Shown piece after piece: positions 1 through 64,000 of a stretch of 64,000 bases of DNA (within the stretch, counting starts at the first letter, position 1; the number at the start of each line of letters is the position of its first letter). The position numbers and the translations under genes were made by a program. The notes beneath the pieces were generated by a model that saw only the letters and a list, made by a program, of their open reading frames with translations, made no database searches and had not been told where the DNA came from. The DNA comes from Mobula hypostoma. Lineage: Eukaryota. Location of the stretch: positions 7,750,001 to 7,814,000 of the forward strand of contig NC_086097.1 of the NCBI RefSeq assembly GCF_963921235.1, read 5' to 3'.

Positions 1-1595
1 GGCCTGATGTTGTAGTATTTGAAGGAAGAGAAGTGGGTGCAGTTGCTGTTACAAGAGAGAAGGTGCTCAAAAAACTGAAAGACCTAAAGGTACATAAAGC
101 ACCCAGACCAGATGAACTGCAACCTAGGGTTCTGAAAGAGGCAGCGCTAGAGATTGTGGTGGCATTAGAAATGATCTAACAAAATCTTTGGATTCTGGCG
201 TGGTGCCAGAGAACTGGAAAATTGCAAATGTTACTCCACTCTTTAAGAAAGGAGGAAGGCAGCAGAAAGGAAATTATAAACCAATTAGCCTGACCTAAAT
301 AGTTGGGAAGATGTTAGTGTCAACTGTTAAGGATAAGGTGATGAAGTATTTGTTGACACAGGACAAGATAGTACAAAGTCAGCATGGTTTCCCTCAGGGA
401 AAATCCTCCCTGTCAAAACTGTTGGAATTCTTTGAGGAGATTACAATAGGATAGATAAAGGGGATGTAGTGGATGTTGTATATTTGGACTTTCAGAAGAC
501 CTTTGACAAGGTGCCATGCATAAGGCTGCTTACCAAGTTAAGAGCCCATGGTATTATAGGAAAGTTACTAACATGGTTACAGCATTGGCTGATTGCCAAG
601 AGGCAACGAGTGGGAATAAAAGGATCCTTTTCTGATTGGCTGCCAGCAACTAGTGGTGTTCCGCTGGTGTTGTGACCACTTCTTTTTATGCTGTATATAA
701 ATGATTTAGATGATGGAATAGATGGCTTTGTTGCCAAGTTTGTAGATGACACAAAGATTGGTGGAGGGCCAGGTAGTGTTGAGGAAACTGGTAGGATGCA
801 GAAGGGTTTAGACAGATTAGGAGAATTGGAAAGAAGGTGGCAAATTAAATACAATGTTGGAAAATGCATGGTCATCAACTTTGGTAGTAGAAATAAATAT
901 GTGGACTATTTTCTAAATGGGGAGGAAACCCAGGAACCTGAGATGCAGAGGGACTTGGGAGTCCTTGTGCAAAACACCCTGAAGGTTAACTTGCAGGTTA
1001 AGTTGGCTGCGAGGAAGGCAAATTCCATGTTAGCATTCATTTCAAGAGGTCTAAGATACAACAGCAGGGATGTGATGCTGAGGCTTTATAAGGCACTGGT
1101 GAGGTCTCACCTTGAGTATTGTGAACAGTTTTGGGCCCCTCATCTTAGAAAAGGTGTGCTGGCATTGGAGAGGGTCCAGAGGAGGTTCACAAAGGTGATT
1201 CCAGGAAAAAAAGGGTCATCATGCGAGGAACGCTTGATGGCTCTGGGTCTGTACTCGCTGGAATTCAGAAGGATGGGGTGGGGATCTCATTGAAACCTTT
1301 CAAATATTGAAAGGTCTAGACAGAGTAGATGTGGAAAAAGATGTGCCCCATGGTGGGAGAGTCGAGGATAATATGTGTAGCCTCAGGATAACCTCATTCA
1401 GCTCTGGAGGCCAGGTCGTTGGCTGTATTTAAAGCGGAGATTGATAGGTTCTTGATTGGACATGGCATCAAAGGTTATGGGGACTGTAACTGTGGTTGAG
1501 GAGGGAAAAAAAAGATCAGCCATAATTGAATGGTGGAGCAGACTCAATGGGCCAGATAGCCTAAATCTGCTCCTCTGTCTTATGGTCTTATGGTC
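1..1595 (+). mobile_element. CR1-clade LINE, degraded ORF2 (RT) and 3' end
   Basis: ORF fragments VDVVYLDFQKTFDKV, SGVP, LYINDL, KFVDDTKIGG, RDLGVLV, LYKALVRSHLEYC; ends in the (TTATGGTC)n tail at 1580-1595. Confidence 0.95.
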
Positions 1596-2449
1596 CACAG
1601 TTTTGCTACTCTCTGGATAAAATAATTCCTCCTTATTTTTGTTCTACAAAGTCACCTCTCAATTTTGATTCTGTGCCCTCTCATTCTAGATAATCCCACC
1701 ATAGGAACCACCCTCTCCACATCCACCCTATCTAGTCCCTTCAACATTCTGTAAGCTTCAAAGCGATCCCACCACAAAAATTATATTTTTGAGATAAATA
1801 AAAAGGGCTGAGTATCTGCCAGAAGTCCACATACTTGCAATTCAGAAGATGCAAATTCCTTACCACAACTTCAATGGTTAAGATTGAAACAAGTCACAGG
1901 AGCTACTGTTCCATGGTGTCATCCTTCGAAAGATGGAGCTAGAAACATCTTGAAAACATAATGTAATATTATGGAATGATGCTGTGCTAGTCACAAATAG
2001 ATATAAACTGGTCCATCTGCAGGTGACTACAAAGACCTAATAGGTAGATCCAGACATCATTCATATTCATATAGGTTTTTCAGAGAACATTTCCAGACAC
2101 TTCGTTTCAATTCTCAAACACAGTGATGCTGGCTAAATATAATTTATCATCACCTCCATTCTCCAGAGCTCTGAGAACAGACTTGTGTGTAAATATGAAC
2201 AACTTTGCAAAATAATAGCATTTTCTATATTTGGCAAAGTGATTTATCAATGGAAAATGAACATGCAACTGCAGGGGAAAGTACTGAGGTCTCTTTATGT
2301 TTATCATGTTGATTTGAGATCTATAAAAGATGACTAGACTCTGTTTTTTTTCCATAGAAATTGGATAAGATAATGAATCTGCTGATATACACGTGAACAG
2401 AGATCCAGACATTAAGGCTCAGGATTAGCAGCCAGAATTCAAATCTCAT

Positions 2450-3260
2450 CATGGCGGACGTCGTTCAGAGGAAGATGGGGCCAGTGAGCAATGCTGCTAT
2501 GGGTGACATTCTTCAGATGGTTCATGAAACTCTTTCTTTCACTTCTTTTTCTTTTAATTGTGTTTCTGGTACTGTTGCAGCCTCTGATCTACAATTTGAT
2601 TATGTGCTTTCAGGTTTATTGAATGATCTGGTGCTTTGCTGTCTCTAGATAGTTGTAGGAGGCATTTGCCTTTGAGTGCAAGAAGCATAGAGATTGGGCG
2701 TGAGCCCATGATTGACTCTATTTCTCGCTGATCTCACTGTCAAGGAAGATTGAAAAACCCAGGCAAGTGCTCAGCAACATTTACCAGCCTTTCAGTTGCT
2801 GGCCCCGAAGGAAGATCCCTGCATTCGAATGGTCTCTATCTACCTCGAAGCTGTCAGAGGATGGGACTGAACATCTGGGTCTGCAAATTGTGGATTAGAC
2901 TACATTTCCTAATCACATCTTTTTTTGTTTTGTGTGATCTCGAATCGGGGTGACCTGCAGATAATGAACACGGAGGTGAACTGAAGAAGGTCTCTTTTGA
3001 TTTTGTGTTTTACACTGTATTGTGTTTTCACTCATTTTTCTTCTGCATGATTTATTTTTTGCACATGGGGTTTGCTGTTATCGTTGCCATTTGTGCAATT
3101 TCTCTTACTTTGCGTGCGGTTCTTTGAACAGGTTCCTTGCTTTTCTTTGTATCATGGCCATCTGTGGGGAAGATGAATGTCAGGGTTGTGTACTGCATAC
3201 ATACTTTGATATTAAAGTATCAAAGTATGAAAGTATCAAACTTTGAATCCTTTAAATCCT
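2450..3260 (+). mobile_element. Non-autonomous LINE-derived element with Rex-type 3' tail
   Basis: AAGATGG head near 2471; 3' end GAATGTCAGGGTTGTGTACTGCATACATACTTTGAT...TTTGAATCC resembles tails at about 47515-47580 and 51250-51315. Confidence 0.55.
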
Positions 3261-3424
3261 TAGAATTTAAATTCAAGTAATTAATATAGATTCTGGAACT
3301 TTAAGTAATGCTAACCTTGGTAACAATAAGTTCTAAACTACTGAATTTATGCAAAAATCTACCCGTTCATAATATCCACCCAGGAAGGAATGCTGTCTCC
3401 ATATCCCATCGAACCTGAAGAGAT

Positions 3425-3965
3425 TCCAGACTCTTCAAGTCACTGAAGACTCTTCGCAAATTTCTGCGGATGCATCGTGCAGAGCATTTTCAATGGTTTG
3501 TCTGGTAGAGGGGCCACTGCACAGAAAGCTGTAGAAAGCTGTAAAATCAGCCAGCTCCATCATGGGCAATAGCCGTCCCAGCCTCGAGGACATTTTTAAA
3601 AGTTGATGCTTCAAAAAGGCGGCATCCAACATTAAAGAGCCCCATCACCCAGGAAATGGCCTCTTCTCATTGCTACCATCAGGGAGGAAATATGGGAGCC
3701 TGAAGACACAGACCCAATGTTTCAGGAACAGCTTCTTCCCTCTGCCAGATCTCTGAGTGGACAATGAACTCATAAACACTATCAGACTCATTTTTTCCTA
3801 GTATATTTGTTTTGCTCTCTTTTTGCACTTACTTGTTCAATTTGATTACTTTACATATTTCTCATTGTAATTTTTATTATTATTATTTATTGCTCTGTAC
3901 TGCTGTCACCGACGAACAAATTTCATGACATATGCCAGTGATGTTTAACTTGATTCTGATTCTGA
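3425..3965 (+). mobile_element. Rex1/Babar-type LINE 3' fragment (many further copies in the window)
   Basis: Degraded C-terminal ORF2 motifs (PHHPG, LLPSGRKY, NSFFP) and (TTCTGA)n tail; related copies near 4365, 5265(-), 7000(-), 31120(-), 35650, 48660, 50910, 57010(-). Confidence 0.8.
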
Positions 3966-5216
3966 TTGGACCAACATAGTGGGAGAATCTTCACCAAACG
4001 TACTGGAATGGTTGAAGATGGACGGGCAGTGAGGGAAGGAAAATAAATGTCGACCTTCTGAGTGAGGCATCGATCCTGAAAGAGGGCTCCCAGACCATTG
4101 TGTCCCCATTGGTTTTCTATGATAACAGCCCACCACTTCAATTCCCTCTTCCATTTTTTGTAGCCGGCCAATTGCTTTCTCACTATATGCACTCAGTGGC
4201 CACTTTATAATGTACTGCAAAGATCTAATCAGCCAATTATGTGGCAACAACTCAATGTGTAAAAGCATGCAAACATGGTCAAGAGGTTCAGTTGTTGTTC
4301 AGACCAAACATCAGAATGGGGAAGAAATGTGATCTAAGTGATTTTGCTGGTTTGTGTATCTCAAAGTAGGAGCCTGAAGACACATACTCAACATTTTAGG
4401 AAAAGCTTACCCCCTCCGCCATCACATTTCTGAATGGACAATAAACCATGTGTACTATCTCACTATTTTTTTTCAGTTGTTGCTCTATTTTTTGCACTAA
4501 TTATTTAATTTAATATAATATTTATATATGTATTTTTATTGTAATTTACAGATTTTTTATTATTATGTATTGCAATATACTGATGTGGAAAAACATATTT
4601 CACAACATATGGCAGTGATAATAAACTGATTCTGACTTCGCTTCGACATGGATTATTAACTATCTGTTCAGTGCAGGGATGATAATTTAAAGATGGATGA
4701 TAATCACCATCATTTCCAGCAATTTCTGCATTTGTGAATAAAAGAACATTTGCTTGAAATGTATAATAAAGAAAGACTAGAATACTGACTGCTAAAATTC
4801 CTCAGGATAGTTGTGTAGATGGTGCAGGGAGTTGATGACATTCTGTGCAGGTTATCAAAGAAGCCATTGACCTTCCCTTAAAAATGTGTCCTTTATTCAA
4901 GCAGCAATGCACTACCATGTAGGTAAGGGACATCCTGAAGCATTTCCCTGTCATGCAATATTTTTAACAACACATTTCATGAAAAGTTAGTTTTAATTCT
5001 CAAAAGACACCTGGTCTTCAGAACAGGTTGGCAGCAGGAAAGACAGTGTTGATCTACATGTGTTTAATGGGGTAAATTAGAGCTCTTGCTCAAGAGTATA
5101 CACTTGGGACTCACTGTTCCAGATACAACAACCTTATCGAAGGAGAAGATCCCCTTCACATTCCTATGCAAGTCAGTTAATTGGCACATGCATAAATGAA
5201 AAAGTTCCTAAATATA

Positions 5217-6173
5217 CACTCAGCGGCCAATTTATTAGGTACAACTGCAGATCTGCTCATTAAGAGTTCAAAGTACATTGTGTCACTATATACAGCCCTG
5301 AAGTACATTTTCTTGCAGGCATACACAGTAATTCAATAATAGAATAATAACATTAATAGACTCAATGAAAGAACACACTAATGTGGATGTTAAGCCAATG
5401 TGTATAAGACAGCAAACTATGCAAATACAAAAAAAAAGAAATAATAATGTATCAATAAGCAATAAATATCGAGAACATGAGATGAAAAGTCCTTGAAAAT
5501 GAGTCCATAGGTTGTGGGAGCATTTCAATGATGGGGCAAGTGAAGTTGAGAGAAGTTATATCTTTTGGTTCAAGAGCCTTATGGTTGAGAGGTAATAACT
5601 GTTCCTGAACCTGGTTACTAAGGTTTCCTGTATCTTCTTTCTGATGGCAGCAAATTTCCAATCAGCCAATCAACTCAATGTATAAAAGCCTACAGACATG
5701 GCCAAGAGGTCAAGATGTTGATCAGACCAAACATCAGAATGGGGAAGAAATGTGATCTAAGTGACTTTGACTGTGGAATGATTGTTGGCGCCAGACGAGG
5801 TAGTTCGAGTGTCTCAGAAACAGTTGATCTCCTGGGATTTTCATGTACAGCAGTCTCTTCTACAGTTTACAGAGAATTGTGCAAAAAGCAAAACAAACCC
5901 ATCCAGTGAGCAGCAGTTCTGTGGGTAAAATGTCTTGTTATTGAGAGTGATTAGAGGAGAAAAGCCAGATTGATTCAAGCTGAGAGGAAGATGACAGTAA
6001 CTGAATTAACCACGTGTTACGACAGTAGCGCGCTGAAGAACATTTCTGAATGCACAAGTGCACAAGATGGCGAAATTGAAGTGGGTGGGCTACAGCAGCA
6101 AAAGGCCACAAACACGTATTCAGAGGCCACTTTGTTAGGTATCTCCTGAACCTGCTAAAGTGGCTACTGAGTG
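5217..6173 (+). mobile_element. Tc1/mariner non-autonomous element with transposase N-terminal HTH remnant, interrupted by a Rex-type tail (about 5265-5650)
   Basis: TIRs CACTCAGCGGCCAATTTA / TAAAGTGGCTACTGAGTG flanked by TA; ORF MGKKCDLSDFDCGMIVGARRG...ETVDLLGFS; further copies at about 4190-4360(+) and 39490-40005(-). Confidence 0.88.
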
Positions 6174-7243
6174 TAAATGTGACTTTTTTAGGTGTTTTTG
6201 TCCTGTTGCTGTAAGGTATCAATTGAGGGGATGACAGATTCAATAAAAATTTATACTACCCACCAGCTAAATCAACTCTTTTAAAAATTAAAGTGAGGCA
6301 ACAAGGATTATTATACCTTGGGCTCCTTTAAACTTGCTCATGCTGAAGACAAACTAATACTGATATTTTTCACACCCTCAGCAAATTATTGAAGAATGAT
6401 TCACTCCAATTGCAAGCTCCTCTGATATTTTATATGAGCCAGTGAACCAAGGGTCTGGGGTGACTGGAAAGTTCAGGACAACAGTGATGATAACTTTACT
6501 AATTTTTGTTTCGAAAAATAGAGAAACGAAGTGGTGCATAGAATAGGCGATGTCTATGTAGAAACAACACTGTTTGGCTGCCTGCCATTGATTTCTCCTT
6601 AGGGTATGAAGCGATTGTGGAAAATGACAACAAGCTATCTAGGGAGGTATGTACAATACTTTGGTCGAACATAGTTTAGTGCATCTAATTTGAAATTTCC
6701 AAAGGCATTTTTTGCACCTCTCCAGCTGTCAATGCCTACAGCACGTTTGAGGGTACATTGCAAATTGGATTGAGAACCACTAGGAGCTGAAGGTCACGGC
6801 ATTTTCCAAAAGTGCTCCCAACAGATGAGAGTCTGTCTGACTATCACAAAGTACAAAAAATATTTCAACTCTTCAAGAATTTTGTGACCCTTCAAAGCTG
6901 ACCTCCTCTGCATGATTAAGTATAAAAGTCAGCAAATCCTGTTGCAATTGTACGAAAAACTGGTTAAGGCACATGTGGAGTATTATGCACAATTCAGAAT
7001 CAGAATCAGGTTTAATATCACTGACACATGTTAAAAGTTCAAAGTTCAAAATAAAAAAAATTATTATCTAAGTACATATATGTCACCATACATAACACTG
7101 GATTCATTTTCTTGTGGGCATACTCAATAAATCAAATAATCATAACAGTATCAATAAAAAATTGCACAAACTGGCCACACAATCAGTGTGCAAAAGACAA
7201 CAAACTGTACAAATGGAAAAAGAAAGAAGAAATAATAATAATA

Positions 7244-9835
7244 AAAGAAGAAAAAGACGAACTGAAATGACTATTTTAGAGAACACTATTTACAATCAAA
7301 TTATGATTGGGTTAACATTATGATTAACTATGATTAGGTTAACACTACCTACAACAGAAGGAGGAAGAGGAATAACAGACCAAAAACTTACACAAGTCAG
7401 ATAGAACTCTGAAGGATTTATTTTTGTCAACAAAAACTGAATTCAGCACTCCAAGCGAGCATATGCAATTCTGATAAAAAGTACACATCACTAAACTTAA
7501 AGCACAACCCGGAAAAATGAAGATGTTATCATTACTGAAGAAAAAGTTGACCAATGTAAGAGCATGACCCTCCATGGAAGACATCCCCAGAATCTGAGAA
7601 GACTAGACATCAACAAGGAAGCTTCAGACACCTGGCTCATAGTTGAAGACCTCTTCCCAAAAACAGAAGGGTTGCTTGCGGCAATACAGGACCAGGTGGT
7701 TAACACAAAATTGATCAAAAATACATAATAAAAGACCAACAAATTCAAGACTATAAATGCAGAAAATTCCAGGAGAATCCAGAAACAGTCATTTACTAGA
7801 GCTGTTGGGAGCAGTTTAAACAAATATGGCAGGGTGACTGGAACCAGGATGATTAAGCTGAGGATGAGCCAGCAGGTTTACAAGTAGATGATGGGTGTAA
7901 CATGAACTTAAGGAAGATCAAGCAAATAAATGGGTACAAATGCAGACAAAGCAAAGAGTTAAATTGTACCACAAAGGCAAAATTCAAAAGCGTGAAGAAT
8001 GCAGGTCTGAAGGTGCTGTATTTAAATGCTGTTAGCATTCAGAGTAAGGTGGATGAACTCGTGGCACATTTCGAAATTGGTTGGACTGACGTTGTGAGCA
8101 TCATTGAGTCATGGCTGACAGAAGACCATAGTTGGGAGCTTAGCATCAAAGAATATACTTTGTATTGAAAGGACAGCTTTTTTCTGGTTGGCTGCCAGTG
8201 ACTAGTTGTATTCCTCTGGGATCAATATTGGGACTGCTGTTTTCCACATTGTTTGCCAGTGATTTAGATAATGGAATTGATCGCATTGTGACAAAGTTTG
8301 CAGATGAGACAAAAATAGGTGGAGGGGTAGGTAGTGCTGAGGAAGCAATTTATTGCAGCAGGGCTTATACAAATTGGAAAAATGGGCAAAAAAGTGGCAG
8401 ATGGAATGCAGTGTTGAGAAACGTACAATAATGCAATTTGGCAATGGTACAATAGTGCAGACTATTACCTAAATGGGGAGAAGTTTCAAATATCAGAGGT
8501 TCAGAGGGACTTGGAGTCCTTGTGCAAGACTCAAAGGAGGTTAATTTATGGGTTGAGTCTGTGGTAAAGAATGCAAATGCAATGTAGATATTTATTTCAA
8601 GGGGAATAGAATATAAAAGCAAAGAGATAATGCTGAGCCTTTATAAGACACTCGTCAGGCCACACTTGGAGTACTGTCAATAGTTTTGGGATCCATATCC
8701 CAGAAATGAAGTGCTGTCATTGAAGAAAGTCAAGAGGAGGTTCACGAGGATGATTATGGAAATGAAGGGGTTAACATATGAGGAATGTTTGGCAGCTTTG
8801 GGCCTGTACTCACTAGAATTTAGAAGAATTCTTGGGGATCTCATTGAAACTTACTGAATGTTGAAAGGACTAGTTGGGGTGAATGTGGAGAGGATGTTTC
8901 CTATGGTGGGTTTTTCTGGAACTAGAGGTCACTGCCTCAAAATTGAGGGGGAGTGACCCTTTAGAACAGAGGTAGGGAGGAATTTTTTTAGCCAGAGAGT
9001 AGTAAATCTGTGGAATGCCCTGCCACAGACTGTGGTGGCCAAGTCCGTGCATATACTTAAGGTGAAAGTTTATCGTTTCCTGACTGGTCAGGGCATCAAA
9101 GGATATGGCGAGAAAGCAGTAATATAGGGTTGAGTGGGATCCATAATCAGCTATGATGGAATGGTGGAGAAGACTTGATGGATTGAATGACCTAATTCTG
9201 CTCCTATGTCTTATGGTCTTATGGTCTTAATCCACCACATTATAGGATCCTGTAGCAGTTTAACACAATCTGATTACATACACAGGGCACAATCAAGTGG
9301 CAGCCATTATTCACTAAAATCTTGCTTTAATATAAAAACTCATTAAAGAAATCATTCCTTTGTATAAATGTATAAATACAAGCCTGATCCAGTTTTAGAG
9401 TCAGAATCCCACAAATTATATTACGAAAGATCAGTTATTACGGACAGGACAATCCATGATAACCATTCAGATATAAAAATACAGGATAAACAAGCAAGAA
9501 CAACTTACTTAATAAACATAACTATACCAAATGCACATAACATACTGAAATCAATGAGCGAAAAACATCAGAAACATGCTGAATTAAAAGAAGAAATTGA
9601 AAGACTATGGAACATGAACAGGGAATACATTGTCCCAATTGTAATATCTATCTGCAACTGGTATCACTACACAAGTTACTCCACAATAGTATTAAACAAT
9701 TAGGAAAACCACAATATTAAACATTATTAGAATAGTCTGAAAATTCCAAGAATTGAGAAATGAGGGTACTTGGGTATGCCCGCATCTCATGTTTTACCAG
9801 CTTAAGATGAGAAAATATTTTTAAAAATAAAAATA
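7244..9835 (+). mobile_element. R4/Dong-clade non-LTR retrotransposon (restriction-like endonuclease C-terminus), split by a CR1 insertion
   Basis: TEGLLAAIQDQVVNT...KCRKFQENPET (about 7670-7790) continues after the CR1 as IHHIIGSC...HNQVAAIIH (9230-9315); ORF 9368-9703 has the RLE region DRTIHDNHSDI...EKHQKHAEL. Confidence 0.85.
7800..9228 (+). mobile_element. CR1 LINE with internal deletion (APE start joined to RT end), nested in the Dong element
   Basis: LKVLYLNAVSI...IIESWL (APE N-terminus) joined to KFADETKIGG; (TTATGGTC)n tail ending 9228. Confidence 0.9.
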
Positions 9836-10139
9836 AAAAATATGCAATAAATACCAAGAACATGAGATGAAGAGTACTTGAAAGTGAGTCTATAAGTTGT
9901 AGGAACATATTAATGATGGGCAAGTGAAGTTGAGTGAAATTTGTTCTTTTATGGCAAATAGTACATTGCAATACATTATAAAATAACTATATATTACAAT
10001 AATAAATACATATAAGAAATAAAATTAAATATGTAGTTTAAAAATAGTGAGGTGGTATACATGGGTGCATTGTCTATTCAGAAATCTAATTGTAGAGTGG
10101 AAAAAGCTTTTCCTAAAATGTTGAGTAGGTGTCTTCATG

Positions 10140-11860
10140 AAAAGCTAATGTAAAAGTAAAAGAGAGGGTATACAACAAAGCAAAAATTAGCAGGAAGGTA
10201 GAGGATTGGGAAGCTTTTAGGATGCAACTAAAAGAATATTCAGCAGGGAAAAGATGAATTATGAAAGTAAGCTAGCAAGCAATATCAAGGTGCATTGAAA
10301 AAGTTTTTTCAAAAAGATAAGAAAGAGATTAGTGTGGCACCAGTGGAAAATTGACGGCCAGAGAAATAATAACAGTGGACAAGGAGATGGCAGATGAACT
10401 AACTGAGTATCTTGCATCAGTCTGAACAGAGGAAGACACTAGTAATGTGCCAGGTGTTGAAGAGTAGGAGGGAAGAGTACGGTAAGTATTACAAGGGAGA
10501 AGGTGCACAAAAGCTAAAAGACCTAAAGGTTCATAAGTCACCAAGACCAAATGAACTGCCTTAGGGTTCTGAAAGAAGTAGCAGTAGAGATAGTGGAGTC
10601 ATTGGGAATCATATTTCAAAACTCATTGAACTCTGGCATGGTGCCAGAGGACTGGAAAATTGCAAATGTCCCTCCACTCTTTAACTAGAGGAAGGAGGCA
10701 GCAGAAAGGAAATTATAGACCAGTTAGCCTGACTTCAGTGGTTGGAAAGATGCTGGAGTCAATTAGTAAGGATGAGCTTATGGAGTACTTGGTGACACAG
10801 GACAAGATAGTACAAAGTCAGCATGGTTTCCCGAAAGGAAAATCTTGCCTGCTGAACCTGTTGGGATTCTTTGAGGAGATTACAAGTAGGATAGATAAAA
10901 GGGATGCAGTGAATGTTGTATATTTGGATTTTTAGAAGGCCTTTGACAAAGTGACACACATGAGGTTGCTTACTAAGTTAAGAGCCCATGGTATTACAGG
11001 AAAGTTATTGGCATGGTAAAAGCATTCGCTGATTGGTAGGATGCAGCAAGTGAGAACAAAAGGATCCTTTTCTAGCTGGCTGCCAGTGACTAGTGGTTTT
11101 CCGCAGGGGTCAGTGTTGGGACCGCTTCTTTTTATGCTGTATATCAATGATTTAGATGATGGAATAGATAGCTTTGAAGCCTAGTTTGCAGATGGTATGA
11201 AGATCGGTGTAGGTACAGTTAGTGTTGAAGAATCAGGAAGGCTCAGAGGGATATAGACAGATGAGGAGAACGGGCAAGAAAGTGATAAATGATATACAAT
11301 GTTGAAAAATGCATGGTCATGCACTTTGGTAGAATAAATAAATGTGCAGACTATTTCATAAACAGGGAGAAAATCCAAAAGTCTGAGATGCAAATGGACT
11401 TGGGATTCCTTGTGCAGAACACCCTCAAGATTTACTAACACGTTGACTCTGTAGTGAGGAAGGCAAATGCAATGTGAGCATTCATTTCAAGCAGTCTAGA
11501 ACACATAGCAGGGAAAGACCTAGGTAAAGTGGATGAGGAGAGTATGTTTTCTATGGTGGTGTTGGGGGGGTGGGCGAAGTCTAGGATCAGAGGTACAGCT
11601 TCAGAATAGAGGGGTCTCCCTGCAGAATAGAGATGAGGAGGAATTCCTTTAGCCAGAGGATGGTGAATCTGTGGAATTCATTGCCACAGATGGCTGTGGA
11701 GGCCAAGTCATTGAAGATATTTGAAGTGGAGGTTGATGTGTTCTTGATTAGTCAGGGCCTCAAAGGATATGGGGAGAGCAGTAGAATGGCTCTGAGAGGA
11801 ATAATAATTCAACCATGATAGACTCAATGGCTTAATTCTGCTCCTATGACTTCTGGTCTT
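10140..11860 (+). mobile_element. CR1 LINE, degraded
   Basis: GNYRPVSLTSVVGKMLE, SQHGF, VVYLDF motifs; CR1 3' UTR. Confidence 0.92.
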
Positions 11861-12914
11861 ATTCCAGGTTGCCATCTGGAATATTGACCAGGAAAGGTGG
11901 AGACACAGATGTGATAGCAGTATTTAAGCAATATCTGGACAGGCACACAAAAAGGTAGAACAAGGAGGGGAAAAAACCACATGCAGGCAGATTGAAAGGT
12001 CTAGTCTATTCTCACTGTCAATATAGTCATTGTGGGCTAAAGGATATAAAACTCTGATTCTATGCTGAAATAGTACATGGGCTGTAATTGTCCCTACCAA
12101 TAGCAACCAATGTTTCAAAAGTCTTGGTTTCAAGTTCTGTAATTCCTTCCCTTTAACTTTCTTACTTCCCTTTGCTTATATGACTTTACTTCAATTCTAC
12201 CACTCTGACATAATTTTCAGCCATTCCTCCCATTGCTTCTCTGCCTTGATGTGTTTTTGAGATTCAGTTCAACATTCTGTGAACTGCTTTGGAGATTATT
12301 TCCAGAGTTAAATAAATACAATTTATTTATTATTTTTCCAACAAAAAATGGGCCAATCCTAGGCCACGACTGGATTTATTTCACCGTGTTCTTGTCACTT
12401 TTTCTGTGCTCGTGATCCCCAGGACACATTGTTTTATTATCTGAACAGAGGGTTCTCCTCGGCTAAATTGTATGATGGTTTCCGCAGTGAGTTTGAATAG
12501 CCTTTTACTTTCTCTGCCTGAGCTTCTGCAAACCAGTGTAGGACGATGTAGGTGGATTTAAGTTGAATGAGATTATGCGTGGAACTCACTTGCATTCATA
12601 GAATGAGGATAACAAATAACATTTGTCATATATTACCAGGGTATCTGTGACTGTTTTGTCTAAAGTAAAATTAGAATAGAGCAGACTATAATGAAGCGGC
12701 AATATTCAAAATTAATCAGGTTCATATGAATGTTTTTCAAGGAATTACTTTGCATTTTAATAGTGCATCAATCTACTTTAAATGGTGACCAGGCAATTGT
12801 CTGATATCACCACAACCTCTCTGGGAGAGCTGAGAGTGGAGTGGCAATGGGAGATAGAGAGCGTTGCAGTTTTAGACATTCAATTAGAAGATTATCATAA
12901 CTCTAAATCAAGGT

Positions 12915-13100
12915 GCTACGTTAGTGGAGCAGCTAACACGACACTATTACAGCTCGGAGCATTGAAGTTCCAAGTTCAATTCTGATGTCTTCTCTAAGAA
13001 AGTTTGTACATCCTTCCCATGAACCACGTAGGTTTCTTCTGGATGCTCTGGTTTCCTCCCACAGTCCAAAGACATACTGGTTAGTAGATTATTTTGTGGA
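12915..13100 (+). mobile_element. V-SINE / HE1-like SINE (other copies about 18400-18660(-), 26360-26575, 34660-34920, 37040-37330, 49690-49970, 60900-61105)
   Basis: V-domain GGTTTC.TC.GG.TGCTC.GGTTTCCTCCCACAGTCCAAAGAC; several copies end GTATCTCTAAATAAATAAA. Confidence 0.85.
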
Positions 13101-13386
13101 TGGTGCACACTGAAACCTCTGTGCCCCAGTAGTGAAGGAAATAAATATTTCAGGAGCTGGATGAGATGCTGTTGCAATGATCTGCATTGTTCTGGATGGT
13201 TTCAAGCTTTCTGAGAGTTTTGTTTTGGCAAGTCCACAAGAATGAGGCAAGTACAGAGCATTGTGTCACATCAGTGTACCTGTCTTCAGGCTCCTGTACC
13301 TCCTCCTTGATGGTAGCAATGAGAAGAGAGCATGTACTGGGTGATGGAGGTCCTTACTGACCTTTTAGAGGTATTGCCTTTTTTTT

Positions 13387-16300
13387 AATAATAATAAGTA
13401 CTATATTGATCCCAAGTGGGAAATAGTTTCATTACAGCAGCAACATTTAACAAAAACACACTTAGCATTGTGCAGACTTAACTAATAATAAAGTACAGAA
13501 TAATAATATACACAATAATAATTCACCAATGTGCAATAATTTGTAATAATAATGTATGAAGCAATAAAAACAGAGACTATTGTACTATGGTGTGAGTACT
13601 CCTGTCACACAGAGATGAACTGTTGTATATGTTTATTACATTTGGTAGGAAAGATTTTCTGTAACAATCCTTGTAACAGCAGAGCAGAATGACTCTGTTC
13701 AAAAGGGGGCTCCGCTGCTTATTCAGTAGGTCATGGAGAGGATGTGTAAGATTGTCCATCATCGATAACAATTTGTTTAGTGACCTCCTTTCCACCACTA
13801 ACCCAAAAGAGACCAGGTTGTAGCCAAGGACAGATACAGTCTTTTTCAATAGGTTCAATGGGTACATTTAATGTCAGAGAACTGTGTACAATATACATCT
13901 TGAAATTCTTTTTCTTTGCAACATCCACAAAAACAGAAGAGTGCCCCAAAGAATGACTGTCAGTTAAACGTTATAACTCCAAAGCCCTCCCCCGTTCCCC
14001 TCCCACTCACAAGCAGCAACAAGGCAATGACACCCCCCACCCTCCACCAGCAAAAAAGCATCAGTCCCCTCCACTGAGCACTCAAGTGTGCAGCAAAGCA
14101 TCAATAGAGACACAGACTTGCAGTATTCCAAAGTCTACTCATTCACCCGGTAATTCGACGTACCACAGGCTCTCTCTCTCTCTCCCTGATAAGAGAAAAC
14201 AGGTGTTCCAGCTTCACAGCTAGAAAGGAGACACAACAAACAACTCGTTGATTCATGATGTTAAAAAGTCATCTTCCGAGCTCTGCACCAGAGAGTCGGC
14301 CCCAGGGCTTAAGTCTCTGCGCACACAGCCCACGGCAGCTAACAAGCTGCTCATGATGTTCTGTGTTCTCCCACAATGCCCCACTAACCTTGAGTCAGCC
14401 CATCTCCAGAGCCGCAAAAATCCAGCACCCTGAAGGCGCACTAATTTTCCAGACTTGGGATATCAAAAAATAGTCAGTCATGAGGCCCTGAGAGGAGGTC
14501 CCATTCCTACAAAGAGTGTAACTCCAGGTCAGGGTCTTCAAAAGAACCTTGAAAGGAAAAAAAAAGAGATATCAAAGATAGAAAGAGAGCAGTTTCCAAA
14601 GATGCAAGCAAACGAGTCACCGTTTAGCTCCATCCTGACTTTGTTCTGCCCTCCCAGTGTAGATGAGGTTATTTAGGCTTTTTGCATCACCAGCACGGAT
14701 GCTGCTCCCCCAACATAAAGCAGCAAAGAAGACTGCTCTCGCTACAACAGGTTGGTAAAAGATCTCCAACATCCTGCTGCACACATTGAAGGATCTCAGG
14801 TTCTTTAGAAAATGGAGTCTGTTCACCCACTTCTTGTAAATAGCCTTGTTGTTGGCTTTCCAGTCAAATCAGTTGTTGAGGTGAACACCCAAGTATTTGT
14901 ACTCCTCCACCCCAACAACTTCTTCTCCCAGAATATATACAGGATTCGTCACAGTCCTCTTCCTCTTAAAATCAATCACCATCTCCCTGGTTTTGGCCAC
15001 GTATTCAGCAGGAGGTGATTCCTCCTGCACCACTCCACAAACTTGTCCACCAGTTCTCTGTAATCAGACTCCTGCCCATCTCTCATACACCCATCCACCA
15101 CAGAGTCCTCAGAGAACTTCTGCAAGTAACAGGACTCAGATTTGTACTGAAAGTCTGAGATGTGCCGTGTGAACAGAAATGAAGACAGGACAGTCACTCG
15201 TGGGGCTCCTGTGCCACTTGTCACCATCTCAGACAGAGAGCTACCCAGCTGTACAATCTGGGTTCTATCTATCAGGTAGTCAGTAATCCAGGAGAAAGTA
15301 GATTTGTCTACACCAATCCTTTGCAGCTTGTCACTAAGAGGAAGATGCTGGATTGTATTGAAGGCACTAGAGAAATCAAAAACTGTGATTCTCTCAATGC
15401 TAGCAGCATCATCCAGGTGGGAGAGAGCTCTCTGCAATGGGTAGGTGATGGCATCATCCACTCCCACATGAGGTTGGTAGGCAAACTGTAGAGGGTCCAA
15501 TGAAGATCTCACCTGCCGCCCAAGGTAAGTCAGGCCCAACCTCTCCATCACTTTCATCACAAGATGTGAGAGCAATTGGTCTGTAGTCATTAAATTCAGA
15601 TGGAGTCACATTCTTGGGTACAGGAACCAAGCAGGAAGTGTTTCATAGCACCGGTATCTTTTCCTGACTTAGACTCAGATTGTAACAGTGCTGCAAAGTA
15701 CCAGACAGCTGGCTCGCACAGGCCTTCAGTACCCCGGGGTTGATACAGTTTGGTCTAGCAGACTTGCCTCTCCAGCTGTCTTTTAACCTGACCTGCAGTC
15801 ACAGTCGGGCGGGGGAGGGTGGTCATCCCCATGGAGGCAGGAGACTCCAAAGTTGGGGAGTTTGGAACACAAGCACTCACCAGAGGGGAGCGAGGGGTGG
15901 AGGGAGAAGGCTTCAGGGGTAGGGATCATGTATGGTTTGGGCAAGCGGGGGAGGATACAGAAGGAGGTCCCATGCTGAACCTTGAAAAACAAGTACAATT
16001 CGTTGGCCCTACCCAGGTGGTCCTCGATCTTCCTTTCCTTAGCCTTGAAGCCAGTGATCTGCTTCATTCCCGACTACACGTCCCTTATGCTATTCTGCTG
16101 GAGCTTGTACTCCAGCTTTCTCTTGTAGGAGTCTTTGCACTCCCTCAGCTTTACCCTCAGTTCACTCTGTACTCGCCTCAGTACTTAACAGTCTTCAGAC
16201 TTGAAGGCTTTTTTCTTCACATTCAGAAGTCCTTTCAGATCACTGGTGATCCAGGGCTTGTTGTTGGTGAAGCAGTATTCAGTCTTGGCTGGCAAGATGC

Positions 16301-17060
16301 TGCCCTCATAGAATTTGATATAGTCTGTGATACAATCAATGATTTTGTTCATGTCCTCCGTGTGTGGCTCGCATAACATATCCCAGTCCGTCCTCTCGAA
16401 GCATTCCTGCAGTGCCTCATTAACAACCTGAGTCCAGCTCCTTACAATCCTTGTTGACACAGGCTGTCACTGGACGAGAGGCATGTCATGTACCTGGGTG
16501 TTAGCAGGACCAGGTTGTGATCAGATCTGCCGTGGGGAAGGGCAGCGGCACTGTCTGTGTCCTTTACATTCGTATACAGAAGGTCCAGTGTTCTATTGTC
16601 CCACGTAGAGCAGCTGACATATTGATAGAAAGTTGGTATTGTTGCCTAGAGAGAAACATGATTAAAATCCCCAGTAACAGCTACAAAAGCAGTGGGATAC
16701 TGAATTTGTATTCTAGCGATGGTCAGAAGAATAGCACTTCACCTTACATTTGCGTCAGCCGACAGTTGAATGTAAACGTCAGCTAAAACGGCAGTGGAGA
16801 ATTCCCGAACCTTTCATTCACAAACACTGCAATCCCTCCTTCCTTCTTCTTACCGCTCAAAGTAATGTCTCTGTCTGCTCAGAAGGTCTTGAAGCCAGGT
16901 ATGGTAGCACAATGGTCTGGAAAATGCATGTGTAGCCAGGTCTTAGTTAAGCACAAAACATTGCACTCCCAGTACTCCCTCTGGGTCTTAAACAGTTCAC
17001 CAAGATCGTTCATCTTATTTCTCAAGGACCTCACATTTCCCATGATCTGGTCCAGGTGAC
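13387..17060 (-). mobile_element. Rex1/Babar-type LINE with APE and RT domains, degraded, interrupted at about 13848-14660
   Basis: Minus-strand motifs CLTKTWL, GDFNH, SDH, LQECFERTDW, KPWIT, LDPLQFAYQP, DFSSAFNTI, KFSEDS, HPLHDLL; AT-rich 3' tail. Confidence 0.9.
13848..14660 (-). mobile_element. Non-autonomous retroelement inserted in the Rex1 copy
   Basis: Rex1 reading frame (LNNLI / KKTVSVLG) resumes on both sides; minus-strand head AGGATGGAGC and tail CTGACATTAAATGTACCCATTGAACCTATTGAA. Confidence 0.6.
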
Positions 17061-17061
17061 T

Positions 17062-18222
17062 TATTCACCTTGCCTTGCACATTTTCCTTTGTAATAGCAA
17101 TTACCCCTGCTCACTCCTGCTCCCCAACACATACGGACTTCTGGCACACTGCTAGTGTCTTCCATAGTGAAGACAGATGCAAAGTACCCATTAAGTTTAT
17201 TTGCCATTTCTTTGTCCCCCATTACTACCTCACCAGCATCATTTTCCAGTGGTCCAATATCAACTCTCACCTCCCTTTTACTCTTTATTTAACTGAAAAA
17301 ACGTTTGGTATTCTGCTTTATATTATTGGCTAGTTTGCCCTCATATTTCATCATTGCCCTTCTTATAGCATTTTTAGTTGCCTTTTGTCGGATTTTAAAA
17401 GCTTCCCAATCATCCAACTTCCTGCTCACTATTGCTACATTATTTGTTGTTTCCTTGGTTTTTATGCAGTCCTTAACTTCCCTTGTCATCTACAGTTGCC
17501 TACCCCTGCCATTTGAGAACATCTTCTTCTGATCCTGCACCTTGTGAACTATTCCTAGAAACTTTAGCCATCTCTGCTCTGCCATCACCCCCACCGGTAT
17601 CCTTCTCCAATTCAACTGGACAATCTCCCGCCTCATGCTTCTATAATTCCCTTTATTCTATTGCAATACTGATACATGTGACTTATGCTTCTCCCTCTCA
17701 AATTGCATTATGAATTCTATCATATTATCATCACTGACTCCTAAGGGGTCTTTTAAGTTAAGCTCCTTAATAAGATATGGGTTATTACACAACACCCATT
17801 CGAAGATAACCTTTCCTGAGTATGCTCAAGCACAAACTGCTCAAAAAAGCCATCTCGTAGGCAGTCAACAAGTTCCCTCTCTTGCGATTTGTCTCCAACC
17901 TGATTTTCCCAATCCCCTTGCATATTGATCTCCACCATTACAATTGTGTCATTACCCTTATTACATGCTCCTTCCAGCTCCCTCTGCAATCTTAACCCCA
18001 CATTCTGGCTATTATTTGGAGGCCTATATATGATTCCTATAATTTTTTTTTACCCTTGCAGTTTCTTAACTGCACACTGACCCTATATCATTTCTTTCTA
18101 AAGGTGTACTTTCATCTCTTACCAACAGAGCCACACCACTGCCTATGCTTTCTTTCCTGTCTTTTCGATGCAAAGTACATCCTCTGATGTTAAGCTTCCA
18201 AATTTGGCCTTCTTTCAGCCAT
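17062..18222 (-). mobile_element. CR1 LINE ORF2 (APE-linker region)
   Basis: Minus-strand ORFs LNGYFASVFT, ELVDCLRDGFFEQFV, similar to other CR1 copies. Confidence 0.88.
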
Positions 18223-19519
18223 GACAGATTCAGTGTAATTCAGATAAGTGCAATATTTTTTACATTGGGAGATCAAAGGTAAGATGAATTTTTAGAGTAC
18301 TAATGTGTAGAAGGATCTTGGGAGGCAAGATCCTTCACTAACCCACCCTCCCACATAGCCCACCACCAATACAGACTTGTTCTATTTCTGTAGAGGTACT
18401 GCATGCGACAGGACCTTCTAGCCCAGCAACCCACTTAATTAACCCTAGCCTATTCACAGGAAAACTTACAATGACCGATTAACCTGCTAACTGGTACGTC
18501 TTTGGACTGTGGGAGGAAACTGGAGCACATGGAGGAAACCGATGCACACAGGAGAGGAAAGTATGAACTTTCTTAGAGAGGACACTGGAATTGAATTCTG
18601 ATCTCTGACTCACTGAGCTGTAATAGTGCTGAGCCAACTGCTACACTACCTACACTACGTGGCTATGTGGCTGTGTTCTCTGTTCCAAATTCATTCAGAA
18701 ATACTAAAAGTCCTTGACAGATTTCTCAATCAGCTAATTATGGGGATGTGGTTTAGTTTGTTTTAACGTATTATTTTTGTTCTAATGAAAGGGATGAGGT
18801 TGTGCTTATAATGGCCTATGCCCGAATTGGCATTACACCAAAGAATGTACTGCCATCGTGCAAATATTTACATTTTAGGATTCAAATGGCTGTGATTGTA
18901 GGTTTCTGCATTTAATCTGTAAGTTTATATCACATGCACTCATTGGCAACTACTTAACATGATTTATCACATTAGAAAATTATTTCAATGCATTCATCCT
19001 GAAGTCAGTTTCCCTTAATTTGAAATTAGATCTCACATTTCTGTTGTAGATCTTACAATACAAGTTGTTCAATGGATATAAATTTACCCTTCTTGATGCA
19101 GGCACAAGAAAGTTGGCAGGAGATTCAGGAAGAGCTAATGGAGAAACAATCACAGAGATCTCTACTCGGATACCTGCTCTTTGTGATTTTATTTGGATGA
19201 GGAATCGGAAGGGTGGGTTAGTAAGTTTGCAAATGAGACAAAAGTTGGTGGTGTTGTGGATAGTTAAAAAGTTGATGGGACATTAATGGGATACTGAGCT
19301 GGGCTGAGAAGAAGCAGATGGAGTTCAGCATGGAGAACTGTGAAGTGATTGACTTTGGAAGGTCAAACTTCAAGGCCGGATGTTTAATGGTGTGAAGGAA
19401 CAGAGGGATCTTGGGATTAATATCCATAGATTCCTCAAAGTTACAGAGCAAGTTCATATGGTGGTTAAGAAGGTATACAAAGTATTGGCCTTTTTTAGTC
19501 AAGGGATGTAGAATATAGG

Positions 19520-21770
19520 TTGTAGAAGTCTTTTGAGATGAATTTTTAGAACACCTTGTGATTGAACCCACTAAGGGAACAACTGTTCTGGATTGGGTGT
19601 ATTTTATGACTAAGATTTGATTAGGGAGCTTAAGGTAAAAGAACCCTTAGGAAACGCGATCATAATATAACAAACTTCACCCCGCAGTTTGTAAAGGAGA
19701 ACTAAAATCAGATGTATCAGTATTACAGTGGAGTAAAGTGATTTACAGAGGCATGACAGAGAAGTTGACCAAAGTTGATTGGAAGAGCACATGAGCACAG
19801 GTGACAGCAGAGCATCAATGACTGATGTTTCTGGTAGCAACTCAGAAGATACAGTAAAATATATAGCAAAGAAGAAGAAGCATTCTTAAGGGAGGACGAG
19901 GCAACTATGGCTGACAAGGAAAGTTAAGGACAGCAGAAAAACAAAATAGAGGGCATATAATATAATAATAATTAATGGGAAAGGTAGAAGATTGGGAAGC
20001 TTTTAAAAACCAACAGAAGGAAACTAAAAAAAAGAGAGAAAATATGAAATATGAAGGTAAGCTAGCCAATAATAAAGAGAATACAAACACGAGGAATTCT
20101 GCAGATGCTGAAAATTCAAGCAACACACATTAAAGTTGCTGGTGAATGCAGCAGGCCAGACAGCATCTCTAGGAAGAGGTACAGTCGACGTTTCAGGCTG
20201 AGACCCTTCGTCAAACATTTTTTTAGATATATTGTATAAAGAATAAACGAGAGATGAGAATGGATATTACGCTACTGGAAAATGATATTAGAGAAGTAGT
20301 AATGTGGGACAGAGAAATGGCAGATAGCATCAGTCTTTGCTCTAGAATACACTAACAGGAAATGCGAGAGTGTCAGAAGGCAGAAGCAAGTGTTGTTGCT
20401 ATTACTAAGGAGAAAGTGCTTAGGAAGCTGAAAAGTCTGAATTAGATAAGTCACCTGGACCAGGTGGTTCAGAAGAATATAGCTGAAGAGACTGTGAGGT
20501 TGTGAAATTATTACTGATCTTTCTAGAATCACTAGATTCTGGAATGGTTTTGGAGGATTGGAAAATTCCAAATGTCACTCTTTAAGAAGAGAGGGAGGCA
20601 AGAGAAAGGAAATAGGAGGCCAGTTAACCTGATGTCAGTGGTTGGAAAGAAGTTATTAAGGATGAGGTTTCCAGGCAGGATAGACAAAGGAGAGTCAGTG
20701 GATGTTGTTTATTTGGATTTACAGAAGGCTTTTGAAAAACTGCTGCATGTGAGGCTGCTTAACAAGAAAAGAGCCAATGGTATTACAGGAAACATACTAG
20801 CATGGAAAGCTGATTGGCTGACTGGCAGGAGACAAAAAGTGAGATAAAGGGAGCCTTTTCTGATTGGCTCCCATTGACTAATGGTGTTCCACAGCAGTTG
20901 GTGTTGGGACTGCTTCTTTTTATGTTGTATGAATGATTTGGATGACAGAATTGGTGGCTTTGTGGCTATGTTTGCGGACGATACTAAGGTAGGTGGAGAG
21001 GCATCTAATGTTGAAGAAGCAGGGTGTCTGAAAAATAACTTAGACAGATTAGGACAAAGGACAAGAATGTGGCAGATAAAATATAGTTTGGTGAGCTGCA
21101 TGCTCATAAACTTCGGTAGAAGGAAGAAAGGTGTGGACCATTTTGTAAATGGGGAGAAAATTCAAAAATCGGAGGTGCAAAGGGACTTGGGAGTCCTCAT
21201 GCAAGATTCCCTCAAGGTTAACTTGCAGCACGAGTTGGAGGCAAAGAAGACAAATGCAATATTACCATTCATTTTGAGAGGACTAAAATAGAAAAGCAAG
21301 GATGTAATGCTAAGGCTTTGTAAGGCATTGATAAGGCCACACTTGAAGTATTGTGAGCAACTTTGGGACCCCAGTCTAGGAAAAGGTATGCTAGCATTGG
21401 ACATGGTCTAGATGAGGTTCATGAGAATGATGCCAGGAATGAAAGGCTTATCATTTGCGGGGCATTAGGTAGTTCTGGGTCTGTACGCACTAGAAGTTTA
21501 GAAGAATGAGGTGGGATCTCATTGAAAAATTTCTTTAGTCAGATGGGGGTGAAACTGTGAAATTCATTACCAGAGATGCTGTGCAAGCCAAGACCTTGGG
21601 TATATTTAAGGCAGAGGTTTATAGGTACTTGATTGATCAGGGTGTCAAAAGTTACAGGGAGAAGGCAGGAGAATGGGATTGAGAGGGAAAATAAGTCAGC
21701 CATGCTGGAATGGTGGAGCAGAGACGATGTGCCAAAATGGACTAATTCTGCTCCTGTATCTCATGGTCTT
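19520..21770 (+). mobile_element. CR1 LINE, degraded, carrying a Penelope tail insertion at 20090-20211
   Basis: VDVVYLDLQKAF, FADDTKVGG, QRDLGVL motifs; CR1 3' UTR. Confidence 0.92.
20090..20211 (-). mobile_element. Solo Penelope 3' tail truncated within the hammerhead core
   Basis: Matches the tail at 22667-22794; flanked by CAAACA direct repeat (20084-20089 and 20212-20217). Confidence 0.85.
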
Positions 21771-22763
21771 AAAGGGTTAAGTTCAAGAGCCATGAAGTAA
21801 TGTTGCAATTCTAAAAAATCTCTGGTTTGGACCACATTTGTAATATTGTGTTCCATTGTCTCATTATAGAAAGGATGTGGAAGCTTTAGAGAGTCTAAGA
21901 GGAGATTTACTACGATATTGCCTGGATTAGAGAGCGTGTCTTATGAGAATAGGATGAGTGAACGAGGGCTTTTCTTTTTGGAGAGAGGCCACTTGATAGA
22001 GGTGTACAACATGATAACAGGCATAGATGTAGTGGATAGCCAGATCACTTTTCCCTGTGCTAAGTCACCAAGGCAAGGGGATATAACTTCAATGTGTTGG
22101 AAGGTAAGTATAGGGAGATATCAGAGGTAATTTATTTTAACACAGAATGGTAAATTTGTAGAATGCCTTGCCAGTGGTGGTGGTGCTGGTGGCGATATAT
22201 TAGGGACACCTAAGAGACTCTTAGACAGGGACACGGATGAATGAAAAATGGAGAGTTATGTGGGAGAGAAGGATTAGATTGACCATGGAGTAGGTTAAAG
22301 GGCTGGCAGAAGATCATACATCAAAGAGTTAGTATTGTGATGTACTATTCCATGTTCTATGAACCCTAGTTGATCTTTCCACATCGGTTTTCACACCATG
22401 GTCATTAGCAACATGGTCTGCTATATATTCAGCTATTCGTCTTGTTGATCTGTGTGGCATGTTAGACTTGTTTGCTTGGATCTCTGGTGACCTATACTAT
22501 TTAAGCATTTCAGAAATTTCCTGACTGGGCCAACCTCTAACCAGTCCATTATGTTTTGTATGTTTCCCTGTTCATGAAGTGGACAATCTCTTTGTACAAA
22601 TGTAGCCATTTCAATATTCAGCACATTACAATGTTTAGAATATAAATGCAATGAAGGAATAAATGCAAACAACAGGAATTCTGCAGATGCTGGAAATTCA
22701 AGCAACACACATCAAAGTTGCTGGTGAACGCAGCAGGCCAAGCAGCATCTGTAGGAAGAGGTG

Positions 22764-22801
22764 CAGTCGACGTTTCTGGCCGAGACCCTTCGTCAGGACT
22801 A
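22764..22801 (-). ncRNA. Minimal type-I hammerhead ribozyme motif
   Basis: TAGTC-CTGACGA-AGGGTCTCGGCCA-GAAACGTC^GACTG on the minus strand. Confidence 0.75.
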
Positions 22802-23096
22802 ACTGAAGGAAGAGTGAGTAAGGGATTTGAAAGTTGGAGGGGGAGGGGAAGATCCAAAATGATAGGAGAAGACAGGAGGGGGAGGGATAGAGCTAAGTGC
22901 TGGACAGATGATAGGCAAAAGGGAATATGAGAGGATCATGGGACAGGAGGTCCGGGAAGAAGGACAAGGGGGGGGGTTGACCCAGAGGATGGGCAAGAGG
23001 TATATTCAGAGGGACAGAGGGAGAAAAAGGAGAGTGAGAGAAAGAATGTGTGCATAAAAATGAGTAACAGATGGGGTACGAGGGGGAGGTGGGGCC

Positions 23097-24233
23097 TTAG
23101 CGGAAGTTAGAGAAGTCGATGTTCATGTCATCAGGTTGGAGGCTACCCAGACGGAATATAAGGTGTTGTTCCTCCAACCTGAGTGTGGCTTCATCTTTAC
23201 AGTAGCGGAGGCCGTGGATAGACATGTCAGAATGGGAATGGGATGTGGAATTAAAATGTGTGGCCACTGGGAGATCCTGCTTTCTCTGGCGGACAGAGCG
23301 TAGATGTTCAGCAAAGCGGTCTCCCAGTCTGCGTCGGGTCTCGCCAATATATAAAAGGCCACATCGGGAGCACCGGACGCAGTATATCACCCCAGTCGAC
23401 TCACAGGTGAAGTGTTGCCTCACCTGGAAGGACTGTTTGGGGCCCTGAATGGTGGTAAGGGAGGAAGTGTAAGGGCATGTGTAGCACTTGTTCCGCTTGC
23501 GCGGATAAGTGCCAGGAGGGAGATCAGTGGGGAGGGATGGGGGGGATGAATGGACAAGGGAGTTGTGTAGGGAGCGATCCCTGTGGAATACAGAGAGAGG
23601 CGGGGAGGGAAAGATGTGCTTAGTGGTGGGATCCCGTTGGAGGTGACAGAAGTTACGGAGAATAATATGTTGGACCCGGAGGCTAGTGGGGTGGTAGGTG
23701 AGGACCAGGGGAATCCTATTCCTAGTGGGGTGGCGGGAGGATGGAGTGAGAGCAGATGTACGTGAAATGGGGGAGATGCGTTTAAGAGCAGAGTTGATAG
23801 TGGAGGAAGGGAAGCCCCTTTCTTTAAAAAAGGAAGACATCTCCCTCGTCCTAGAATGAAAAGCCTCATCCTGAGAGCAGATGTGGTGGAGATGGAGGAA
23901 TTGCGAGAAGGGGATGGTGTTTTTGCAAGAGACAGGGTGAGAAGAGGAATAGTCCAGATAGCTGTGAGAGTCAGTAGGCTTATAGTAGACATCAGTGGAT
24001 AAGCTGTCTCCAGAGACAGAGACAGAAAGATCTAGAAAGGGGAGGGAGGTGTCGGAAATGGACCAGGTAAACTTGAGGGCAGGGTGAAAGTTGGAGGCAA
24101 AGTTAATAAAGTCGACGAGTTCTGCATGCGTGCAGTAAGCAGCACCAATGCAGTCGTCGATGTAGCGAAGGAAAAGTGGGGGACAGATACCAGAATAGGC
24201 ACGGAACATAGATTGTTCCACAAACCCAACAAA
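23097..24233 (-). CDS. Penelope-like RT (C-terminal half) plus GIY-YIG endonuclease, uninterrupted frame
   Basis: Part of ORF 23097..24320; the first ~29 aa of that ORF come from flanking DNA; YIDD, LPFLD, YYKPTD and GIY-YIG motifs present. Confidence 0.9.
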   Translation of the reverse strand, partial: FVGFVEQSMFRAYSGICPPLFLRYIDDCIGAAYCTHAELVDFINFASNFHPALKFTWSISDTSLPFLDLSVSVSGDSLSTDVYYKPTDSHSYLDYSSSHPVSCKNTIPFSQFLHLHHICSQDEAFHSRTREMSSFFKERGFPSSTINSALKRISPISRTSALTPSSRHPTRNRIPLVLTYHPTSLRVQHIILRNFCHLQRDPTTKHIFPSPPLSVFHRDRSLHNSLVHSSPPSLPTDLPPGTYPRKRNKCYTCPYTSSLTTIQGPKQSFQVRQHFTCESTGVIYCVRCSRCGLLYIGETRRRLGDRFAEHLRSVRQRKQDLPVATHFNSTSHSHSDMSIHGLRYCKDEATLRLEEQHLIFRLGSLQPDDMNIDFSNFR

Positions 24234-24933
24234 AATAAATGCTTTAGGTTCCAATTTCTGGGGATGTGGCAGCCGTATAGTCCTAAAGCCAACTGCCCAG
24301 TCAGCATCAACACTTAACAACTGACAGGGAGTTTCCTACACTCCAGGAACTGGATATGCTGTTGCCATCACTTTCCATACCTGAAACCTTGGAGCAGATG
24401 GACTGCCAGACAGCACAATGTAGAACCAGCAAAGGGTATCAAATTATTATTTTTAACAAGAGACCTTTGTTTCTTCAATTCCAGAAATATATCTTCTCTT
24501 GGCATGTTTTTGGGAAACTTATAGTGTGATAAAACAAATATCACTGTGCACAAGTAGAAGAATAATAAACCACATTTGTAGAAAGGTGAAATAACATAAC
24601 CCACAATATTAACTTCAGTAAAAGGGCATGAGTTGACTTTTTCACATAAAGGCACAATTCAAGCTTTCTGGTCATTAAAGTGAGGTCTGCTTTTGAAAGG
24701 AATTGAATTATTTCCCACTCACTGCACCCAATATCAATACTCAACCACTCCCAAGCCAAGTATAGCACAGGCCAAATATCGATGTTAGCTCCATCCTTGT
24801 TTTTCAAGTGTTTCCTCATCAACATAGGACAGTTGAATTACTGTAGAGGTACAAAAGTAAGATGCCTTTGAGTTACACACATCGAAGTTGCTGGTGAACG
24901 CAGCAGGCCAGGCAGCATCTCTAGGAAGAGGTA

Positions 24934-24971
24934 CAGTCGACGTTTCGGGCTGAGACCCTTCGTCAGGACTA
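24934..24971 (-). ncRNA. Minimal type-I hammerhead ribozyme motif
   Basis: TAGTC-CTGACGA-AGGGTCTCAGCCC-GAAACGTC^GACTG on the minus strand. Confidence 0.8.
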
Positions 24972-25626
24972 ACTGAAGAAAGAGCTAGTAAGAAATTTGA
25001 AAGTGGGAGGGGGAGGGGGAGATCCAAAATGATAGGAGAAGACAGGAGGGGGAGGGATGGAGCCAAGAGCTGGACAGGTGATTGGCAAAAGGGATATGAG
25101 AGGATCATGGGACAGGAGGCCCAGAGAGAAGGAAAAGGGGGAGGGGGGATAAAACCCAGAGGATGGGCAAGGGGTATAGTCAGAGGGATAAAGGAGAGAG
25201 AGAGAAAGAATGTGTGTATGTAAATAAATAACGGATGGGATACGAGGGGGAGATGGGGCATTAACGGAAGTTAGAGAAGTCAATGTTCATACCATCAGGT
25301 TGGAGGCTACCCAGACGGAATATAAGGTGTTGTTCCTCCAACCTGAGTGTGGCTTCATCTTTACAGTAGAGTAGACCGTGGATAGACATATCAGAATGGG
25401 AATGGGATGTGGAATTAAAATTCCTCGTGTTTAAGTCCAGGACCAGCCTATTGGCTCAGGGTGTCTGACCCACCGAGAGAGAAGTTGTAAAGTTTGATGA
25501 CCACAGGCAGGAGTGACTTCCTGTCCAGGTCTTGGCTCCATCCTTCCCCCTCCTGTCTTCTCCTATCATTTTGGATCTCCCCCTCCCCCTCCAACTTTCA
25601 AATCTCTTACTCACTCTTCCTTCAGT

Positions 25627-25664
25627 TAGTCCTGACGAAGGGTCTCGGCCTGAAACGTCGACTG
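25627..25664 (+). ncRNA. Minimal type-I hammerhead ribozyme motif
   Basis: TAGTC-CTGACGA-AGG(GTCTCGG)CCT-GAAACGTC^GACTG; stems I and II pair; predicted cleavage after 25659. Confidence 0.85.
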
Positions 25665-25849
25665 CACCTCTTCCTAGAGATGCTGCCTGGCCTGCTGCGT
25701 TCACCAACAACTTTGATGTGTGTTGCTTGAATTTCCAGCATCTGCAGAATTCCTGTTCTATGCCTTTGAGTTATGTTAGCAACCTGAGGCATCCAGGTGT
25801 TGAACACTAGGGCAATTTGAAGGACAGTTTTTCAGTGATAATATTCATT

Positions 25850-26340
25850 AGTATCTGGAGTATTGCATACGGTTCTGGTCACTCCATTATAGGAAGGATG
25901 TTGAGGCTTTGGAGAGGGTGTAGAAGAACTTTACTAGGATGCTGCCTGATTAGAGGGCATGTGCTACAAAGAGAGGATGGACAAACTTGGACTGTTTTCT
26001 TTGGAGAGGCAGAGGCTGAGGAGAGATCTGATGAAGGTTTATAAGATTATCAGAGGCATAGATAGAATGGACAGACTCTTTTTTTCCCCCAGGGTTGAAA
26101 TACCTAATACTAGAGGGCATGCACTTCAGGTGAGAGGGAGTAATTTTAAAGGAGATGTGAGGGACAAGTCTTTCACACAGAGAGTTGATAGGTTCTTGTT
26201 TAGTAAAGATGTCAAACATTATGAAGAGAAGGTAGTGGAATGGGGTGAGAGGGATAATAAATTAGCCATGGTGGAATGGCGGAGAAAACTTGATGGACTG
26301 AATGGCCTAATTCTACTCCTATGTCTTACAGTCTTACAGT
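25850..26340 (+). mobile_element. CR1 LINE 3' fragment
   Basis: LGLFSLERQRLRRDLMKVYKIIRG motif; (TCTTACAG)2 tail. Confidence 0.85.
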
Positions 26341-27039
26341 TGAAGTAGAGAAGGTAGATAGTACCTGTCAGGAGTTTGTACATTCTCCCTGTTAACATGT
26401 GGGTTTCCTCTGGGTGTTCTGGTTTCCTCCCACAATCCAAAGACATACCGGTTGGTAGGATAATAGGTCAGTGTAAATTGTCTTGGGATTAGGATAGGGT
26501 TAAATTGGGGGATTGGTGGGCGGTGCAGTTCAAAGGACTGGAAGGGCCTATTCTGTGCTGTATCTCAATAAATATTTTTTTTAAATTTGCAGTTTTTTTT
26601 ACTGGAAAAATATTGAATAATAAAATGCATGGCTTTAAGGTAAGAAGGGCAAAATTTAAAGGAGAGAGTACCTGGAACTGTGGTAGAAGCAAATACAATG
26701 TTTAATTGAGACAGGCAAATGAACAGGTATGAAATTGAGGGATATTGACTGTGTGCAGGCAGATGGTATTACTGGCACAGGCATTGTAGGCCAAAGTATT
26801 TATTCCAGTGCTGAAATGTCCTGTGTTCTATGTTCTAAAACCTCCAATCAATTCATCAAACAGTACTCCAAATATTATACCTTAGTATTTTCCCAAATTC
26901 TTTGTCCGTATTTATTTAAATGAACAAAGATGTGCCTTATTTATGAAAGAACTCACTGATGACGATCAATATTATTCTTCTATGTACTTATTCTACAGAG
27001 ATTGTCAGCTTCCCACAGAAGTGGTTAGTGTGACACTAT

Positions 27040-28065
27040 GCAACACACGTAAAAGTTGCTGGTGAACGCAGCAGGCCAGACAGCATCTATAGGAAGATGT
27101 TTCGGGCTGAGACCCTTCGTCAGGACTAACTGAAAGAAACGCTAGTAAGAGATTTGAGAGGGGGAGGGGGAGATCCAAAACGATAGGAGATGGGGTACAA
27201 GTGGGAGGAAGGGCATTAACGGAAGTTAGAGAAGTCGATGTTCACGCCATCAAGTTAGAGGCTACCCAGACGGAATATAAGGTGTTATTCCTCCAACCTG
27301 AGTGTGGTTTCATCTTGACAGTAGAGGAGGCCGTGGATAGACATCAGAATGGGAATGGGACGTGGAATTAAAATGTGTGGCCACTGAGAGACCCTGCTTT
27401 CTCTGGCAGACAGAGTGTAGGTGTTCAGTGAAATGGTCTCCCAGTCTGTGCCGGGTGTCGCCAATATATAGAAGGCCACATCGGGAGCACCGGACGCAGT
27501 ATATCACCCCAGCCGACTCACAGGTGAAGTGTCGCCTCACCTAGAAGGACTGTCTGGGGCCCTGAATGGTAGGAAGTATAAGGGCATGTGTAGCACTTGT
27601 CCTGCTTACAAGGATAAGTGCTGGGAGGGAGATTAGTGGGGAGGTATGGGGGGAGGGGGAACGAATGGACAAGGGAGTCGCAAAGGGAGCGATCCCTGCG
27701 GAAAGTGGGGGGGCAGGGGAGGGAAAGATGTGCTTAGTGGTGGGATCCCATTGGAGGTGGCGGAAGTTACGGAGAATTATATGTTGGACCTGGGGGCTGC
27801 TGGGGTGGTAGGTGAGGACCAGGGGAACCCTATTCCTAGTGGGGTGGCAGGAGGATGGGGTGAGAGCAGATGTGTGTGAAATGGGAGAGATGCGTTTGAG
27901 AGCAGAGTTGATGGTGGAGGAAGGGAAACCCCTTTCTTTAAAAAAGGAGGACATCTCCTTCATCCTGGAATGAAAGGCCTCATTCCTCCCTCACCACCAT
28001 TCAGGACCCCAGACTGTCCTTCCAGGTGAGGCGACACTTCACCTGTGAGTCGGCTGGGGTGATAT
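27040..28065 (-). mobile_element. Penelope-like element with deletions and a short 5' inversion (about 27983-28065 on +)
   Basis: GIY-YIG ORF 27310-27540; the + piece TTCCTCCCTCACCACC...GGGGTGATATA is the reverse complement of 27500-27570; hammerhead at about 27097-27128 lacks the 3' strand of stem I. Confidence 0.9.
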
Positions 28066-29114
28066 ATAATAAATAAGAAGATTCAACACTCAACTATTGT
28101 TACAACAGTAATAACAATAAATAAAGAATGAATATCAAGAACACGAGATGAGGAATTCTTGAAAGAGAGTACAGTTCAGTAGGAGCATTTTAGTGATGCG
28201 GCGAATGAAGTTATCCCCTCTGGTTCAAGAGTTTGGTGGTTGAGGGGTAATAACTGTGCCTGGTCATGTGAATACCTTTTTCCTGAAAGCTGCGGAGAGA
28301 AGAGAGCATGGCCTAGGTGGTGGAGGTCCATGATGACGGATGCTGCTACTTGATGGATATTATTAAACATAAGAAATAAATAGGAGCAGGAGTAGGCCAT
28401 CTAGTCCATCGAGCCTGTTCCACTATTCCATAAGATCATGGCTGATCTGGCCATGGACTCATCTCCACCTACCTGCCTTTTTCCCATAACGCTTAATTGC
28501 CCTGCTCTGCAAAAATATATCTAACCTTGTCTTTTTTAAGAACTGTAACTGGTGAACAGATGCATTTCTGTGTTCTGCAATACCAAATCATTTGAAACAA
28601 TAAATATTTTATTTGAAATGCTCTCAAGATGTACTAAACCCAGCAACGCACAGCAGCAAACCCCTTTCCTGCACAGTAAGAACACTTTGAAGCATTGGCT
28701 ACTCTCATGTTCAAAACATTGACGACGAGCTCCATTCAATAGAAGCAAGGTTTTGGGAGGAAAAGGTAGGATGCTTTCCAAAGGAATCAGGATTAAAGGT
28801 GAAGATGTTTGAGGATCAATGGTGTTGAAGAGAACAAATGATGAGACAAAAAAGACAAGATTCCAAGCAAAAATATCTGCCTTGTACACAGTACTTGATC
28901 ATATCGGATTTAAAACTAAGCTAACAACCAGTTGTCCTTACCAACCAGAATAAGATAAATTAACACCTATACAGTACATCACAGGAATTTGATTTACATA
29001 CATTATAAGAGCTCTAAGACTGCTTTAGCAACACAAATAAATTCAGTGCATTTGGGTAAATTTCAAAAGAAACATTGAACAAACATACAAAATATATTCT
29101 GGTGTGTATCATCT

Positions 29115-29570
29115 TATGTCAGGATGAGGCCACCCTCACTGTGAAGGAGCAACACCTTATATTCCATCTGGTTAGCCTCAGACCAGATGGTTAGAATATT
29201 GATTTCTCCCTCCAGTAAACAAATTCAACCCACCATCTCTTCCTCTATTCCCCACCTTGACATTTTACCTCTTCTCACCTGCCTATTACTTTCCTCTGTG
29301 TCCCCTCCCCCATCCCTTTCTCCTATGGTCCATTCTCATCTCCTATCAGATTCCTTCCTCTCCAGCCCTTTACTTTTCCTACCCAGTTGGCTTTACCTAT
29401 CACCTTTTAGCTATCTTCTTTCCCCAATCCTGACCTTTTTATTCCCGCATTTTCCCCCTTCCATTCCCGTCCTGAAGAGGGGCCTTGACCCGAAACTTCG
29501 ACTATCTATTCATTTCCATAGATGCTGCCTGACCCGCTGAGTTCCTTCAGCATTTAATGTGTCTTACACA
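29115..29570 (+). mobile_element. Older Penelope-like 3' fragment with degenerate hammerhead
   Basis: QDEATL...EQHLIF end of the endonuclease; GTC-CTGAAGA-GGGGCCTTGACCC-GAAACTTC-GAC at about 29469-29503. Confidence 0.75.
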
Positions 29571-29699
29571 AAAAATCTTTTCCGAGGCTAGAATGAGCAT
29601 CCATGTGGAGAATTGGAAAAATGCGTCTGGAACAGGGAAACTCCAGGTTTTGCTACCTGGTTTAAAACTCAGGCCAAATTGGATAGAACAAAACTAATC

Positions 29700-30557
29700 T
29701 TGGGAAGTGTTGTGGATGGTGTGGAGGGCTGTCAGAGGTTACAGTGGGACATTGATAGAATGCAAAACTGGGAAGAGAAGTGGCAGATGGAGTTCAACCC
29801 AGATAAGTGTGAGGTGGTTCATTTTGGTAGGTCAAGTATGATGGCAGAAAATAGTTTTAATGGCAAGACTCTTGGCAGTGTGGAGGATCAGAGGGATCTT
29901 GGGGTCCGAGTCCATAGGACGCTCAAAGCAGCTGCGCAGGTTGACTCTGTGGTTAAGAAGGCGTACGGTGTATTGGCCTTCATCAGTCGTGGAATTGAAT
30001 TTAGGAGCCGAGGGGTAATGTTGCAGCTATATAGGACCCTGGTCAGACCCCACTTGGAGTACTGTGCTCAGTTCTGATCGCTTCACTATAGGAAGGATGT
30101 GGAAGCCATAGAAAGGGCGCAGAGGAGATTTACAAGGTAATTGCCTGGATTGCGGAGCATGCCTTATGAGAATAGGTTGAGTGAACTCAGCCTTTTCTCC
30201 TTGGAGCGACGGTGGATGAGAGGTGACCTGATAGAGGTGTATAAGATGATGAGAGGCATTGATCATGTGGATAGTCAGAAGAGGACACAGGTTTAAGGTT
30301 CTGGGGAGTAGGTACAGAGGAGATGTCAGGGGTAAGTCTTTTACTCAGAGAGTGGTGAGTGTGTGGAAAGGGCTGCCAGTAACAGTGGTGGAGGCGGATA
30401 CGATAGAGTCTTTTAAGAGACTTTTGGATAGGCACATGGAGCTTAGTAAAATACAGGGCTATAGGTAAGCCTGGTAATTTCTGAGGTAGGGACATGTTCG
30501 TCACAACTTTGTGGGCCGAAGGGCCTGTATTGTGCTGTAGGTTTACTATGTTTCTAT
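29700..30557 (+). mobile_element. CR1 LINE 3' part (second subfamily); another copy at about 31876-32498
   Basis: WQMEFNPDKCEVVHFG, RDLGV, LYRTLVRPHLEYCAQF; (TTTCTATG)n-like tail. Confidence 0.92.
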
Positions 30558-30687
30558 GAAGTCACAACTCATTTCCAGTGGGGGTGGGGTGGGAATAAGG
30601 CTGATAGGATTCATGGTTTTCCTAATGTTCTTTTTGTAACTTGTAGCTTGTGGCTCACCTTCATTCCAACACCTGGTACACAGCCTC

Positions 30688-30990
30688 TGCTATGATTCGT
30701 AACTTCAAAACATTAAACTAATTCCTGGGAAGACATGAGAGTCTGAAATGAGACCAGAAGACCATATGACATAGGAGCAGAAGCAGGCCATTTGGCCCAT
30801 CGATAAATGTGAGTCCAACTTTGGGTTTACTTTAAGTGAGGCGCATGCATATCATGTGGTAGCGTGATGACTTATGCAATTCACGTATTTATACATATTC
30901 CCTGTAATAAATTATTTAAATGAACTGGAATGCTTATTCAATATATAGACATGATTATTCAAATATTATTTAAATATTAAATACACAAGA
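30688..30990 (-). mobile_element. Solo LTR with 5-bp TSD, containing a ~50-bp CR1 3' scrap at 30752-30803
   Basis: Starts TGCTATG, ends CACAAGA (CA end mutated); GCCTC direct repeat at 30683-30687 and 30991-30995. Confidence 0.65.
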
Positions 30991-32564
30991 GCCTCTTCCT
31001 CTTCACATTTCATCAAATTACCAGGTATTTCTGAAAGATGCCAATGACCAATCAGACCTCCTGATGTCTCCTATAGCATCTCTGGCAAGTTAAGGTAATA
31101 GGAGGGAACTCTGATGCAGGAACCTTCTGGGTGTGGAGGTCCTTAATGATGGACGCCGCCTTTTTGAGTCAACACTGCTTGAAGCTGTCCTGGATACTAC
31201 AGAGGCTAGTACCCATGATGGAGCTGACTGAGCTACAACTCTCTGCCGCTTACCTCTATCCTGCGCAGTAGCCGTCCCGCCATACCAGATGGTCATGCAG
31301 CCAGTTAGAATGCTCTCTATGGTACATCTGCAGAAATTTGCCTGATTCTGGTTCCTGTACATTGTGCATGATGGAATTATTACAGGGGGAGGAGAGTAAA
31401 AAATGAATGGGTTAATGTGGGGTTTGTATAAAAATGTGTGCATGGTAATAAGTGTGAGCTCAAAGGAACATGCCTTAACATCTATCTGTTTCCATGCATT
31501 CTCACTAATAATTTCTTTCACTGCTATTCAGCTTATTGCTGTATCTCAGGATCATTAATTGCAGCAGCCGGCAAAATGGCCTGCAGCCTTTTTAATCTTA
31601 GGAGCCAATTTAATTGGTAATCAGTGGTTTAATCATGCTCATGGCTGTTCCAAGTACAGTTTTAAACTCTTCAATCAAAATGGTGTATTGTACTGAAGCT
31701 GGGCTGAGCACTCATTGCACTCTGCCGACTTCTTTGCACCTGATTTATTCTAGAGAACGCTGTCCTCTCACCTCACTGGAATATCTCAATGAAAAGGTAG
31801 TTTCTGATGCTTGCTCCGCAGATGAATTAGTTGTACTTATTCCCTGTGGGAGACCCTGATGACATTAAAACTGTGTGGTGCATTGGCCTTCATCAATTGT
31901 GGGATTGATTTTAGGAGCTGAGAGGTAATGTTGCAGCTGTATAGGACCCTGGTCAGACCTCACCTGGAGTACTGTGCTCAGTTCTGGTCGCCTCACTACA
32001 GGAACAATGTGGAAACCATAGAAAGACTAGAGAGGAGATTTACAAGGATGTTGCCTGGATTGGGGAGCATACCTTATGAGAATAGGTTGAATGAACTCTG
32101 CCTTTTCTCCTTGGAGCGACGGAGGATGACAGGTGTCCTGACGGATGTGTATAAGATGATGAGAGGCATTGATCGTGTGGATAGTCAGAGGCTTTTTCCC
32201 AGGGCTGAAGTGGCTAGCATGAGAGGGCACAGTTTTAAGGTGCTTGGAAGTAGGTACAGAGGAGATGTCAGGGGTAAGTTTTTTACACAGAGCGTGGTGA
32301 GTGCATGCAATAGTCTGCTGGCGACAGTTGTGGAGGCGGATACGATAGGGTCTTTTAAGAGACTCCTGGATAGGTACATGGAGCTTAGAAAAATAGAGGG
32401 CTATGGGTAACCCTCGGTAATTTCTAATGTAAGTACATGTTTGGCACAGCTTTGTGGGCTGACGGGTCTGTATTGTGCTGTAGGTTTTCTGTGTTTCTGT
32501 GAAGTGTCATTTGCCTTGACAACCAACACACCCAAGGACATGCTGGGTGGTAGCCCACAAATGA

Positions 32565-33713
32565 TAAGGTGCCACACATAAGGCTGCTTAACAAGGTAAA
32601 ATCCTATGGTGTTACAAAAAAGGTACTGGCATGGATAGAGGAATGGCTGACAGGCAGGAGACAGTAAATAAGAATAAAGGGGGCTTTTTTGGTTGGCTGC
32701 CTGTGACTAGTGGTGTTCCTCAGGGGTCGGTATTGGGACCACTACTTTTCATATTGTTTGTCAATGACTTCAATAATGGAATTGATGGCTTTGTGAGAAA
32801 GTTTGCAGATAGTATGAAGACAGGTGGAGGATTAAGTAGAGCTAAAGAGCAATATGATCGCAGCAGGACTTAGACAAATTGGAGGAATGGGCAAAAAGTT
32901 GGTAGATGGAATACAGTATTGGGAAATGATGATGCATTTTGGTAAAAGGAACAATAGTGCAGAAGTATCCAAATGGGGAGAAGGTTCAAACATCAAAGGT
33001 GCAAAGGAACTTAAGAGTCTTCTTGCAAGACTCCCAGAAGGTTAATTTACAGGTTGAGTCTGTGGTAACAAAGGCAAATGCAGTGTTGGCATTTATTTCA
33101 AGGGGAATAGAATATAAAAACAAGGCGATAATACCGAGCCTTATAAGATGCTAGTCAATGGAGTATTATCAACAGTTTTGGGCCCCATATCTCAGAAAGG
33201 ATGTGTTGTCATTGAAGAGAGTGCAGAGGAGGTTCACGAGAATTATTCTGGGAATGAAGGGGTTAACAGCTGAGGAATGTTTGTCAGCTCTGGGCCTGTA
33301 GTCACTGGAAATTAGAAGAATGTGTGGGGATCTCAATGAAACCTACCAAACGTTGAAAGGACTAGATAGGGTAGATGTGGAGAGGACTTTTCTATGGTTG
33401 GGGTATCCAGACCTAGAAGGTATAGTCTTAGAACTGAGGAATGACTTTTTAGAATAGGGGTAAGGAGGAATTTTTTTTTTAGCCAGAGGGTCGTGAAACC
33501 GTGGAATGCTCTGCTACAGACTGTGGTGAATGTCAGGTCCGTGCATATACTTAAGGCAGAAATTGTTCATTTCCTGATTGTTCAGGGAATCAAAGGATAT
33601 GGAGAGAAGACAGATGTATGGGGTTTTATGGGATCCTGGATCAGCCACGATGGATTCCTGGAGCAGACTCGATGGGCTGAATGGCCTAATTCTGCTCCTG
33701 TGTCTTATGGTCT
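32565..33713 (+). mobile_element. CR1 LINE RT and 3' end
   Basis: [21 protein letters not shown] motifs; TTATGGTC tail. Confidence 0.92.
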
Positions 33714-35725
33714 AAGTGTCATCACACATTTGTTGTCAACATCATATACCTATCATGATCAACAGAACAACACAAACCACAACAACCACAGCAAAACAAG
33801 TCCTTTTCCCAACCGAACTCCAAACACCAGTCCTTGGCTTTACACTCTCAAACTTCCAGACATTAGACCACCAACCTCCAGTCCCTGTCCTGGACTTGCA
33901 GACTCATTAACATCATCCCCCAGGCACACCGACCCAGGGACTCCAACCTTTGGGCCTCAACTTCTGGACATGTCAACCCAGGTACTTCGACAGTTAGGCT
34001 TTAACCTCTGAACTCACCTATCCCTGGACTTCGACCTTTAGAATTCGCTATCCTTTGGATATTGACCCCAGGACTCACTGATCATTAGACTTTGACCTCT
34101 GGCCTTGACCTCTGGTTTCACATGGGTTTTGACCCGAGGAGTTGCTGAACTGGAAGTCAGTGGCTCTGTGCTTCCTGCTTACACAGACCTCTGACCACAG
34201 ATCACCAACCTGGAGGGTCAACAGCTCTCGTCCATGAGGCCCGCCAACATCAGGCTAGTTGTCTTCGTCCTTAGTGCCTGCCGGCCTGACATCTTTCTGC
34301 TCTGACCAGGACACATAACTCTTGCCCCAACTCTTCAATTATTGCTCTTGACCTCCTTATCCCCATCATACCTATCCCCTAATCCCCACGCCATCCCTAA
34401 AACCATTCCCTACAGACCTGAAAAACCACTGTCTGACCCATAACTCAACACCGCTTGTTGCCATCTTAACCAGAATTTGACTGTGACGTGAATTAATGCT
34501 GTACCAAGATAAATGATCAGCTTATCTATTTTTTCATGTTGTTAATTGCAAGAGAAGCATTGACCAACACTCTCAGACAAACTGCACTTTACTACAGAAC
34601 ACTGCAAACAAATTCTTCAGCAACCAGGTGACTCAAAGAAAAAAATCAACCGTTATGTTTCAGTGGGTCATGGTAATGTAGTAGTTAGTAAAACACTGTT
34701 GAAGTACAGGCGACCAGTTTATGTATTCTTCCCATGATTGTATGGCATGGGTTTCCTCTGGGTGCTCGGGTTTCCTCCTACAATCCAAAGACATACTGGT
34801 TAATTGTTTATTTGTCCTGTGTTGAGGCTAGGGTGAAATGGGTGAAATAGGCTGCTGGATGGTGCAGCTCAGTAGGCCAGAAGGACCTGTTTCACAATGT
34901 ATCTTTAAATAAAATAACATAAAATAATAATTATTTGAGCTGTTGCAAATGAAAACTACACACCACAGTATTATCAAGCGTCCTCATGTTGGAAGGTCAT
35001 TTATGAAGCAACTGAAAATAATTGGGCCTTGGACATTGCTCTGAGTAACCCCTGCAGTGATGCCTAGGGCTGAGATGACTGACGCCCAACAAGCATAACC
35101 ATCTTCCCTTGGAAATCAAATATACGTACATACAGAATTTTAGATTAAAGCTACAATATCCCTCCGCTGGGTTAGTTTAATATTTTTCAATGAGTTATTT
35201 CATCTGCCAAATTTCTTGCATATTCAGACATTTTCAGCTTATTTTCTTAGCGATGTAATTCCTAATAGATGCCAACTTCTATAAACATTAAAGTCAGCTG
35301 TCACTCAACACCAACTCTTCAGCCCTTTTCATTGTGTTTTCAATAGCTGAGCCCCTGTCCACTGTGATTTTCCTCAAGACAAGTTCTGTGTGTGTAGGCA
35401 TAAATATAACACATCTTTTTAATCTTACTCCTTCAATTTGCAACATTTGGCTGGAAATTCCTTCCCACGTGGAAGGGCTAAATGAGTTATATAGTTGGCT
35501 TTCGGAGATAGAGTACAATATGCCAACACTGCTGAAATTTCTATTATCTTCAACTGACCAGGGATGAAACTCTGTCCAAGTATCTCCTCCATTTGCATTG
35601 AAAGCCTCAAATCATATTTCACTCTGACTTTGAAGCTATGCTTCATTTGGAGATTTGATCTGTCACCAAAGACTCTCACAAGTTTCTACAGATATACCAC
35701 GGAGAGCTTTCTAACTGGTTGCATT

Positions 35726-35899
35726 TGTTGTGTCTGTAAACAACTACATATATACTAAATAAAAACACGCATGCGGGAGATGGTTTTAACTGGTGTACCC
35801 ACAGAGAAAGAGAGTGACAACAATGCGCATGCTGAGACAACAGATCAATACGTAGTGCTAAGGGGGGGGGGGGTTATTAATCTAAAAGAAATAGATCCA
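35726..35899. mobile_element. 174-bp TG...CA insertion, solo-LTR-like, inside a Rex-type fragment
   Basis: TGCATT direct repeat at 35720-35725 and 35900-35905; host frame ESFLTGCI resumes after it. Confidence 0.55.
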
Positions 35900-37865
35900 T
35901 GCATTACAGCATTGCCGCCTAGTATGGACGGGCCACTGCACAGAATCAGAAAAGGCTGCAGAAAATTTCAAACTCAGCCAGCTTCACCATGGTCACTAGC
36001 CTCGCTAGCACCGATGACATCTTCAAAAAGGCGGCGTTTATTACACAGGACATGTCCTTACAGCATTGTTACCTTCAAGCGGAGGTACATGAGCCTGAAT
36101 AAACACGCTCAACATTTCAGGAATAGTTCATTTCAAACTAACATGTCTCCCTGTCTAAACCCAGTTCACTTTCCCTACTAGTGGGTGAACAATTCAACAC
36201 TTGGTGACTTCTGCTTCAGGATTACAAGCAAAAGAAAATCTGCAGATGCTGGAAATCTGAGCAACACACACAAAATGCTGGAGGAACTCAGGAGGCCAGG
36301 CAGTATCTATGGAAAAGAGTACAGTCGACGTTTTGGGCTCTGCTTCACAATGGTAGGACAGTGGACAATCCCTAAAAAGCTACCTCACTTATTTATGTTA
36401 TATATAAATATAAACAAATAAACACATACATATTTATATATTTCTTATTGCCTTTGAATGTCAACTGTGGTGCTTATCTACTCAAATTCTATTTTCCCAT
36501 TAGATTCATACCCCTTTATTGCTTTCCTATCCAAGTTCGTCCAAATTCCTTTTAAACATTGTCTTCATGTTTGCCTTTATTACTTCCTCTACCAGTGCTT
36601 TGCATATGTTCACTACCCCTTGTGTGAAAAATCTGCCTCTAAAATCTCTTTTGAATTTGTTCCCTCTCAACTTCAAGTTCAGCCTTCTAGGTTAAGCTCC
36701 CCTGCCCATGGAAGAAAGATTCTGATTACTTATCCTACCTTTGCCCCTCATAATTTTGCAAACCTTGATAAGGTCAATCCTCAGTCTCCTCCACGCCAGA
36801 GAGAGCAAACCCAAACCATCCAAACTCTCCTTGGATCTACTGCCCTTCAATCCAGGCAACATCCTGGTGAATCTCTTCTGCACTCTCTATTGCTATTAAG
36901 TTTTTCGTGTAGTGTGATACCCAGAACAGTAGGTAATATTATAGTATTCTGAATGTAATCTTTTTGAAATCCATGAAAGTCATTTCTTTTGCATTCCCAT
37001 CTCCTTGTATGACAAATAAGTATAAACCTCTTCATATGGGCACCATGGTAGCATGGAAATTAGCCTGACATTATTACAGCTCAGGGCACCAGACTTCAGT
37101 GTTCAGTTCCAGCAATGAAAGGAGTTATAAGGAGATTGCACATCCTTTGCATGAACCACGTGTGTTTCCTCCAAGTGCTCCCGTTTCCTCCCTTATTCCA
37201 AAGACATGCCAGTTTGTATGTTAGTTAGTCATTGTAAATTGTACTGTGATTAGACAAGGTGTGTTGCTGGACGGTGCGGCTTGGTGGGGCAGAAGGGCTT
37301 GTTCCATGCCGTATCTCTAAATAAATAAATTTGGATAAAGGGAACACATGTTCAGCTGTTCACTAAGTTTTTTTTTCTCCCTTTGTTCACCTTCTTCATT
37401 CCTACTCCAAGCCTGCTTCCATCTGGTCATCATCCCCCTCCCATTTGTTTCCACCCATGTTCTACCAGTCTTCATCTCACTACCCCACCTTCTCTCCCCC
37501 TCTCTTCATACTGCTATATCCTGGAAATCCTTTCAATTCCTTCTTAGTCCTGATCAGGGTCTAGACTGGAAATGTCAGGAAAAATACCACCTTTTTCTTC
37601 CATAGATCCTGCGGGACTCACTATATTCTGTCTGTTCCTAGTTCTCATACCTGCAGTGTCTTTTGTTTTCATCTTAACAATACTGCCTGCTTATCTGGCA
37701 ATCCACTACCATTTCCAAATCTATTCTCTCCTCTACCGGCATACTGTGTCTAACTGTCATGTAGTGCATTGAAGCAGCTCACTGAAGTTTTTCTTTTAAC
37801 AAGTACCACACAAATCCTCCTGTCTATAAAGTGAAGGAAAGCAGGTTCAGGAAATTGCTGACCAT

Positions 37866-38125
37866 AAACACAAGAGATTCTGCAAATGCTGGAAATCCAG
37901 AGTAACACACACAAAATGCTGGAGGAACTCAGCAGGTCAGGCACCATCTAGGACACTGAATAAAGAATCAATATTTTAGGCCGAGACCCTTCTTCAGAAA
38001 CTGACCCTTCATCATATTCTGATAAAAGGTCCTGTCCCAAAACGATGATGGCTTGTTCCTTTGTATAAATGCTGCCTGATCTGATGAGTTCCTTAAATAT
38101 TTTGTATGGGTTACTCAGATTTTCC
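37866..38125. mobile_element. Short fold-back element made of two inverted Penelope-type hammerhead tails
   Basis: Minus tail 37866-38002 (GAGACCCTTCTTCAG) followed by plus tail about 38015-38125 (CTGATAAAAGGTCC...CCCAAAACG...TGCTGCCTGATCTGATGAGTTCC). Confidence 0.7.
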
Positions 38126-38329
38126 TGTAGGCTCTCGGCCTCTGTGAGTCACTTTCTATCAGTGCTCACTTTTCTTTGCCGGGAAAAATTCTTTGAAATC
38201 CTCTATCTGAAGGAAAAAAGAATCAAGATCAAAATGAAGTTTAATATTACTGGCAAATGTCATGAAATTTGCTGTTTTGCAGCAACAGTACATTGAAATA
38301 CATCATGATATAACTACTATAAATGACAA

Positions 38330-38890
38330 TTGGTTCCTTAAGTTGGTTATTGCTGGGGCTGGTAGTGGGGATAAGCTCCCATTACTTTTAAATGCTCCCA
38401 GTGGTGTGTGTCTCAAATACCCTCTGACAACCGTCCAGCTCCTGGCCTTCATGAATGGCTGAGCTACTGAGCCCAGAGGAACCATTTCTACTGACAGGAA
38501 AAGGGGCAATGATGGGATACTGGTGCCATTAAACCTGTCACTTCGGGCTGATGGGGCTCATCAGCCATGGTTGGGAGCTCATCTAAGAAAGGAAGAACTC
38601 CAATATCAAACCACCTTACTATATTGTTACACCCACTCATGGGGAAGGCTTCGGAAGTAAACCCTGAGGGAAAAATCTGGAGCTGGGCTCCCTAAGGCAG
38701 TTCTAAGTTGAGTTTAAGACCGACTGACAACTCCTGTGATGTAGCTGGTGCCCAACTGTATTGGTCTCTACCGTTCCCATGGGTTTATCAGGTGCATGGA
38801 GAGGGGGAGCCTGCTCTCCATATTGTACTGTCCTGGCTTGCATATCTGATAAGTAGGACACAATATCTATGGTGGACCCTGACTAACGGA
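38330..38890 (+). mobile_element. Non-autonomous interspersed repeat, probably RTE-mobilised; second copy at about 63014-63598
   Basis: The two copies share GGTTCCT...GGTAGTGG, CTCTGACA.CC, GGGGCTCATCAGCC, AAGGCTTC...AAACCCTGAGG, CCCTAAGGCAG. Confidence 0.65.
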
Positions 38891-40294
38891 AGGCTCAAAT
38901 TACAATAAGAATCATATTTTTTAAAAATTAAATTAAGTAAGTAGAACAAAAAGAGAGAGCAAAGCAAAGAAAAAAATAATGGGGTGGTGTATGTAGGTAT
39001 ATTGTCCATTCAGAAATCTGTTGTCGGAGGGGAAGAAGCTGTTCCTGAACGTTGAGCTGGTGTCTGGGGAGGGTGTAACTTCATCACTAATAATGCAAGA
39101 ATAATACTCAGCCTCTCGTTTATTAAAGACAACTGGTGATAAGCAATAAACACTGCCATTGCAAGTAATCAGTCATTCCCAGCATATTTTAATAACTGAC
39201 CAAATGAGACAGGTAGAATAAATTTCCCTCCCTTCTTCTCGTATTTCCAATTTACATTTTTAAGTACAATTTGAAGGCACTCATTCAGAATTCAAGCCCA
39301 GAGTGGAAGATGATAAGCAATTGTTTGTTGCATTTTGTTCTGCCCAGCCTTGTGAATTGCTAGCACTTGTTTTCAACAAGAATTACAATCATGACATCAT
39401 CAAACGATGAATGGTTCTGCTGATGCAGAAGAACTACATTAGCATGTAGAACTGTTCAATACTCCCAAGTTTTGACAAAAAACACACACAGGTACCTAAT
39501 AAAGTGGCCAGTGTATGCATGTTCATGGCCTTCTGCTGCTGTAGCCCATCTGCTTCAAGTTTCAACGTGTTGTGCATTCAGAGATGTTCTTCTGCACATC
39601 ACTGATGTAATGTGTGGTTATTTGAATTACTGTCATCTTCCTGTTAGATTGATCCAGTCTGGCCATTCTCTGATCTCTCTTATTAACAAGGCATTTTCAC
39701 CCACAGAACAGCTGCTTACTGCATTTTTTTGTCTTCTCATCATTCTCCGTAAACTCGAGAGTCTGCTGAGTGTGAATATCACAGGAGATCAGTAGTTTCT
39801 GAGATACTCAAATAACCCCATCTGGCACCAACAATCATTCCAAGGTGAAAGTCACTTAGGACACATTTTGTTCCCATTCTGATGTTTGGTCTGAACAACA
39901 AGTGAACATTTTGAACATGTTTCAATGCTTTTATGTATTGATTTGCTGCATGGGATTGGCTGATTGATTAGAGATTTGTATTAACGAGCAGATGTATAGT
40001 GGACCTGGTTGCATTTTTAATGATAATTTAAACAGTTAACTGTCTACTGATTTAATGTCGAAGGGCACATTGATCATTCCTTAGTTGATGTCAATCTTTT
40101 TATAAAAATACTATAAGTGAAACCCCTTTTTACTGGGCACCTCTAGAGACGTGACCAATCTCCCATTCATATGCTGATTCGTCATCACCTTTGGAAATAT
40201 GTTCTTCAATATCTGTAGAAAATGATGGTTGGGAATATCTAATGAGGCAACTCCCACTAGATGCCTGATGATTAAGCTGTTAATTTCATTTTCA

Positions 40295-40672
40295 TCATTA
40301 CGTGCCCTGTTTTATGATGTCAGTGATCATGGTCTTGTGACCATGATTGTTCTTGGCAAATTATTCTACAGAAGTGGTTTGCCGTTGCTTTCTTCTGGGC
40401 AGTGTCTTTACAAGACGGGTGACTCCAGCCATTATCAATACTCTTTAGAGATTGTCTGCTTGGTGTCACTGGTCATACAACCAGGACTTGTGATATGCAC
40501 CAGCTGCTCATACGACCATCCACCACCTGCTCCCATGGCTTCGTGTGACCCAGACTGGGGTGGGAGGGGGGGCTAAGCAGGTGCTACACCTTGCTCAAGG
40601 GTGAACTGCAGGATGGCGGAGGGAAGGATTGGTTTACACTTCCTTTGGTGGAGACATATCTCCACTCCACCC
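40295..40672 (-). mobile_element. RTE-type non-autonomous element; second copy at about 45975-46330
   Basis: Two copies share ACCATGATTGTTCTTGGCAAA...CCAGCCATTATCAATAC...GGTGCTACACCTTG. Confidence 0.7.
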
Positions 40673-42260
40673 TATTACCCTGCAGTTGACTTAAATTATC
40701 TAAATTCTGAGACTATTTTAGCTCTGAATTACTAAACAACTAAACTTGCTTGATTTTCCAAGTTGCACTTTTCTTTGATAATTCCCCTATCATATAAAAT
40801 GCAGAATGATTGTCTCAGAACAGAAGCGTGGAACAATGTGTAACACGGCTTAGATTTTAAACTCATGAGGCTGAACTGTAGCTAACAAATCCATGTGAAG
40901 ATCGATAAGAGGCTAATTGCTGGCACTAGTGTGTTCCATCTGTAAATGGGAGTCAATTTGACAATTTCCAGCTCCTCTCCAAGGTCAGATGAAACCAATA
41001 GGAAATAATACCCTCTTTATTAAAGTTGCTGCTCGGGTCTCTTGGCAGTCCCATACTTGTGAATTTCAGTGTTAAATCATCAGAAGTGCCTCTTTTAAAC
41101 TCAGACAACGCATCAAGGCTTTGCCAAATTGTGCAGAAGACCAGACCACATTTTGATGATGTACTGAAAAATATTTCTAATGACCTTTTCTCCCTTGAAC
41201 AACACCGACAAACAACATAGCACAGCTAGTTTTCTATTTGTGAAAATGCTCTGGATAATAGAGTCATAAAAATGTTATTGAGAACCACAGTCAAGAAATA
41301 GGTCCTTTGGCTCATCTAGCCCATGCCAACTCTTGCCTTAAATTTGGTTGATAGTTTCCTGTGTCTATTTATATGAACACAATTGACTGGATCTGAAGTA
41401 CACTGGATTGTAAGAAATTATATGCATATCCATATTTCATATAATTGTCTTTATTTTTACTTCATTGTTAAAAGGAAACATTGTCAATATCTATCAGTTT
41501 TTATTTAATCTAATGAGTTACAAGAATTGCTTTTCTCAGTAGAGTAACCAATCCTTTATGTAAACTGATCCTTAAAGCAAATTGGACTAATATAAAACAG
41601 AATGTGTATTTGTGAATTTGCTTTCCAATTTTAAAACAATTTTTTTTTGTGATTGCATTTTTTGTATGCATGAGTCTCGAACCACTTTGACCACCTATAT
41701 GGTTTTGCACCCCAAAAACTGGTAGACTATAAGAGTACCCTTATAAGTAATCGACAGGTCAGGCAGCATTTGTTCTGATGACAGTCTGTTGACTGAATTG
41801 TTAATTCTGTTTCTCTGCCTACAGATACAGCCTGACTTTCTGAATATTTCCAAAATTTCCTGTAATATATTTTCTTTTCACTCATAGCATAAACAAGAGA
41901 AAATCAGCAGTTGCTGGAAATCCAAGCAACACACACAGAATGCTAGAGGAACTCAGCAGGCCAGGCAGTATCTAGCAAAATACAATGATGCAGGAACTCA
42001 GCAACAAAAACAATGGTACAGAAACATGGCAACACACTAAAATGGTGCAGGAAACCCTTTGACTTACATTTTTCCATATGTGCTGCCTGGCCTTCTGAGG
42101 TCCTGCAGAATTTTGTGTGTTTTGCTTTTTCACTTTTTTTTCTATTTTTGATACTATATCATTCCTTTGACTAGAACCACATTCAACAATATATTCAAGC
42201 AACACACACAAAAATTGCTGGTGAACGCAGCAGGCCAGGCAGCATCTCTAGGATGAGGTA

Positions 42261-42298
42261 CAGTCAACGTTTCAGGCCGAGAACCTTCGTCAGGACTA
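42261..42298 (-). ncRNA. Minimal hammerhead motif (cleavage triplet GUU variant)
   Basis: TAGTC-CTGACGA-AGGTTCTCGGCCT-GAAACGTT-GACTG on the minus strand. Confidence 0.75.
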
Positions 42299-43156
42299 AC
42301 TGAAGGAAGAGCTAGTAAGAGATTTGAAAGTGGGAGGGGGTGGGGGAGATCCGAAATGATAGGAGAAGACAGGAGGGGAGGGGTGGATCTAAGAGCTGGA
42401 GGAGGGAGAGGATCGTGGGATGGGAAGCCTGGGGAGAAAGAGAAGGGGGGAGGAGAGCCCAGCGGGTGGAGAGCAGGCAAGGAGTTATACTGAGCGGGAT
42501 AGAGGGAGAGAAAAGAGAGAGAGAAAAGAAAGGGGAAAAATATATAAAAATATATATTAAATAAATAAATAAGGGATGGGATGTGAAGGGGAGGAGGGGC
42601 ATTAGCGGAAGTTAGAGAAGTCAGTGCTCATGTCATCAGGTTGGAGGCTACTCAGATGGAATATAAGGTGTTGTTCCTCCAACCTGAGTGTAGCCTCATT
42701 TTAACAGTAGAAGAGGCCGTGGATAGACATATAAGAGCGGGAATGGGACGTGTCAAGATGAAGCCACACTCAGGTTGGAGGAACAACACCTTATATTCTG
42801 TCTGAGTAGCCTCCAACCTGATGGCATGAATATTGACTTCTCAAACTTCCGCTAATGTCCCTCCTCCCCTTCATACCCTATCTTTTATTTATTTATTTGA
42901 TATATTCTTTATATATTTTTCCCCCTTTCTTTTCTCTCTCTTTTTTCTCCCTCTGTCCCTCTCACTATAACTCCTTGCCTGGTCTCCACCCGCCGAGCTC
43001 CCCTCCCCCCTTCTCTTTCTCCCCAGGCTTCCCATCCCACGATCCTCTCCCTCCTCCAGCTCTTAGATCCACCCCTCCCCTCCTGTCTTCTCCTATCATT
43101 TCGGATCTCACCCACCCCTTCCCACTTACAAATGTCTTACTAGCTCTTCTTTCAGT

Positions 43157-43194
43157 TAGTCCTGACGAAGGGTCTCGGCCCGAAACGTCGACTG
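43157..43194 (+). ncRNA. Minimal type-I hammerhead ribozyme motif
   Basis: TAGTC-CTGACGA-AGGGTCTCGGCCC-GAAACGTC^GACTG; predicted cleavage after 43189. Confidence 0.82.
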
Positions 43195-44289
43195 TACCTC
43201 TTCCTAGAGATGCTGCCTGGCCTGATGCGTTCACCAGCATTTTTTGTGTGTGTGTTGCTTGAATTTCCAGCAACTGCAGATTTCCTCATGTCAGCGTTTT
43301 TAAATTCAACAATATATTGGTGATTTCATGCCCAACGATTCAGGGGCAGTTTGTCCACCTTTGCCACGAGATGCCTGAATGGACATTGAATCTCTGAACT
43401 CTTCCTCACTACTTGTCTTTCTCTTTTTGCACTTCTTATTTAATTTGACTATACACGTATTCTTTGGACTGTAATTTGTACTGCTGCCGCATTTCGATAA
43501 ATTTCATGACATATGCTGATGATATTAAACCTGATTCTGATACAGCCCACTGATACAAATTCAAGATTAAATATCTATGTACAAACTTTTATGTGCACAG
43601 GCGCCACAGTAGCATAGCAGTTAGCGTGACACTTTTACAGCTCGAGGCAGCAGAAATATAAAAATTTACACAGCACCAAATGAAGAAAAGATTACATGGA
43701 TGGTAGGGGTACGGAGGGCTATGGTCCCAGCACATGTCGATGAGACTAGGCAGCTTAAATGGTTTGGCATGGACTAGGTGGGTTGAGGACCTGCTTCTGT
43801 ACTATATTTCTTTGTGACTCTATTAGGAAGAATGTTAGAGTTTTGCCTGTGAAAAAGGCTTGAAGAAGGATTCTGAAGGAGAAAATGAATTCCTGAGTCT
43901 AGTGTAAGTTAAAATAGAGGAAGAGTTGAAGGGAGACTGAATCACCCTTGCTCATTTTCCTTGTAGTGGAAGTTGCTGAGGGGGATCTGATTGTGGTAAA
44001 ACAAATTGTTAGGGGATAAGACATATTTCCCCATTGTAGGTGAGGCAGGAGGATTAAGGTGAAATGGAAAAGGTTCACAAGGAATCTTAAGAAGAATATT
44101 TTCCTCAGGGTGGTTAGAAGCTGACAACAGTCAAGAAACATCTGGATCCCCGTAAAAACATATGGGGGTAGGAAGTTTAAATGATTTGGCATGGACTAGA
44201 TGGGTGAAAGGCTTGTGTTGTATTTTTCTATGACTCTGTGACTCTATATGCGTGTGATAAATTGGAATAGATTAGATTGGTACTTGTTT

Positions 44290-44670
44290 GTAAAAATGAG
44301 GGGGAATCTAATTGAAACCTATCAAATATTGATTGGCCTAGATAGAACAGATGTGGACAGAATGTTTCCTATTGTGGGAGAGTCAAGGACCGGAGGGCAC
44401 AGCCTCAGAACAGAGGGATGTTCATTTAGAATGGAGATGAGGAGGAATTTCTTTAGCCAGAGGGTGGTGAATTTGTGGAACTTATTGCCACAGATGGCTG
44501 TGGAGGCCAAGGCACTGGGTATACTTAAAGCAGAGGTTATTGATTAGTAATGGTGTCAAAGGCTATGGTGAGATGGCAGGAGAATGGGGTTGAGAGGGAT
44601 TGTAAATAAAAGAATGACAGACAGACTCGATGAGCTGAATGGTCTAATTCGGCTCCTGTCTGATGGTCTT
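44290..44670 (+). mobile_element. CR1 LINE 3' fragment
   Basis: RGNLIETYQIL...RRNFFSQRVVNLWN. Confidence 0.85.
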
Positions 44671-44918
44671 GAGGTTATGATGGTCAGCACAGACAAGAGT
44701 GCCCAAAGGACTTGCTTGTATGCAGTTTGCCTGAAAAACTGCTGAAAATGTTCAGTATGGCTCATTCTGCTGAAATGTTTTCAATCTGAAATATCAGCTC
44801 TTTTTCTCTTTCCTCAAGTGCTGCCTGACCCGTTGAGTGTTTCCATTAATTCTGGCATTTCTTCTTACTTCAGATTTCCAAGTAGGAAATTCCCAGGAAG
44901 ATAGATTTCTAAATAGAG

Positions 44919-44998
44919 CAGGGATTCCCAACCATTTTTATGCCATGGACCCTTTCCATTAACCGAGGGGTCTGTTGACCCCAGGTTGCAAACCCCTG
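44919..44998. mobile_element. 80-bp hAT (Buster/Charlie-type) MITE
   Basis: TIRs CAGGGATTCCCAACC / GGTTGCAAACCCCTG; perfect 8-bp TSD AAATAGAG (44911-44918, 44999-45006) with TA at positions 4-5. Confidence 0.9.
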
Positions 44999-47900
44999 AA
45001 ATAGAGGGCACTCTGAGAACTGTGACATAGGGAAATTTAACCAAGAGGATAAGACTCTTAAAATGCAATGAATTTGGAGAAACTTTTTGGAAACCTGACA
45101 AATTCTTCAAGCATTACAGCAACACCTTTGAAAACACCCAGTATGGACACATTGCAGATTGTTATGACAACTGCTTGGCCCAAGAACCAAAAGAAACTGC
45201 AGAGAGTTGTTAACAAACTCCCGTCTATTACTGAGGTTGGGCGAGACTAGAACGAGAGGTGAAGGGATAAGGGTGAAAGATTAAGTGCTTAAGGGGAATA
45301 GGAGAGGGAACAATCTTCACTCAGAGGGTGGTGTGTGTATGGAATGAGCTGCCTGCAGAGGTGGATGCAGGTTCAGTGACAACATTTAAAAGAAGTTTGA
45401 ATAGGTATATGGATAGGAGGGTTATGGAGAGCAATGTCACAGGACCAGGTCGGTGGGACTAAGCAGATTAATAGTTCAACATGGACTAGGTGGGGCAAAG
45501 GATCTGTTTCTGCATTGTAATGTTCTATGACTCTGTGACTCTATTACTAAATCCAATGCCTCCCCTCTATCGATGCTGTCTATAATTCTAACTGATTGGA
45601 GCAGCCAACATAATCAAAGATCCCTTCCACTCTCACACTCATTCTCTCTTTGTCGGCAGATGATACAAATGTTTGAGAACAATGACAGATTTTAACTTGC
45701 TGTTACACGGATCCTGAAAGGGCCACTGTAAATAAAGATAGTCTCTTATTCCATCAGTCTTCCTTGTCATGGTTCTTGCACTTTGTCTGCACTTTCTCCA
45801 TAACTGTGACACTATATACACTTTATACAATAAAGTATAAAGTATAAGTATAAAGTATATTCTGCTTTCTGTTACTGGGTTTCCTCTTGTACTACTTCGA
45901 TGTACTTATATTTGGAGTAACCTGGCTTGATGGATTGCAAACCAAAGCGTTTCACTACTTCTTAGTTTGCTTACTTGTTCTGTGCCATGTTGTATGACAT
46001 GGGAGATCATGGTCTATCCATAACCATGATTGTTCTTGGCAAACTTTTCTACAGAAGTGGTATGTCATTGCCTTCTTCTGGGCAGTGTCTTTACGTGATG
46101 GGTGACCCCAGCCATTATCAATACTTTTCAGAGATTGTCTGCTTGGTGTCAACGATCGCATAACCAGGAATTGTGATGTGCACCAGCTGCTTATACGACC
46201 ATTCATCACCTGCTCCCAAGGCTTCACATTACTTTGATCAAGGTGCTACACCTTGCCAAAGGGTGACCTGCAGACTAGCAGAAGGAAGGAGCGTCTTACA
46301 AGTTCTTTGGTAGAAAAATATCTCCATCCCACCACACAGTACACCTCAGTGCATGTGATAATAAGAATAAACCAATTACCATTTGCCAGATAACATTTTG
46401 TTTTTAATTTTAGATTTCCAACATCTGTTGTTCTTTTCTAATTTTCATTTACAACAGAGCTGGTTGAAATCACAATTGGCAGAGGTAGTATAAAGATGGG
46501 AGAGCTGCAGTTCAGTTTTCAGAGAGCTCTAGGGAATCTATTCAACAGGATAAGACACTCAAAGTCCTTCAAATTTGAATAAACTTTGCATAAACTTCAT
46601 AAATTCTACAGACTCTAAAGCAAAATCAATTAAAACTCAATTGGAAACTTTAGAACTACTACGGACATTACATCAGAATCATGAAAACATAAATAATTAG
46701 GTTACAGCTACGGGTGCTCTTCTCCTGGATCGTTTTCTGTACTCCGAAGGAAACATAATGGAGAAATACTGCAGCATCCTCACACCTCAACAGCTTTCAC
46801 TCCTCTCACCAACACATCTACCACGTACAGAAGCGTTACATCCCACAACACTGGGATCAGGAATAATTATTACCCTACAACAATAAGGCTCCTGAACTGA
46901 CATGGATAATTTCACTCACCCCAGCACTGAACTAATTTTTATATAACATATAATTATATAACATACTGTACATAGAACAATACAGCACAGGAAAAGGCCC
47001 TTTGGCCTATGATGTTGTGCTGAACCAGGTAAAAAGTAAATGAAAAATCCCCAAAATCTAAACCCTCCAATCTATACAATGTCCATATCACTCCATCTTC
47101 CTCATATTCATGTGCCTATCTAAACACCTCTTAAAAGCCTCCAATGTATTTGCCTCTACCACTGTACCAGGCATCCACCACTCTCTGAATAAAACACTTA
47201 CTCCTCACATCCCCATTGAACTTATTGGCTCTCATCTCTGGTTTTAGACATTTCTACCCTGGGAAACAGATACTCCCTACCCACTCTATGTCTCTCACAA
47301 TCCTATAAACCTCTATCAGATCACCACCCAGCCTCTGATGCTCCAGAGAAAACAACTGAAGTTTATCAGCCTCTCGTGATAGCACGTGCCCACTAAAGCA
47401 GGTAACATCCTAATAATCCTCTTCTGCGCCCTCTCCAAAGCCTCAACTTCCTTCCGATACTGGGGCAACCAGACCTGTATTTCTTTATTTTCCTGTGAAT
47501 GTCTGCAGGAAAATGAATCTCAGGGTGGTATATGGTGACATATATGTACTTCGATAATAAATTTACTTTGACTTTGACTGCAATGTGTTCAGCATTCAAA
47601 TCATCTATCAAGCGCCATAGTTATATTTTCAATTTTATGTTGCTACCAAGCGGAACCACGGCACTTCAACACAAGGGTGGGGGCACAAATACGCTGAAAG
47701 TGATACCTCTGCAGATGTTATGCTTTTCTCTGTAACTCAGCATCGGTGACCAATTACAACATCCTGATGTTAGACCAAAGTGCAATGGGTCAACTAACAG
47801 CAAGAAGGTTTTTTTGTATGTATAATAAGAAACAGAACCTGTCATTTCTCAGAGCAACTGCACCTGTGAATATTACTTATTTTAAAAGCTGATGAAAGCG

Positions 47901-50019
47901 AGTGATCTCAATTTGGAGAATATTATCTCAAGACTCCCTTTCAACACAGCCAAGCAGTATAACAGTAATTGGGGGAGTATAGAGACTAAGGCTTTTGAAT
48001 GAGATAGAACTCCCTTATCGACATCGTTTATTCAGAAGTGCTGTCCCTCTGCATTACATTCTCATGAATCATCTTCGTAAATGAGTACCAAAACTGGCAG
48101 TCGTCCCACTCTGTCAACCTGCATATGGTTTCCAGCTCTCACCAGAACGGCTACTATCGTGGCATGGGCCAGCTTTCAACCTGTTTCTGGCAATGGAAGC
48201 TGGTGCATTTTTCATTACGATGTTAGTATTTCACCATGTGTATCAAGATGAAATCTATCTCAAATGATCCGCAGGCCTCTGCTTTAAATGGAGAACCAAA
48301 ATCCAACGTGATTAAATCAGTGGCAGTGACCTGCATTCAGCTCCGAGAGAGATGGGCACCTTGCACTGGCAGCTCGCTCAGGTCCAGTTATACTACTGAC
48401 TTATCATGACATCATGACATCAGTTCCAGAGTCTCTTCCATCACTGCAGACTATGAATGAAATTGCCTCCAACTTGAGATCTTTAAGATTTTTATGCTGT
48501 ATTTTAAAACCATTTTTAAGTTACAAGTGGGACGAGACAACCAGCCAGCCCAGTCATATAGATGGTTTCAGCCATATATGCGTACCACTGGAAAGTAGTC
48601 CAGAAGATATCAGTGAAGCCATGTTTTGAAGGAGTTTTATTGAAGGATTTCAAACCCGGCCGGCTCCATCATGGGCCCAAGCTTCACTAACGTTGAGGAC
48701 ATCTTCAAAAGGCAAAGTCTCAGGAAAAGTTGGCATCCAACATTAACGATCCCCCTCACCTAGGACTTCCCCTCTTCTTATTACTACCATCAGAGAGGAG
48801 GTACAGGAACCTGAAATCATACATTCAATACCAACACCTCCTTTCCTCTCTGCCAGCAGATTTCTGAACAGACAATGAACCAACCCATGAACACGAACTC
48901 ACTATTTTACTATCTTTTTGAACTACTTATTTATTTTTTAATATATTTCTTATCGTATTTTTATGTATTGCACTATACTACTGCCACAAAACAACAAATT
49001 TCATGAGGTATGTCAGTGAGAATTTCTGATTTTGATTCCAATTCTGATTATCTCCATTAAGGGCTTTGCGATAAACTATCTTTAATTCTAAAATAGAAAG
49101 CAGAAAGTACTGGAAACCATAAGAAAGGAAAAGGGTCTTGACATTTGTGATGGCAGACCTATATTCCAAACAATTTAAAATTCTGATTTCTGCCCTTTTT
49201 CTTCAATTTCATCTTTAATTTTTCCTCGGGTCAAAATACAAGAGGGCATCTAAGATGAGAGGGGGAAAGTTCAAAGGAGATGTGTGGGGCCAAGTGTTTT
49301 CTTAACACAGAATGTGATGGGTGCTTGGAATGTGCTGTCGGGAGTGGTGATGGACATAGATATGACAGAAGCTTTTAAGAGGCTCTTAAATTGGCACATG
49401 AATATGCAGGGATGGAGGGATATGAACCATGTGCAGACAGAAGGGATTAGATGTCAGTAGACTAATAGTTTGAGCAGAACATCATAAGCAGAAAGTCTTA
49501 TTCCTCTGCTCTTTGCTCTATGTCCTAATTTCTAACTTTTGACTTTGGAGGAATAGGAGTTTGAGGATATGAGATTTGCTTACTTTTAATAATAATGCAT
49601 AAAAGTAACAGAATAAATTTTCATGCTTGGTCTCATCAACAATCATTCATTTTTAAATGACAGATTTAAATAGACAGGTTAAATTGGTGGCAGGGTAACA
49701 TAGACGTTAGCATGACACTATTACAGCTTGGGGCGTTGGAGTTTGTAGTTCGATTGCAACGTCTTCTGTATGAAAGTTTGTACGTTCTTCCCATGTGCGT
49801 GTGGATTTCCTCCAGGTGCTCTGGTTTCCTCCCATGTTCCAAAGGCATACTGGTTAGTAGGTAAATTGGTCATTGTAATTAAGCTATGGTTAAATATATG
49901 TGTTGCTTGATGCTGTGGCTCTCTGGGCTGGAAGGGCCTGTTCTGTGCTGTATCTCTAAATAAATAAAAGGCACATAGTGGTTGATGTTTAACATATTGG
50001 TTAGTAGGATAAATACTTA

Positions 50020-50420
50020 CTGCCTATTATGCCACTGGCATTTAAGGCAACAATGAAGATCCTGCATCTCTGGTGGTGTTCAGGGCTTACTTTATCATGT
50101 CAGTAGCTTCCTCTTGGTTTTCACTACTGTCGGTCGTACAAGTCCAGGGTGGAAACTCAGATATCATGTCACGCTCAGATATAGAAGGATTCTTCATTGC
50201 TGTTTCTGTAACAATTTTGTTTTATCTGTCAGGCCTGACCTAAACCCCCGAACCTGGAGGACCGGTGGACCAATCTTAGCCTGGCCTCTACCTTTTGACC
50301 TGTTTGGCATGGGTGACCTTACCAACTGCCAAAGCATAAGGCCCTGACTCCAGCTAGCACGGCTTACTGGGTCATCGAGGCACGCAAGCCTCCAAACCAC
50401 AACAAGGTTGTGGTCCTCTT
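50020..50420 (-). mobile_element. RTE (Rex3/Expander-like) non-autonomous element nested in a V-SINE-rich stretch
   Basis: Minus-strand leader CACAACCTTGTTGTGG...GGTCACCCATGCCAAACAGGTC resembles RTE 5' UTRs; tail GCCTTAAATGCCAGTGGCATAATAGGCAGTAAGT. Confidence 0.6.
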
Positions 50421-51346
50421 GGTCATTGTAAATTTTCCAGTGATTAGGCTGGATTAAATCAGTGAGTTTCTGGGTATTGCGACTCAGTGGGCCAGAAGAG
50501 CCTGCTCCATGCTATATCCCTAAATAAAATTAATTAGCGGATGGAGGAATCTCATACTGAAGCATTAACAGTTTGTCTACTTTTCATGAATTGTGTAATA
50601 TTATGAATGATTTTACAACTATTAGCGTGAATCCCATCAGCCAGGTGCTCATTTATGCCTCACTTTTCAATGCTGCCATCTAATTTAGAAGAAGAACAGA
50701 TGTTGCGGATTACATTGAAACCTGTAATATATTTAAAAACAGTTATTAAAGCCTGAGAACGCTGTTCGACCTTCAGACATATTGCTGCTGTAAACATCTG
50801 TTAAATGATCAGCAATAGGCTTTCTCAGAGCAATGCCTCATAAGTTTGTAGTTATTCAAGTTTGTCTTACAATGGAGCCATCTCAAGGCTTCAAAAGCTA
50901 TTTTCAGATCCTACTTGCTGTTGTCATCAGGAAGGGGGTACAGGAGCCTTAGGACCCCCACCACCAGGTCCGGGAATATTACGCTCTTGAACTGGGGGGA
51001 TAACTTCTCTGACCTTCACTTGCCCCATCACTGAACTGTTCCCACTACCAATGGACTCACTTTCAGGGAGTCTTTATCTTATGTTCTTGATGTCTATTGT
51101 TTATTTAATTATAATATATTTTGTATTTTATATTTGCACAGCTTGTTGTCTTTTGCACATTGGTTGTTTGTCCATTCTTTTGGGTGCAATCTATCATTGA
51201 TTCTGTTGTTTCTCTTTGATTTATTGTGTATGCCTGCTGAAAGAAAATAATTCTCAGGGTTGTAAATGGTGACATATACATATGTACCTTGATAATAAAT
51301 TTACTTTGATCTTTGACACGAAAGGATGGTAGATGTCTATCTATAG

Positions 51347-52572
51347 CAGAGGGGTTCTTAATCTTTTTTTGCCATGGACCCCTTTGCCAGTCAGGTAAAG
51401 CCGACAAATTCTCAGAATAATGTATATAAAACAAAATAGTTTCTTCATTTGTGTAGGGCTTCTTTTCTTTGGCAATCCAGTAAGCAACTTTATAGAATTC
51501 ATCAAGATAATGCTTTTGTGAAATGGCAAATCTCAGTTTTAGAAGTGTCCCAACTTTTTTGAATCAAGCTTTCTTTACACGAACAACACCCGCAACTTTA
51601 GATGCATTTTTCAGAATGGACAGACGTGAGGTGCTATTTCTGTTTTGCTGGCTTCATACTTCTGTTCGCAAGAATTTTTCAACACAAAAACACTGTAACT
51701 TTTGTGTCCCGTCATGTACATTAATGCAAGTGAAACTATATAATACAGAGTTTTCATCATGCTTTCTTTAGTTCCACATTTCAACTTAAATTGTGTCTGC
51801 AAAAACTATAAAATAAATACAGCTAAAATAAAATATTTGATTCAACTGACATTTTTTGAAACTCAATCTTTTTGTACGGTTATTTGTTTGATAAATCTAC
51901 AAAGAAGTAAGTATCCTTTATGTTAATTATGTGAAGTGGAAGATATTGAAGACATTTGTATGTCAAGTAAGTAAAATAAGGCGGGTTTTACAATTTATCC
52001 AAAGTTTAACAATTTTAATGGCTTTTAGATACTCGGATAGACACAGGGATTATAGCAGTAGCTGAGGTGTCGTGTCCTTTCAAGAATTCAGCTATTATTG
52101 CGCATGGAGTCGTGTGGTATTACAAAGTCCTGCTACCTTATGGAGAGTTACAAATCTCATTTGAACTGTCCAGTTTTGCCAAAGCCTAACAAAACAATAA
52201 AAATGATTCACCTCCTTCTGATCCATTGATCAACGAGGAATTGTAGACAGGGGATGATGGAGAACGTGAGAACACCTGACTTCACTGTTTGGTGGCTGAA
52301 CGACTACTAGGCACAGGGCTGCCCGATAGTTGGCCAGCTATGTTGTATGAGCATCTGCAGACAGGAAGACTGTGATCATATTTGATCTAGCAGTGGGTCT
52401 AATAACTACTGTAATTTTGAAGTAGTGCCAAGTGTGCTGTAAACAATATTTTGAGATATTTGTAACAACTGTAATGTGCATGAAAATATCTGTGATTTAT
52501 TTTTGTGACAAAATCACAGGTACTGCTAATACTACTGTGGTTTGTTGCCTACATTCATAATCGAAGGAAATG
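51347..52572 (-). mobile_element. hAT Buster/Charlie-type DNA transposon, internally deleted, one end lost
   Basis: End CAGAGGGGTTCTTAATC...TGCCATGGACCC shares sequence with the MITE at 44919; contains a transposase remnant. Confidence 0.8.
51438..51779 (-). pseudogene. Buster-type transposase N-terminus (BED zinc finger), ZBED5/ZBED8-like, with stops and frameshifts
   Basis: Hand translation: RKHDENSVLYSFTCINVHDGTQKLQCF/LC*KILANRSMKPAKQK*HLTSVHSE/...FYKVAYWIAKEKKPYTNEET. Confidence 0.85.
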
Positions 52573-53743
52573 GCTGCAGACCAGACTTCCACTCACCTGA
52601 ACGTGGACCAGAGAGTGGCATTGCCGTACTGACGGATTCTTCATGCAGTCTAATGAACAGATAAATCTGCAGAGGCTGGATCCTGAAGCAAATGCTGAAA
52701 TGCTGGACGGACTCAGCCAGTCAAAGCTTCAGGTTGAAGACCTTGTATGCCTTCCACTCCCACATCTCCTTATTCTGGTTTCTTCCCCCTTCCTTTACAG
52801 CCCTGAAGGAGGGTCTTGGCCTGAAACATTGACTGTTCATTCATTTTTATATATACCGCCTGACTTACTGAGTCCTTCCAGCATTGTGTGTCTGTTACTG
52901 AAGATCTGCACTGTATTTCTGCAGAACGTTCTTCAAGGTGAAAGAGATTAAGCACTTCATCAGATTGTTAATGGTACAAAAAACACCAAAGTCATTTGCT
53001 TGCATTATTTGTAAATTAACAAAACCTTTATGACTAGTCTTATCACAATCACCTTTCAATAACCTTAGCAAACTACAGTAATGAACCATGCAACTAACAA
53101 ATTCATCAGTTGTATGTCTTAACTCAGAGAGAAAGAAACTCAGAGCTGCTCGATGGGAAATTTCTTATTGCTGACTGTTTTATAATCTTGCCGTCTGAAA
53201 TCTGTTTTTTTAATTGGCTTTGATTGGTTGTGAGCAATGCAAATATGTTCCATTTCATTGAGTGCACCCTGAGGCAGTCAATACTTCAATATTACTTGGC
53301 TTTCTGGAGCAGCTAGCCTCACTGGCAGATAATCCATTAAAATAGGTCAATGTAGTCTGAGAACCGAAGGTTGCGACCTTGCCTCTGGCCCATCCTTTTT
53401 CTAAAGAGTCTGGTCACCCAAATGGATTGGAAATCCCCTTATGGTTAGTCACTTTGTGAGTTCATGCAGATCTACTGAGTGGATTTTAAATACCTGAACT
53501 GACAATTGAGAGCAACCTGATGAACCACCAGAATGAAAGGAAATGTTCCTGGCCGTTGTTTGGTGTGACTAAATAGGAGGCTGTACCTTCAAGGTTCAAA
53601 GCTCAGGATTTTCCAGTACACAAGTGGAAAGGAGAATGAAATATTATTAATCTGGATCTGATGCAGCCCAAAAAGAACACAATAAAATGAAGAACACAAT
53701 GATAAAAAAACAATAAATATAAATACATAAATTAGCATACATA

Positions 53744-53814
53744 CAGTACTGTGCAAAAGGTTTATGTCTATATATATATATGGCTCGAGTGCCTAAGGAT
53801 TTTACACAGTACTC
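53744..53814. mobile_element. 71-bp Tc1-type MITE (degenerate second copy about 55753-55810)
   Basis: TA-CAGTACTGTGCAAAAG ... TTTTACACAGTACTC-TA inverted ends around a (TA)n core. Confidence 0.7.
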
Positions 53815-54069
53815 TATCTGTCAACGTGGGGCCAACAACAAGTTTGTAAATCTTGTGGAAGCAAAAGATGTTGAGAATGGTGAGGGGTGTTGCGCCATGG
53901 GAGGGGTGTGGGGCAGGTAGCAGAGAAGGAGTGTTGGGGTGGGGGGGGGGTGGATAGCATGGGTTCAGACCCACCCAGCCCTGAGACACCAGGCAAGGAC
54001 ATTTGCTTTATTGATCATTGCAGAATGTGTCTCTGGTGCTTCCCGCTCTCTCCACTCCCACTCTCGGTC

Positions 54070-55650
54070 CACAGGTGAGAAGACAGCTGAAACGTCTCAA
54101 CACAGGTGAGAAGGCAGCTGAAACGTCTCAACCCAAGCAAGGCTGCAGGACCGGATGGTGTCAGTACCAGGGTGCTCAAAGCCTGTGCCCTTCAGCTGTG
54201 TGGAGTACTTCGCCGTGTATTCAACCTGAGCCTGAGGCTCCGGAGGGTTCCTGTGCTGTGGAAGACGTCCTGCCTCGTCCCTGTGCCGAAGACGCCGCGC
54301 CCCAGCGGCCTCAATGACTACAGACCGGTGGCATTGACCTCCCGCATCATGAAGACCCTGGAGAGACTTGTTCTGGAGCTGCTCCGACCTATGGTCAGGC
54401 CACACTTAGATCCCCTCCAGTTCGCCTACCAGCCTCGACTAGGAGTTGAGGATGCAATCGTCTTCCTGTTGAACCGTGTCTACGCCCACCTGGACAAGCC
54501 AGCGAGCACTGTGAGGGTCATGTTTTTTGACTTCTCCAGTGTGTTCAACACCATCCACCCTGCTCTGCTGGGGGAGAAGCTGACAGCGATGCAGGTGGAT
54601 GCTTCCCTGGTATCATGGATTCTTGATTACCTGACTGGCAGACCACAGTACATGTGCTTGCAACACTGTGTATCTGACAGAGTGATCAGCAGCATTGGGG
54701 CTCAACATGGGACTGTCTTGTCTCCCTTTCTCTTCACCATTTACACCTCGGACTTCAACTACTGCACAGAGTCTTGTCATCTTCAGAAGTTTTCGGATGA
54801 CTCTGCCATAGTTGGATGCATCAGCAAGGAAGATGAGGCTGAGTACAGGGCTACGGTAGGAAACTTTGTCACATGGTGTGAGCAGAATTATCTACAGCTT
54901 AATGTGAAGAAGACTAAGGAGCTGGTGGTAGACCTGCGGAGAGCTAAGGTACCGGTGACCCCTGTTTCCATCCAGGGGGTCAGTGTGGACATAGTGGAGG
55001 ATTACAAATACCTGGGGATACGAATTGACAATAAACTGGACTGGTCAAAGAACACTGAGGCTGTCTATAAGAAGGGTCAGAGCCGTCTCTATTTCCTGAG
55101 GAGACTGAGGTCCTTTAACATCTGCTGGACGATGCTGAGGATGTTCTACGAGTCTGTGGTGGCCAGTGCTATCATGTTTGCTGTTGTGTGCTGGGGCAGC
55201 AGGCTGAGGGTGGCAGACACCAACAGAATCAACAAACTCATTCGTAAGGCCAGTGATGTCGTGGGGATGGAACTGGACTCTCTCACGGTGGTGTCTGAAA
55301 AGAGGATGCTGTGTAAGTTGCATACCATCTTGCTCAATGTCTTCCATCCACTACATAATGTACTGGGTGGGCACAGGAGTACATTCAGCCAGAGACTCAT
55401 TCCACCGAGATGCAGCACTGAGCGTCATAGGAAGTCATTCCTGCCTGTGGCCATCAAACATTACAACTCCGCCCTTGGAGGGTCAGACACCCTGAGCCAA
55501 TAGGCTGGTCCTGGACTTATTTCATAATTTACTGACATAATTTACATATTACTATTTAACTATTTATGGTTCTATTAATATTTATTATTTATGGAGCAAC
55601 TGTAACGAAAACCAATTTCCCCCGGGATTAATAAAGCATGACTATGATAA
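54070..55650 (+). mobile_element. Young 5'-truncated Rex1/Babar LINE
   Basis: Open RT ORF, AT-rich 3' UTR, AATAAA at 55630-55635; 31-bp tandem duplication at the 5' junction. Confidence 0.93.
54106..55503 (+). CDS. Rex1/Babar reverse transcriptase (ORF2 C-terminal part, 465 aa open)
   Basis: KAAGPDGV, DYRPVALTS, LDPLQFAYQP, FFDFSS, GTVLSPFLF, KFSDDS, YKYLG motifs without stops. Confidence 0.92.
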   Translation: MRRQLKRLNPSKAAGPDGVSTRVLKACALQLCGVLRRVFNLSLRLRRVPVLWKTSCLVPVPKTPRPSGLNDYRPVALTSRIMKTLERLVLELLRPMVRPHLDPLQFAYQPRLGVEDAIVFLLNRVYAHLDKPASTVRVMFFDFSSVFNTIHPALLGEKLTAMQVDASLVSWILDYLTGRPQYMCLQHCVSDRVISSIGAQHGTVLSPFLFTIYTSDFNYCTESCHLQKFSDDSAIVGCISKEDEAEYRATVGNFVTWCEQNYLQLNVKKTKELVVDLRRAKVPVTPVSIQGVSVDIVEDYKYLGIRIDNKLDWSKNTEAVYKKGQSRLYFLRRLRSFNICWTMLRMFYESVVASAIMFAVVCWGSRLRVADTNRINKLIRKASDVVGMELDSLTVVSEKRMLCKLHTILLNVFHPLHNVLGGHRSTFSQRLIPPRCSTERHRKSFLPVAIKHYNSALGGSDTLSQ

Positions 55651-57859
55651 TAGAGACCCATATCGAAATCAGGTTTATCATTACTCACATATGTCATGAA
55701 ATTTGTTTTTTTTTGTGGCAGCAGTACAGTGTAATACATAAAATTACTAAAATGCTGTGAAGTCTCAGGCACCCTTGATACATATATGAGACTTTTGCAT
55801 CGTGCTGTACAGAGATTAATTGTATGTCCATAAAGTGACACTATGCACAGGAGTGTCAAGTATATTCTTCAGCAGCAAGGCAGACAGTGCCATGTTGTGT
55901 TTGTTTTGTTTCCTTCAAATAAAATATGTGCAGATTTCATTGGCACCCAGTTGGCATAGTATTTATCACCTTTTCAGAATTATAATTTTCAGACTGTGGA
56001 GGTTTAGCTTCATATAAACATTGCTCACAATATAAGGAAGGGTTTGGGTGACGGAGAGCACTCTAGAAAACCCACCGCTTACACATGAGCATTCACTCAC
56101 ATGCAGCCATTGCCTTGTCATTCTGCTGTTGTCGCGGTGAGTGTGCATACTTCAATGTCTTTCCCAGTACGCCCAGTGTTTTCCCCTCCACATTGTTACA
56201 TACATTCAGTTAGACACCAAAGTTTACTTTCATTCTAAACTGAGCTGGTATTCTCGGGTTGGCTTTGTGGTGCCTTTCCCACTGTGAGTAGCAGAATATT
56301 TCATTTCTTTAGTAATGGGGGTGTGTAAAAGTGTATATGCTATTTGTATACTGTACTTAATGTACATACTTCTGCTTATTTTCTAATATGATTATAACTA
56401 CATTGTGGGGTGCATCATATTCTAATTCATGTGTCATATTATGTTAACTTTATTGGTAATTAACGACGGTATGTCCTAGAGTGAAAAAAAACTCATCGCC
56501 GTCAGTAAGGGAGAGAGAGAGAGATTGGGGCTGCCAGGAGTTCTTACTGGAGAAAATAGTATGGTAGTATTCTTGTGTTTTCTGGTAGATATCATTTTGT
56601 GAATGTTGGCATTTTTCTTTTCACTATTTTCTCTAATGAACACCCTTACACTGAAGTGCTAAGTGACGTCAGCCATTTCTCTTGGGTCATAACTCAGGTA
56701 TCGAACATTTTAATTATTTTATACATTGTTATTGAGGACAATATCTTGATTTTACCTCCACTTTGCTCCCAACAAGGACTCGCTTCCTGGCAGCTTACAA
56801 GTCAATCACAGTAATATGGGTCTGCAGTCAGGTGGAGGCCAGCAAGGAAAGCAGGTCAGATTTCTTTCCCTCATTGGCATTTATAAAGTAATATGGGCTA
56901 GTTCCTACGACAAAATAGTGCTCTTTACTACAACTACCTGTATTTTTCACTCAGACTATCAATTTAAATTTTCAATTGCCCATTAAATGAATTTGAACTG
57001 GAGTCCCTGGATTAGAATCAGAATCAGGTTTACTATTATTGGTATATTTTGTGAAATTTGTTGTACAATTTAATACATAATTTTGAAAAACAATAAATTA
57101 TATATGTATATAAATTATAAAAGAGTAGTGCAAAAATGGTAAGGTAGTGTTCAAGAGTGCATTGTCCATTCAGAAATCTGATGGCAGAGGGGGAGAAGCT
57201 GTTCCTGAAACTTTGAGTGTGTGTCTTTAGACTCCTGTACTTCAGTAAAGACCTGTATTTATGGTGAACGGAGAAGCCATCAAACTGCAGCACTGCATCC
57301 AAAATGGTGGGAGGTTAGCCATGTTTCTGTGAAGCAAAGTTCACAGAAGTCCCTGATGTCCCTGATTATTATGAGTCCTGACCTTGGAAGTATGAATCAG
57401 CACTGCATATTTGTTTGTGAGAATATTTATTTTTGTGTTTTTAATTTATCATTCACTGTGATATCACTCTGATCATAAGAAGTAAATCTAGAAATATTTA
57501 TCTAGTCAGGCAGCACCTGCAAAAGGAGACAAAATTAATGTTTCATGTCTGAGACCCTTCATCACCTGTGGCTCCCAAAGTTGAAGAATTAACTGTTTCT
57601 ACTTCTGCAGAAGCTTCCTGACCTGCTGAGTGCTTTAGTTTTAGTTTCAGTTTTAGAGATTCAGAACAATAACAGGTCCTTCTAGCCCAATGAGCCCGTA
57701 TACAATTATATAAAAATTTGTTTGTGCATTCAAATTTGTTTGGCAGTTGTTAAATGAGTTACTTTTATTAGTTCACTCTCAGCAGAGCAAAATGTACATT
57801 TTCTTATTAACTAGCCTTCTAAATATTTTGCTTGGTATTTGCTATCACTATCTGCCTCT

Positions 57860-58104
57860 CTGTAACCACACCATGGACTGCCCCAACCCCAGCTGCAAAA
57901 GGAGGAAAGTTGGCCAAGGGGCTAGCAACCCCATCCGATAAAAACCCAGAGCTACAGAAACACCAACAGAAGATCCAAAGGCTTCATTCCTAGAAGAGAA
58001 AGAATATACCAGCAAGCTGGGCTACCTGCAAGACAGGCTCAGGACAGAGAAATCTGGCAAGGTGCTGTCGGTGCCCCATGCCATGTAGGGATGATGAGCT
58101 TAAG
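57860..58104 (+). mobile_element. Short RTE-type non-autonomous element with degenerate twister-like head
   Basis: Head CCCCAACCCCAG...AAAGGAGGAAAGTTGG-GGGGCTAGCAACCCCATCC; tail AQDREIW-like RTE C-terminal coding remnant. Confidence 0.55.
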
Positions 58105-58627
58105 AGAGAAGGGAAATGCACCTCACTGCAGATATCCTTGTATGTCATAGTAGCTATGCATCCTCAAGCATCCATTAAATAACTGGTACTTTCTCCAACC
58201 ATGCTTCCAATTGGATTCATCTCCAAAGGTTTTAAACCATTCCCACATTTCTCCATCAACTGATCTCACCCAGCAACATAATGCTGATTCTTTGGATGAT
58301 CCTGACGTCCCCTTTCTCTCGCCCACACTCATTATTGACACCACCTTAAGTTCCCTTACACCAAAGACTCTCTCTTCCACTTTGATCACGGAGCTGCCTT
58401 GTTTCCTCCACCTGTTCTCAAACAATAATCGGGCTTTGTTCTTCACACAGCAGAGAACTTAAACTGCCTGTAGCCTCAGAGAAAAGCAGCACAGGCTTCC
58501 CCACATGGTATAGACTTAATGTGCCTGTTGAGATAAAACAAGAATTTCAAAGCCGATATTCTGTAAATTCAGACCAGAAACAAACTGACCTGGAGAGCCA
58601 CCTAATACCAGACTAATTCTTTGTGCG

Positions 58628-59506
58628 CAGACATGAGGAAAGCTGCAGATGCTGGAAGTTCAAGCAACACGCACAAAAAGTGTTGGTGAACACATCAGGC
58701 CAGGCAGCATCTATAGGAAGAGGTACAATCGACGTTTTGAGCCGGGACCCTTCATCAGGACGAACTGAAAGAAGAGATAGTAAGACATTTGTAAATGGGA
58801 GGGGGTGGGTGAGATCCGAAATGATAGGAGAAGACAGGAGGGGAGGGGTGGATCTAAGAGCTGGAGGAGGGAGAGGATCATGGGACAGAAAGCCTGGGGA
58901 GAAAGAGAAGGGGGGAGGGGAGCTCGGCGGGTGGAGAGCAGGCAAGGAGTTATAGTAAGAGGGACAGACGGAGAAAAAAGAGAGAGAGAAAAAAATGGGG
59001 AAAAAAAATATATATTAAAAAATATTAAATAAATAAATAAGGGATGGGGTGTGAAGGGGAGGAGGGGCATTAACAGAAGTTAAAGAAGTCAGGTTGGAGG
59101 TTACCCAGACGGAATATAAGATGTTGTTCCTCCAACCTGAGTGTGGCTTCATCTTGACAGTAGAGGAGGCCATGGATAGGCGTATCAGAATGGGAATTAA
59201 AATGTGTGGCCACTGGGAGATCTTGCTTTCCCTGGCGGACAGAGCGTAGGTATTCAGCGAAACTGTCTCCCGGTCTGCGTCGGGTCTCGCCAATATATAA
59301 AAGGCCACATCGGGAGCACCGGACGCAGTATATCACCCCAGCCGACTCACAGGTGAAGTGTCGCCTCACCTGGAAGGACTGTCTGGGGCCCTGAATGGTG
59401 GTGAGGGAGGAAGTGTAAGGGCATGTGTAGCACTTGTTCTGCTTTGACTGTACCTTTTCCTATAGAGACTGCCTGGCCTGCTGCGTTCACCAGCATTTTT
59501 TGTGTG
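58628..59506. mobile_element. Penelope insertion: minus arm 58628-59444 plus short inverted tail 59446-59506
   Basis: GIY-YIG ORF 59070-59369; 14-bp direct repeat TAATTCTTTGTGCG (58614-58627) / TAATCCTTTGTGCG (59507-59520); hammerhead at 58726-58763 has a GAAA>AAAA change. Confidence 0.92.
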
Positions 59507-61494
59507 TAATCCTTTGTGCGGTTGATGGGAAACAACTTCTGGAGGTGACTTTTATTCACACAGCCTTGGCAACACCATCCCAACTCAATGAATAATGATT
59601 ATGTGCCCATTTGTTTCACTGTTTGTGGCCAGATAGAAATTGGCTGTTGCTTCTATCCAACCGACAGCAATGAGTCCAGCACAGAAGTAATTCATTGCCT
59701 GTGGAGCACCTTGGGGCTTCCTGGACAGATTATCCCATTTTTTATTTCATCGCCATTTCCAGGTTTTTGCCGCATCTAATTTTCTGTCACTTGCTTTTGG
59801 ATTTTAAAGTAGTTCAGAAGAATTTCATTAGTTGTGAAGTAATTCAGGAACTTTCCCCAGCACAAAATGGTGCTATTGTAATGGAATTTCATTTGCTATG
59901 TATACATTACTTTTATTATCTTTTAATTGAGATACAGCCTGGAATAGGCCCTTCTGGCCCTTCAAGCTGCATTGCCCAACAATCCTCCAGTTTATTCCTA
60001 GCCAAATCATGGGACAATTTACAATAACTATTCAATCTAATAACCAGCATGTTTCTGAACCATGGGAAGAAACCAGAACACCTAGAAGTTCCTAACAGGA
60101 GCTATTAGTGATTGGTTATAAATGCTGGTCCTGCTACCAATAGTCCCATTCTACAAAAAAAATACCACTGTTTGTACTTTACATGGGATTTATTTCTCTC
60201 ATGAATCTTTAACTGGGCTGACGCTACAATTACAGATTGACAAGTTCTGGCTGAGTACACCAAACTGTTACAGTTCATGCCAGGAGGCACTGGGGTCTGT
60301 AAATCTACCGTCGTGAGCAAAATTGCAAAGGAAATCCTATCGGCAAATAATGACAGGTGACAATGGAAATTACTTGCCCAGCAGAGGATGTAAACTCAAG
60401 CAAGTTACAGGACCCGACACTGCATATCTAGTTTGAAGACTTCAGGGAGGCTTACTAATCTGGCTATACTTTGCCTGCGCTGTTCACCCACAGCTACTGA
60501 CCTCATTTTTCTCTCTTCCCCCCCCCCACCCTCCACAAACACATGTCAGCCCTCCAGTCTTCTCGAATAGGACCTCTCAGTATGGCACCATAAGTCAAAA
60601 GAAGGAAATGTTTTTGCCTTGTTTGTTCATTCATACAGCCAGAGGGAGAACTGTTAATATTGGAAGCTACGAGAAGAAAGAATGAAGAAAGATGTAAGCC
60701 TGGAGGACAACAACATCAAAGAAGTTAAATGTAATCTGTCTCATTTATACTGTGTTGACCTCCAGCAAGCAGCAATAGGTTTTGAATTTACACTGTATAA
60801 ATAAACTATGTCTGTAAAGGTCTGTGTTACCAGCAGAGCCACCTAGTTTTAAAGTATATTGAGGAAGTTCTGTTTTTTGTCAAGTGTAGAAAAATAAGAG
60901 GTGGCATGGTCGTGTAGTAGCTTACAGCGCCAGTGATCCAGTTTTAGCTCTTGCCGTTGTCTGTAAGGAGTTCGTCCGTTCCTTCCATCACCATGTGGGT
61001 CTTCTCCAGCTGCTCCAAGGACTTTTGGGTTGGTTGGTTAATTGGACACAGGAAGTATTGGGCAGCACAGGCTCGTTGGGCTTTATCTCTCTATAAAATA
61101 AAATAAAGAAAAGAAAGTTGACCCTTCTAAAAGGGAGCTCCTTCACCCAGCGGGTGGCGAAAGTGTGGAACGAGGCAGCGTCAGGGGTGGTGGATGCGGG
61201 TTTGATTTCAACATTTATGAGTAAATTGGATAAGTACATGAATGGGAGGGGTAAGGAGGGCTATGGTTCAGGTGCAAGTCGTTGGGACTAGGTAGAATAA
61301 CCGTTTGGCATGGACTAGATGGGCTGAAGGGCCTGTTCTGTGCTGTAGCACTACATGAATCTATGACTCTGTTGAAAACCTGAGTACTGGCTGACTAAGT
61401 GTTGCCAAGGATGGAAGAAAGAGGAAGAACAAGATAGACAAAGCACAGGGACAGGCCCTTCAGATCACAACGCAGTGCCAAAACCAATACGTGG

Positions 61495-61955
61495 TGCTTG
61501 TCCATCATGTTGGACGATGACAGGAGACCTGTGCAGGGGAGTTTTTAAAGTGGAGAAGGAGTTTTTAAAGTGGAGAAGCCACTGCACTGGGCAGTTTCAC
61601 TCTCTTGACCTCAGAAATCCAGGTCCAGTAGTACAAACAAGCATCACAAACTGGAGTGTTTCCCTGTTGCAGTGGGTGACCATGATAACTTTTGTGCTTT
61701 GTCATGCCCTTCACTCTGCAAAGCGCATTGTGGTACTGCCTTCCCAGCCATTGGATCTCACTGTTGATCTCATCTGCACAGTTTGCTGGAGCTGATTTCA
61801 CATGCTGGGACAGGTATGCCCCTATTTCGCTGGGGTATGAGACCGCTGGCTATCCTCACTTGGTCAAAGCAGTGTACCAGGGCATGGCCGCTGTCACAGG
61901 CCAGCAGCTACTTGGAGCCACAGCTGAGAGCTGAGTGTCCAGTGGGGAACCAATA
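61495..61955 (-). mobile_element. Probable RTE-type non-autonomous element
   Basis: GC-richer block with minus-strand leader CTCTCAGCTGTGGCTCC...CAGCGGCC, reminiscent of RTE 5' UTRs; single copy here. Confidence 0.45.
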
Positions 61956-64000
61956 GTGAGACAGCTGCCCAGGAATGGATACCACAAGACCCTTCACCCC
62001 TCTCTCGACACCCCATACACCTACTAAAACAAATAAATTATTAATCAAATTGCCAGCTGGTATGGTGTGAACCAATCCCTTATGTCTATGTCCATGTCCT
62101 TCCCTTTTCCTCACATGATCTTGACATTAAATTCCCTTTTTTGCCCATGGCAAAGATGCCTGAACATGGAAGAGTCAGCTGAGATCGTAACACCAACATA
62201 AAAATATTTTGTGCTCCATCAGATTCAGAGAGACTATGACTTTTTATGCTTTACTGAGCAGGTATGCCATTGTATATGAAAATTCTTATTATTTATCAAA
62301 GTGCCCATGACAGATTAAGAAAAATCTTTTTTGTTATGCTCCAAGCAGCTCAGTCACAGATTTTCACTCATGGAAGTTGCTTAGTGCTTTGATAAGACAG
62401 TTTATAATACTGTGGAATTGTGAAGTGTGACTTATTAAGGAATCCGAATGCAGATATCAAAATCTATTTGTACTTGGTGCTCTTAAGTTACATTTCATTA
62501 AATAATATCAAGAACTTTGAATTCTCTCATAGTTGGTTGACAAATGTTACTGTAATGAATGTTGAGTTTTGCTTGGAGTAAACCAACAGAACAAGAGTAA
62601 CATTAAAACAAGACGTCAACATTTCCTACTGCATTCAGTATTCAACACAGAATTAGAGTATGCCCACAAGGAAATGTGTCTCAGTGATATATATTTTGAA
62701 AAAAAAATTACTTTAAACTTTGAGTTCAGGAGATTGAGAGATGATCACAGAGACGTGATCATAGAGCACCCTCTCGTCATACTAAAGTAAAAAAGGGGTT
62801 TTACATTTCATTTACATGGAAATGAATAAACAGTCGACATTTCAAGCCAAGACTATTCATCAAGATGGAAAGGAAGTGGAAGAGAAAGAGGGAAGGACCT
62901 TCCTTTCTTCCACCTACCCCCTTTCAGTTCCCTTTATTTGTTCTTCCCTCTTCCATTCCAGTCCCGAAACATCAACGCTTTATTCATTTCCACAGATGCT
63001 AGTTGACCTGCTGGTTCCTAAGGTTGTCATAGCCGGGGGGTGGTAGTGGAGATGGAAGTGCTCCAAATGGTGTGCGTCTCTAACAGCCTCTGACAGCCAA
63101 TTCCAACTCTTGACCTTCATGTGTGGCTTAGCTACGAGGCCCGGTGGAACTGTTTTTACTGACAAGAGAAGGAGCAAGGGCAGACTACTAGTACCTCAAT
63201 AACAGTTGCTTCAGGTAAGTGGGGCTCATCAGCCTTGGACAGCTGCCTACCTAGGAGAAGGAAAACTCTGCTTTTAAACCTCCACTGTCTTGCGGCCATA
63301 CCCACCCATAGGAAAGGCTTCAGCACTAAACCCTGAGGAAGAAATCGGAGCTAGGTCCCTAAGGCAGTTTGATGTTCTTTACAACTTCACTCTGGCAACC
63401 TCTGCGATGACACTGGAGCCAGACTGTATTGGTACTTACCCTTCCCTTGGACTACATCAGTGACGTGGAGAGGGGGAACTCACTGCATGGGCAACAGCCG
63501 ATTCTTCAAATCTTCCCATCCAGGCTTGCGCCCTGGAGAGGACACAGTCTACCAGAGGTGCAAACCCATGATCCCATGGGATTGACGGCTGCCTACTACC
63601 TGATCTGCTGAGTTCCTCCAGCATTTTGTGTGTGTTGCTCTGGATTTCCCGCATCTACATAATCTGCTGTTCCTGCATTTAATTATGCAATCTAGAATTG
63701 ATGCTGAGAGGTTGTTTTGCCTTGTGACAGATTTTAAAACAACGAGGCATGCCATTAGAACTAGGAACCACCCTTAGAGTGAAGATAAGGAGGAACAGAT
63801 TTTTGTAGAAGGTGTTGAATGTTTGGAATTTTCTACTCCAGAGAGTGGTGGAGGGCTGAATCACTGAACACAGTCAAGTGTGAGATAGATAGATTTGCAA
63901 GACTATGGGAAAAAACAGATGAATGAAACTAAGCAGACGGCTCTTTCATAGAACCGACAGTGAGACACAAAACAAGTAGCCTCTGTCTCTGATATATCTT

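Follow-up and report, generated by a model that had tools for sequence, protein, structure and literature searches.

A minimal type-I hammerhead motif in the 3' repeat of a Penelope-like element of Mobula hypostoma

A 38-nt motif repeated within 64,000 nt of Mobula hypostoma DNA (contig NC_086097.1, positions 7,750,001 to 7,814,000; hereafter the window) is very probably the minimal hammerhead ribozyme (min-HHR) of a Penelope-like element (PLE) that encodes a GIY-YIG endonuclease and a Neptune/Nematis-type linker. In this reading, which we favor as a whole, the motif lies in the 3' UTR, its structure is under selection, and it would cleave its RNA as a double hammerhead. Motifs of this kind are already in print, Neptune elements included (Cervera & de la Peña 2014).

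The motif and its element in the window

The repeated motif described in an initial annotation of this DNA is real, since all 10 of the sites listed there match a covariance model, as do two sites absent from that list (Table 1). The model was trained on 17 rows, which came from relatives and included one window copy (25627), and it gave 12 matches in the window at E<=0.014, the next best having E=0.19. In order, the motif consists of helix I, the CUGAcGA box, a bulged A, a 4-bp helix II, GAAA, CG, UC, the cleavage site and helix I again. It thus contains the catalytic boxes C3-U4-G5-A6-N7-G8-A9 and G12-A13-A14, together with A15.1/U16.1 and H17. Its classification as a minimal type-I hammerhead with helix III cut down to the palindrome ACGU is supported, with ACGU present in all intact window copies, and a structural descriptor search gave four matches in the window but none in the reversed window or in 20 shuffles. 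The 38-nt string occurred in the five copies that had been called intact with 1 (22764(-)), 2 (24934(-)), 0 (25627(+)), 2 (42261(-)) and 1 (43157(+)) mismatches and had no match in 100 shuffles, and the core pattern CTGANGA..GAAACGTC matched four of the five, again with none in 100 shuffles. Three of these copies, 25627(+), 43157(+) and 24934(-), are indeed intact, whereas 22764(-) and 42261(-) carry base changes and are not clean. The five sites that had been called damaged (at about 20182, 27097, 29469, 52798 and 58726) each match the model. The statement that every copy of the 3' repeat carries the hammerhead was too strong, as four of the 17 BLAST pieces of this repeat in the window (36338-36230, 41973-41880, 42066-42127 and 59446-59514) are 5'-truncated beyond or inside the motif.

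With the Rfam hammerhead families, no match was obtained at the gathering thresholds, at E<=10 over positions 19000-60000 (41 kb), or in a 111-nt search, whose sole Rfam match, PrrB/RsmZ, was judged spurious. Rfam hammerhead models need a helix III hairpin; therefore, their silence is expected and says nothing against the motif. When the window and 232,449 bases of loci were scanned with a descriptor, this was the only hammerhead family found, and a literature search with the motif string, in DNA and in RNA form, gave no paper.

As had been proposed, the motif resides in the 3' repeat of a PLE, and the protein family of this PLE carries the extra Cys linker of Neptune/Nematis-type elements. 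The truncated protein P0001 corresponds to residues 522-902 of a 904-aa homologue and carries YIDD, CYTC, CVRCSRC and LYIGET, with a Pfam GIY-YIG match (E=3.2e-4, 21.4 bits) just below the cut-off of 22.6. Among 2,996 candidates, 29 longer homologues were found at E<=0.001, mostly of about 750-930 aa. The family consensus has CxRxRCxTC and CxxC ahead of LYIGET, and the decayed window ORF retains the KCYTC of CxRxRCxTC alone; the GIY-YIG endonuclease (EN) is located C-terminal to the reverse transcriptase (RT). A Zn-finger-like CX2-5CxxC linker between RT and EN is described in passages of PMC8557442 as common to Neptune and Nematis, and a linker of this type is found in the family consensus. 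By its Cys linker, the element would thus belong with the Neptune/Nematis-type PLEs, its assignment to the Neptune clade itself being putative.

With P0004 as the tblastn query, four minus-strand ORF pieces were found in the window, each followed by a hammerhead on the same strand. The hammerhead is located approximately 300 nt past the stop of the RT/GIY-YIG ORF (296 nt for 22764(-)) and 66-105 nt before the 3' end of the element. The 24875..25428 copy is located directly upstream of the P0001 copy on the same strand and acts as a pseudo-LTR. The surroundings as a whole, with 5'-truncated, tandem and head-to-head copies, represent typical PLE architecture.

Table 1. Hammerhead matches and Penelope-like element pieces in the window (bit scores from the covariance model)
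Position	Strand	Feature	Remarks
20181..20219	-	Hammerhead, 5'-truncated inside CUGAcGA box	Without helix I 5' strand and C3; 25.3 bits
22764..22801	-	Hammerhead, core intact, G10.1/A11.1 mismatch	A at 11.1; 36.9 bits; fails descriptor
24934..24971	-	Minimal hammerhead, intact	G to A in loop II; 48.1 bits
25627..25664	+	Minimal hammerhead, fully intact	5-bp helix I, 4-bp helix II with G10.1-U11.1, ACGU, C17; 43.1 bits; itself a training row of the model
27090..27129	-	Hammerhead, damaged	ACGU to ACAU; 11-nt deletion removes helix I 3' strand; 25.1 bits
29466..29505	+	Hammerhead, old and diverged	G16.2 to U, helix II C/A mismatch; 26 bits; repeat 66% identical to reference
37964..38003	-	Hammerhead, damaged; additional site	G12 to A, AUAU, U17; 15.7 bits, E=0.014
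42261..42298	-	Hammerhead with U17 instead of C17	Helix II G to U; 34.4 bits
43157..43194	+	Minimal hammerhead, intact	G10.1-C11.1; 48.9 bits
52797..52836	+	Hammerhead, old and damaged	A9 to G, ACAU, U17; 23.2 bits
58725..58764	-	Hammerhead, damaged	G12 to A, helix I and II changes; 36.8 bits
62830..62869	-	Hammerhead, damaged; additional site	C3 to U, AUGU; 24.3 bits
22661..22907	-	3' repeat of P0001 copy	3' UTR, hammerhead, tail
23097..24335	-	5'-truncated Penelope-like ORF, 412 aa (P0001)	RT motif YIDD, Cys-rich linker, GIY-YIG endonuclease
24875..25428	-	Second 5'-truncated copy	ORF residues 850-902, 3' UTR, hammerhead
25520..25771	+	Inverted 5'-truncated copy	Head to head with 24875..25428
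27352..27984	-	Fragment of Penelope-like ORF (P0004 residues 652-859)	Upstream of damaged hammerhead 27090
42193..43299		Head-to-head pair of 5'-truncated copies	42400-42193 minus, 42751-43299 plus
59079..59441	-	Fragment of Penelope-like ORF (P0004 residues 773-898)	Upstream of damaged hammerhead 58725
59446..59514	+	Short inverted arm	Starts at GACTG, first base past predicted cleavage site

Conservation among relatives and within the family

The comparison across lineages is the informative test of conservation, and its result was clearly positive. The relatives were distant PLEs on metagenome contigs (80 loci), from which 17 distinct motif instances were chosen on the core boxes only. In these 17 instances, the helix I pairs 2.1-1.1, 2.2-1.2 and 2.3-1.3 form in 100, 88 and 82%, respectively, and helix II pairs 1-4 in 88-100%, while slid helix I partners pair in 24-53%. 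The covariation score was 0.685 versus 0.220 +/- 0.036 for shuffled alignments, with none of 500 shuffles as high and slid registers at or below 0.135, and eight of the nine helix I/II pairs changed on both sides. ACGU is present in 13 instances and is one base off in the remaining four, and the pair 10.1-11.1 is GC in 15, GU in one and another combination in one. The bulged A is invariant in the alignment of the relatives, a feature that the selection regex itself demanded.

Searching the 80 loci with the covariance model gave 49 matches at E<=0.01. A plus-strand match was located downstream of the protein match, mostly 85-148 nt after it, in 29 of the 47 informative loci, i.e., those whose sequence extends 300 nt or more beyond the protein match. 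Four plus-strand matches precede the start of the protein match by 1.7-4 kb. Downstream of the ORF, the relatives gave no minus-strand match, all 15 such matches being upstream. An exhaustive descriptor parse of the same loci gave six plus-strand and one minus-strand matches with a helix I of at least 4 bp and 13 and three, respectively, with at least 3 bp; the reversed control gave none. Because relatives with 34-57% protein identity hold the motif downstream of the ORF, with both helices covarying and the core invariant, it is a selected RNA structure, which the active lineages retain. Two observations that would argue against the min-HHR identity, namely relatives without the motif or its covariation and a motif unlinked to a GIY-YIG ORF, were looked for and were absent.

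The M. hypostoma genome contains 89,802 exact-core copies (44,809 + 44,993) versus 287 (141 + 146) in the reversed control. Since insertions of the family are mostly 5'-truncated, the motif-bearing tail-end piece is its most abundant part, and nearly all of the approximately 90,000 copies look dead and in neutral decay. Among the anchored copies that span the motif, 47 of 57 retain the core bases and 40 also retain ACGU and both helices; the pair 10.1-11.1 is G-U in the majority and G-C in a minority. The extra conservation of core bases among genomic copies that the initial annotation had anticipated was non-significant (6/564 in the core versus 58/3253 in the flanks, p=0.29, polymorphic (subfamily) sites being excluded). 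This within-family comparison is an invalid test because the genomic copies are dead.

The 3' ends fall into two classes, 57 of 100 anchored copies ending 38-78 nt past the cleavage site and 43 at 94-112 nt. The short class ends 66 nt past the motif and the long class at approximately 105 nt, and the gap between them matches the PLE "tail" between two reverse-transcription start sites. Two such start sites define the tail in passages of PMC11167929, in which the hammerhead is described as protein-assisted.

Proposed cleavage and alternative roles

Self-cleavage in vivo, and the mechanism of the cleavage, we infer from published work. Two motifs, for example one in the upstream pseudo-LTR and one at the element's own 3' end, would pair via ACGU and swapped helix I strands to form a double hammerhead, which would cleave after GUC. 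Such cleavage would probably be weak and helped by the element's protein, and it could reduce read-through or multimeric transcripts to unit-length RNAs. Dimeric action of such motifs, to which the initial annotation had appealed, is indeed the published view (PMC4209133), and the same paper reports that min-HHRs cleave poorly in vitro. For the anole element, RNA-seq reads ending at the cut site were absent (PMC11167929). Nearest-neighbor folding gave no thermodynamic support for the double hammerhead, as the active fold was disfavored: the hammerhead-like monomer fold scored -7.0 kcal/mol versus -11.0 kcal/mol for an inactive rod in which GACG (5-8) is paired with CGUC (15.2-17), and the double hammerhead reached -12.9, compared with -23.4 for a pair of monomers and -31.7 for the optimal dimer.

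A conserved structure could also serve retrotransposition by means other than RNA self-cleavage, either as an element for binding or folding the template RNA or as a self-complementary point where cDNA synthesis ends or folds back, which would shape the head-to-head insertion units typical of PLEs. Copies starting at G1.1, a genomic proxy for cleaved templates, account for only one of 100 anchored copies; instead, 5' ends and inversion junctions are concentrated within the motif's 5' half. In 25 of the 100 copies, the 5' end falls in a 16-nt stretch (-37 to -22) that covers the helix I 5' strand and the CUGAcGA box (binomial p 3.6e-9 versus a uniform distribution over -100..+6, and 2e-4 versus -37..+6). 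Alignment ends carry an uncertainty of a few bases, and each inverted pair contributes two entries to the counts. An inverted arm of the same element abuts 25 of the 38 copies with a 5' end between -40 and +10, and the junction of GACCCTTYRTC with CTGAYRAAGGGTC occurs at 873 sites genome-wide versus 75 for a palindrome centered on the cleavage site. With a second, disjoint anchor allele (T), 13 close inverted pairs were found among the first 100 places, nine of which have a mean arm end at -37 to -15, as estimated from coordinates only. Furthermore, according to passages of PMC11167929, the protein of the anole element nicks and extends both DNA strands, and hammerhead mutants left insertion in vitro unaffected. 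On the other hand, the conserved core of the different lineages consists of precisely the nucleotides of a catalytic hammerhead, for which a simple hairpin would have no use, and active, canonical hammerheads occupy this position in fungal, plant and protist PLEs (PMC4209133). The accumulation of ends might also be a by-product of the short GTC/GAC inverted repeats inherent to any hammerhead. We regard a role other than cleavage as rather unlikely, and the more specific proposal, that cDNAs of the family end or fold back preferentially in the 5' half of the motif and not at the cleavage site, sculpting the head-to-head units, is put forward as a similarly tentative one; the route may be the built-in self-complementarity or a discrete RNA 5' end near C3. 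An intron end at helix I, as in Penelope of Drosophila virilis (PMC4209133), was suggested by TACTAAC, a pyrimidine tract and CAG one base before helix I, and was dropped because copies starting there have upstream flanks related neither to one another nor to the ORF, and because the relatives have no AG at the corresponding place.

The hammerhead might instead be a selfish passenger without benefit to the element, kept through its obligatory 3' position, a possibility raised by Craig et al. (2021). Canonical hammerheads are absent from Naiad and from most Chlamys PLEs, which nevertheless thrive according to passages of PMC8557442, and excess conservation of the core was not found within the family. 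A functionless motif would not be expected to hold an invariant core and compensatory stem changes across relatives with unalignable flanks, nor the same position and strand in the majority of informative loci, which makes this explanation improbable. Least likely of all is that a repeat resembles the hammerhead consensus by chance, a reading for which the absence of an Rfam match could be cited: it is refuted by the silence of the descriptor in the reversed and shuffled window, by the excess of exact cores over the reversed control, and by covariation in independent lineages.

Relation to known hammerheads and implications

The min-HHR reading agrees with Cervera & de la Peña (2014, PMC4209133), who found min-HHRs in the pseudo-LTRs of all PLEs examined, including fish Neptune elements, and listed four hallmarks, all of which are also present in the M. 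hypostoma motif. As in the metazoan PLEs of that study, the motif has CUGANGA and GAAA boxes, a palindromic 15.2-16.2 (CG) and no helix III hairpin, with an unpaired base between 9 and 10.1, G10.1-C/U11.1 and a short helix I (3-5 bp), and it resides in the terminal repeat of an RT/GIY-YIG element, with single motifs and opposite-strand pairs widespread. Compared with the same min-HHRs, the majority allele here is G10.1-U11.1, helix II is 4 bp with a tetraloop in contrast to the 7-8 bp of Schistosoma, and the copy number is about 10-fold higher than in Xenopus tropicalis (~9,000; coelacanth, ~4,000). The catalytic core and open helix I are shared with the canonical type-I hammerhead (Rfam Hammerhead_1), but the helix III hairpin is missing, so that a single molecule cannot reach the active fold.

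Among elements described in passages of more recent reports, the green anole Poseidon element PAc (PMC11167929) likewise has a hammerhead upstream of a tail with two reverse-transcription start sites. In PAc, however, the ORF start codon is inside the hammerhead, and activity was measured, with cleavage needing protein, whereas the M. hypostoma motif follows the ORF stop and is known from its sequence. Animal non-LTR retrozymes (bioRxiv 10.64898/2026.07.22.740005), whose tandem hammerhead repeats give circular RNAs and which are reported there from vertebrate classes except birds and mammals, also carry type-I hammerheads related to those of PLE pseudo-LTRs. Retrozymes form head-to-tail arrays of short units, whereas the copies here are mostly solitary or head to head: neighboring motifs are mostly on opposite strands, same-strand neighbors were few (three pairs within 2.2 kb in the first 100 places of the genome and one more in the window), and no head-to-tail tandem array of short hammerhead units was found in the window. 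Hammerheads are also located near the 3' ends of the telomeric, endonuclease-lacking PLEs Athena and Coprina, where, according to passages of PMC8557442, they adjoin telomeric repeats in reverse complement and are believed to make a 3' end available for telomere priming. Unlike these, the element studied here has an endonuclease, no telomeric repeat, and approximately 100 nt of element sequence past the cut site.

Because the biology has already been described, the value of these results lies mainly in annotation. A first-pass reading of raw sequence can find a real catalytic-RNA motif, and the sites should be annotated as PLE tail-end fragments and not as independent ribozyme genes. The approximately 90,000 exact cores are among the largest single-family hammerhead sets in a genome. 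Covariation over distant relatives adds support for selection on the fold. If cDNAs do fold back in the motif, about a quarter of the tail-end copies would owe their shape to it, and its selected role may include a step at the DNA level. The scarcity of copies starting at the cut site and the clustering of ends in the 5' half of the motif bear on the role of the hammerhead in endonuclease-bearing PLEs.

The hammerhead motif and the element that carries it

The initial annotation listed five intact and five damaged copies of a 38-nt motif in the 3' repeat of a Penelope-like element (PLE) and took it for a minimal type-I hammerhead ribozyme with a palindromic helix III (min-HHR). The motif is indeed there, and it is correctly identified. 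All five intact sites were present with 0-2 mismatches to the proposed string, which had 0 matches in 100 shuffles of the window, and a covariance model derived from relatives of the element found 12 window sites at E ≤ 0.014 (next best, E = 0.19), covering all five damaged sites, whose damage is visible copy by copy in the alignment, and two more. The core pattern CTGANGA..GAAACGTC matched four of the five string sites and nothing in shuffles, and a structural descriptor matched four times in the window, with no match in its reverse or in any of 20 shuffles. The copy at 22764 fails this descriptor and has a G10.1/A11.1 mismatch, and the copy at 42261 has U17 and an altered helix II.

Features of the hammerhead motif and of its element in the window
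Feature	Position	Strand	Remark
38-nt motif	22764	-	1 mismatch to annotated string
38-nt motif	24934	-	2 mismatches
38-nt motif	25627	+	0 mismatches
38-nt motif	42261	-	2 mismatches
38-nt motif	43157	+	1 mismatch
Motif site, previously unlisted	62830-62869	-	covariance model
Motif site, previously unlisted	37964-38003	-	covariance model
ORF, 412 aa	24335..23097	-	RT motif YIDD, Cys-rich linker, LYIGET of GIY-YIG endonuclease
ORF piece	25428-25273	-	tblastn with homologue
ORF piece	27984-27352	-	tblastn with homologue
ORF piece	59441-59079	-	tblastn with homologue

As RNA the motif reads UAGUC, CUGAcGA, A, GGGU-CUCG-GCCY, GAAA, CG, UC, cleavage site, GACUG. It carries both catalytic boxes and the bulged A, a helix I of 5 bp, one of them G-U, and a tetraloop-closed helix II of 4 bp; the helix III hairpin is absent, and the palindrome ACGU alone stands in its place. 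A motif of this kind has already been described: the class was defined by Cervera & de la Peña in 2014 (PMC4209133), with min-HHRs in the pseudo-LTRs of all PLEs examined, fish Neptune elements included, and with opposite-strand pairs 100-700 bp apart. The hallmarks listed there are those of the window's family, which differs in detail only, having its own 4-bp helix II and, in its majority allele, a G-U closing pair; its copy number is roughly ten-fold above the largest counts in that study. The exact string was found in none of the searchable papers.

The motif starts 296 nt past the stop codon of the 412-aa ORF, whose Pfam GIY-YIG match (E = 3.2e-4) is slightly under the curated cut-off. 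Longer homologues (29 proteins) are mostly about 750-930 aa, and since the ORF corresponds by tblastn only to residues 522-902 of a 904-aa homologue, this copy is 5'-truncated. The three further ORF pieces are all on the minus strand, each with a hammerhead site downstream on the same strand. BLAST of the repeat gave the minus-strand order of an inverted piece (25771-25520), a short 5'-truncated copy (25428-24875) and a longer copy (24335-22661), as well as a head-to-head pair of truncated copies at 42193-43299; this arrangement is the usual Penelope-like layout. The protein-alignment consensus of the family has CxRxRCxTC and CxxC ahead of LYIGET, which fits the CX2-5CxxC linker given for Neptune and Nematis by Craig et al. 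(PMC8557442), and the annotated Neptune-type label is consistent with the protein sequences but not proven.

Several other features lie nearby. Directly ahead of helix I (25599-25626 and other copies), the repeat has TACTMAC, a pyrimidine tract and CAG, a sequence similar to a 3' splice site and reminiscent of the helix I intron end of Drosophila virilis Penelope; its conservation does not extend to relatives, and spliced copies were not encountered. A decayed fragment similar to eukaryotic 28S rRNA at 36140-36242(-) (model positions 2885-2984, 44 bits versus a gathering score of 50) lies directly past the 3' tail of the truncated copy 36338-36230 and could be either a chimeric retrocopy or a neighbour by chance. 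An open frame of 470 aa at 54091-55503(+) carries RVT_1 (E = 3e-22) together with an ALKBH8_N-like match and probably represents an unrelated retroelement of the LINE type; a short tandem of GAGACGTTTCAGC units with a weak mir-722 match (E = 4.4) lies at the start of this frame (54083-54133). The reverse-transcriptase fragment at 14976-15605(-) (RVT_1, E = 1.4e-9) bears no relation to the Penelope-like copies.

Abundance and decay of copies in the genome

In the window's own genome (3.48 Gb, 200 contigs), the core pattern had 44,809 + 44,993 matches versus 141 + 146 in the reversed control, and an anchor 18-mer situated 14-31 nt past the cleavage site had 67,661 versus 0. Among 100 copies anchored on this 18-mer, 3' ends formed two groups separated by about 36 nt, with 57 at +38 to +78 and 43 at +94 to +112 from the cleavage site. 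This gap matches the PLE 'tail', which in the anole element extends from one reverse-transcription start site to a second (PMC11167929). Antisense tail pieces (CAAACAACAGGA) were seen at some 5' junctions, e.g. in anchored copies L038 and L042. Near-identical copies seem to exist in several species, because 15-85% of the words sampled from the 252-nt repeat were present in contigs of sequencing runs labelled with nine different organisms.

The majority of copies are dead fragments of the tail end. In the 57 anchored copies spanning -47 to +57, CpG positions departed from the majority in 8-11% of cases and non-CpG core positions in 1.1% (6/564). After removal of 11 sites at which at least 10% of copies differed, stems differed at a non-CpG rate of 1.9%, the 3' flank at 2.0% and the 5' flank at 1.5%. 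Better preservation of the core than of its flanks was seen against the 3' flank with polymorphic sites kept (p = 0.007) but not after their removal (p = 0.29). This is the pattern expected of dead copies decaying neutrally, and therefore the core-conservation test put forward in the initial annotation has little power. Frequent variants within the motif occurred solely at N7, loop II and 11.1 (C or U, either of which pairs with G10.1), and another at position 1.6, just beyond helix I; these are tolerated positions. The core, ACGU and both helices were retained in 40 of the 57 copies, and 32 were mismatch-free.

Predicted self-cleavage and the pile-up of 5' ends

That this family cleaves its own RNA is still an inference. 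Nearest-neighbour folding, which ignores tertiary contacts, gave -7.0 kcal/mol for a hammerhead-like monomer and -11.0 kcal/mol for an inactive rod, which pairs the GACG of the first box with the cleavage-site CGUC; a double hammerhead reached -12.9 versus -23.4 kcal/mol for two free monomers. These calculated energies agree with the weak activity published for min-HHRs (PMC4209133) and with the anole hammerhead's dependence on protein (PMC11167929). As a genomic proxy for cleaved templates, whose cDNAs would begin at the base immediately following the cut, we used copies that begin at this base. Only 1 of the 100 anchored copies did so, and a single short inverted arm of the window begins there, at 59446. 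The palindrome expected from two cut-site arms occurred at 75 sites genome-wide, which the native GTCGAC palindrome could yield through microhomology alone.

The 5' ends instead concentrate in the hammerhead's 5' half. Within the few-base uncertainty of alignment ends, the 5' terminus of 25 of 100 anchored copies falls inside -37 to -22, that is, in the 5' strand of helix I and the CUGAcGA box (binomial p = 3.6e-9 versus uniform over -100 to +6, and 2e-4 over -37 to +6). Of 38 copies with 5' ends at -40 to +10, 25 adjoin an inverted arm belonging to the same element. The clustering in this half holds for the axes of head-to-head pairs as well as for the 5' ends of tail-end copies, in the genome-wide sample (L031-L120) and in the window (20213, 36338 and 59446). 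The junction form GACCCTTYRTC|CTGAYRAAGGGTC was found at 873 sites genome-wide and the form centred on TTCGAA at 32. In a disjoint sample chosen by another anchor allele, the first 100 places included 13 close inverted pairs, 9 of them with a mean arm end at -37 to -15, judged from coordinates alone. It is possible that nascent cDNA folds back on the inverted repeats built into the motif; a discrete RNA 5' end near C3 is another possible cause. Alternatively, two cDNAs may have been joined after priming on both strands of the DNA; the anole protein extends both strands (PMC11167929).

Conservation of the hammerhead among relatives

In metagenome contigs, a scan with the protein alignment located 80 loci whose encoded relatives have 34-57% identity. 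A search by the two core boxes alone, in which stems played no part in selecting instances, returned 21 instances (17 distinct, the window copy counted), most of them on the coding strand 94-142 nt past the protein match and three about 2.9-3.4 kb ahead of the end of this match. Helix I pairs 1-3 were formed in 100, 88 and 82% of instances versus 24-53% with slid partners, and helix II pairs 1-4 in 88-100%; none of 2,000 partner shuffles reached the observed counts. In the MAFFT alignment, both-sided changes occurred in 8 of 9 pairs, and the covariation score was 0.685 versus 0.220 +/- 0.036 in shuffles, none of 500 scoring this high, while slid registers did not exceed 0.135; several rows are close relatives of one another, and the cells are therefore not independent events.

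The covariance model had 49 matches at E ≤ 0.01 in the 80 loci, including by construction the 16 training rows taken from them. A plus-strand match lay downstream in 29 of the 47 loci having at least 300 nt past the protein match, and no minus-strand match was found downstream in the 80 loci; all 15 minus-strand matches were located ahead of the ORF, once more as in the layout with inverted copies. The stem pairing across lineages, the covariation and the placement show that selection acts on the hammerhead structure in those lineages of this PLE clade that are active.

What the first reader, a model, noticed from the sequence alone, without database searches (positions are those of the whole stretch)
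24862..25773. Chimeric insertion: two Penelope arms enclosing a captured Rex1 LINE 3' end
Seen: inside one 14-bp TSD (ATGCCTTTGAGTTA) lie a minus Penelope arm, a 14-nt plus tail scrap (AATTCCTCGTGTTT), about 90 nt matching the reverse complement of the Rex1 ORF end/3' UTR start at about 55429-55519, and a plus Penelope arm joined through a CCT microhomology (25520-25522). The Rex1 piece lacks its own AT-rich 3' tail. Inference: the Penelope RT jumped among several RNAs, including a foreign LINE RNA, during one integration. This would be a route for capturing unrelated transcripts.
Basis: partly seen in the sequence, partly recalled or inferred. Interest (0 to 1): 0.8.

Follow-up and report, generated by a model that had tools for sequence, protein, structure and literature searches.

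The report
Penelope insertion carrying a second-hand LINE fragment
A jumping-gene insertion made of two back-to-back Penelope pieces does enclose a scrap of an unrelated LINE element, but that scrap was most likely copied along with an older Penelope fragment already sitting inside a LINE copy elsewhere in the genome, which is a known kind of hitch-hiking.

Summary
There is an exact 14-bp target duplication (24862-24875 and 25760-25773), a minus Penelope (PLE) arm, a 14-nt plus tail scrap, a 90-nt antisense LINE ("Rex1") piece, and a plus PLE arm joined through CCT.

The layout is the canonical PLE inverted pair, with one arm lacking the ~36-nt tail and one carrying it. 17 of 18 other sampled pairs follow the same rule.

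The block "PLE arm + 14 nt + LINE piece" was not assembled at this site. It occurs at four other loci at 92-94% identity. There the LINE continues on both sides, and the PLE has its own 12-bp duplication inside the LINE 3'UTR.

The two arms come from different PLE subfamilies (A 21/21 sites; B 6/6 sites). Only the LINE/plus-arm joint is unique to this locus.

Best reading (~0.6): this was one integration in which each DNA strand primed on a different RNA. One was an active PLE RNA. The other was a read-through transcript of a fossil PLE nested in a LINE, so 90 nt of upstream LINE was carried along (5' transduction).

Contigs from two related organisms appear to have the site empty.

PLE transduction is already in print, so interest is modest.

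The parts
24862..24875 (.). Left copy of the 14-bp target-site duplication ATGCCTTTGAGTTA
   Evidence: The left flank is single copy. Contigs of runs X9 and X10 stop fitting at 24861 and 24872 and then run on.
24876..25421 (-). Inverted, 5'-truncated PLE arm of subfamily A. It holds the ORF end and the 3' region and lacks the terminal ~36-nt tail.
   Evidence: A-state at 21 of 21 diagnostic sites. 14/540 substitutions against the A majority. The same arm occurs in L002-L005.
25419..25432 (+). 14-nt scrap identical to the last 14 nt of the PLE tail. It overlaps the arm by 3 nt (AAT) and is inherited from the donor-type locus.
   Evidence: Present at the same place in L002-L004 (exact) and L005 (2 mismatches).
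25433..25522 (-). LINE ('Rex1'-like) piece: the last 24 codons, the stop, and 16-17 nt of 3'UTR. Its first 12 nt (AAGTCCAGGACC) are the TSD of the donor-type insertion.
   Evidence: It shares the variant pair ..CCCACC.. / ..GATGACC.. with all 4 donor-type loci and with 0 of 16 other LINE copies.
25520..25759 (+). Direct, 5'-truncated PLE arm of subfamily B with a full tail, joined to the LINE piece through CCT (25520-25522).
   Evidence: 97-99% identical to 40 other copies. B-state at 6 of 6 diagnostic sites. The junction is unique in the genome.
25760..25773 (.). Right copy of the 14-bp target-site duplication
   Evidence: The right flank is single copy.
55429..55519 (+). Homologous stretch of a LINE copy in the window (ORF end and start of 3'UTR). 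It is used as the reference for the captured piece and is not its source.
   Evidence: The ORF 54091-55503 hits RVT_1 at 3e-22.

Best explanation
This is one canonical Penelope-like (PLE) integration.

Proposed steps:
1. The PLE enzyme cut both strands of a single-copy target 14 bp apart, and each 3' end primed reverse transcription.
2. The bottom strand started at the tail-end start site of an active subfamily-B PLE RNA and made 240 nt (the plus arm).
3. The top strand started at the internal, tail-less start site of a different RNA.
4. The two cDNAs paired at CCT/AGG and were completed.

The second RNA was a read-through transcript of a donor-type locus. In that locus an older subfamily-A PLE fragment (a tail-less arm plus a 14-nt tail scrap) sits, in the same orientation, inside a 5'-truncated LINE copy just after the LINE stop codon. 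Synthesis ran through the ~545-nt PLE fragment and its old 5' junction, then 90 nt into the upstream LINE sequence. That is a 5' transduction.

Shown:
- the anatomy of the insertion;
- the donor-type loci;
- the subfamily discordance of the arms;
- the uniqueness of the last junction;
- an apparently empty site in two relatives.

Inferred:
- that the template was RNA;
- that both arms were made in one event.
For: 1. The block 24875-25522 recurs as one piece at 92-94% identity in L002-L005. The junction pattern occurs 5 times in the genome, the window plus these 4, with 0 in the reversed-pattern control.
2. At those loci the LINE continues on both sides and AAGTCCAGGACC is duplicated around [tail-less arm + 14-nt tail]. 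An intact LINE copy has that sequence once.
3. The LINE piece shares a two-site variant combination with 4 of 4 donor-type loci and 0 of 16 other copies.
4. The minus arm ends 6-7 nt inside the donor-type arm's 3' end, so such a template contains everything that was copied.
5. Architecture: in 17 of 18 evaluable sampled pairs, and in the window's second pair, one arm is tailed and the other tail-less. Here the tail-less arm is the one built on a template that has no tail.
6. The arms are fully discordant (A 21/21 versus B 6/6). Among 19 other sampled pairs, 16 are concordant, 3 are mixed and none is fully discordant.
7. The LINE/plus-arm junction is unique, the flanks are single copy, and one 14-bp TSD bounds everything.
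8. One search indicates empty sites. The X9 contig (242 nt, depth 5.1) fits 24699-24861 and has 79 letters left. Depth in bin 25796-25849 is 4.06, which is 43/54 x 5.1, exactly as expected if the rest lies on 25760-25838. X10 gives a similar picture.
9. Published biochemistry (PMC11167929, main text read): a PLE protein cleaves and extends both strands, starts reverse transcription at two internal sites that bracket the tail, and is predicted to be a dimer.
Against: - None of the four donor-type loci is the exact progenitor. They share one substitution and a 3-nt deletion that the window arm lacks. Apart from the junctions and the two LINE variants, no derived PLE substitution is shared with the window arm.
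- The window LINE piece differs from them at 4 of 93 sites.
- The donor-type LINE is a ~400-bp 5'-truncated fragment with no promoter of its own, so an outside promoter must be assumed.
- No RNA evidence was obtained.
- Dating cannot prove simultaneity. Private substitutions are 14/540 in the minus arm and 3/203 in the plus arm. In the shared 203 columns the counts are 4 versus 3.
- The state of the closest relative (organism B, flanks ~0.6% different) could not be read.
- The empty sites were inferred from piece coordinates and depths, not from a printed joint.
Confidence: 0.6

Rival explanations
1. DNA repair rather than retrotransposition of a chimeric RNA. An ordinary subfamily-B inverted pair inserted here. 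A later break at the palindrome centre was repaired by copying from a donor-type locus (synthesis-dependent strand annealing) through the PLE arm into the 14 nt and 90 nt of LINE. The end was then joined at CCT.
For: - Inverted repeats without a spacer are break-prone (general knowledge, recalled).
- The arms are asymmetric, ~545 versus 240 nt.
- The last junction uses a 3-nt microhomology.
- The donor-type sequence exists as DNA at 4 loci.
Against: A-type states run through the whole minus arm, up to diagnostic site 483 of 540, which is within 57 nt of the TSD. Almost the entire original arm would therefore have had to be resected and recopied. No trace of a B-type minus arm remains.
Confidence: 0.15
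2. Two separate PLE insertions. First the chimeric minus unit (arm + 14 nt + LINE piece) inserted with the 14-bp TSD. Later a 240-nt B-type arm landed exactly between the LINE piece and the right TSD copy, making no duplication of its own.
For: - The arms belong to different subfamilies.
- The minus arm carries somewhat more private changes (2.6%) than the plus arm (1.5%).
- Tail-less arms with no detectable partner within the ~3.5-kb loci fetched exist in the sample, for example L037 and L057.
Against: - It needs a second hit at the exact base of the old junction with no TSD and no deletion.
- The result mimics the canonical tailed-plus-tail-less pair seen in 17 of 18 sampled pairs.
- The age difference is not significant: 4 versus 3 changes in the shared 203 columns.
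- Two relatives appear to lack both parts.
Confidence: 0.12
3. During this one integration the RT jumped de novo from PLE RNA to a tail scrap, then to a free LINE RNA, then to another PLE RNA.
For: - A single TSD bounds the whole insertion.
- The LINE piece has no 3' end.
- There is microhomology at the last junction.
- Template jumps have been proposed for PLEs (PMC3846280, passages read).
Against: The identical arm/14-nt/LINE junctions occur at four other loci where they are explained by a simple nested insertion with its own TSD. Independent re-creation of two junctions to the base is not credible.
Confidence: 0.04

Closest known systems
Canonical EN+ Penelope-like element insertions: inverted 5'-truncated copy, 30-40-bp 'tail' at one end, TSD (Craig et al. 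2021, PMC8557442, passages read; Frangieh et al. 2024, PMC11167929, main text read)
   Same: - Head-to-head arms with their 3' ends facing outward.
- One arm tailed (~36 nt) and one tail-less.
- One TSD.
- A microhomology joint.
- Consistent with cleavage and extension of both strands and with two RT start sites.
   Different: The two arms come from different subfamilies, and the tail-less arm runs out of PLE sequence into 104 nt of other sequence. In 14 of 20 other sampled pairs the arms meet directly, with a gap or overlap of no more than 2 nt.
PLE-mediated transduction or capture of unrelated sequence between terminal repeats, bounded by TSDs (Arkhipova, Yushenova & Rodriguez 2013, PMC3846280, passages read; restated in PMC6431247, passages read)
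   Same: - Non-PLE sequence is carried inside a TSD-bounded PLE insertion.
- PLE terminal sequence acts as the cis element, with the enzyme supplied in trans.
   Different: - In rotifers, host genes lie between two direct pLTRs.
- Here, in what earlier notes of this scan call a cartilaginous fish (not tested here), a 90-nt LINE piece sits at the inner end of the inverted arm.
- Donor-type loci that explain its origin can be identified.
L1/SVA 5' transduction and L1 twin priming (recalled from general knowledge; no paper read here)
   Same: - Upstream flank of a source copy is co-transcribed and reverse transcribed with the element.
- Both strands of the target prime, giving an inversion sealed by microhomology.
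   Different: - In L1 twin priming, one RNA gives two non-overlapping segments.
- Here the arms overlap by 204 nt and come from two different templates.
- The transducing copy is a dead fragment mobilised in trans.
Template-switch chimeras such as U6-L1 (recalled; no paper read here)
   Same: Sequences of two unrelated transcripts lie in one TSD-bounded retro-insertion.
   Different: Here the chimeric junctions pre-exist in genomic DNA elsewhere, so no switch between separate RNAs is needed for them.

Membership tests
Penelope-like element (EN+) | Single ORF with RT followed by a C-terminal GIY-YIG endonuclease | tested here: inconclusive
   GIY-YIG scores 19.7 bits, E 0.0011, below Pfam's cut-off of 22.6, on a longer copy (L062). 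Pfam finds no RT on L068, although a YIDD motif is visible upstream.
Penelope-like element (EN+) | Inverted 5'-truncated partner copies bounded by one TSD | tested here: met
   This locus. The second pair in the window has a 12-bp TSD ATTCAACAATAT. About 19 pairs occur among 58 sampled loci.
Penelope-like element (EN+) | 30-40-bp tail present at only one end | tested here: met
   The plus arm carries ~36 nt beyond the point where the minus arm stops. 17 of 18 evaluable sampled pairs have one tailed and one tail-less arm.
Penelope-like element (EN+) | Hammerhead ribozyme motif in the terminal repeat | tested here: inconclusive
   CTGACGA...GAAAC GTCGAC is visible in both arms (reading it as a hammerhead core is recalled). 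Rfam gives no hammerhead match at E<=1.
Rex1 clade of LINEs | LINE-type RT ORF | tested here: met
   RVT_1 at 3.2e-22 on window 54091-55503.
Rex1 clade of LINEs | Phylogenetic placement within Rex1/Babar | not tested
No TE reference library was available. I can vouch only for 'LINE'.
5' transduction from a nested source copy | A locus elsewhere where the element and the transduced flank are contiguous | tested here: met
   L002-L005.
5' transduction from a nested source copy | An identified progenitor that shares all private changes | tested here: not met
   The four loci share changes that the window copy lacks. The true source is not among them or is not in the assembly.
5' transduction from a nested source copy | RNA intermediate | not testable with these tools
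   The only read-laying run was used on DNA contigs.
   The arm/14-nt/LINE junction pattern occurs at 5 places. Only the LINE/plus-arm junction is unique.

The most novel reading that the evidence does not exclude
The locus is a natural two-colour experiment on PLE integration. One arm is a subfamily-B copy with a tail. The other is a subfamily-A fossil dragged in with its LINE flank. If both were made in one event, the two strands of a PLE integration are reverse transcribed from two separate RNA molecules. It would also follow that the enzyme accepts in trans any transcript holding ~550 nt of PLE 3' sequence, even without the tail, and copies whatever lies upstream. This would be in-genome support for the dimer, both-strand model proposed from in vitro work, and a general route for PLEs to scatter pieces of other transcripts.
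Probability: 0.45. Interest if true: 0.5.

Novelty: new member of a known kind. Interest (0 to 1): 0.33.

Why it matters
The finding shows how an apparent multi-template chimera can be resolved by finding donor-type loci. Here that turns three supposed RT jumps into one ordinary junction plus inherited ones.

For PLE biology it offers a dated, TSD-bounded case in which the two arms of an inverted pair have demonstrably different templates. This bears on the unresolved question of how PLEs make their inverted structures.

It does not establish a new capture mechanism. PLE transduction of foreign sequence is already in print (PMC3846280, PMC6431247).

Tried and rejected
- Rfam scan of 24700-25900 at E<=1 gave no hammerhead family, only a chance PrrB_RsmZ hit at E 0.25.
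- Pfam on two frames of a longer PLE copy gave nothing.
- Dating the arms to separate one event from two was not decisive.
- I looked for derived substitutions shared by the minus arm and the four donor-type loci in the PLE part. There were none clear, so no progenitor could be named.
- ORFs in a donor-type locus and 4.5 kb beside it are degenerate. The LINE there is only a ~400-bp fragment, so a LINE-promoter-driven transcript is not supported.
- Tail-less single arms L037 and L057 were inspected for tail scraps or TSDs, and nothing clear was found.
- Organism B (run X5): no listed contig bridges either junction, so its state is unknown.
- Earlier notes of the scan near this place and by keywords returned nothing.
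I could not establish whether those loci are segmental duplicates or parts of a larger repeat, beyond the 2.7-3.1 kb they share.

Full report
**Observation.** The window is G000:C1:7750001-7814000 of a 3.48-Gb assembly. Earlier notes of this scan call it a cartilaginous-fish genome; I did not test that.
- ATGCCTTTGAGTTA stands at 24862-24875 and again at 25760-25773.
- Between the two copies lie 884 nt, made of four parts.
  - A minus-oriented PLE 3' part runs from 24876 to about 25421. It holds the ORF end ...LEEQHLIFRLGSLQPDGMNIDFSNFR* and the 3' region.
  - The 14 nt AATTCCTCGTGTTT follow at 25419-25432.
  - A 90-nt stretch at 25433-25522 matches 55519-55429 in reverse complement, 91% over 91 nt, E 7e-32. 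It encodes the last 24 residues of a LINE ORF, the stop, and 16-17 nt of 3'UTR.
  - A plus-oriented PLE arm covers 25520-25759.
- The LINE ORF at 54091-55503 hits RVT_1 at 3e-22. 'Rex1' as a clade name was not tested.
- Both flanks are single copy.
- Contigs of a run with the same organism label cross both outer junctions without a difference.

**The architecture is the normal one for this PLE family.**
- The plus arm ends in a ~36-nt tail (...TTGCTTGAATTTCCAGCATCTGCAGAATTCCTGTTCT). The minus arm stops just before it (...GATGTGTG next to the TSD).
- Other copies in the window end either with the tail (canonical end ...GCAGAATTCCTCGTGTTT) or without it.
- I sampled 58 loci fetched by similarity to either arm.
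  - Outward-facing inverted pairs are frequent in this sample.
  - In 17 of 18 pairs whose two 3' ends could be read, one arm is tailed and the other tail-less. L079 is the exception.
- The window's second pair (42193-43286, an older family) is the same: 12-bp TSD ATTCAACAATAT, tail-less left arm, tailed right arm, and arms meeting directly near 42751.
- This matches published descriptions of inverted 5'-truncated copies with a 30-40-bp tail at one end (PMC8557442, passages).
- It also matches biochemistry showing that a PLE protein cleaves and extends both strands, starts reverse transcription at two internal sites bracketing the tail, and is predicted to be a dimer (PMC11167929, main text).

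**The key result.**
- A search of the genome with 25390-25560 found four loci (L002-L005: one on contig C91, three on C9). They match through the PLE arm end, the 14 nt and the whole LINE piece.
- Alignment shows that the entire block 24875-25522 is there at 92-94% identity.
- An exact-pattern search for the arm/14-nt/LINE junction, allowing up to 3 mismatches, finds 5 places in the genome: the window and these four. The reversed control finds 0.
- In the four loci the LINE sequence continues on both sides. AAGTCCAGGACC is duplicated around [tail-less arm + 14-nt tail scrap]. Intact LINE copies have that sequence once.
- These loci therefore hold an ordinary PLE insertion in the same orientation as the LINE. 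It has a 12-bp TSD just after the LINE stop codon, and its tailed partner arm is only 14 nt long.
- The scrap overlaps the arm by 3 nt. The genuine PLE sequence upstream of the truncation point is ...GGCCACACATTTTAATTCC... in most copies.
- The window's LINE piece shares the variant pair ..CCCACC.. / ..GATGACC.. with 4 of 4 of these loci and with 0 of 16 other LINE copies.
- The junction between the LINE piece and the plus arm occurs once in the genome.

**Two different templates.**
- I defined 21 sites that separate two PLE subfamilies in the sample. The minus arm and the four loci carry the A state: the minus arm at 21 of 21, the loci at 20-21 of 21. The plus arm carries the B state at all 6 sites it covers.
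- The plus arm is 97-99% identical to 40 other copies. The minus arm is 93-95% identical to its best 40.
- Among 19 other sampled pairs, 16 have concordant arms (in L083 even the rare states match), 3 are mixed or mosaic (L054, L084, L086), and none is fully discordant.
- The arm that is tail-less here is the one whose template type has no tail. It ends 6-7 nt inside the donor-type arm's 3' end, so such a template contains all that was copied.

**Age and relatives.**
- Private substitutions are 14/540 (2.6%) for the minus arm against the A majority and 3/203 (1.5%) for the plus arm against the B majority.
- In the shared 203 columns the counts are 4 versus 3. The panel medians there are 2.0% (A) and 1.5% (B).
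- This neither proves nor excludes simultaneity.
- Run X9 (organism C):
  - A 242-nt contig of depth 5.1 fits 24699-24861 and has 79 letters left.
  - The depth in bin 25796-25849 is 4.06, which is 43/54 of 5.1.
  - That is exactly the value expected if the rest lies on 25760-25838.
  - This would be a precise empty site with one copy of the 14 bp.
- Run X10 (organism D):
  - An 1106-nt contig of depth 8.89 fits 24500-24872 and has 108 letters left.
  - A piece of the same depth covers 25846.
  - The numbers fit an empty site plus an 11-nt gap.
- These are inferences from coordinates and depths, because the joint itself was not among the rows printed.
- Neither relative shows a LINE fragment already at the site.
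- The closest relative (organism B) could not be read.

**Mechanism.** The best reading is one integration with two RNAs, as laid out in the Best explanation section. The LINE piece came in as 5' flank on a read-through transcript of a fossil PLE nested in a LINE fragment.
- Weak points:
  - The donor-type LINE is only ~400 bp (257 nt upstream and ~140 nt downstream of the PLE) and lacks a promoter.
  - The four loci share 2.7-3.1 kb with each other and carry changes the window copy lacks, so none is the progenitor.
  - No RNA was examined.
- Rivals:
  - Break repair templated by a donor-type locus. It is weakened because A states run to within 57 nt of the TSD.
  - Two insertions at the same base. 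This requires a coincidence.
  - De novo jumps. This is contradicted by the pre-existing junctions.

**How common is it?**
- In 20 other sampled pairs the arms meet with a gap or overlap of no more than 2 nt in 14.
- Six have fillers of 8-74 nt. At least four of these (L053, L054, L058, L086) are visibly PLE-derived. L063 and L079 are undetermined.
- One locus (L058) has an unexplained 318-nt non-PLE stretch between two plus pieces.
- An identified foreign TE piece was seen only here. The sample is small and was chosen by similarity to the arms.

**Novelty.**
- Capture of unrelated sequence inside TSD-bounded PLE insertions, and PLE transduction, are in print (PMC3846280, passages; PMC6431247, passages).
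- My two searches listed no paper on a PLE carrying a LINE piece via a nested donor or on discordant arms. Only listings and the named passages were read.
- This is a new, well-resolved example of a known kind, with some mechanistic value.

Noticed in passing
window 42181-43316: A second TSD-bounded PLE inverted pair of an older family (77-79% identical to the arms studied). It has a 12-bp TSD ATTCAACAATAT, a tail-less left arm, a tailed right arm, and arms that meet directly near 42751 with no spacer.
   Followed up: yes
L002-L005 (C91:69.83 Mb; C9:11.86, 188.95, 189.22 Mb): The four loci with the PLE nested in a LINE fragment share 2.7-3.1 kb at 94-95% identity, including non-LINE flanks. 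They therefore multiplied as DNA or as part of a larger repeat. Homology to L003 and L004 stops at a different left-hand point in L002 (~415) and in L005 (~270).
   Followed up: partly
L058:2240-2557: A 318-nt stretch with no match in any other fetched locus lies between two plus-oriented PLE pieces of a complex inverted insertion. It may be another captured sequence or a nested insertion.
   Followed up: partly
L083:1526-2654; also L036, L042, L043, L058: Several pairs join at near-perfect palindromes or short microhomologies. In L083 both arms carry the same rare variants, as if copied from one source.
   Followed up: partly
window 54091-55650: A LINE copy with an open 470-codon frame (RVT_1 plus a hit to Pfam ALKBH8_N, 2.6e-11) and a ~140-nt AT-rich 3'UTR.
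   Followed up: partly
window 25850-26100: The right flank runs into another very high-copy repeat about 75 nt after the TSD. Summed contig depth there is ~1e5 in all four runs.
   Followed up: no
window 27040-27374; L043:1004-1231: A PLE copy in the window has an internal deletion (query 178 to 373). Another copy, in L043, has a 228-nt foreign insertion inside one arm.
   Followed up: no

What the first reader, a model, noticed from the sequence alone, without database searches (positions are those of the whole stretch)
24876..59506. The two arms of each inverted insertion carry different diagnostic variants
Seen: the right arm 25520-25757 shares GCAC, ACTCAC and CCTGTT variants with the separate copy at 22667, while its partner arm has GTAC and CTAG. 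The right arm 42751-43303 shares ACAAATGTC, CTCACCC and CCTGATG with the long arm at 58628, while its partner has CCTGCTG and TCAAATCTC. At 58628-59506 the long arm has CCTGATG and the short arm CCTGCTG. Inference: arms are not fold-back copies of one sequence. They come from two RNAs, or from two different repeats of a tandem master. A two-RNA integration complex would fit a hammerhead that needs to dimerise through its ACGU palindrome.
Basis: partly seen in the sequence, partly recalled or inferred. Interest (0 to 1): 0.8.

Follow-up and report, generated by a model that had tools for sequence, protein, structure and literature searches.

The report
Inverted Penelope-like retroelement insertions, mismatched arms
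These are head-to-head double insertions of a Penelope-like jumping gene, and their anatomy shows that each half was copied separately from RNA rather than one half from the other, usually from the same source but sometimes from two different ones.

Summary
The repeat is the 3' part of a very abundant Penelope-like retroelement (PLE). It has a reverse transcriptase plus a C-terminal GIY-YIG domain in one frame, and a minimal hammerhead that lacks helix III.

All three inverted insertions in the window are bounded by target-site duplications (TSDs). Each has one arm with a 37-40 nt "tail" and one arm without it.

I examined 100 further inverted pairs from the same genome.
- 86 are tail+/tail-, and 63 have a clear TSD.
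- The tail-less arm is the longer one in 38 of 63 TSD pairs. Neither arm of those 38 pairs can be a copy of the other, so a simple fold-back does not fit them.
- At 25 non-CpG marker sites, partner arms disagree at 8.5%, against 39.5% for shuffled partners.
- Partner arms share rare variants about 16 times more often than non-partner arms.
- They are tree sisters in 11 of 25 cherries, against 0.28 expected by chance.

So "each pair carries different diagnostic variants" is an over-generalisation. Still, 6-8 of 62 TSD pairs have arms from different subfamilies. Pair 1 here is one of them: each arm is 97-99% identical to at least 39 other copies, but the two arms are only 94% identical to each other. 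In those pairs one integration event used two templates.

The inverted structure and the tail are already known for PLEs. The hammerhead-dimer link is untested.

The parts
24862..24875 (.). Left TSD of pair 1 (ATGCCTTTGAGTTA)
   Evidence: Read. Identical 14-mer at 25760-25773.
24876..25522 (-). Pair 1, tail-less arm. About 645 nt, of subfamily 'E' (CTAGC, GTAC). It ends at the GTGTG run.
   Evidence: In one search, four other loci align over query positions 1-645, so 25422-25522 is element interior and not filler. In one search, 39 other copies are 97-98% identical over the terminal 223 nt.
25520..25759 (+). Pair 1, tail-bearing arm. About 240 nt, of subfamily 'B' (CCAAC, CTCAC, GCAC). The tail is at 25723-25759.
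   Evidence: In one search, 39 other copies are 97-99% identical. Only 94% identical to its partner (I3).
25760..25773 (.). Right TSD of pair 1
22661..23498 (-). Separate solo copy, tail-bearing, of the same 'B' subfamily as the right arm of pair 1
   Evidence: (I2, 94%)
42182..42195 (.). Left TSD of pair 2 (TTCAACAATATATT)
   Evidence: The same 14-mer lies at 43305-43318.
42196..42750 (-). Pair 2, tail-less arm. It ends at ...GTGTGTTGCTTG.
   Evidence: In one search its best genomic match is its own partner (95%).
42751..43304 (+). Pair 2, tail-bearing arm. The hammerhead core CTGACGA lies at 43162-43168, with the predicted cut after 43189. About 10 extra bases lie between the tail and the TSD.
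   Evidence: In one search its 42-nt haplotype is unique in the genome.
43305..43318 (.). Right TSD of pair 2
58617..58627 (.). Left TSD of pair 3 (TTCTTTGTGCG)
   Evidence: The right copy, TCCTTTGTGCG at 59510-59520, has one mismatch.
58628..59445 (-). Pair 3, long tail-bearing arm. It includes the remnant of the C-terminal GIY-YIG domain (open frame 59070-59459, - strand).
   Evidence: Pfam GIY-YIG at E 0.2, below cut-off. 23 of the 30 best ESM Atlas clusters belong to the set that carries GIY-YIG, on about a third of their members.
59446..59507 (+). Pair 3, short tail-less arm (62 nt). It starts at the first base after the predicted hammerhead cut.
59510..59520 (.). Right TSD of pair 3

Best explanation
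**What it is.** The repeat is the 3' part of a Penelope-like retroelement (PLE). Each inverted pair is one integration event and is bounded by an 11-16 bp target-site duplication (TSD).

**How a pair forms (inferred).**
- Two separate reverse-transcription runs are primed from the two strands of the staggered target cut.
- One run starts at the outermost start site. It gives the arm with the 37-40 nt tail, whose end is precise.
- The other run starts about 20-45 nt further in, at the GU-rich stretch. It gives the tail-less arm, whose end is ragged.
- Each run stops at its own point, which is the 5' truncation.
- The two cDNA ends are joined head to head with 0-4 nt of overlap or filler.
- Neither arm is copied from the other.

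**Where the templates come from (inferred).** The two templates usually come from one source. That could be the same RNA, two transcripts of one locus, or two units of one multi-copy transcript. Most partner arms therefore carry the same subfamily haplotype. In roughly one event in eight the templates belong to different subfamilies. Pair 1 of this window is such a case. Pair 2 may be one. Pair 3 is too short to tell.

**Shown here:** the anatomy, the TSDs, and the concordance and discordance statistics.

**Inferred:** priming on both strands, the two start sites, and the identity of the templates.
For: **Identity of the element.**
- A long copy (L132) has a 925-aa open frame. Within it, RVT_1 matches residues 416-578 and GIY-YIG matches residues 828-902.
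- The hammerhead core is read.
- The tail and the inverted 5'-truncated copy are described for PLEs in PMC8557442 (passages) and PMC3846280 (passages).

**One event per pair.**
- Set 1: 27 of 50 pairs have a TSD score of 9 or more, where the 99th percentile of the null is 8.
- Set 2: 37 of 50 pairs score 11 or more, where the 99th percentile of the null is 7. 29 of those 37 are perfect.
- All but one of these TSD pairs are tail+/tail-.

**Arm ends.** Tail+ ends lie 0-7 nt from the reference end. Most tail-less ends lie 21-45 nt short of it, and some up to 150 nt short.

**Independence of the arms.**
- The tail-less arm is longer in 38 pairs, the tail+ arm in 19, and 6 are about equal.
- Junctions are symmetric in only 4 of 36 pairs.
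- The overlap or filler at the junction is within 4 nt in 31 of 36 pairs.

**Same source in most pairs.**
- Marker mismatch is 75/886 (8.5%), against 39.5% with SD 2.4 for shuffled partners. The lowest of 2,000 shuffles was 32.3%.
- Shared rare variants: 13 per 9,463 columns for partners, 2 per 23,630 for non-partners.
- 11 of 25 cherries are partner pairs, against 0.28 expected by chance.

**Different templates in some pairs.**
- 8 of 62 pairs have more marker mismatches than the background rate predicts, at P<0.01.
- Their TSDs abut both arm ends.
- Each arm of pair 1 is 97-99% identical to 39 other copies, yet the arms are 94% identical to each other.
- No other locus spans the junction of pair 1.

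**In vitro precedent.** A PLE protein cleaves and extends both target strands, starts at two adjacent internal sites with the tail lying between them, and is predicted to form a dimer (PMC11167929, Main text read in full).
Against: **Limits of the sample.**
- The 100 pairs come from two narrow classes: pairs with 400-430 nt between one motif pair, and pairs with 20-50 nt between another. Both classes require exact 14-mers in both arms, which favours young copies and short pairs.
- Only the last 165-250 columns of each arm were compared.

**Limits of the statistics.**
- The background rate used for the P-values (2.9%) comes from non-marker sites. With a rate of 5.6%, estimated from the concordant pairs, L113 and L127 become marginal. 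About 6 pairs then remain robust.
- The test [quoted passage not shown] exceeded 3 in only 1 of 62 pairs. The panel was too small for that test.
- After correcting for trimming bias, TSD mismatches imply roughly the same divergence as the arms show. The TSDs therefore give no independent proof that arms differed at birth.

**Observations that fit other routes.**
- Seven of the 50 pairs in set 2 fall into three groups that share a junction at different loci. This suggests that some pairs are re-copied as units, or that junctions have hot spots.
- The tail+ arm of L084 looks mosaic, which would also fit gene conversion or template switching.
- 19 pairs with a longer tail+ arm and 4 symmetric junctions remain compatible with fold-back.

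**Weak identification.** Both Pfam domain hits fall below the gathering cut-offs. Rfam finds no hammerhead.
Confidence: 0.7

Rival explanations
1. Self-priming or fold-back. One cDNA or RNA folds back and serves as template for the second arm. The arms are then identical at birth, and every difference between them is later decay. This is the model proposed for PLE inverted repeats in PMC3846280.
For: Most pairs are concordant at marker sites. Partners share rare variants. 4 of 36 junctions are symmetric, and several junctions in the list are near-palindromes. The tail+ arm is the longer one in 19 pairs. The proposal itself was read as passages.
Against: In 38 of 63 TSD pairs the tail-less arm reaches further inward, so each arm holds sequence that the other lacks. 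6-8 of 62 pairs have arms of different subfamilies. Each arm of pair 1 has closer relatives elsewhere in the genome than its partner.
Confidence: 0.1
2. Later gene conversion. Both arms came from one template. One arm was afterwards overwritten, wholly or in patches, by another genomic copy.
For: The tail+ arm of L084 is B-type with a C-type patch at columns 131-146. The right arm of pair 2 shares four rare variants mainly with the long arm of pair 3, only 15 kb away. That haplotype is otherwise unique in the genome.
Against: The right arm of pair 1 is B-type over its whole length, including its subfamily-specific tail. It is 99% identical to distant copies but only 94% identical to the nearby B-type copy at 22661. 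Discordance runs along the whole arm in L131 and in pair 1.
Confidence: 0.1
3. Unit propagation. An inverted pair, once formed, is transcribed and re-inserted as a whole. Differences between the arms are then inherited from a master pair, and the ragged tail-less end is an ordinary 5' truncation.
For: Identical junctions occur at different loci with different TSDs: L083/L089/L128, L101/L102 and L125/L126. In the trio the tail-less ends differ, lying 71, 31 and 50 nt short of the reference end. L101 and L102 share the same differences between their arms.
Against: 43 of the 50 junctions in the complete set 2 are unique. No other locus spans the junction of pair 1. In L101 and L102 the tail sits on opposite arms.
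Confidence: 0.08
4. Two unrelated insertions that merely lie next to each other or are nested.
For: 8 pairs of set 1 (4 with two tails, 4 with none) have no TSD. Several of them join different PLE families.
Against: 63 tail+/tail- pairs have TSDs that flank the whole pair, with scores far above the null. The three window pairs have TSDs of 11-14 nt.
Confidence: 0.02

Closest known systems
Canonical endonuclease-containing Penelope-like elements (Penelope/Poseidon type), as described in PMC8557442, PMC3846280 and PMC11167929
   Same: - A single frame with a reverse transcriptase followed by a C-terminal GIY-YIG domain.
- Heavy 5' truncation.
- An inverted 5'-truncated copy next to the main copy.
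- A 30-40 bp tail at only one end.
- Short TSDs.
- A hammerhead motif in the terminal repeat.
   Different: - Which PLE clade this family belongs to was not determined here.
- The measurements on arm independence and on mixed-subfamily arms appear in none of the four PLE papers I read. These were the Main text of PMC11167929 and passages of PMC8557442, PMC3846280 and PMC4209133.
- They also appear in none of the listings of four literature searches.
L1 twin priming (recalled from Ostertag and Kazazian 2001; not read here)
   Same: A second priming event from the other target strand gives an inverted segment inside one TSD-bounded insertion.
   Different: In L1 the two cDNAs copy different parts of one RNA, which gives an inversion with a deletion. 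Here both arms cover the same 3' region of the element. That region must therefore have been copied twice, or from two templates.
Minimal dimeric hammerheads of PLEs (Cervera and de la Pena 2014, PMC4209133)
   Same: CUGANGA, a 4-bp helix II, GAAA, then C-G with no loop before U-C. Helix III can therefore form only between two copies, through the ACGU palindrome.
   Different: Activity and dimer formation were not tested. Rfam models do not detect the motif.

Membership tests
Penelope-like elements (EN+) | Reverse transcriptase and C-terminal GIY-YIG endonuclease in one open reading frame | tested here: inconclusive
   In the 925-aa frame of L132, RVT_1 matches residues 416-578 (E 4.8e-5, 23.6 bits, cut-off 29.6) and GIY-YIG matches residues 828-902 (E 9e-4, 19.9 bits, cut-off 22.6). 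The order and spacing are right, but both hits fall below Pfam's cut-offs. The window fragment matches GIY-YIG at E 0.2, and the ESM Atlas places it with GIY-YIG clusters. No solved relative was found.
Penelope-like elements (EN+) | Inverted and/or direct terminal repeats (pLTRs), with an inverted 5'-truncated copy inside one TSD | tested here: met
   Three TSD-bounded inverted pairs lie in the window. Pattern searches found 224 and 50 inverted pairs genome-wide, with 0 matches to the controls. 64 of 100 fetched pairs have clear TSDs.
Penelope-like elements (EN+) | A 30-40 bp tail present at only one end of the insertion | tested here: met
   86 of 100 pairs have exactly one tail-bearing arm. 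The tail is 37-40 nt long.
Penelope-like elements (EN+) | Reverse transcriptase of the telomerase-related PLE clade | not tested
   No phylogeny of the reverse transcriptase was made.
Minimal (dimeric) hammerhead ribozyme of PLEs | Conserved core CUGANGA...GAAA...UH, with helices I and II, no helix III, and a palindrome at positions 15.2-16.2 | tested here: met
   Read: CTGACGA, then GGGTCTCGGCCC, then GAAA, then CG, then TC, with the cut before GACTG. Helix I pairs AGTC with GACT. The descriptor features come from PMC4209133 (passages).
Minimal (dimeric) hammerhead ribozyme of PLEs | Self-cleavage, as a dimer | not testable with these tools
   No match to any Rfam family at E of 10 or less. 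No RNA data were examined.
Fold-back (self-primed) inverted duplication | The second arm contains nothing that the first arm lacks | tested here: not met
   In 38 of 63 TSD pairs the tail-less arm reaches further inward than the tail-bearing arm. The window's pair 1 has arms of 645 nt (tail-less) and 240 nt (tail-bearing).

The most novel reading that the evidence does not exclude
The PLE integration complex routinely holds two separate template RNAs, one for each target strand. They may be held together by the intermolecular helix III of the minimal hammerhead. Mixed-subfamily pairs would be the visible trace of this. Concordant pairs would simply reflect two transcripts of the same master. 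On this reading the hammerhead's role in PLEs is to pair templates, not to process them.
Probability: 0.25. Interest if true: 0.7.

Novelty: new member of a known kind. Interest (0 to 1): 0.4.

Why it matters
How Penelope-like elements transpose is still called undefined in the literature (PMC8557442, passages). Self-priming has been proposed for their inverted repeats (PMC3846280, passages). Extension of both target strands has been seen only in vitro (PMC11167929, Main text read).

The copies in this genome act as a natural experiment.
- The anatomy of several dozen TSD-bounded pairs argues against one arm being copied from the other.
- A minority of pairs with arms from two subfamilies shows that one event can draw on two templates.

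This gives a concrete, countable prediction for an in vitro assay with two labelled RNAs. It also gives a way to measure how strongly the element prefers a single source.

For the window itself, the result is ordinary repeat annotation.

Tried and rejected
- **Random sampling.** Later searches could not cut out loci for that reason.
- **First comparison of set 2.** It seemed to show many pairs with 5-10 differences. Most of these lay at columns 63-81 and were artefacts of splitting the arms at the midpoint. After trimming they vanished. I do not use the numbers.
- **Nearest-neighbour inequality test.** It had too small a panel to detect even pair 1.
- **Asymmetry of rare states between tail+ and tail- arms.** None was found: 142 against 161, chi-square 49.2 with 39 degrees of freedom, p 0.13.
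- **TSD mismatches as a clock.** Biased by the detection rule, so not used.
- **Excess of arm starts at the hammerhead cut site in set 1.** By my reading of the arm starts, about 5 of roughly 100 arms start there, against about 3.4 expected. I do not count this as an excess.
- **Rfam and the solved-structure sequence search.** Neither found anything.
- **Earlier notes of this scan.** Nothing relevant.

Full report
**What the repeat is**

The window is a 64-kb piece of a 3.48-Gb eukaryotic assembly. The repeated sequence is the 3' part of a retroelement.
- Its longest copy in the window (58628-59445, - strand) runs from the remnant of a protein domain into a non-coding region of about 600 nt. 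That region ends in a GT-rich run and a 37-40 nt terminal stretch.
- The open frame at 59070-59459 (-) carries a GIY...YIG signature. Pfam gives GIY-YIG at E 0.2, below its cut-off. 23 of the 30 best ESM Atlas clusters belong to the set that carries that family, on about a third of their members.
- A long copy elsewhere in the genome (L132) has a 925-aa open frame. In it, RVT_1 matches residues 416-578 (E 4.8e-5) and GIY-YIG matches residues 828-902 (E 9e-4). Both are below Pfam's cut-offs, but they lie in the order that defines endonuclease-containing Penelope-like elements (PLEs).
- About 75 nt before the GT run lies CTGACGA-GGGTCTCGGCCC-GAAA-CG-TC. This is a hammerhead core with helices I and II but no helix III. 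It matches the "minimal" PLE hammerhead, which is thought to act as a dimer (PMC4209133, passages).
- Rfam does not detect the motif.
- The family is huge, with 171,721 first-look candidates for the C-terminal domain.

**Checking the observation**

The three inverted insertions have TSDs of 14, 14 and 11 nt. One further regularity was not in the finding. In each pair one arm carries the terminal 37-40 nt "tail", and the other arm stops at or just after the GT run.

- **Pair 1.** The difference between the arms is real and large.
  - The tail-bearing right arm has 39 other genomic copies at 97-99% identity.
  - The tail-less left arm has 39 others at 97-98%.
  - The two arms are only 94% alike.
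  - The stretch 25422-25522, which looked like filler, is element interior, because four other loci align across it.
  - No other locus spans the junction of pair 1.
- **Pair 2.** The arms are each other's best or near-best match in the genome.
  - The right-arm variants are rare.
  - The 42-nt stretch holding four of them is unique in the genome at 1 mismatch or fewer.
  - They are shared chiefly with the long arm of pair 3.
  - Four shared rare non-CpG states are very unlikely to arise by chance. By my own rough estimate about 0.14 would be expected.
  - The right arm of pair 2 and the long arm of pair 3 therefore share some ancestry that the left arm of pair 2 lacks.
  - This is not a genome-wide subfamily marker, and local gene conversion is a live alternative.
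- **Pair 3.** It offers one informative site in 62 nt.

**A wider sample**

Random 10-kb stretches were a poor source of pairs. Two palindromic pattern searches worked well.
- A motif pair separated by 400-430 nt gave 224 inverted pairs genome-wide, with none for the control pattern. I fetched the first 50 listed (set 1).
- An inner motif pair separated by 20-50 nt gave 50 pairs, again with none for the control. I fetched all of them (set 2).

Of these 100 pairs, 86 have one tail-bearing arm and one tail-less arm, 4 have two tails and 10 have none.
- TSDs well above the null were found in 27 pairs of set 1 (score 9 or more, null 99th percentile 8).
- They were found in 37 pairs of set 2 (score 11 or more, null 99th percentile 7; 29 of them perfect).
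- All but one of these TSD pairs are tail+/tail-.
- Tail-bearing ends are precise, lying 0-7 nt from the reference end. Most tail-less ends lie 21-45 nt short of it, and a few up to 150 nt short.

**Are the arms copies of each other?**

No, for most pairs, on structural grounds.
- Among the 63 tail+/tail- pairs with TSDs, the tail-less arm reaches further into the element in 38. The tail-bearing arm does so in 19, and 6 are about equal. The binomial test of 38 against 19 gives p 0.016.
- In those 38 pairs one arm has extra sequence at its outer end and the other has extra sequence at its inner end. Neither can have served as template for the other.
- Junctions are symmetric in only 4 of 36 pairs of set 2. 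They carry 0-4 nt of overlap or filler in 31 of 36.
- This speaks against the self-priming model proposed for PLE inverted repeats (PMC3846280, passages).
- It fits the in vitro finding that a PLE protein cleaves and extends both target strands and starts at two adjacent internal sites, with the tail lying between them (PMC11167929, Main text).

**Do partner arms carry different variants?**

Mostly not. I aligned 257 arms and trimmed the junction-side ends, after an artefact showed the need. I then compared the 62 TSD pairs that share at least 60 columns.
- Arm-to-arm divergence is 4.4%, or 3.3% outside CpG sites.
- At 25 non-CpG columns where the minor allele reaches 10%, partners disagree at 75 of 886 sites (8.5%). 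With shuffled partners the rate is 39.5% (SD 2.4), and the lowest of 2,000 shuffles was 32.3%. Other non-CpG sites disagree at 2.9%.
- Partners share states that are rare in the panel at 13 per 9,463 columns, in 9 of 62 pairs. Non-partner arms of identical marker haplotype share them at 2 per 23,630.
- On a tree of 90 arms built without CpG-prone columns, 11 of 25 cherries are partner pairs, against 0.28 expected by chance. The maximum in 2,000 shuffles was 3.
- Rare states are not loaded more heavily on either kind of arm: 142 against 161.

The two templates of an event therefore usually come from one source.

**A minority is mixed**

- Eight of the 62 pairs have more marker mismatches than the background rate predicts, at P<0.01. 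They are L084, L129 and L131 (5 of 15 each), L059 (4 of 13), pair 1 of the window (4 of 21), L030 (3 of 8), and L113 and L127 (3 of 15 each).
- With a more cautious background rate of 5.6%, taken from the concordant pairs, L113 and L127 become marginal. This is my own arithmetic on the counts.
- In all of the seven genomic pairs among these, the TSD abuts both arm ends.
- Pair 1, L084 and L131 differ at the linked double change CTAGC/CTCAC. Pair 1 and L131 differ along the whole arm, whereas L084 differs in a patch (columns 131-146).
- The tail sits on the 'B' arm in pair 1 and on the 'E' arm in L131. A fixed order of two repeats in one master is therefore not obvious.

**What remains open**

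- Sequence alone cannot separate one RNA copied twice, two transcripts of one locus, and two units of one multi-copy transcript.
- Seven of the 50 pairs in set 2 fall into three groups that share a junction at different loci with different TSDs. Some pairs may therefore be re-copied as units, or junctions may have hot spots.
- The tail+ arm of L084 looks mosaic. That would fit template switching or conversion.
- The sample is limited to two length classes and to the last 165-250 columns of the element.
- The hammerhead-dimer idea was not tested at all.

**Comparison with what is known**

- The inverted 5'-truncated copy, the one-sided tail, the TSDs and the hammerhead are textbook PLE features (PMC8557442, PMC3846280, PMC4209133; passages read).
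- The two start sites and the extension of both target strands are published in PMC11167929 (Main text read).
- Three measurements appear in none of these four papers, nor in the listings of four literature searches:
  - that the tail-less arm is often the longer one;
  - that partner arms are strongly but not perfectly concordant;
  - that about one pair in eight mixes subfamilies.
- Those searches cover only open-access papers and preprints. I did not read supplements.

**Verdict**

The arms are not fold-back copies, and two templates are used in at least some events. But differing arms are the exception, and the hammerhead link is conjecture.
- The object itself is a new member of a known kind of element.

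Noticed in passing
window 59446: The short arm of pair 3 begins at the first base after the predicted hammerhead cut (GUC|GACUG), as if its template RNA had been cleaved there. In set 1, by my reading of the arm starts, starts near this site were not clearly enriched (about 5 of roughly 100 arms, against about 3.4 expected).
   Followed up: partly
L083, L089, L128; L101, L102; L125, L126: Identical head-to-head junctions recur at different loci with different TSDs. In the trio the same arm carries the tail, and the tail-less ends differ (71, 31 and 50 nt short of the reference end). In L101 and L102 the tail is on opposite arms, yet the same two rare variants sit on the same arm. Some inverted pairs may be re-copied as units.
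   Followed up: partly
L084 (tail-bearing arm): The arm is B-type at its markers and in its tail but carries C-type states at alignment columns 131-146. It also shares a unique variant with its partner. This is a mosaic that could come from template switching or from gene conversion.
   Followed up: no
window 42751-43304 and 58628-59445: These two tail-bearing arms lie 15 kb apart and share four rare non-CpG variants. The 42-nt haplotype of the first is found nowhere else in the genome at 1 mismatch or fewer. Possible causes are a local source copy or local gene conversion.
   Followed up: partly
window 43295-43304: About 10 bases (CGTTTTTAAA) lie between the end of the tail and the right TSD of pair 2. 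Their origin is unknown.
   Followed up: no
window 29109-29565, 36225-36338, 37866-37997, 38019-38115, 41891-41974, 63596-63659: Fragments of related but distinct families share the same terminal layout and have variant hammerhead cores. Examples are CTGAAGA...GAAAC and the ending ...GAGTTCCTCCAGCATTTTGTGTG. Several set-1 pairs without TSDs join this family to the main one.
   Followed up: no
G000:C91:71175246-71202038: Three copies 98% identical to the left arm of pair 1 lie 12-14 kb apart on one contig. This may be a tandem segmental duplication.
   Followed up: no
sets 1 and 2 (L029-L131): The tail-less arm is the longer arm twice as often as the tail-bearing arm (38 against 19, p 0.016). 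The run that starts at the inner site seems to travel further.
   Followed up: partly
L039, L049, L071, L076: Both arms stop aligning to the window's reference copies at nearly the same point, with 180-267 nt between them. This is probably a sub-group with a different interior, possibly a non-autonomous derivative.
   Followed up: no

What the first reader, a model, noticed from the sequence alone, without database searches (positions are those of the whole stretch)
42181..43318. 1.1-kb tail-out Penelope palindrome inserted as one unit, ribozyme at each outer end
Seen: two arms of about 550 bp in opposite orientation join with a 2-nt TG overlap at 42751-42752 and leave about 45 nt unpaired. 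The whole structure is bounded by a 15-bp direct repeat (ATTCAACAATATATT). Inference: both nicked strands of one target primed reverse transcription from a 3' tail, producing one fold-back insertion. Read-through transcription on either strand would give a long hairpin with a hammerhead near its 3' end, a possible dsRNA or small-RNA source.
Basis: partly seen in the sequence, partly recalled or inferred. Interest (0 to 1): 0.75.

Follow-up and report, generated by a model that had tools for sequence, protein, structure and literature searches.

The report
Head-to-head Penelope retrotransposon double insertion
This is a decayed double copy of a Penelope-type jumping gene, two truncated copies joined head to head by a single insertion event, a layout already described for this class of element and very common in this genome.

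Summary
Two arms, 42196-42750 (minus) and 42751-43303 (plus), are 92% alike. An exact 15-bp repeat bounds them.

Each arm is the 3' end of a Penelope-like element (PLE). Each holds the last codons of the endonuclease, a 3' UTR and a minimal hammerhead motif. Rfam does not detect that motif.

The layout is known for PLEs: an inverted 5'-truncated copy, one target-site duplication (TSD) round the whole insert, and a short "tail" on one end only (PMC3846280, PMC8557442). It is common here. An abutting inverted partner occurs in 11 of 30 loci of one sample and 9-10 of 25 of another.

All 20 complete pairs have flanking repeats of 8-16 bp. Mismatched-flank controls average 5. All 20 have exactly one tailed arm. 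Twelve single copies split 6:6.

In this palindrome each arm holds element sequence the other lacks: 44 inner nt on the left, a 47-nt tail on the right. Neither arm is therefore a copy of the other. The best explanation is reverse transcription primed from both nicked strands of one target, with the two cDNAs then joined at a 2-nt microhomology.

The dsRNA or small-RNA idea has a published precedent and is untested here. The hammerhead would lie buried in the hairpin stem.

Verdict: ordinary, low novelty.

The parts
42181..42195 (.). Left copy of the 15-bp target-site duplication ATTCAACAATATATT
   Evidence: Exact repeat of 43304-43318. It abuts the outer end of the left arm.
42196..42750 (-). 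Left arm: a 5'-truncated PLE 3' end in minus orientation, of the tail-less type. Its outer end stops in ...GTGTTGCTTG(AAT).
   Evidence: 90.4% identity to family copy L003 over 544 nt. 92% identity to the right arm.
42257..42299 (-). Left-arm minimal hammerhead motif with 3 substitutions: two weaken helix II, and C17 is changed to U.
   Evidence: Alignment of 45 copies, read by hand against the criteria in PMC4209133.
42602..42750 (-). Left-arm remnant of the C-terminal GIY-YIG endonuclease coding region, with an in-frame stop.
   Evidence: Translation ...NEATLRLEEQHLIFHLSSLQPDDMSTDFSNFR matches the C-terminus of the 974-aa frame in L037.
42707..42750 (-). 44 nt of element sequence present only in the left arm. 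This is the unpaired centre of the palindrome.
   Evidence: Right-arm base 1 aligns to base 45 of the reversed left arm. Homology to L003 continues through this stretch.
42751..42752 (.). TG shared by both arms at the inner junction (2-nt microhomology)
   Evidence: the minus-arm homology ends at 42752 and the plus-arm homology starts at 42751.
42751..43303 (+). Right arm: a 5'-truncated PLE 3' end in plus orientation, of the tailed type.
   Evidence: 91.2% identity to L003 over 547 nt. 7002 first-look candidates in the genome, of which 40 were scored.
42751..42855 (+). Right-arm remnant of the last 34 codons of the GIY-YIG endonuclease, plus the stop codon.
   Evidence: CQDEATLRLEEQHLIFCLSSLQPDGMNIDFSNFR* compared with the L037 C-terminus.
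43156..43198 (+). Right-arm minimal hammerhead motif. Helix I is UAGUC/GACUG. CUGACGA lies at 43162-43168, the extra A at 43169, helix II at 43170-43181 and GAAA at 43182-43185. ACGU is palindromic, and the predicted cut is after C 43189.
   Evidence: Identical to the family majority at 43 of 43 positions. The features match those listed in PMC4209133. Rfam is negative.
43257..43303 (+). 47-nt 'tail' present only on the right arm.
   Evidence: Absent from the left arm. Present in other copies, e.g. L008, L009, L013, L015, L024. It is unpaired in the fold.
43304..43318 (.). Right copy of the 15-bp target-site duplication

Best explanation
The 1.1-kb palindrome is the product of one insertion of a Penelope-like retrotransposon.

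Proposed steps:
1. The element's GIY-YIG endonuclease nicked the two strands of an AT-rich target 15 bp apart.
2. Each freed 3' end primed reverse transcription of element RNA. The top-strand primer (...ATATATT) started inside the RNA, in the loop of a short stem-loop, and gave the tail-less left arm. The bottom-strand primer (...TTGAAT) started about 47 nt further downstream and gave the tailed right arm.
3. Both cDNAs stopped early, just inside the end of the endonuclease coding region and 44 nt apart.
4. Their 3' tips paired through a 2-nt TG/CA microhomology, and each was filled in on the other.
5. The result is two 3' ends facing outward, one junction in the middle, and one 15-bp duplication round the whole.

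Shown: the anatomy, the single TSD, sequence unique to each arm, and recurrence with the same rules in 20 of 20 complete pairs.
Inferred: the order of events, the priming on RNA, and the joining step.

The insert is old (arms 8% apart) and broken, and nothing indicates a host function.
For: (1) One exact 15-bp TSD bounds both arms. In 20 of 20 complete pairs the flanks share an exact word of 8-16 bp. In 380 mismatched-flank controls the mean is 5.08, the maximum is 10, and 9 of 380 reach 8 or more.

(2) Each arm has element sequence the other lacks: 44 inner nt in the left arm and a 47-nt tail in the right arm. Neither arm can have been templated by the other. By the coordinates, the same holds in 9 of 20 pairs.

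(3) Junction signatures in 21 pairs fit end joining of two free ends: overlaps of 1-14 nt in 11, blunt joins in 4, and 5-35 nt of filler in 6.

(4) All 20 pairs have one tailed and one tail-less arm. Twelve single copies from a sample chosen without regard to the tail split 6 tailed to 6 tail-less.

(5) The junction 121-mer is unique. Only its own place covers positions 1-121 among the 40 scored of 1431 first-look candidates.

(6) A purified PLE protein cleaves and extends both strands in vitro, prefers ATT sites, and uses two RT start sites whose spacing equals the tail (PMC11167929, main text read). Here the TSD begins and ends with ATT.

(7) Family identity. [quoted passage not shown] Its inverted partner's frame reaches the GIY-YIG cutoff, 22.8 against 22.6 bits. 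Listed relatives carry PF00078, and about a quarter of those listed also carry PF01541.
Against: No empty orthologous site was seen.

No read-level confirmation was obtained, because the laid contigs were swamped by paralogues.

The arms are no closer to each other (91.7%) than the right arm is to the best unrelated copies (91.6% and 91.2%).

The shared-minority-variant test gives only weak support. The arms share 9 of 509 columns, against a background 95th percentile of 8.1 and 99th of 10.6 per 500. Other partner pairs are not consistently raised.

If the two primings were independent, tail/tail and tail-less/tail-less pairs should occur. None was seen in 20 pairs, so the simple version of the model is incomplete.

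The published in vitro work saw no difference in start site between strands (PMC11167929).

RVT_1 scores stay under Pfam's cutoff.
Confidence: 0.75

Rival explanations
1. Self-priming (fold-back). A single cDNA or an antisense template snaps back on itself and is copied, so that one arm is a copy of the other. This was proposed for PLE inverted repeats in PMC3846280 (discussion passage read).
For: Head-to-head inverted PLE copies with palindromic junctions are common, and those authors read them as self-priming (PMC3846280). The short junction overlaps here (2 nt at this locus, up to 14 nt elsewhere) could serve as snap-back sites.
Against: Each arm holds sequence absent from the other: 44 inner nt on the left and a 47-nt tail on the right. 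The same is true in 9 of 20 pairs. A copied arm cannot exceed its template at either end. Snap-back on a target-attached cDNA would copy the flank in inverted orientation, not produce a direct TSD. Inner ends differ by 44 nt to more than 2 kb.
Confidence: 0.1
2. Two independent insertions. A second copy landed next to, or at the 5' end of, an older copy in opposite orientation.
For: The family is very abundant: 7002 first-look candidates for the arm and 101,736 for an RT piece. PLE endonucleases can target their own sequence (PMC11167929).
Against: Each insertion would then carry its own TSD. Instead, one TSD spans both arms here and in 20 of 20 pairs. Arms always abut with 3' ends outward: 11 of 30 loci show this arrangement and 0 of 30 show the opposite arrangement abutting. 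Exactly one tail occurs in 20 of 20 pairs.
Confidence: 0.04
3. Inverted duplication after insertion, through replication template switching or break repair of a single copy.
For: Palindromes can arise this way. The junction shows microhomology.
Against: This would not give the two arms different element termini, each directly abutting one copy of a direct 15-bp repeat. It would also not recur with the same rules at 20 unrelated loci.
Confidence: 0.03
4. Assembly artefact (a chimeric fold-back read), or a mobile fold-back unit amplified as a whole.
For: PLE tandem and inverted structures are known to trouble assemblies (PMC8557442 passage).
Against: The arms differ at 8% of positions with 6 gaps, whereas artefactual fold-backs are near identical. 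A TSD and unique flanks are present. The junction occurs once among the scored candidates. A contig from run X1 covers 42050-42220 without a difference, but only 25 nt of it lie inside the arm, below the tool's bridging rule.
Confidence: 0.02

Closest known systems
Typical EN+ Penelope-like element insertion with an adjacent inverted 5'-truncated copy or pLTR (Arkhipova et al. 2013, PMC3846280; Craig et al. 2021, PMC8557442; passages read)
   Same: Head-to-head inverted copy. A TSD flanks the entire insert (8-10 bp in the rotifer, 15 bp here). A 30-40-bp 'tail' is present on one of the two inverted ends only. Copies are strongly 5'-truncated. A hammerhead lies in the terminal repeat region.
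   Different: Here both members are short 5'-truncated 3' ends with no full-length copy between them. The tail is 47 nt. In this sample the one-tail rule is strict (20 of 20), not 'optional'.
PAc (Poseidon of Anolis) in vitro reaction (Frangieh et al. 2024, PMC11167929; main text read)
   Same: Both target strands are cleaved and extended. There is a preference for AT-rich targets and ATT. Two RT start sites are used, and their spacing equals the tail. Initiation occurs inside a stem-loop.
   Different: In vitro, no difference in start site between strands was seen, whereas genomic pairs here always combine one of each. The PAc start sites lie inside the next unit's ORF. Here they lie in the 3' UTR, about 60-110 nt past the hammerhead. 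The RNA at the inner site is GU-rich rather than AC-rich.
LINE-1 twin priming
   Same: The second nicked strand also primes cDNA synthesis. The two cDNAs are joined by microhomology. A single TSD flanks an insert that has an inverted part.
   Different: In L1 the second primer anneals internally on the same RNA, so the two parts cover different segments (an inversion). Here both arms cover the same 3' 510 nt (a palindrome).
Minimal hammerhead ribozymes of metazoan PLEs (Cervera and De la Pena 2014, PMC4209133; text parts 1-2 read)
   Same: The CUGANGA and GAAA boxes are present. [quoted passage not shown] The motif occurs as pairs on opposite strands 100-700 bp apart.
   Different: Helix II here is 4 bp with a tetraloop, against the 7-8 bp reported for Schistosoma. 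Activity was not tested. The left-arm copy is mutated.
siRNAs from Penelope inverted repeats in transformed D. melanogaster (Evgen'ev 2013, PMC3681739; passages read)
   Same: Rearranged Penelope copies with long inverted repeats are proposed, and were observed, as dsRNA and siRNA sources.
   Different: No RNA evidence exists for this locus. This copy is old and diverged (92% arm identity).

Membership tests
Penelope-like element (canonical EN+ PLE) | Single ORF with a reverse transcriptase followed by a C-terminal GIY-YIG endonuclease | tested here: met
   In L037, a long family copy, the 974-aa open frame has RVT_1 at residues 511-627 (E=7.5e-5, below cutoff) and GIY-YIG at 877-951 (E=1e-3). 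The partner frame scores 22.8 bits for GIY-YIG against a cutoff of 22.6. The C-terminus shows ...IYCVRCSRCGLLYIGET...EH.... All listed homologues carry RT-type Pfam domains, and about a quarter of those listed also carry GIY-YIG.
Penelope-like element (canonical EN+ PLE) | The window's arms belong to that family | tested here: met
   The arms are 90-91% identical to copy L003, which continues upstream into the RT and GIY-YIG frames. The arm translations match the last 32-34 residues of the L037 ORF.
Penelope-like element (canonical EN+ PLE) | Pseudo-LTRs formed by partial head-to-tail tandems | tested here: met
   Seen in the family, not at this locus. L044, L050 and L058 have an upstream partial copy ending in the tail, followed after 168-173 nt by the rest of the unit.
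Penelope-like element (canonical EN+ PLE) | Adjacent inverted 5'-truncated copy, with a TSD round the whole insert and a tail at one end only | tested here: met
   for this locus. The same is true in 20 of 20 complete pairs.
Penelope-like element (canonical EN+ PLE) | RT that groups with PLE and telomerase RTs in a phylogeny | not tested
   No tree was built. RVT_1 hits are below cutoff, as might be expected for a divergent RT. The best named relatives are uncharacterised proteins of a bamboo shark at 66-67% identity, plus many invertebrate proteins.
Minimal hammerhead ribozyme of PLEs | Catalytic boxes CUGANGA and GAAA, with H17 at the cleavage site | tested here: met
   Right arm: CUGACGA at 43162-43168, GAAA at 43182-43185 and C17 at 43189. 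Left arm: the boxes are kept and position 17 is U.
Minimal hammerhead ribozyme of PLEs | [quoted passage not shown] | tested here: met
   Read by hand against the four features listed in PMC4209133: A at 43169, GGG...CCC, ACGU, and UAGUC/GACUG. In the left arm, G10.1 faces U.
Minimal hammerhead ribozyme of PLEs | Self-cleavage (as a dimer) | not testable with these tools
   Published minimal hammerheads cleave poorly and only as dimers, or with protein (PMC4209133, PMC11167929).
Rfam hammerhead families | Covariance-model match | tested here: not met
   0 matches at gathering score in the window. No hammerhead at E<=1 in 41500-44000. This is expected, because the motif lacks helix III.

The most novel reading that the evidence does not exclude
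The strict pairing of one tailed arm with one tail-less arm, 20 of 20 pairs against a 6:6 split among single copies, means the two primings are not independent. Both cDNAs would be copied from one RNA held by one, probably dimeric, element RNP that offers two distinct start sites about 45 nt apart, each usable once. Single copies would then be the same reaction in which one of the two cDNAs was lost. On this reading the genomic pairs are in vivo footprints of an obligatorily two-stranded, asymmetric Penelope integration reaction.
Probability: 0.3. Interest if true: 0.55.

Novelty: already known. Interest (0 to 1): 0.3.

Why it matters
As an object it does not matter much. It is one decayed example of a published Penelope insertion architecture, in a genome that holds thousands of them.

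The small value lies in the census it prompted, which bears on the unsettled Penelope integration mechanism in four ways:
- One TSD surrounds both arms in 20 of 20 pairs.
- Each arm holds sequence that the other lacks.
- The junctions look like end joining.
- Every pair has exactly one tailed arm.

Together these favour priming from both target strands over the self-priming proposal. They also suggest a coupling between the two start sites that the in vitro work did not show.

A practical point follows. Such pairs are true insertions, not assembly errors, and repeat annotators should treat the pair as one event.

Tried and rejected
Rfam: no hammerhead at gathering score or at E<=1 near the locus. 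The two weak hits, snoR9_plant and MIR2606, score far below their gathering thresholds and are taken as chance.

Sequencing runs: 24 runs were listed and no holder is on record as RNA. I laid X1, X5, X9 and X10 at 92% likeness. Tens of thousands of short contigs from paralogous copies swamped the arms, and no listed piece spans the stretch. There is therefore no verdict on continuity, on an empty site in the other organisms, or on expression.

Shared-minority-variant test for a common template. This pair shares 9 of 509 columns, against a background mean of 3.68 per 500, a 95th percentile of 8.1 and a 99th of 10.6 over 735 pairs. Other partner pairs share 0-6. The result is too weak to decide.

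Arm identity as a sign of common origin. L037's arms are 98.7% alike, but unrelated young copies are equally close to them (L035 at 98.8-99.0%), so this is not informative.

TSDs of single copies. Clear repeats appear in only 6 of 18, probably because their 5' ends were placed only by alignment to one reference. This was not pursued.

Pfam on the window's own 42-aa remnant gave nothing.

A nick-site consensus beyond AT-richness was not found by eye. The exact repeats are 70% A+T, against 58% for the window and 65% for the flanks.

Earlier notes of this scan: nothing to show.

Pyatkov et al. 2004 is not held.
Full report
**1. What is there**

The region holds two inverted arms. The left arm is 42196-42750 (minus orientation) and the right arm is 42751-43303 (plus orientation).
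- The repeat finder gives ungapped inverted segments of 382 nt at 88% and 204 nt at 85%.
- A gapped alignment gives 471/514 identities (92%) with 6 gaps.
- The right arm's first base aligns to base 45 of the reversed left arm, so 44 nt (42707-42750) belong to the left arm only.
- The right arm carries 47 outer nt (43257-43303) that the left arm lacks.
- ATTCAACAATATATT occurs exactly at 42181-42195 and 43304-43318, abutting both outer ends.
- Aligned to an independent family copy, both arm homologies run through TG at 42751-42752.

**2. What the arms are**

Each arm begins, at its inner end, with the last 32-34 codons of an ORF (...EATLRLEEQHLIF...LQPDGMNIDFSNFR, then a stop). About 450 nt of non-coding sequence follow.

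The genome holding the window is 3.48 Gb. The right arm finds 7002 first-look candidates, of which 40 were scored.

Longer copies continue upstream into RT and GIY-YIG frames.
- The decayed copy L003 gives weak hits only: RVT_1 at E=0.048 and GIY-YIG at E=0.1.
- L037's inverted partner has a 551-aa frame whose GIY-YIG reaches the Pfam cutoff, 22.8 against 22.6 bits.
- L037's C-terminus ends with the same residues as the window's arms.
- Relatives in the protein collection all carry RT-type Pfam domains, and about a quarter of those listed also carry GIY-YIG. The best named ones are uncharacterised proteins of a bamboo shark at 66-67% identity, followed by many invertebrate proteins.
- Partial head-to-tail tandems (pseudo-LTRs) occur in L044, L050 and L058.

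This is a canonical endonuclease-containing Penelope-like element (PLE). No RT phylogeny was built.

**3. The hammerhead**

Rfam finds none. Read by hand, the right arm at 43157-43194 has these parts:
- helix I, UAGUC paired with GACUG
- CUGACGA
- an extra A
- helix II, GGGU-CUCG-GCCC
- GAAA
- a palindromic ACGU in place of helix III
- C17, with the predicted cut after 43189

These are the features that Cervera and De la Pena list for the minimal hammerheads of metazoan PLEs (PMC4209133, text read). That paper also notes pairs of such motifs on opposite strands 100-700 bp apart.

The right-arm motif equals the family majority at 43 of 43 positions. The left-arm copy has three substitutions. 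Across 45 copies the motif is no better conserved than the rest of the arm (0.942 against 0.939 majority fraction), as expected for neutral decay after insertion. Activity is untested. Published minimal hammerheads cleave poorly and only as dimers or with protein (PMC4209133, PMC11167929).

**4. How common the layout is**

I examined three sources.

Sample 1 was the 29 best-scoring other loci for the right arm, plus the window's own locus.
- 11 of 30 have an abutting partner with 3' ends outward: L001, L003, L011, L012, L013, L014, L021, L024, L025, L028, L030.
- 0 of 30 have an abutting partner in the opposite arrangement.
- L011 and L018 have non-abutting copies downstream.

The 64-kb window itself holds two more clean pairs, at 24871-25754 and 58627-59507, and one incomplete pair near 27040-28066.

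Sample 2 was chosen with an RT piece, so without regard to the 3' end. That search gave 101,736 first-look candidates, of which 141 were scored. I examined 25 loci:
- 9 are clear pairs: L035, L039, L040, L041, L046, L047, L053, L054, L055.
- 1 is complex (L051).
- 3 are tandems.
- 12 are single copies.

L037 was picked separately for its long open frame, and it is also a pair.

**5. Rules of the pairs**

Twenty pairs have both outer ends intact. Five were dropped:
- L030: the outer part of the minus arm is missing.
- The pair near 27 kb in the window: the plus arm is 3'-truncated.
- L035 and L051: an outer end lies beyond the locus.
- L054: the plus arm is cut at position 66 of the 154-nt end probe.

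Four rules emerge.

(a) Flanking repeats. All 20 have a direct repeat at the two outer ends, with an exact shared word of 8-16 bp (15 of 20 are 12 bp or longer). In 380 mismatched-flank controls the mean is 5.08, the maximum is 10, and 9 of 380 reach 8 or more. The repeats are 70% A+T, against 58% for the window.

(b) One tail. All 20 combine one tailed arm (ending at probe position 137-154) with one tail-less arm (ending at 99-115, or at 75 in L014). Among the 12 single copies of sample 2, 6 are tailed and 6 are tail-less. If the arms chose independently at that frequency, half of all pairs would be mixed. For the 11 pairs not found through a tailed query, 11 of 11 mixed has a chance of about 5e-4. 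This figure is my own arithmetic.

(c) Junctions. Among 21 pairs, 11 show overlaps of 1-14 nt, 4 are blunt, and 6 have 5-35 nt of filler.

(d) Inner ends. The two arms' inner ends differ by 44 nt to more than 2 kb. The tail-less arm reaches further 5' in 9 of 20 pairs and the tailed arm in 11 of 20 (coordinates).

**6. Mechanism**

One TSD round both arms excludes two separate insertions.

The junction 121-mer occurs once: only its own place covers it fully among the 40 scored of 1431 candidates. The palindrome is therefore not an amplified unit.

An assembly fold-back would be near identical, whereas these arms differ by 8% with indels.

The main published alternative is self-priming (PMC3846280, discussion passage). 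It requires one arm to be copied from the other. Here each arm contains element sequence the other lacks, the inner 44 nt on the left and the tail on the right. The same holds in 9 of 20 pairs. Snap-back on a target-bound cDNA would also invert the flank instead of duplicating it directly.

What remains is reverse transcription primed from both nicked strands, followed by annealing of the two cDNA tips at a microhomology and fill-in.

This agrees with the PAc in vitro work. That protein cleaves and extends both strands, prefers ATT, and uses two RT start sites separated by the length of the tail (PMC11167929, main text read).

At this locus the sequence fits such priming, which I infer from it:
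- The top-strand primer ends in ATT and could pair with AAU in the loop of the stem-loop GUUGCU-UGAAUUUCC-AGCAAC.
- The bottom-strand primer ends in TGAAT and could pair with AUUCA. In tandem copies AUUCA follows the tail directly (...TTTTTAA then ATTCACTAC...).

**7. What is not explained**

The strict one-tail rule is stronger than the literature's 'optional' or 'often' (PMC3846280, PMC8557442). It is also not predicted by the in vitro finding of equal start sites on both strands. It suggests that the two primings are coupled, for example one RNA with two start sites in one dimeric particle. That is the novel reading, and I give it about 0.3.

**8. The dsRNA idea**

A transcript across the insert is predicted to fold into one long hairpin, with a minimum free energy of -941.5 kcal/mol. 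The 44-nt centre and the tail remain unpaired, and the hammerhead lies inside the stem.

Inverted Penelope copies as siRNA sources are in print for transformed flies (PMC3681739, passages read). No RNA evidence could be obtained here.

**9. Verdict**

The finding is real and correctly read in its main point. It is an ordinary, already described Penelope insertion architecture, old and decayed, with no sign of a host function.

[quoted passage not shown] My literature searches were.

Noticed in passing
window 41893-42127: An older, shorter structure of the same kind lies 54 bp upstream. A tailed minus-orientation end (41893-41974, 82% identical to the family) faces a tail-less plus-orientation end (about 42065-42127). 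Between them lie about 90 nt containing two or three degenerate tandem repeats of the 25-30 nt next to the inner start site, which may reflect repeated abortive initiation. A possible 8-bp flanking repeat (TTTTCACT) is not convincing.
   Followed up: partly
window 24871-25754 and 58627-59507: Two more complete head-to-head pairs of the same family lie in this window. Their TSDs are ATGCCTTTGAGTTA (14 bp exact) and AAT[T/C]CTTTGTGCG (13 bp, 1 mismatch), and each has one tailed arm. The second has a plus arm of only 62 nt. The first has about 100 nt between the arms that did not align to the family reference copy (L003).
   Followed up: yes
window 27042-28066: An incomplete pair. The minus arm has an internal deletion and abuts an 84-nt plus piece that ends inside the ORF region. 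No TSD could be assessed.
   Followed up: partly
L037 (G000:C2:29359600-29367600): A young pair whose arms are 98.7% identical over 1972 nt. They carry open frames of 974 and 551 aa. The TSD is a 12-bp CAATCCAAGTGT. Together with many long open frames, this suggests the family was active recently.
   Followed up: partly
L044, L050, L058: Partial head-to-tail tandems. An upstream partial copy ending in the full tail is followed after 168-173 nt by the rest of the unit. The tail therefore runs directly into the 5' region of the next unit, and the full unit is about 3.5 kb.
   Followed up: partly
Sample 2 loci (L032-L036, L039-L058): Single copies are tailed or tail-less in equal numbers (6:6), while pairs are always mixed. 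This would fit single copies being pairs that lost one cDNA.
   Followed up: partly
window 42050-43450 in runs X1, X5, X9, X10: Contigs from runs labelled as four different organisms all carry the family's words at very high summed depth. The family, or close relatives of it, is therefore abundant in several organisms. The unique left flank (42144-42190) has low but non-zero depth in X1, X5 and X9.
   Followed up: no
window 41778-41885 (-) and 42086-42239 (+): Weak Rfam matches to snoR9_plant (30.3 bits against a gathering score of 43) and MIR2606 (27.1 against 139.7). The second is just the inverted GT-rich ends of two neighbouring PLE fragments. Both are taken as chance.
   Followed up: no

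What the first reader, a model, noticed from the sequence alone, without database searches (positions are those of the whole stretch)
59441..59520. Inverted arm begins at the predicted hammerhead cleavage site
Seen: the minus arm stops at ...CACTTGTTCTGCTT (59444) and the plus arm starts T-GACTGTACC (59445/59446). This is the sequence immediately 3' of GAAACGTC^, within one nucleotide of the predicted scissile bond. Inference: this is a fossil of a ribozyme-generated RNA 5' end copied to completion, hence indirect evidence that the ribozyme cleaved in vivo. It is a single instance and could be chance.
Basis: partly seen in the sequence, partly recalled or inferred. Interest (0 to 1): 0.7.

Follow-up and report, generated by a model that had tools for sequence, protein, structure and literature searches.

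The report
Two-armed Penelope insertion at ribozyme site
This is one head-to-head insertion of a Penelope-like jumping gene whose short arm starts exactly where the element's hammerhead ribozyme should cut; across the genome that start point is over-used in such insertions, which hints at, but does not prove, that the ribozyme cuts in living cells.

Summary
Window 58627-59507 is a single insertion of a Penelope-like element (PLE) flanked by a 13/14 target-site duplication. A long minus arm runs from the tail back into the GIY-YIG ORF. One extra T follows, then a 62-nt plus arm that begins at the first base after GAAACGUC^.

Junctions whose first family base is +1 gave 337 hits. Eight other positions between -5 and +12 gave 44-148 after scaling for the chance that unrelated DNA passes the pattern. 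That is about 1.6% of 66,904 tails.

The peak is not simple:
- 39 of 100 listed +1 junctions are two recurrent fold-back types whose partner arm ends inside the hammerhead, one with stem-I microhomology.
- Plain truncations are not clearly enriched at +1 (1.6x, p=0.16) and are as common at +7.
- Junctions to a distant inverted arm, the type seen here, are about 4x enriched (p=0.002).
- An older family showed no excess (32 vs 33), and no usable RNA data were available.

Verdict: an ordinary PLE structure whose junction position is set by the hammerhead. Cleavage of the template is the likeliest cause (about 0.4). Reverse-transcriptase arrest or template switching at the folded, uncut ribozyme is almost as likely.

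The parts
58614..58627 (.). Left copy of the target-site duplication, TAATTCTTTGTGCG. The last 1-2 bases may belong to the element's tail.
   Evidence: 13 of 14 identical to 59507-59520, lying exactly at the outer ends of the two arms. 1 of 300 random window pairs reached this score.
58627..58730 (-). Tail of the long (minus) arm, positions +1..+104 after the cleavage site. It includes the optional roughly 40-nt 'tail' extension, so it uses the distal 3' end.
   Evidence: alignment to the intact copy 43190-43310. Searches show the two discrete 3' ends of the family.
58731..58761 (-). Hammerhead remnant of the long arm: GTCCTGATGAAGGGTCCCGGCTCAAAACGTC. The G of the GAAA box is now A and stem II is damaged.
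59070..59444 (-). 5' end of the long arm: the last 124 codons plus stop of the PLE ORF (CxxC linker, GVIYCV...LYIGET GIY-YIG motifs). It is truncated at 59444, about 730 nt upstream of the cleavage site.
   Evidence: translation. alignment to the longer copy 22600-24890. One search gives GIY-YIG in that longer copy's ORF, E 3.2e-4.
59445..59445 (.). Single T between the arms, assignable to neither (filler).
59446..59507 (+). Short (plus) arm, tail positions +1..+62. It starts at the base after GUC^, ends at the proximal 3' end of the family and lacks the tail extension.
59507..59520 (.). Right copy of the target-site duplication, TAATCCTTTGTGCG. The first T is shared with the arm.
43158..43189 (+). 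Reference intact hammerhead of the family in this window (positions -32..-1; cleavage predicted between 43189 and 43190). I used it for coordinates and folding.

Best explanation
Window 58627-59507 is one insertion of a Penelope-like retrotransposon made by target-primed reverse transcription from both nicked target strands. One cDNA started at the distal start site (+104) and ran about 830 nt, through the hammerhead and into the GIY-YIG coding region. The other cDNA started at the proximal start site (+62) and stopped after 62 nt at +1. The two cDNA ends were joined with one extra T, and the staggered nicks gave a 14-nt target-site duplication. These steps are shown by the sequence or follow from published PLE biochemistry. 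The inferred step is why the short cDNA stopped at +1. I take the likeliest cause to be that its RNA template ended there because the minimal hammerhead had cut it. That ribozyme works as a dimer and, in the anole element, only when the element's protein is bound. A complex holding two templates is therefore where cutting is expected. A cDNA that runs off a true RNA end is then joined to the neighbouring cDNA instead of being lost. This would explain why the +1 excess is seen in inverted junctions rather than in plain truncations. The confidence given (0.42) is for the cleavage step; that the locus is a single two-armed PLE insertion I hold at about 0.9.
For: One event:
- The TSD is 13/14 at the outer ends.
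- A second two-armed insertion in the window (42196-43303) has a perfect 15-nt TSD.
- The arms end at the family's two discrete 3' ends. This matches the two adjacent internal RT start sites and the cleavage and extension of both strands reported for the anole PLE (PMC11167929, main text read).

Position of the junction:
- Genome counts of junctions whose first family base is b, with four non-family bases upstream and a 24-nt exact anchor: b=+1 337; -1 44; -2 58; -5 45; +2 146; +3 127; +4 99; +7 99; +12 81. Reversed-pattern controls gave 0 throughout.
- 337 is 3.7x the median and 2.3x the maximum of the other eight positions after scaling for pass probability.
- In a design that excludes intact copies with small indels, I read 24-26 of 100 listed junctions as b=+1, against 1-2 at +2, 1 at +3 and 2 at -1 (by eye).
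- Junctions to an inverted arm ending 35 nt or more upstream of the cleavage site, which have no built-in microhomology: 10 of 42 sampled at +1, against 13 of 99 sampled at +2, +4, +7 and +12. The rate ratio is 4.0 and binomial p is 0.0017. Partner ends ranged from -44 to -661, and the window case lies at about -730.

Ribozyme:
- The CUGAYGA and GAAA boxes, a 5-bp stem I, a 4-bp stem II and a palindromic ACGU in place of a hairpin stem III are all present. This is the dimer-type PLE hammerhead of PMC4209133 (abstract and passages).
- Protein-assisted cleavage of the anole PLE hammerhead was shown in vitro (PMC11167929).
Against: - 39 of 100 listed +1 junctions are two recurrent types, TCAG|GACTG (22) and TCCT|GACTG (17). 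13 of the 14 I fetched are fold-backs of the form rc(tail)-rc(part of hammerhead)-tail. The first type shares the 4-nt stem-I sequence GACT, so its breakpoint is ambiguous and it can form by snap-back without cleavage. Identical junctions could also be copies of a few fold-back masters.
- Plain truncations with unrelated upstream DNA are not significantly enriched at +1: 9 of 42 sampled, estimated 34 hits, against estimates of 7, 19, 39 and 22 at +2, +4, +7 and +12 (ratio 1.6, p=0.16).
- A second hot spot for plain truncations at +7, the 3' foot of stem I, shows that RNA structure alone stops this enzyme.
- The older family gave 32 hits at +1 and 33 at +2.
- 3' breakpoints, which a free GUC> end might attract, show no clear peak at -1: 61, 12, 37, 48 and 14 at -4, -3, -2, -1 and +1, mostly small indels.
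- In the anole element cleavage was not needed for insertion in vitro, and no RNA-seq reads began or ended at the site (PMC11167929).
- About 98% of tails read through the site.
- The class assignments rest on samples of 19-42 loci per position and on my reading of 4-mers.
Confidence: 0.42

Rival explanations
1. The same two-armed PLE insertion, but the template of the short arm was not cut. Reverse transcriptase, having melted stem I, stopped or switched template at the three-way junction of the folded hammerhead, so +1 marks the edge of an RNA structure and not an RNA end.
For: - The fold-back types TCAG|GACTG, CCTTCGTC|GACTG and CGGGCCRA|GACTG use complementarity that is part of the ribozyme: stem I AGUC/GACU, and the alternative GACG/CGUC helix that also appears in the minimum-energy fold.
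- Sense copies in which the hammerhead core is precisely skipped exist: AGTC|GAC in 5 of 100 listed (by eye) and L096. This is typical of structure-guided template switching.
- Plain truncations peak at +7, the foot of stem I, as strongly as at +1.
- Cleavage was dispensable in vitro for the anole element (PMC11167929).
Against: - A stop caused by a helix is usually expected just before that helix, meaning at about +7 for stem I or after C17 for stem III. Yet -1 has 44 hits against 337 at +1, and +2/+3 are nearly empty in the indel-free design.
- The window junction has no microhomology (1-nt filler).
- About 98% of copies pass through the hammerhead, so it is a weak barrier.
Confidence: 0.33
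2. Chance: the short arm is an ordinary 5' truncation that happens to end at +1.
For: Breakpoints occur at every tested position, with 44-146 hits each. Estimated far-inverted junctions at the control positions are 4-17.5 hits, against 38 at +1, so roughly one in four +1 cases of this type would be background. The unselected 264 kb holds only this one +1 case.
Against: +1 is the mode in every design used. The excess for exactly this junction type has p=0.0017.
Confidence: 0.2
3. Two independent insertions that landed next to each other in opposite orientation, or an L1-style twin-priming inversion.
For: The family is very dense, with at least 14 tail copies in 64 kb, so neighbours are common.
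Against: A single 13/14 TSD brackets both arms and there is none between them. Both arms carry the same 3' region, whereas twin priming inverts the upstream part of one template (recalled from the L1 literature, not checked here).
Confidence: 0.04

Closest known systems
Penelope-like element insertions with an adjoining inverted 5'-truncated copy, pseudo-LTRs and an optional 30-40 bp 'tail' (Craig et al. 2021, PMC8557442; passages read)
   Same: Head-to-head arms, heavy 5' truncation, a one-sided tail extension, a hammerhead in the terminal repeat and a GIY-YIG ORF.
   Different: That paper, in the passages I read, gives no positions for the inner junctions and calls the hammerhead's function unclear. 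Here the junction sits at the scissile bond, and that position is over-used genome-wide.
Anole Poseidon element PAc in vitro (Frangieh et al. 2024, PMC11167929; main text read)
   Same: Both target strands are cut and extended. Reverse transcription starts at two adjacent internal sites, which gives the optional tail. Targets are AT-rich ATT sites (the TSD here begins TAAT). The hammerhead lies upstream of the RT start sites.
   Different: In PAc, cleavage was not required and no RNA-seq reads ended at the site. Here a genomic excess of cDNA ends at that site is seen. Nothing was tested biochemically here.
Minimal dimeric hammerheads of metazoan PLEs (Cervera and De la Pena 2014, PMC4209133; abstract and passages read)
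   Same: Core boxes, short stems I and II, and a palindromic helix III that needs a second copy. [quoted passage not shown]
   Different: No Rfam model recognises it. Activity of this particular sequence is untested.
R2 retrotransposon HDV-like ribozyme that defines the 5' end of the element RNA (Eickbush and Eickbush 2010). I saw only its entry in the reference list of PMC4209133; the content is recalled.
   Same: A self-cleaving ribozyme sets an RNA 5' end that is then recorded in genomic 5' junctions.
   Different: In R2 the ribozyme is at the 5' end and processing is part of the normal cycle. Here the hammerhead lies 62-104 nt from the 3' start sites, so cutting yields a dead-end stub in about 1.6% of copies.

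Membership tests
Penelope-like element (EN+) | Reverse transcriptase domain | tested here: inconclusive
   The ORF 23097-24335(-) of the longer copy shows LRYIDDCIG, the YxDD motif, read by eye. Pfam reported no RT family at E<=0.01. The copy is 5'-truncated.
Penelope-like element (EN+) | C-terminal GIY-YIG endonuclease after a CxxC linker | tested here: inconclusive
   Pfam GIY-YIG scored E 3.2e-4 and 21.4 bits, just under the curated cut-off of 22.6. The motifs CYTCPY, GVIYCV and LYIGET are visible.
Penelope-like element (EN+) | Partial tandem (pseudo-LTR), inverted 5'-truncated copy and optional 30-40 nt tail | tested here: met
   Tandem plus inverted arrangement at 22652-25767. Head-to-head pairs at 42193/43299 and 58627/59507. 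Two discrete 3' ends about 40 nt apart.
Penelope-like element (EN+) | Hammerhead motif in the terminal repeat | tested here: met
Type I minimal (dimeric) hammerhead ribozyme | Conserved core CUGANGA ... GAAA and a GUC triplet before the cut | tested here: met
   CUGAYGA, GAAA and ACGUC are present in 18 of 18 aligned same-family copies apart from point changes. The core is extracted.
Type I minimal (dimeric) hammerhead ribozyme | Stems I and II, and a palindromic helix III formed between two copies | tested here: met
   Stem I is C-G, U-A, G-C, A-U, U-G. Stem II is three G-C pairs plus U-G. ACGU is self-complementary. No covariation test was made.
Type I minimal (dimeric) hammerhead ribozyme | Match to a curated covariance model | tested here: not met
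   Rfam gave no hammerhead hit at gathering score over the whole window, nor at E<=10 over 43100-43320. This is expected for a motif without a hairpin helix III, but it remains a failed test.
Type I minimal (dimeric) hammerhead ribozyme | Self-cleavage at the predicted bond | not testable with these tools
   The RNA runs were available only as contigs of uncertain kind, and no ends could be read.
Two-strand target-primed reverse transcription product | One target-site duplication around both arms, each arm ending at an RT start site | tested here: met
   both for this locus and for 42181-43318.

The most novel reading that the evidence does not exclude
The excess of inverted-arm junctions at +1 is a genomic record that the dimer-type hammerhead of Penelope-like elements does cut in vivo. 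It would cut inside integration complexes that hold two template RNAs, whose hammerheads pair through the ACGU helix. Cutting one template would turn that arm into a 62- or 104-nt stub, whose run-off cDNA is joined to the other arm. This would give the ribozyme a place in the PLE cycle and explain why inverted 5' arms are so often very short.
Probability: 0.3. Interest if true: 0.7.

Novelty: new member of a known kind. Interest (0 to 1): 0.5.

Why it matters
Whether PLE hammerheads act in vivo, and what they are for, is stated as open in the papers I read. [quoted passage not shown] A nucleotide-sharp excess of cDNA ends at the scissile bond, confined to two-armed insertions, is a cheap genomic read-out that can be repeated in any PLE-rich assembly, and it turns the question into a testable one. 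Two full-text searches and the passages read in four papers turned up no such breakpoint analysis. I did not see the supplements of those papers. The locus itself is an ordinary decayed transposon insertion with no likely host function.

Tried and rejected
- RNA evidence: no RNA holder was listed for the stretch. All 24 runs were contigs of guessed kind. Laying four of them gave no begin or end places, only homology boundaries at -32 and +6 and a few opposite-strand joints. Nothing can be concluded from this.
- Rfam: no hammerhead hit.
- Replicate in an older family (GACTGTTTAYTC... tails): 32 hits at +1 and 33 at +2, too few and too decayed. TCAG|GACTG again made up 11 of the 32.
- 3'-breakpoint profile around -1: dominated by 1-3 nt indels, no clear peak.
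- A pattern with leading N to show upstream context: the N were trimmed, and only a count with a 20-nt anchor (363) came back.
- A large random sample of the genome for a script-made histogram could not be obtained. I then worked with whole-genome counts plus 180 short stretches.
- Snap-back priming for this particular junction: rejected, because the 3' end of the long arm shares no complementarity with the site.
- Two independent insertions and twin priming: rejected on the single TSD and on both arms carrying the same 3' region.
- TSD for the composite 22652-25767: none found.

Full report
**What is at the coordinates**

A minus-strand repeat copy ends at 59444 (...CACTTGTTCTGCTT), a single T follows, and a plus-strand copy starts at 59446 with GACTGTACC. 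The repeat finder pairs 59446-59514 with 58662-58730 (69 nt, 83% complementary).

**The repeat family**

The repeat is a Penelope-like element (PLE).
- The minus copy translates from its truncated 5' end into ...CYTCPY...GVIYCVRCSRCGLLYIGET...*.
- A longer copy (23097-24335, minus) adds LRYIDDCIG. It gives a Pfam GIY-YIG hit just under the curated cut-off (21.4 vs 22.6 bits).
- Downstream of the stop codon lies CTGAYGA-AGGGTCTCGGCCY-GAAA-CGTC, followed by a tail with two discrete 3' ends near +62/+68 and +104/+108.
- The window also holds a tandem-plus-inverted composite (22652-25767) and another head-to-head pair (42193/43299).

These are the published hallmarks of PLE insertions: pseudo-LTRs, an adjoining inverted 5'-truncated copy and an optional 30-40 nt tail (PMC8557442, passages).

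**The ribozyme motif**

Numbering runs from the predicted cut, with -1 the C of GUC and +1 the G of GACUG.
- Stem I is AGUC(U) (-33..-29) paired with GACUG (+1..+5).
- Stem II is GGGU/GCCC around a tetraloop.
- Helix III is only the self-complementary ACGU.

This is the minimal, dimer-type PLE hammerhead of PMC4209133 (abstract and passages). Rfam does not recognise the motif. A 31-nt pattern of it occurs 87,581 times in the 3.48-Gb assembly with up to two mismatches, and 0 times in the reversed control.

**The two arms are one event**

TAATTCTTTGTGCG (58614-58627) and TAATCCTTTGTGCG (59507-59520) lie exactly outside the two arms. Only 1 of 300 random pairs of window segments reaches that alignment score.
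- The long arm ends at the distal 3' end (+104).
- The short arm ends at the proximal one (+62).
- The pair 42196-43303 has a perfect 15-nt duplication, and its inner junction lies in the ORF region, not at +1.

This fits the in vitro behaviour of the anole element. Both target strands are cut and extended, and reverse transcription starts at two adjacent internal sites downstream of the hammerhead (PMC11167929, main text).

**The histogram: method**

I therefore counted junctions over the whole genome by pattern: four positions required to differ from the family consensus, followed by 24 exact family bases starting at position b. Unrelated upstream DNA passes such a pattern with probability 0.316. 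For b=-5 and b=+7, where a variable consensus base forced a two-letter code, the probability is 0.211.

**The histogram: totals**

| b | hits |
|---|---|
| -5 | 45 |
| -2 | 58 |
| -1 | 44 |
| +1 | 337 |
| +2 | 146 |
| +3 | 127 |
| +4 | 99 |
| +7 | 99 |
| +12 | 81 |

- All reversed-pattern controls gave 0.
- After scaling for pass probability, 337 is 3.7 times the median and 2.3 times the maximum of the other eight positions.
- The anchor GACTGY...GATGC itself occurs 66,904 times. Junctions at +1 therefore affect about 1.6% of tails, and about 98% read through.
- A second design used four non-GAAA bases at -8..-5, twelve free positions and then the anchor from +9. It detects all b from -4 to +9 equally and excludes intact copies with small indels. 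It gave 1,525 hits.
- Of the 100 listed I read by eye: b=+1 in 24 (26 with two ambiguous), -4 in 8-9, -3 in 9, -2 in 3, -1 in 2, +2 in 1-2, +3 in 1, +4 in 6, +5 in 6, +6 in 5, and about 32 at +7..+9.

So there is a peak at GTC^GAC that is sharp to the nucleotide against its neighbours. Breakpoints are also common further into the tail.

**What the peak is made of**

Among the 100 listed +1 hits, the four upstream bases are TCAG in 22, TCCT in 17, ACGT in 5 (a 1-nt deletion in intact copies), GTCN in 4, GACN in 5 and other in 47.

I fetched 6 TCAG, 8 TCCT and 6 CCTTCGTC|GACTG cases. All but one TCCT case are fold-backs of the form rc(tail)-rc(3' part of the hammerhead)-tail, with different flanks.
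- In TCAG|GACTG the left arm ends at the C of CUGAYGA, and the joint shares GACT, the DNA image of stem I.
- In CCTTCGTC|GACTG the joint shares CGTC, the GACG/CGUC helix that also appears in the minimum-energy fold.

These types can arise by snap-back of a cDNA or by microhomology joining, without any cleavage. They might also be copies of a few fold-back masters.

Sense copies with the hammerhead core precisely skipped also occur: AGTC|GAC in 5 of 100 listed (by eye) and L096.

**Classifying the remaining junctions**

I fetched about 140 nt upstream of sampled junctions and compared them with natural PLE copies from the window. Counts are solo (unrelated upstream DNA) / far-inverted (partner arm ending 35 nt or more upstream of the cut) / near-inverted / sense copy with mutation or internal deletion.

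| b | sample | solo | far-inverted | near-inverted | sense |
|---|---|---|---|---|---|
| +1 | 42 of the 47 'other' (two classed by eye) | 9 | 10 | 16 | 7 |
| +2 | 20 of 48 | 2 | 5 | 7 | 6 |
| +4 | 20 of 62 | 6 | 4 | 5 | 5 |
| +7 | 19 of 45 | 11 | 2 | 6 | 0 |
| +12 | first 40 of all 81 | 11 | 2 | 19 | 8 |

At +7 I skipped two TCTG entries, and one extra entry from a recurrent class was fetched. At +4, two of the six solo loci have identical flanks.

Scaled to whole-genome hits:

| b | solo | far-inverted |
|---|---|---|
| +1 | 34 | 38 |
| +2 | 7 | 17.5 |
| +4 | 19 | 12 |
| +7 | 39 | 7 |
| +12 | 22 | 4 |

- Far-inverted junctions are 4.0 times more frequent at +1 than at the mean control position (binomial p=0.0017).
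- Solo truncations are 1.6 times more frequent at +1 (p=0.16) and are equally common at +7, the 3' foot of stem I.
- The far-inverted partners at +1 end at many places, from -44 to -661. The window case, at about -730 with a 1-nt filler and no microhomology, belongs to this class.

**Reading**

The hammerhead clearly shapes where cDNA ends and joints fall. Two mechanisms fit.

(A) The template of the short arm was cut by the ribozyme. In favour:
- The peak lies exactly at the scissile bond, not one base before a helix.
- -1 is nearly empty.
- The anole ribozyme was shown to cleave with protein assistance in vitro.
- The excess appears only where two cDNAs meet. This is what a ribozyme that needs two copies, and a cDNA that runs off a true RNA end, would give.

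(B) The enzyme stops or switches at the folded, uncut three-way junction. In favour:
- The stem-derived microhomologies.
- The core-skipping deletions.
- The +7 hot spot.
- The lack of a solo excess at +1.
- The anole result that cleavage is dispensable and leaves no RNA-seq ends.

Three further tests did not help. The older family showed 32 hits at +1 against 33 at +2. 3' breakpoints showed no clean peak at -1. Public runs gave only contigs. I put A at about 0.4, B at about 0.33, background chance for this single case at about 0.2, and other origins at about 0.05.

**Known or new**

The locus is an ordinary member of a known kind of insertion. Earlier notes of this scan on the same genome describe a fold-back PLE insert, dispersed PLE hammerheads, and one 63-bp TSD-flanked insert starting at the same site. 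I did not re-examine those loci.

The genome-wide junction profile did not appear in two full-text searches or in the passages I read of PMC4209133, PMC8557442, PMC11167929 and the 2026 preprint. I did not see their supplements, and subscription papers were not searchable.

Noticed in passing
window 42181-43318: A second two-armed PLE insertion (arms 42196-42752 minus, 42751-43303 plus) with a perfect 15-nt target-site duplication, ATTCAACAATATATT. Its inner junction lies in the ORF region. One arm lacks the tail extension and the other has it.
   Followed up: partly
window 22652-25767: A composite of a long copy, an upstream partial tandem copy (pseudo-LTR, 24875-25421) and an inverted arm (25521-25767). 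No target-site duplication was found at its ends.
   Followed up: partly
genome-wide: Plain 5' truncations of the tail are as frequent at +7, the base just 3' of stem I, as at +1, and rarer at +2 and +4. This looks like a structure-dependent stop of the reverse transcriptase at the foot of stem I.
   Followed up: partly
genome-wide (entries of type AGTTAGTC|GAC; L096): Sense copies in which the hammerhead core (-28..-1 or -26..-1) is precisely missing, with 2-3 nt of shared sequence at the joint. These could be template skipping across the closed three-way junction or a ribozyme-less subfamily.
   Followed up: no
genome-wide, e.g. G000:C2:200417460-200417503: Perfect palindromes GTCGACGTCGAC in which two inverted arms meet at the ACGT that forms helix III of the dimeric hammerhead. 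They make up about 16 of the 45 hits at b=-5, and some are counted on both strands.
   Followed up: no
window 29469-29562 (+), 37868-37997 (-), 62720-62920 (-); L012-L028: Older, CpG-decayed PLE families share the block -32..+6 and the tail core (ATAGATGCTGCCTGACCTGCTGAGTTCC...) but differ at +7..+16. Contigs laid break homology at the same two places.
   Followed up: partly
window 58731-58738 (minus strand): The long arm's own hammerhead now reads AAAACGTC in place of GAAACGTC and has a damaged stem II, so this copy could not cleave as it stands.
   Followed up: no
G000:C1:61736929-61736994: Two adjacent 31-nt direct repeats of tail positions +1..+31 (CTGCCTGG|GACTG twice), a local tandem whose unit starts at +1.
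   Followed up: no
L120 and L121 (G000:C9:18662962-18663137 and 68733044-68733219): Identical flanks around the same truncated tail 50 Mb apart on one contig, which suggests a segmental duplication or an assembly repeat.
   Followed up: no
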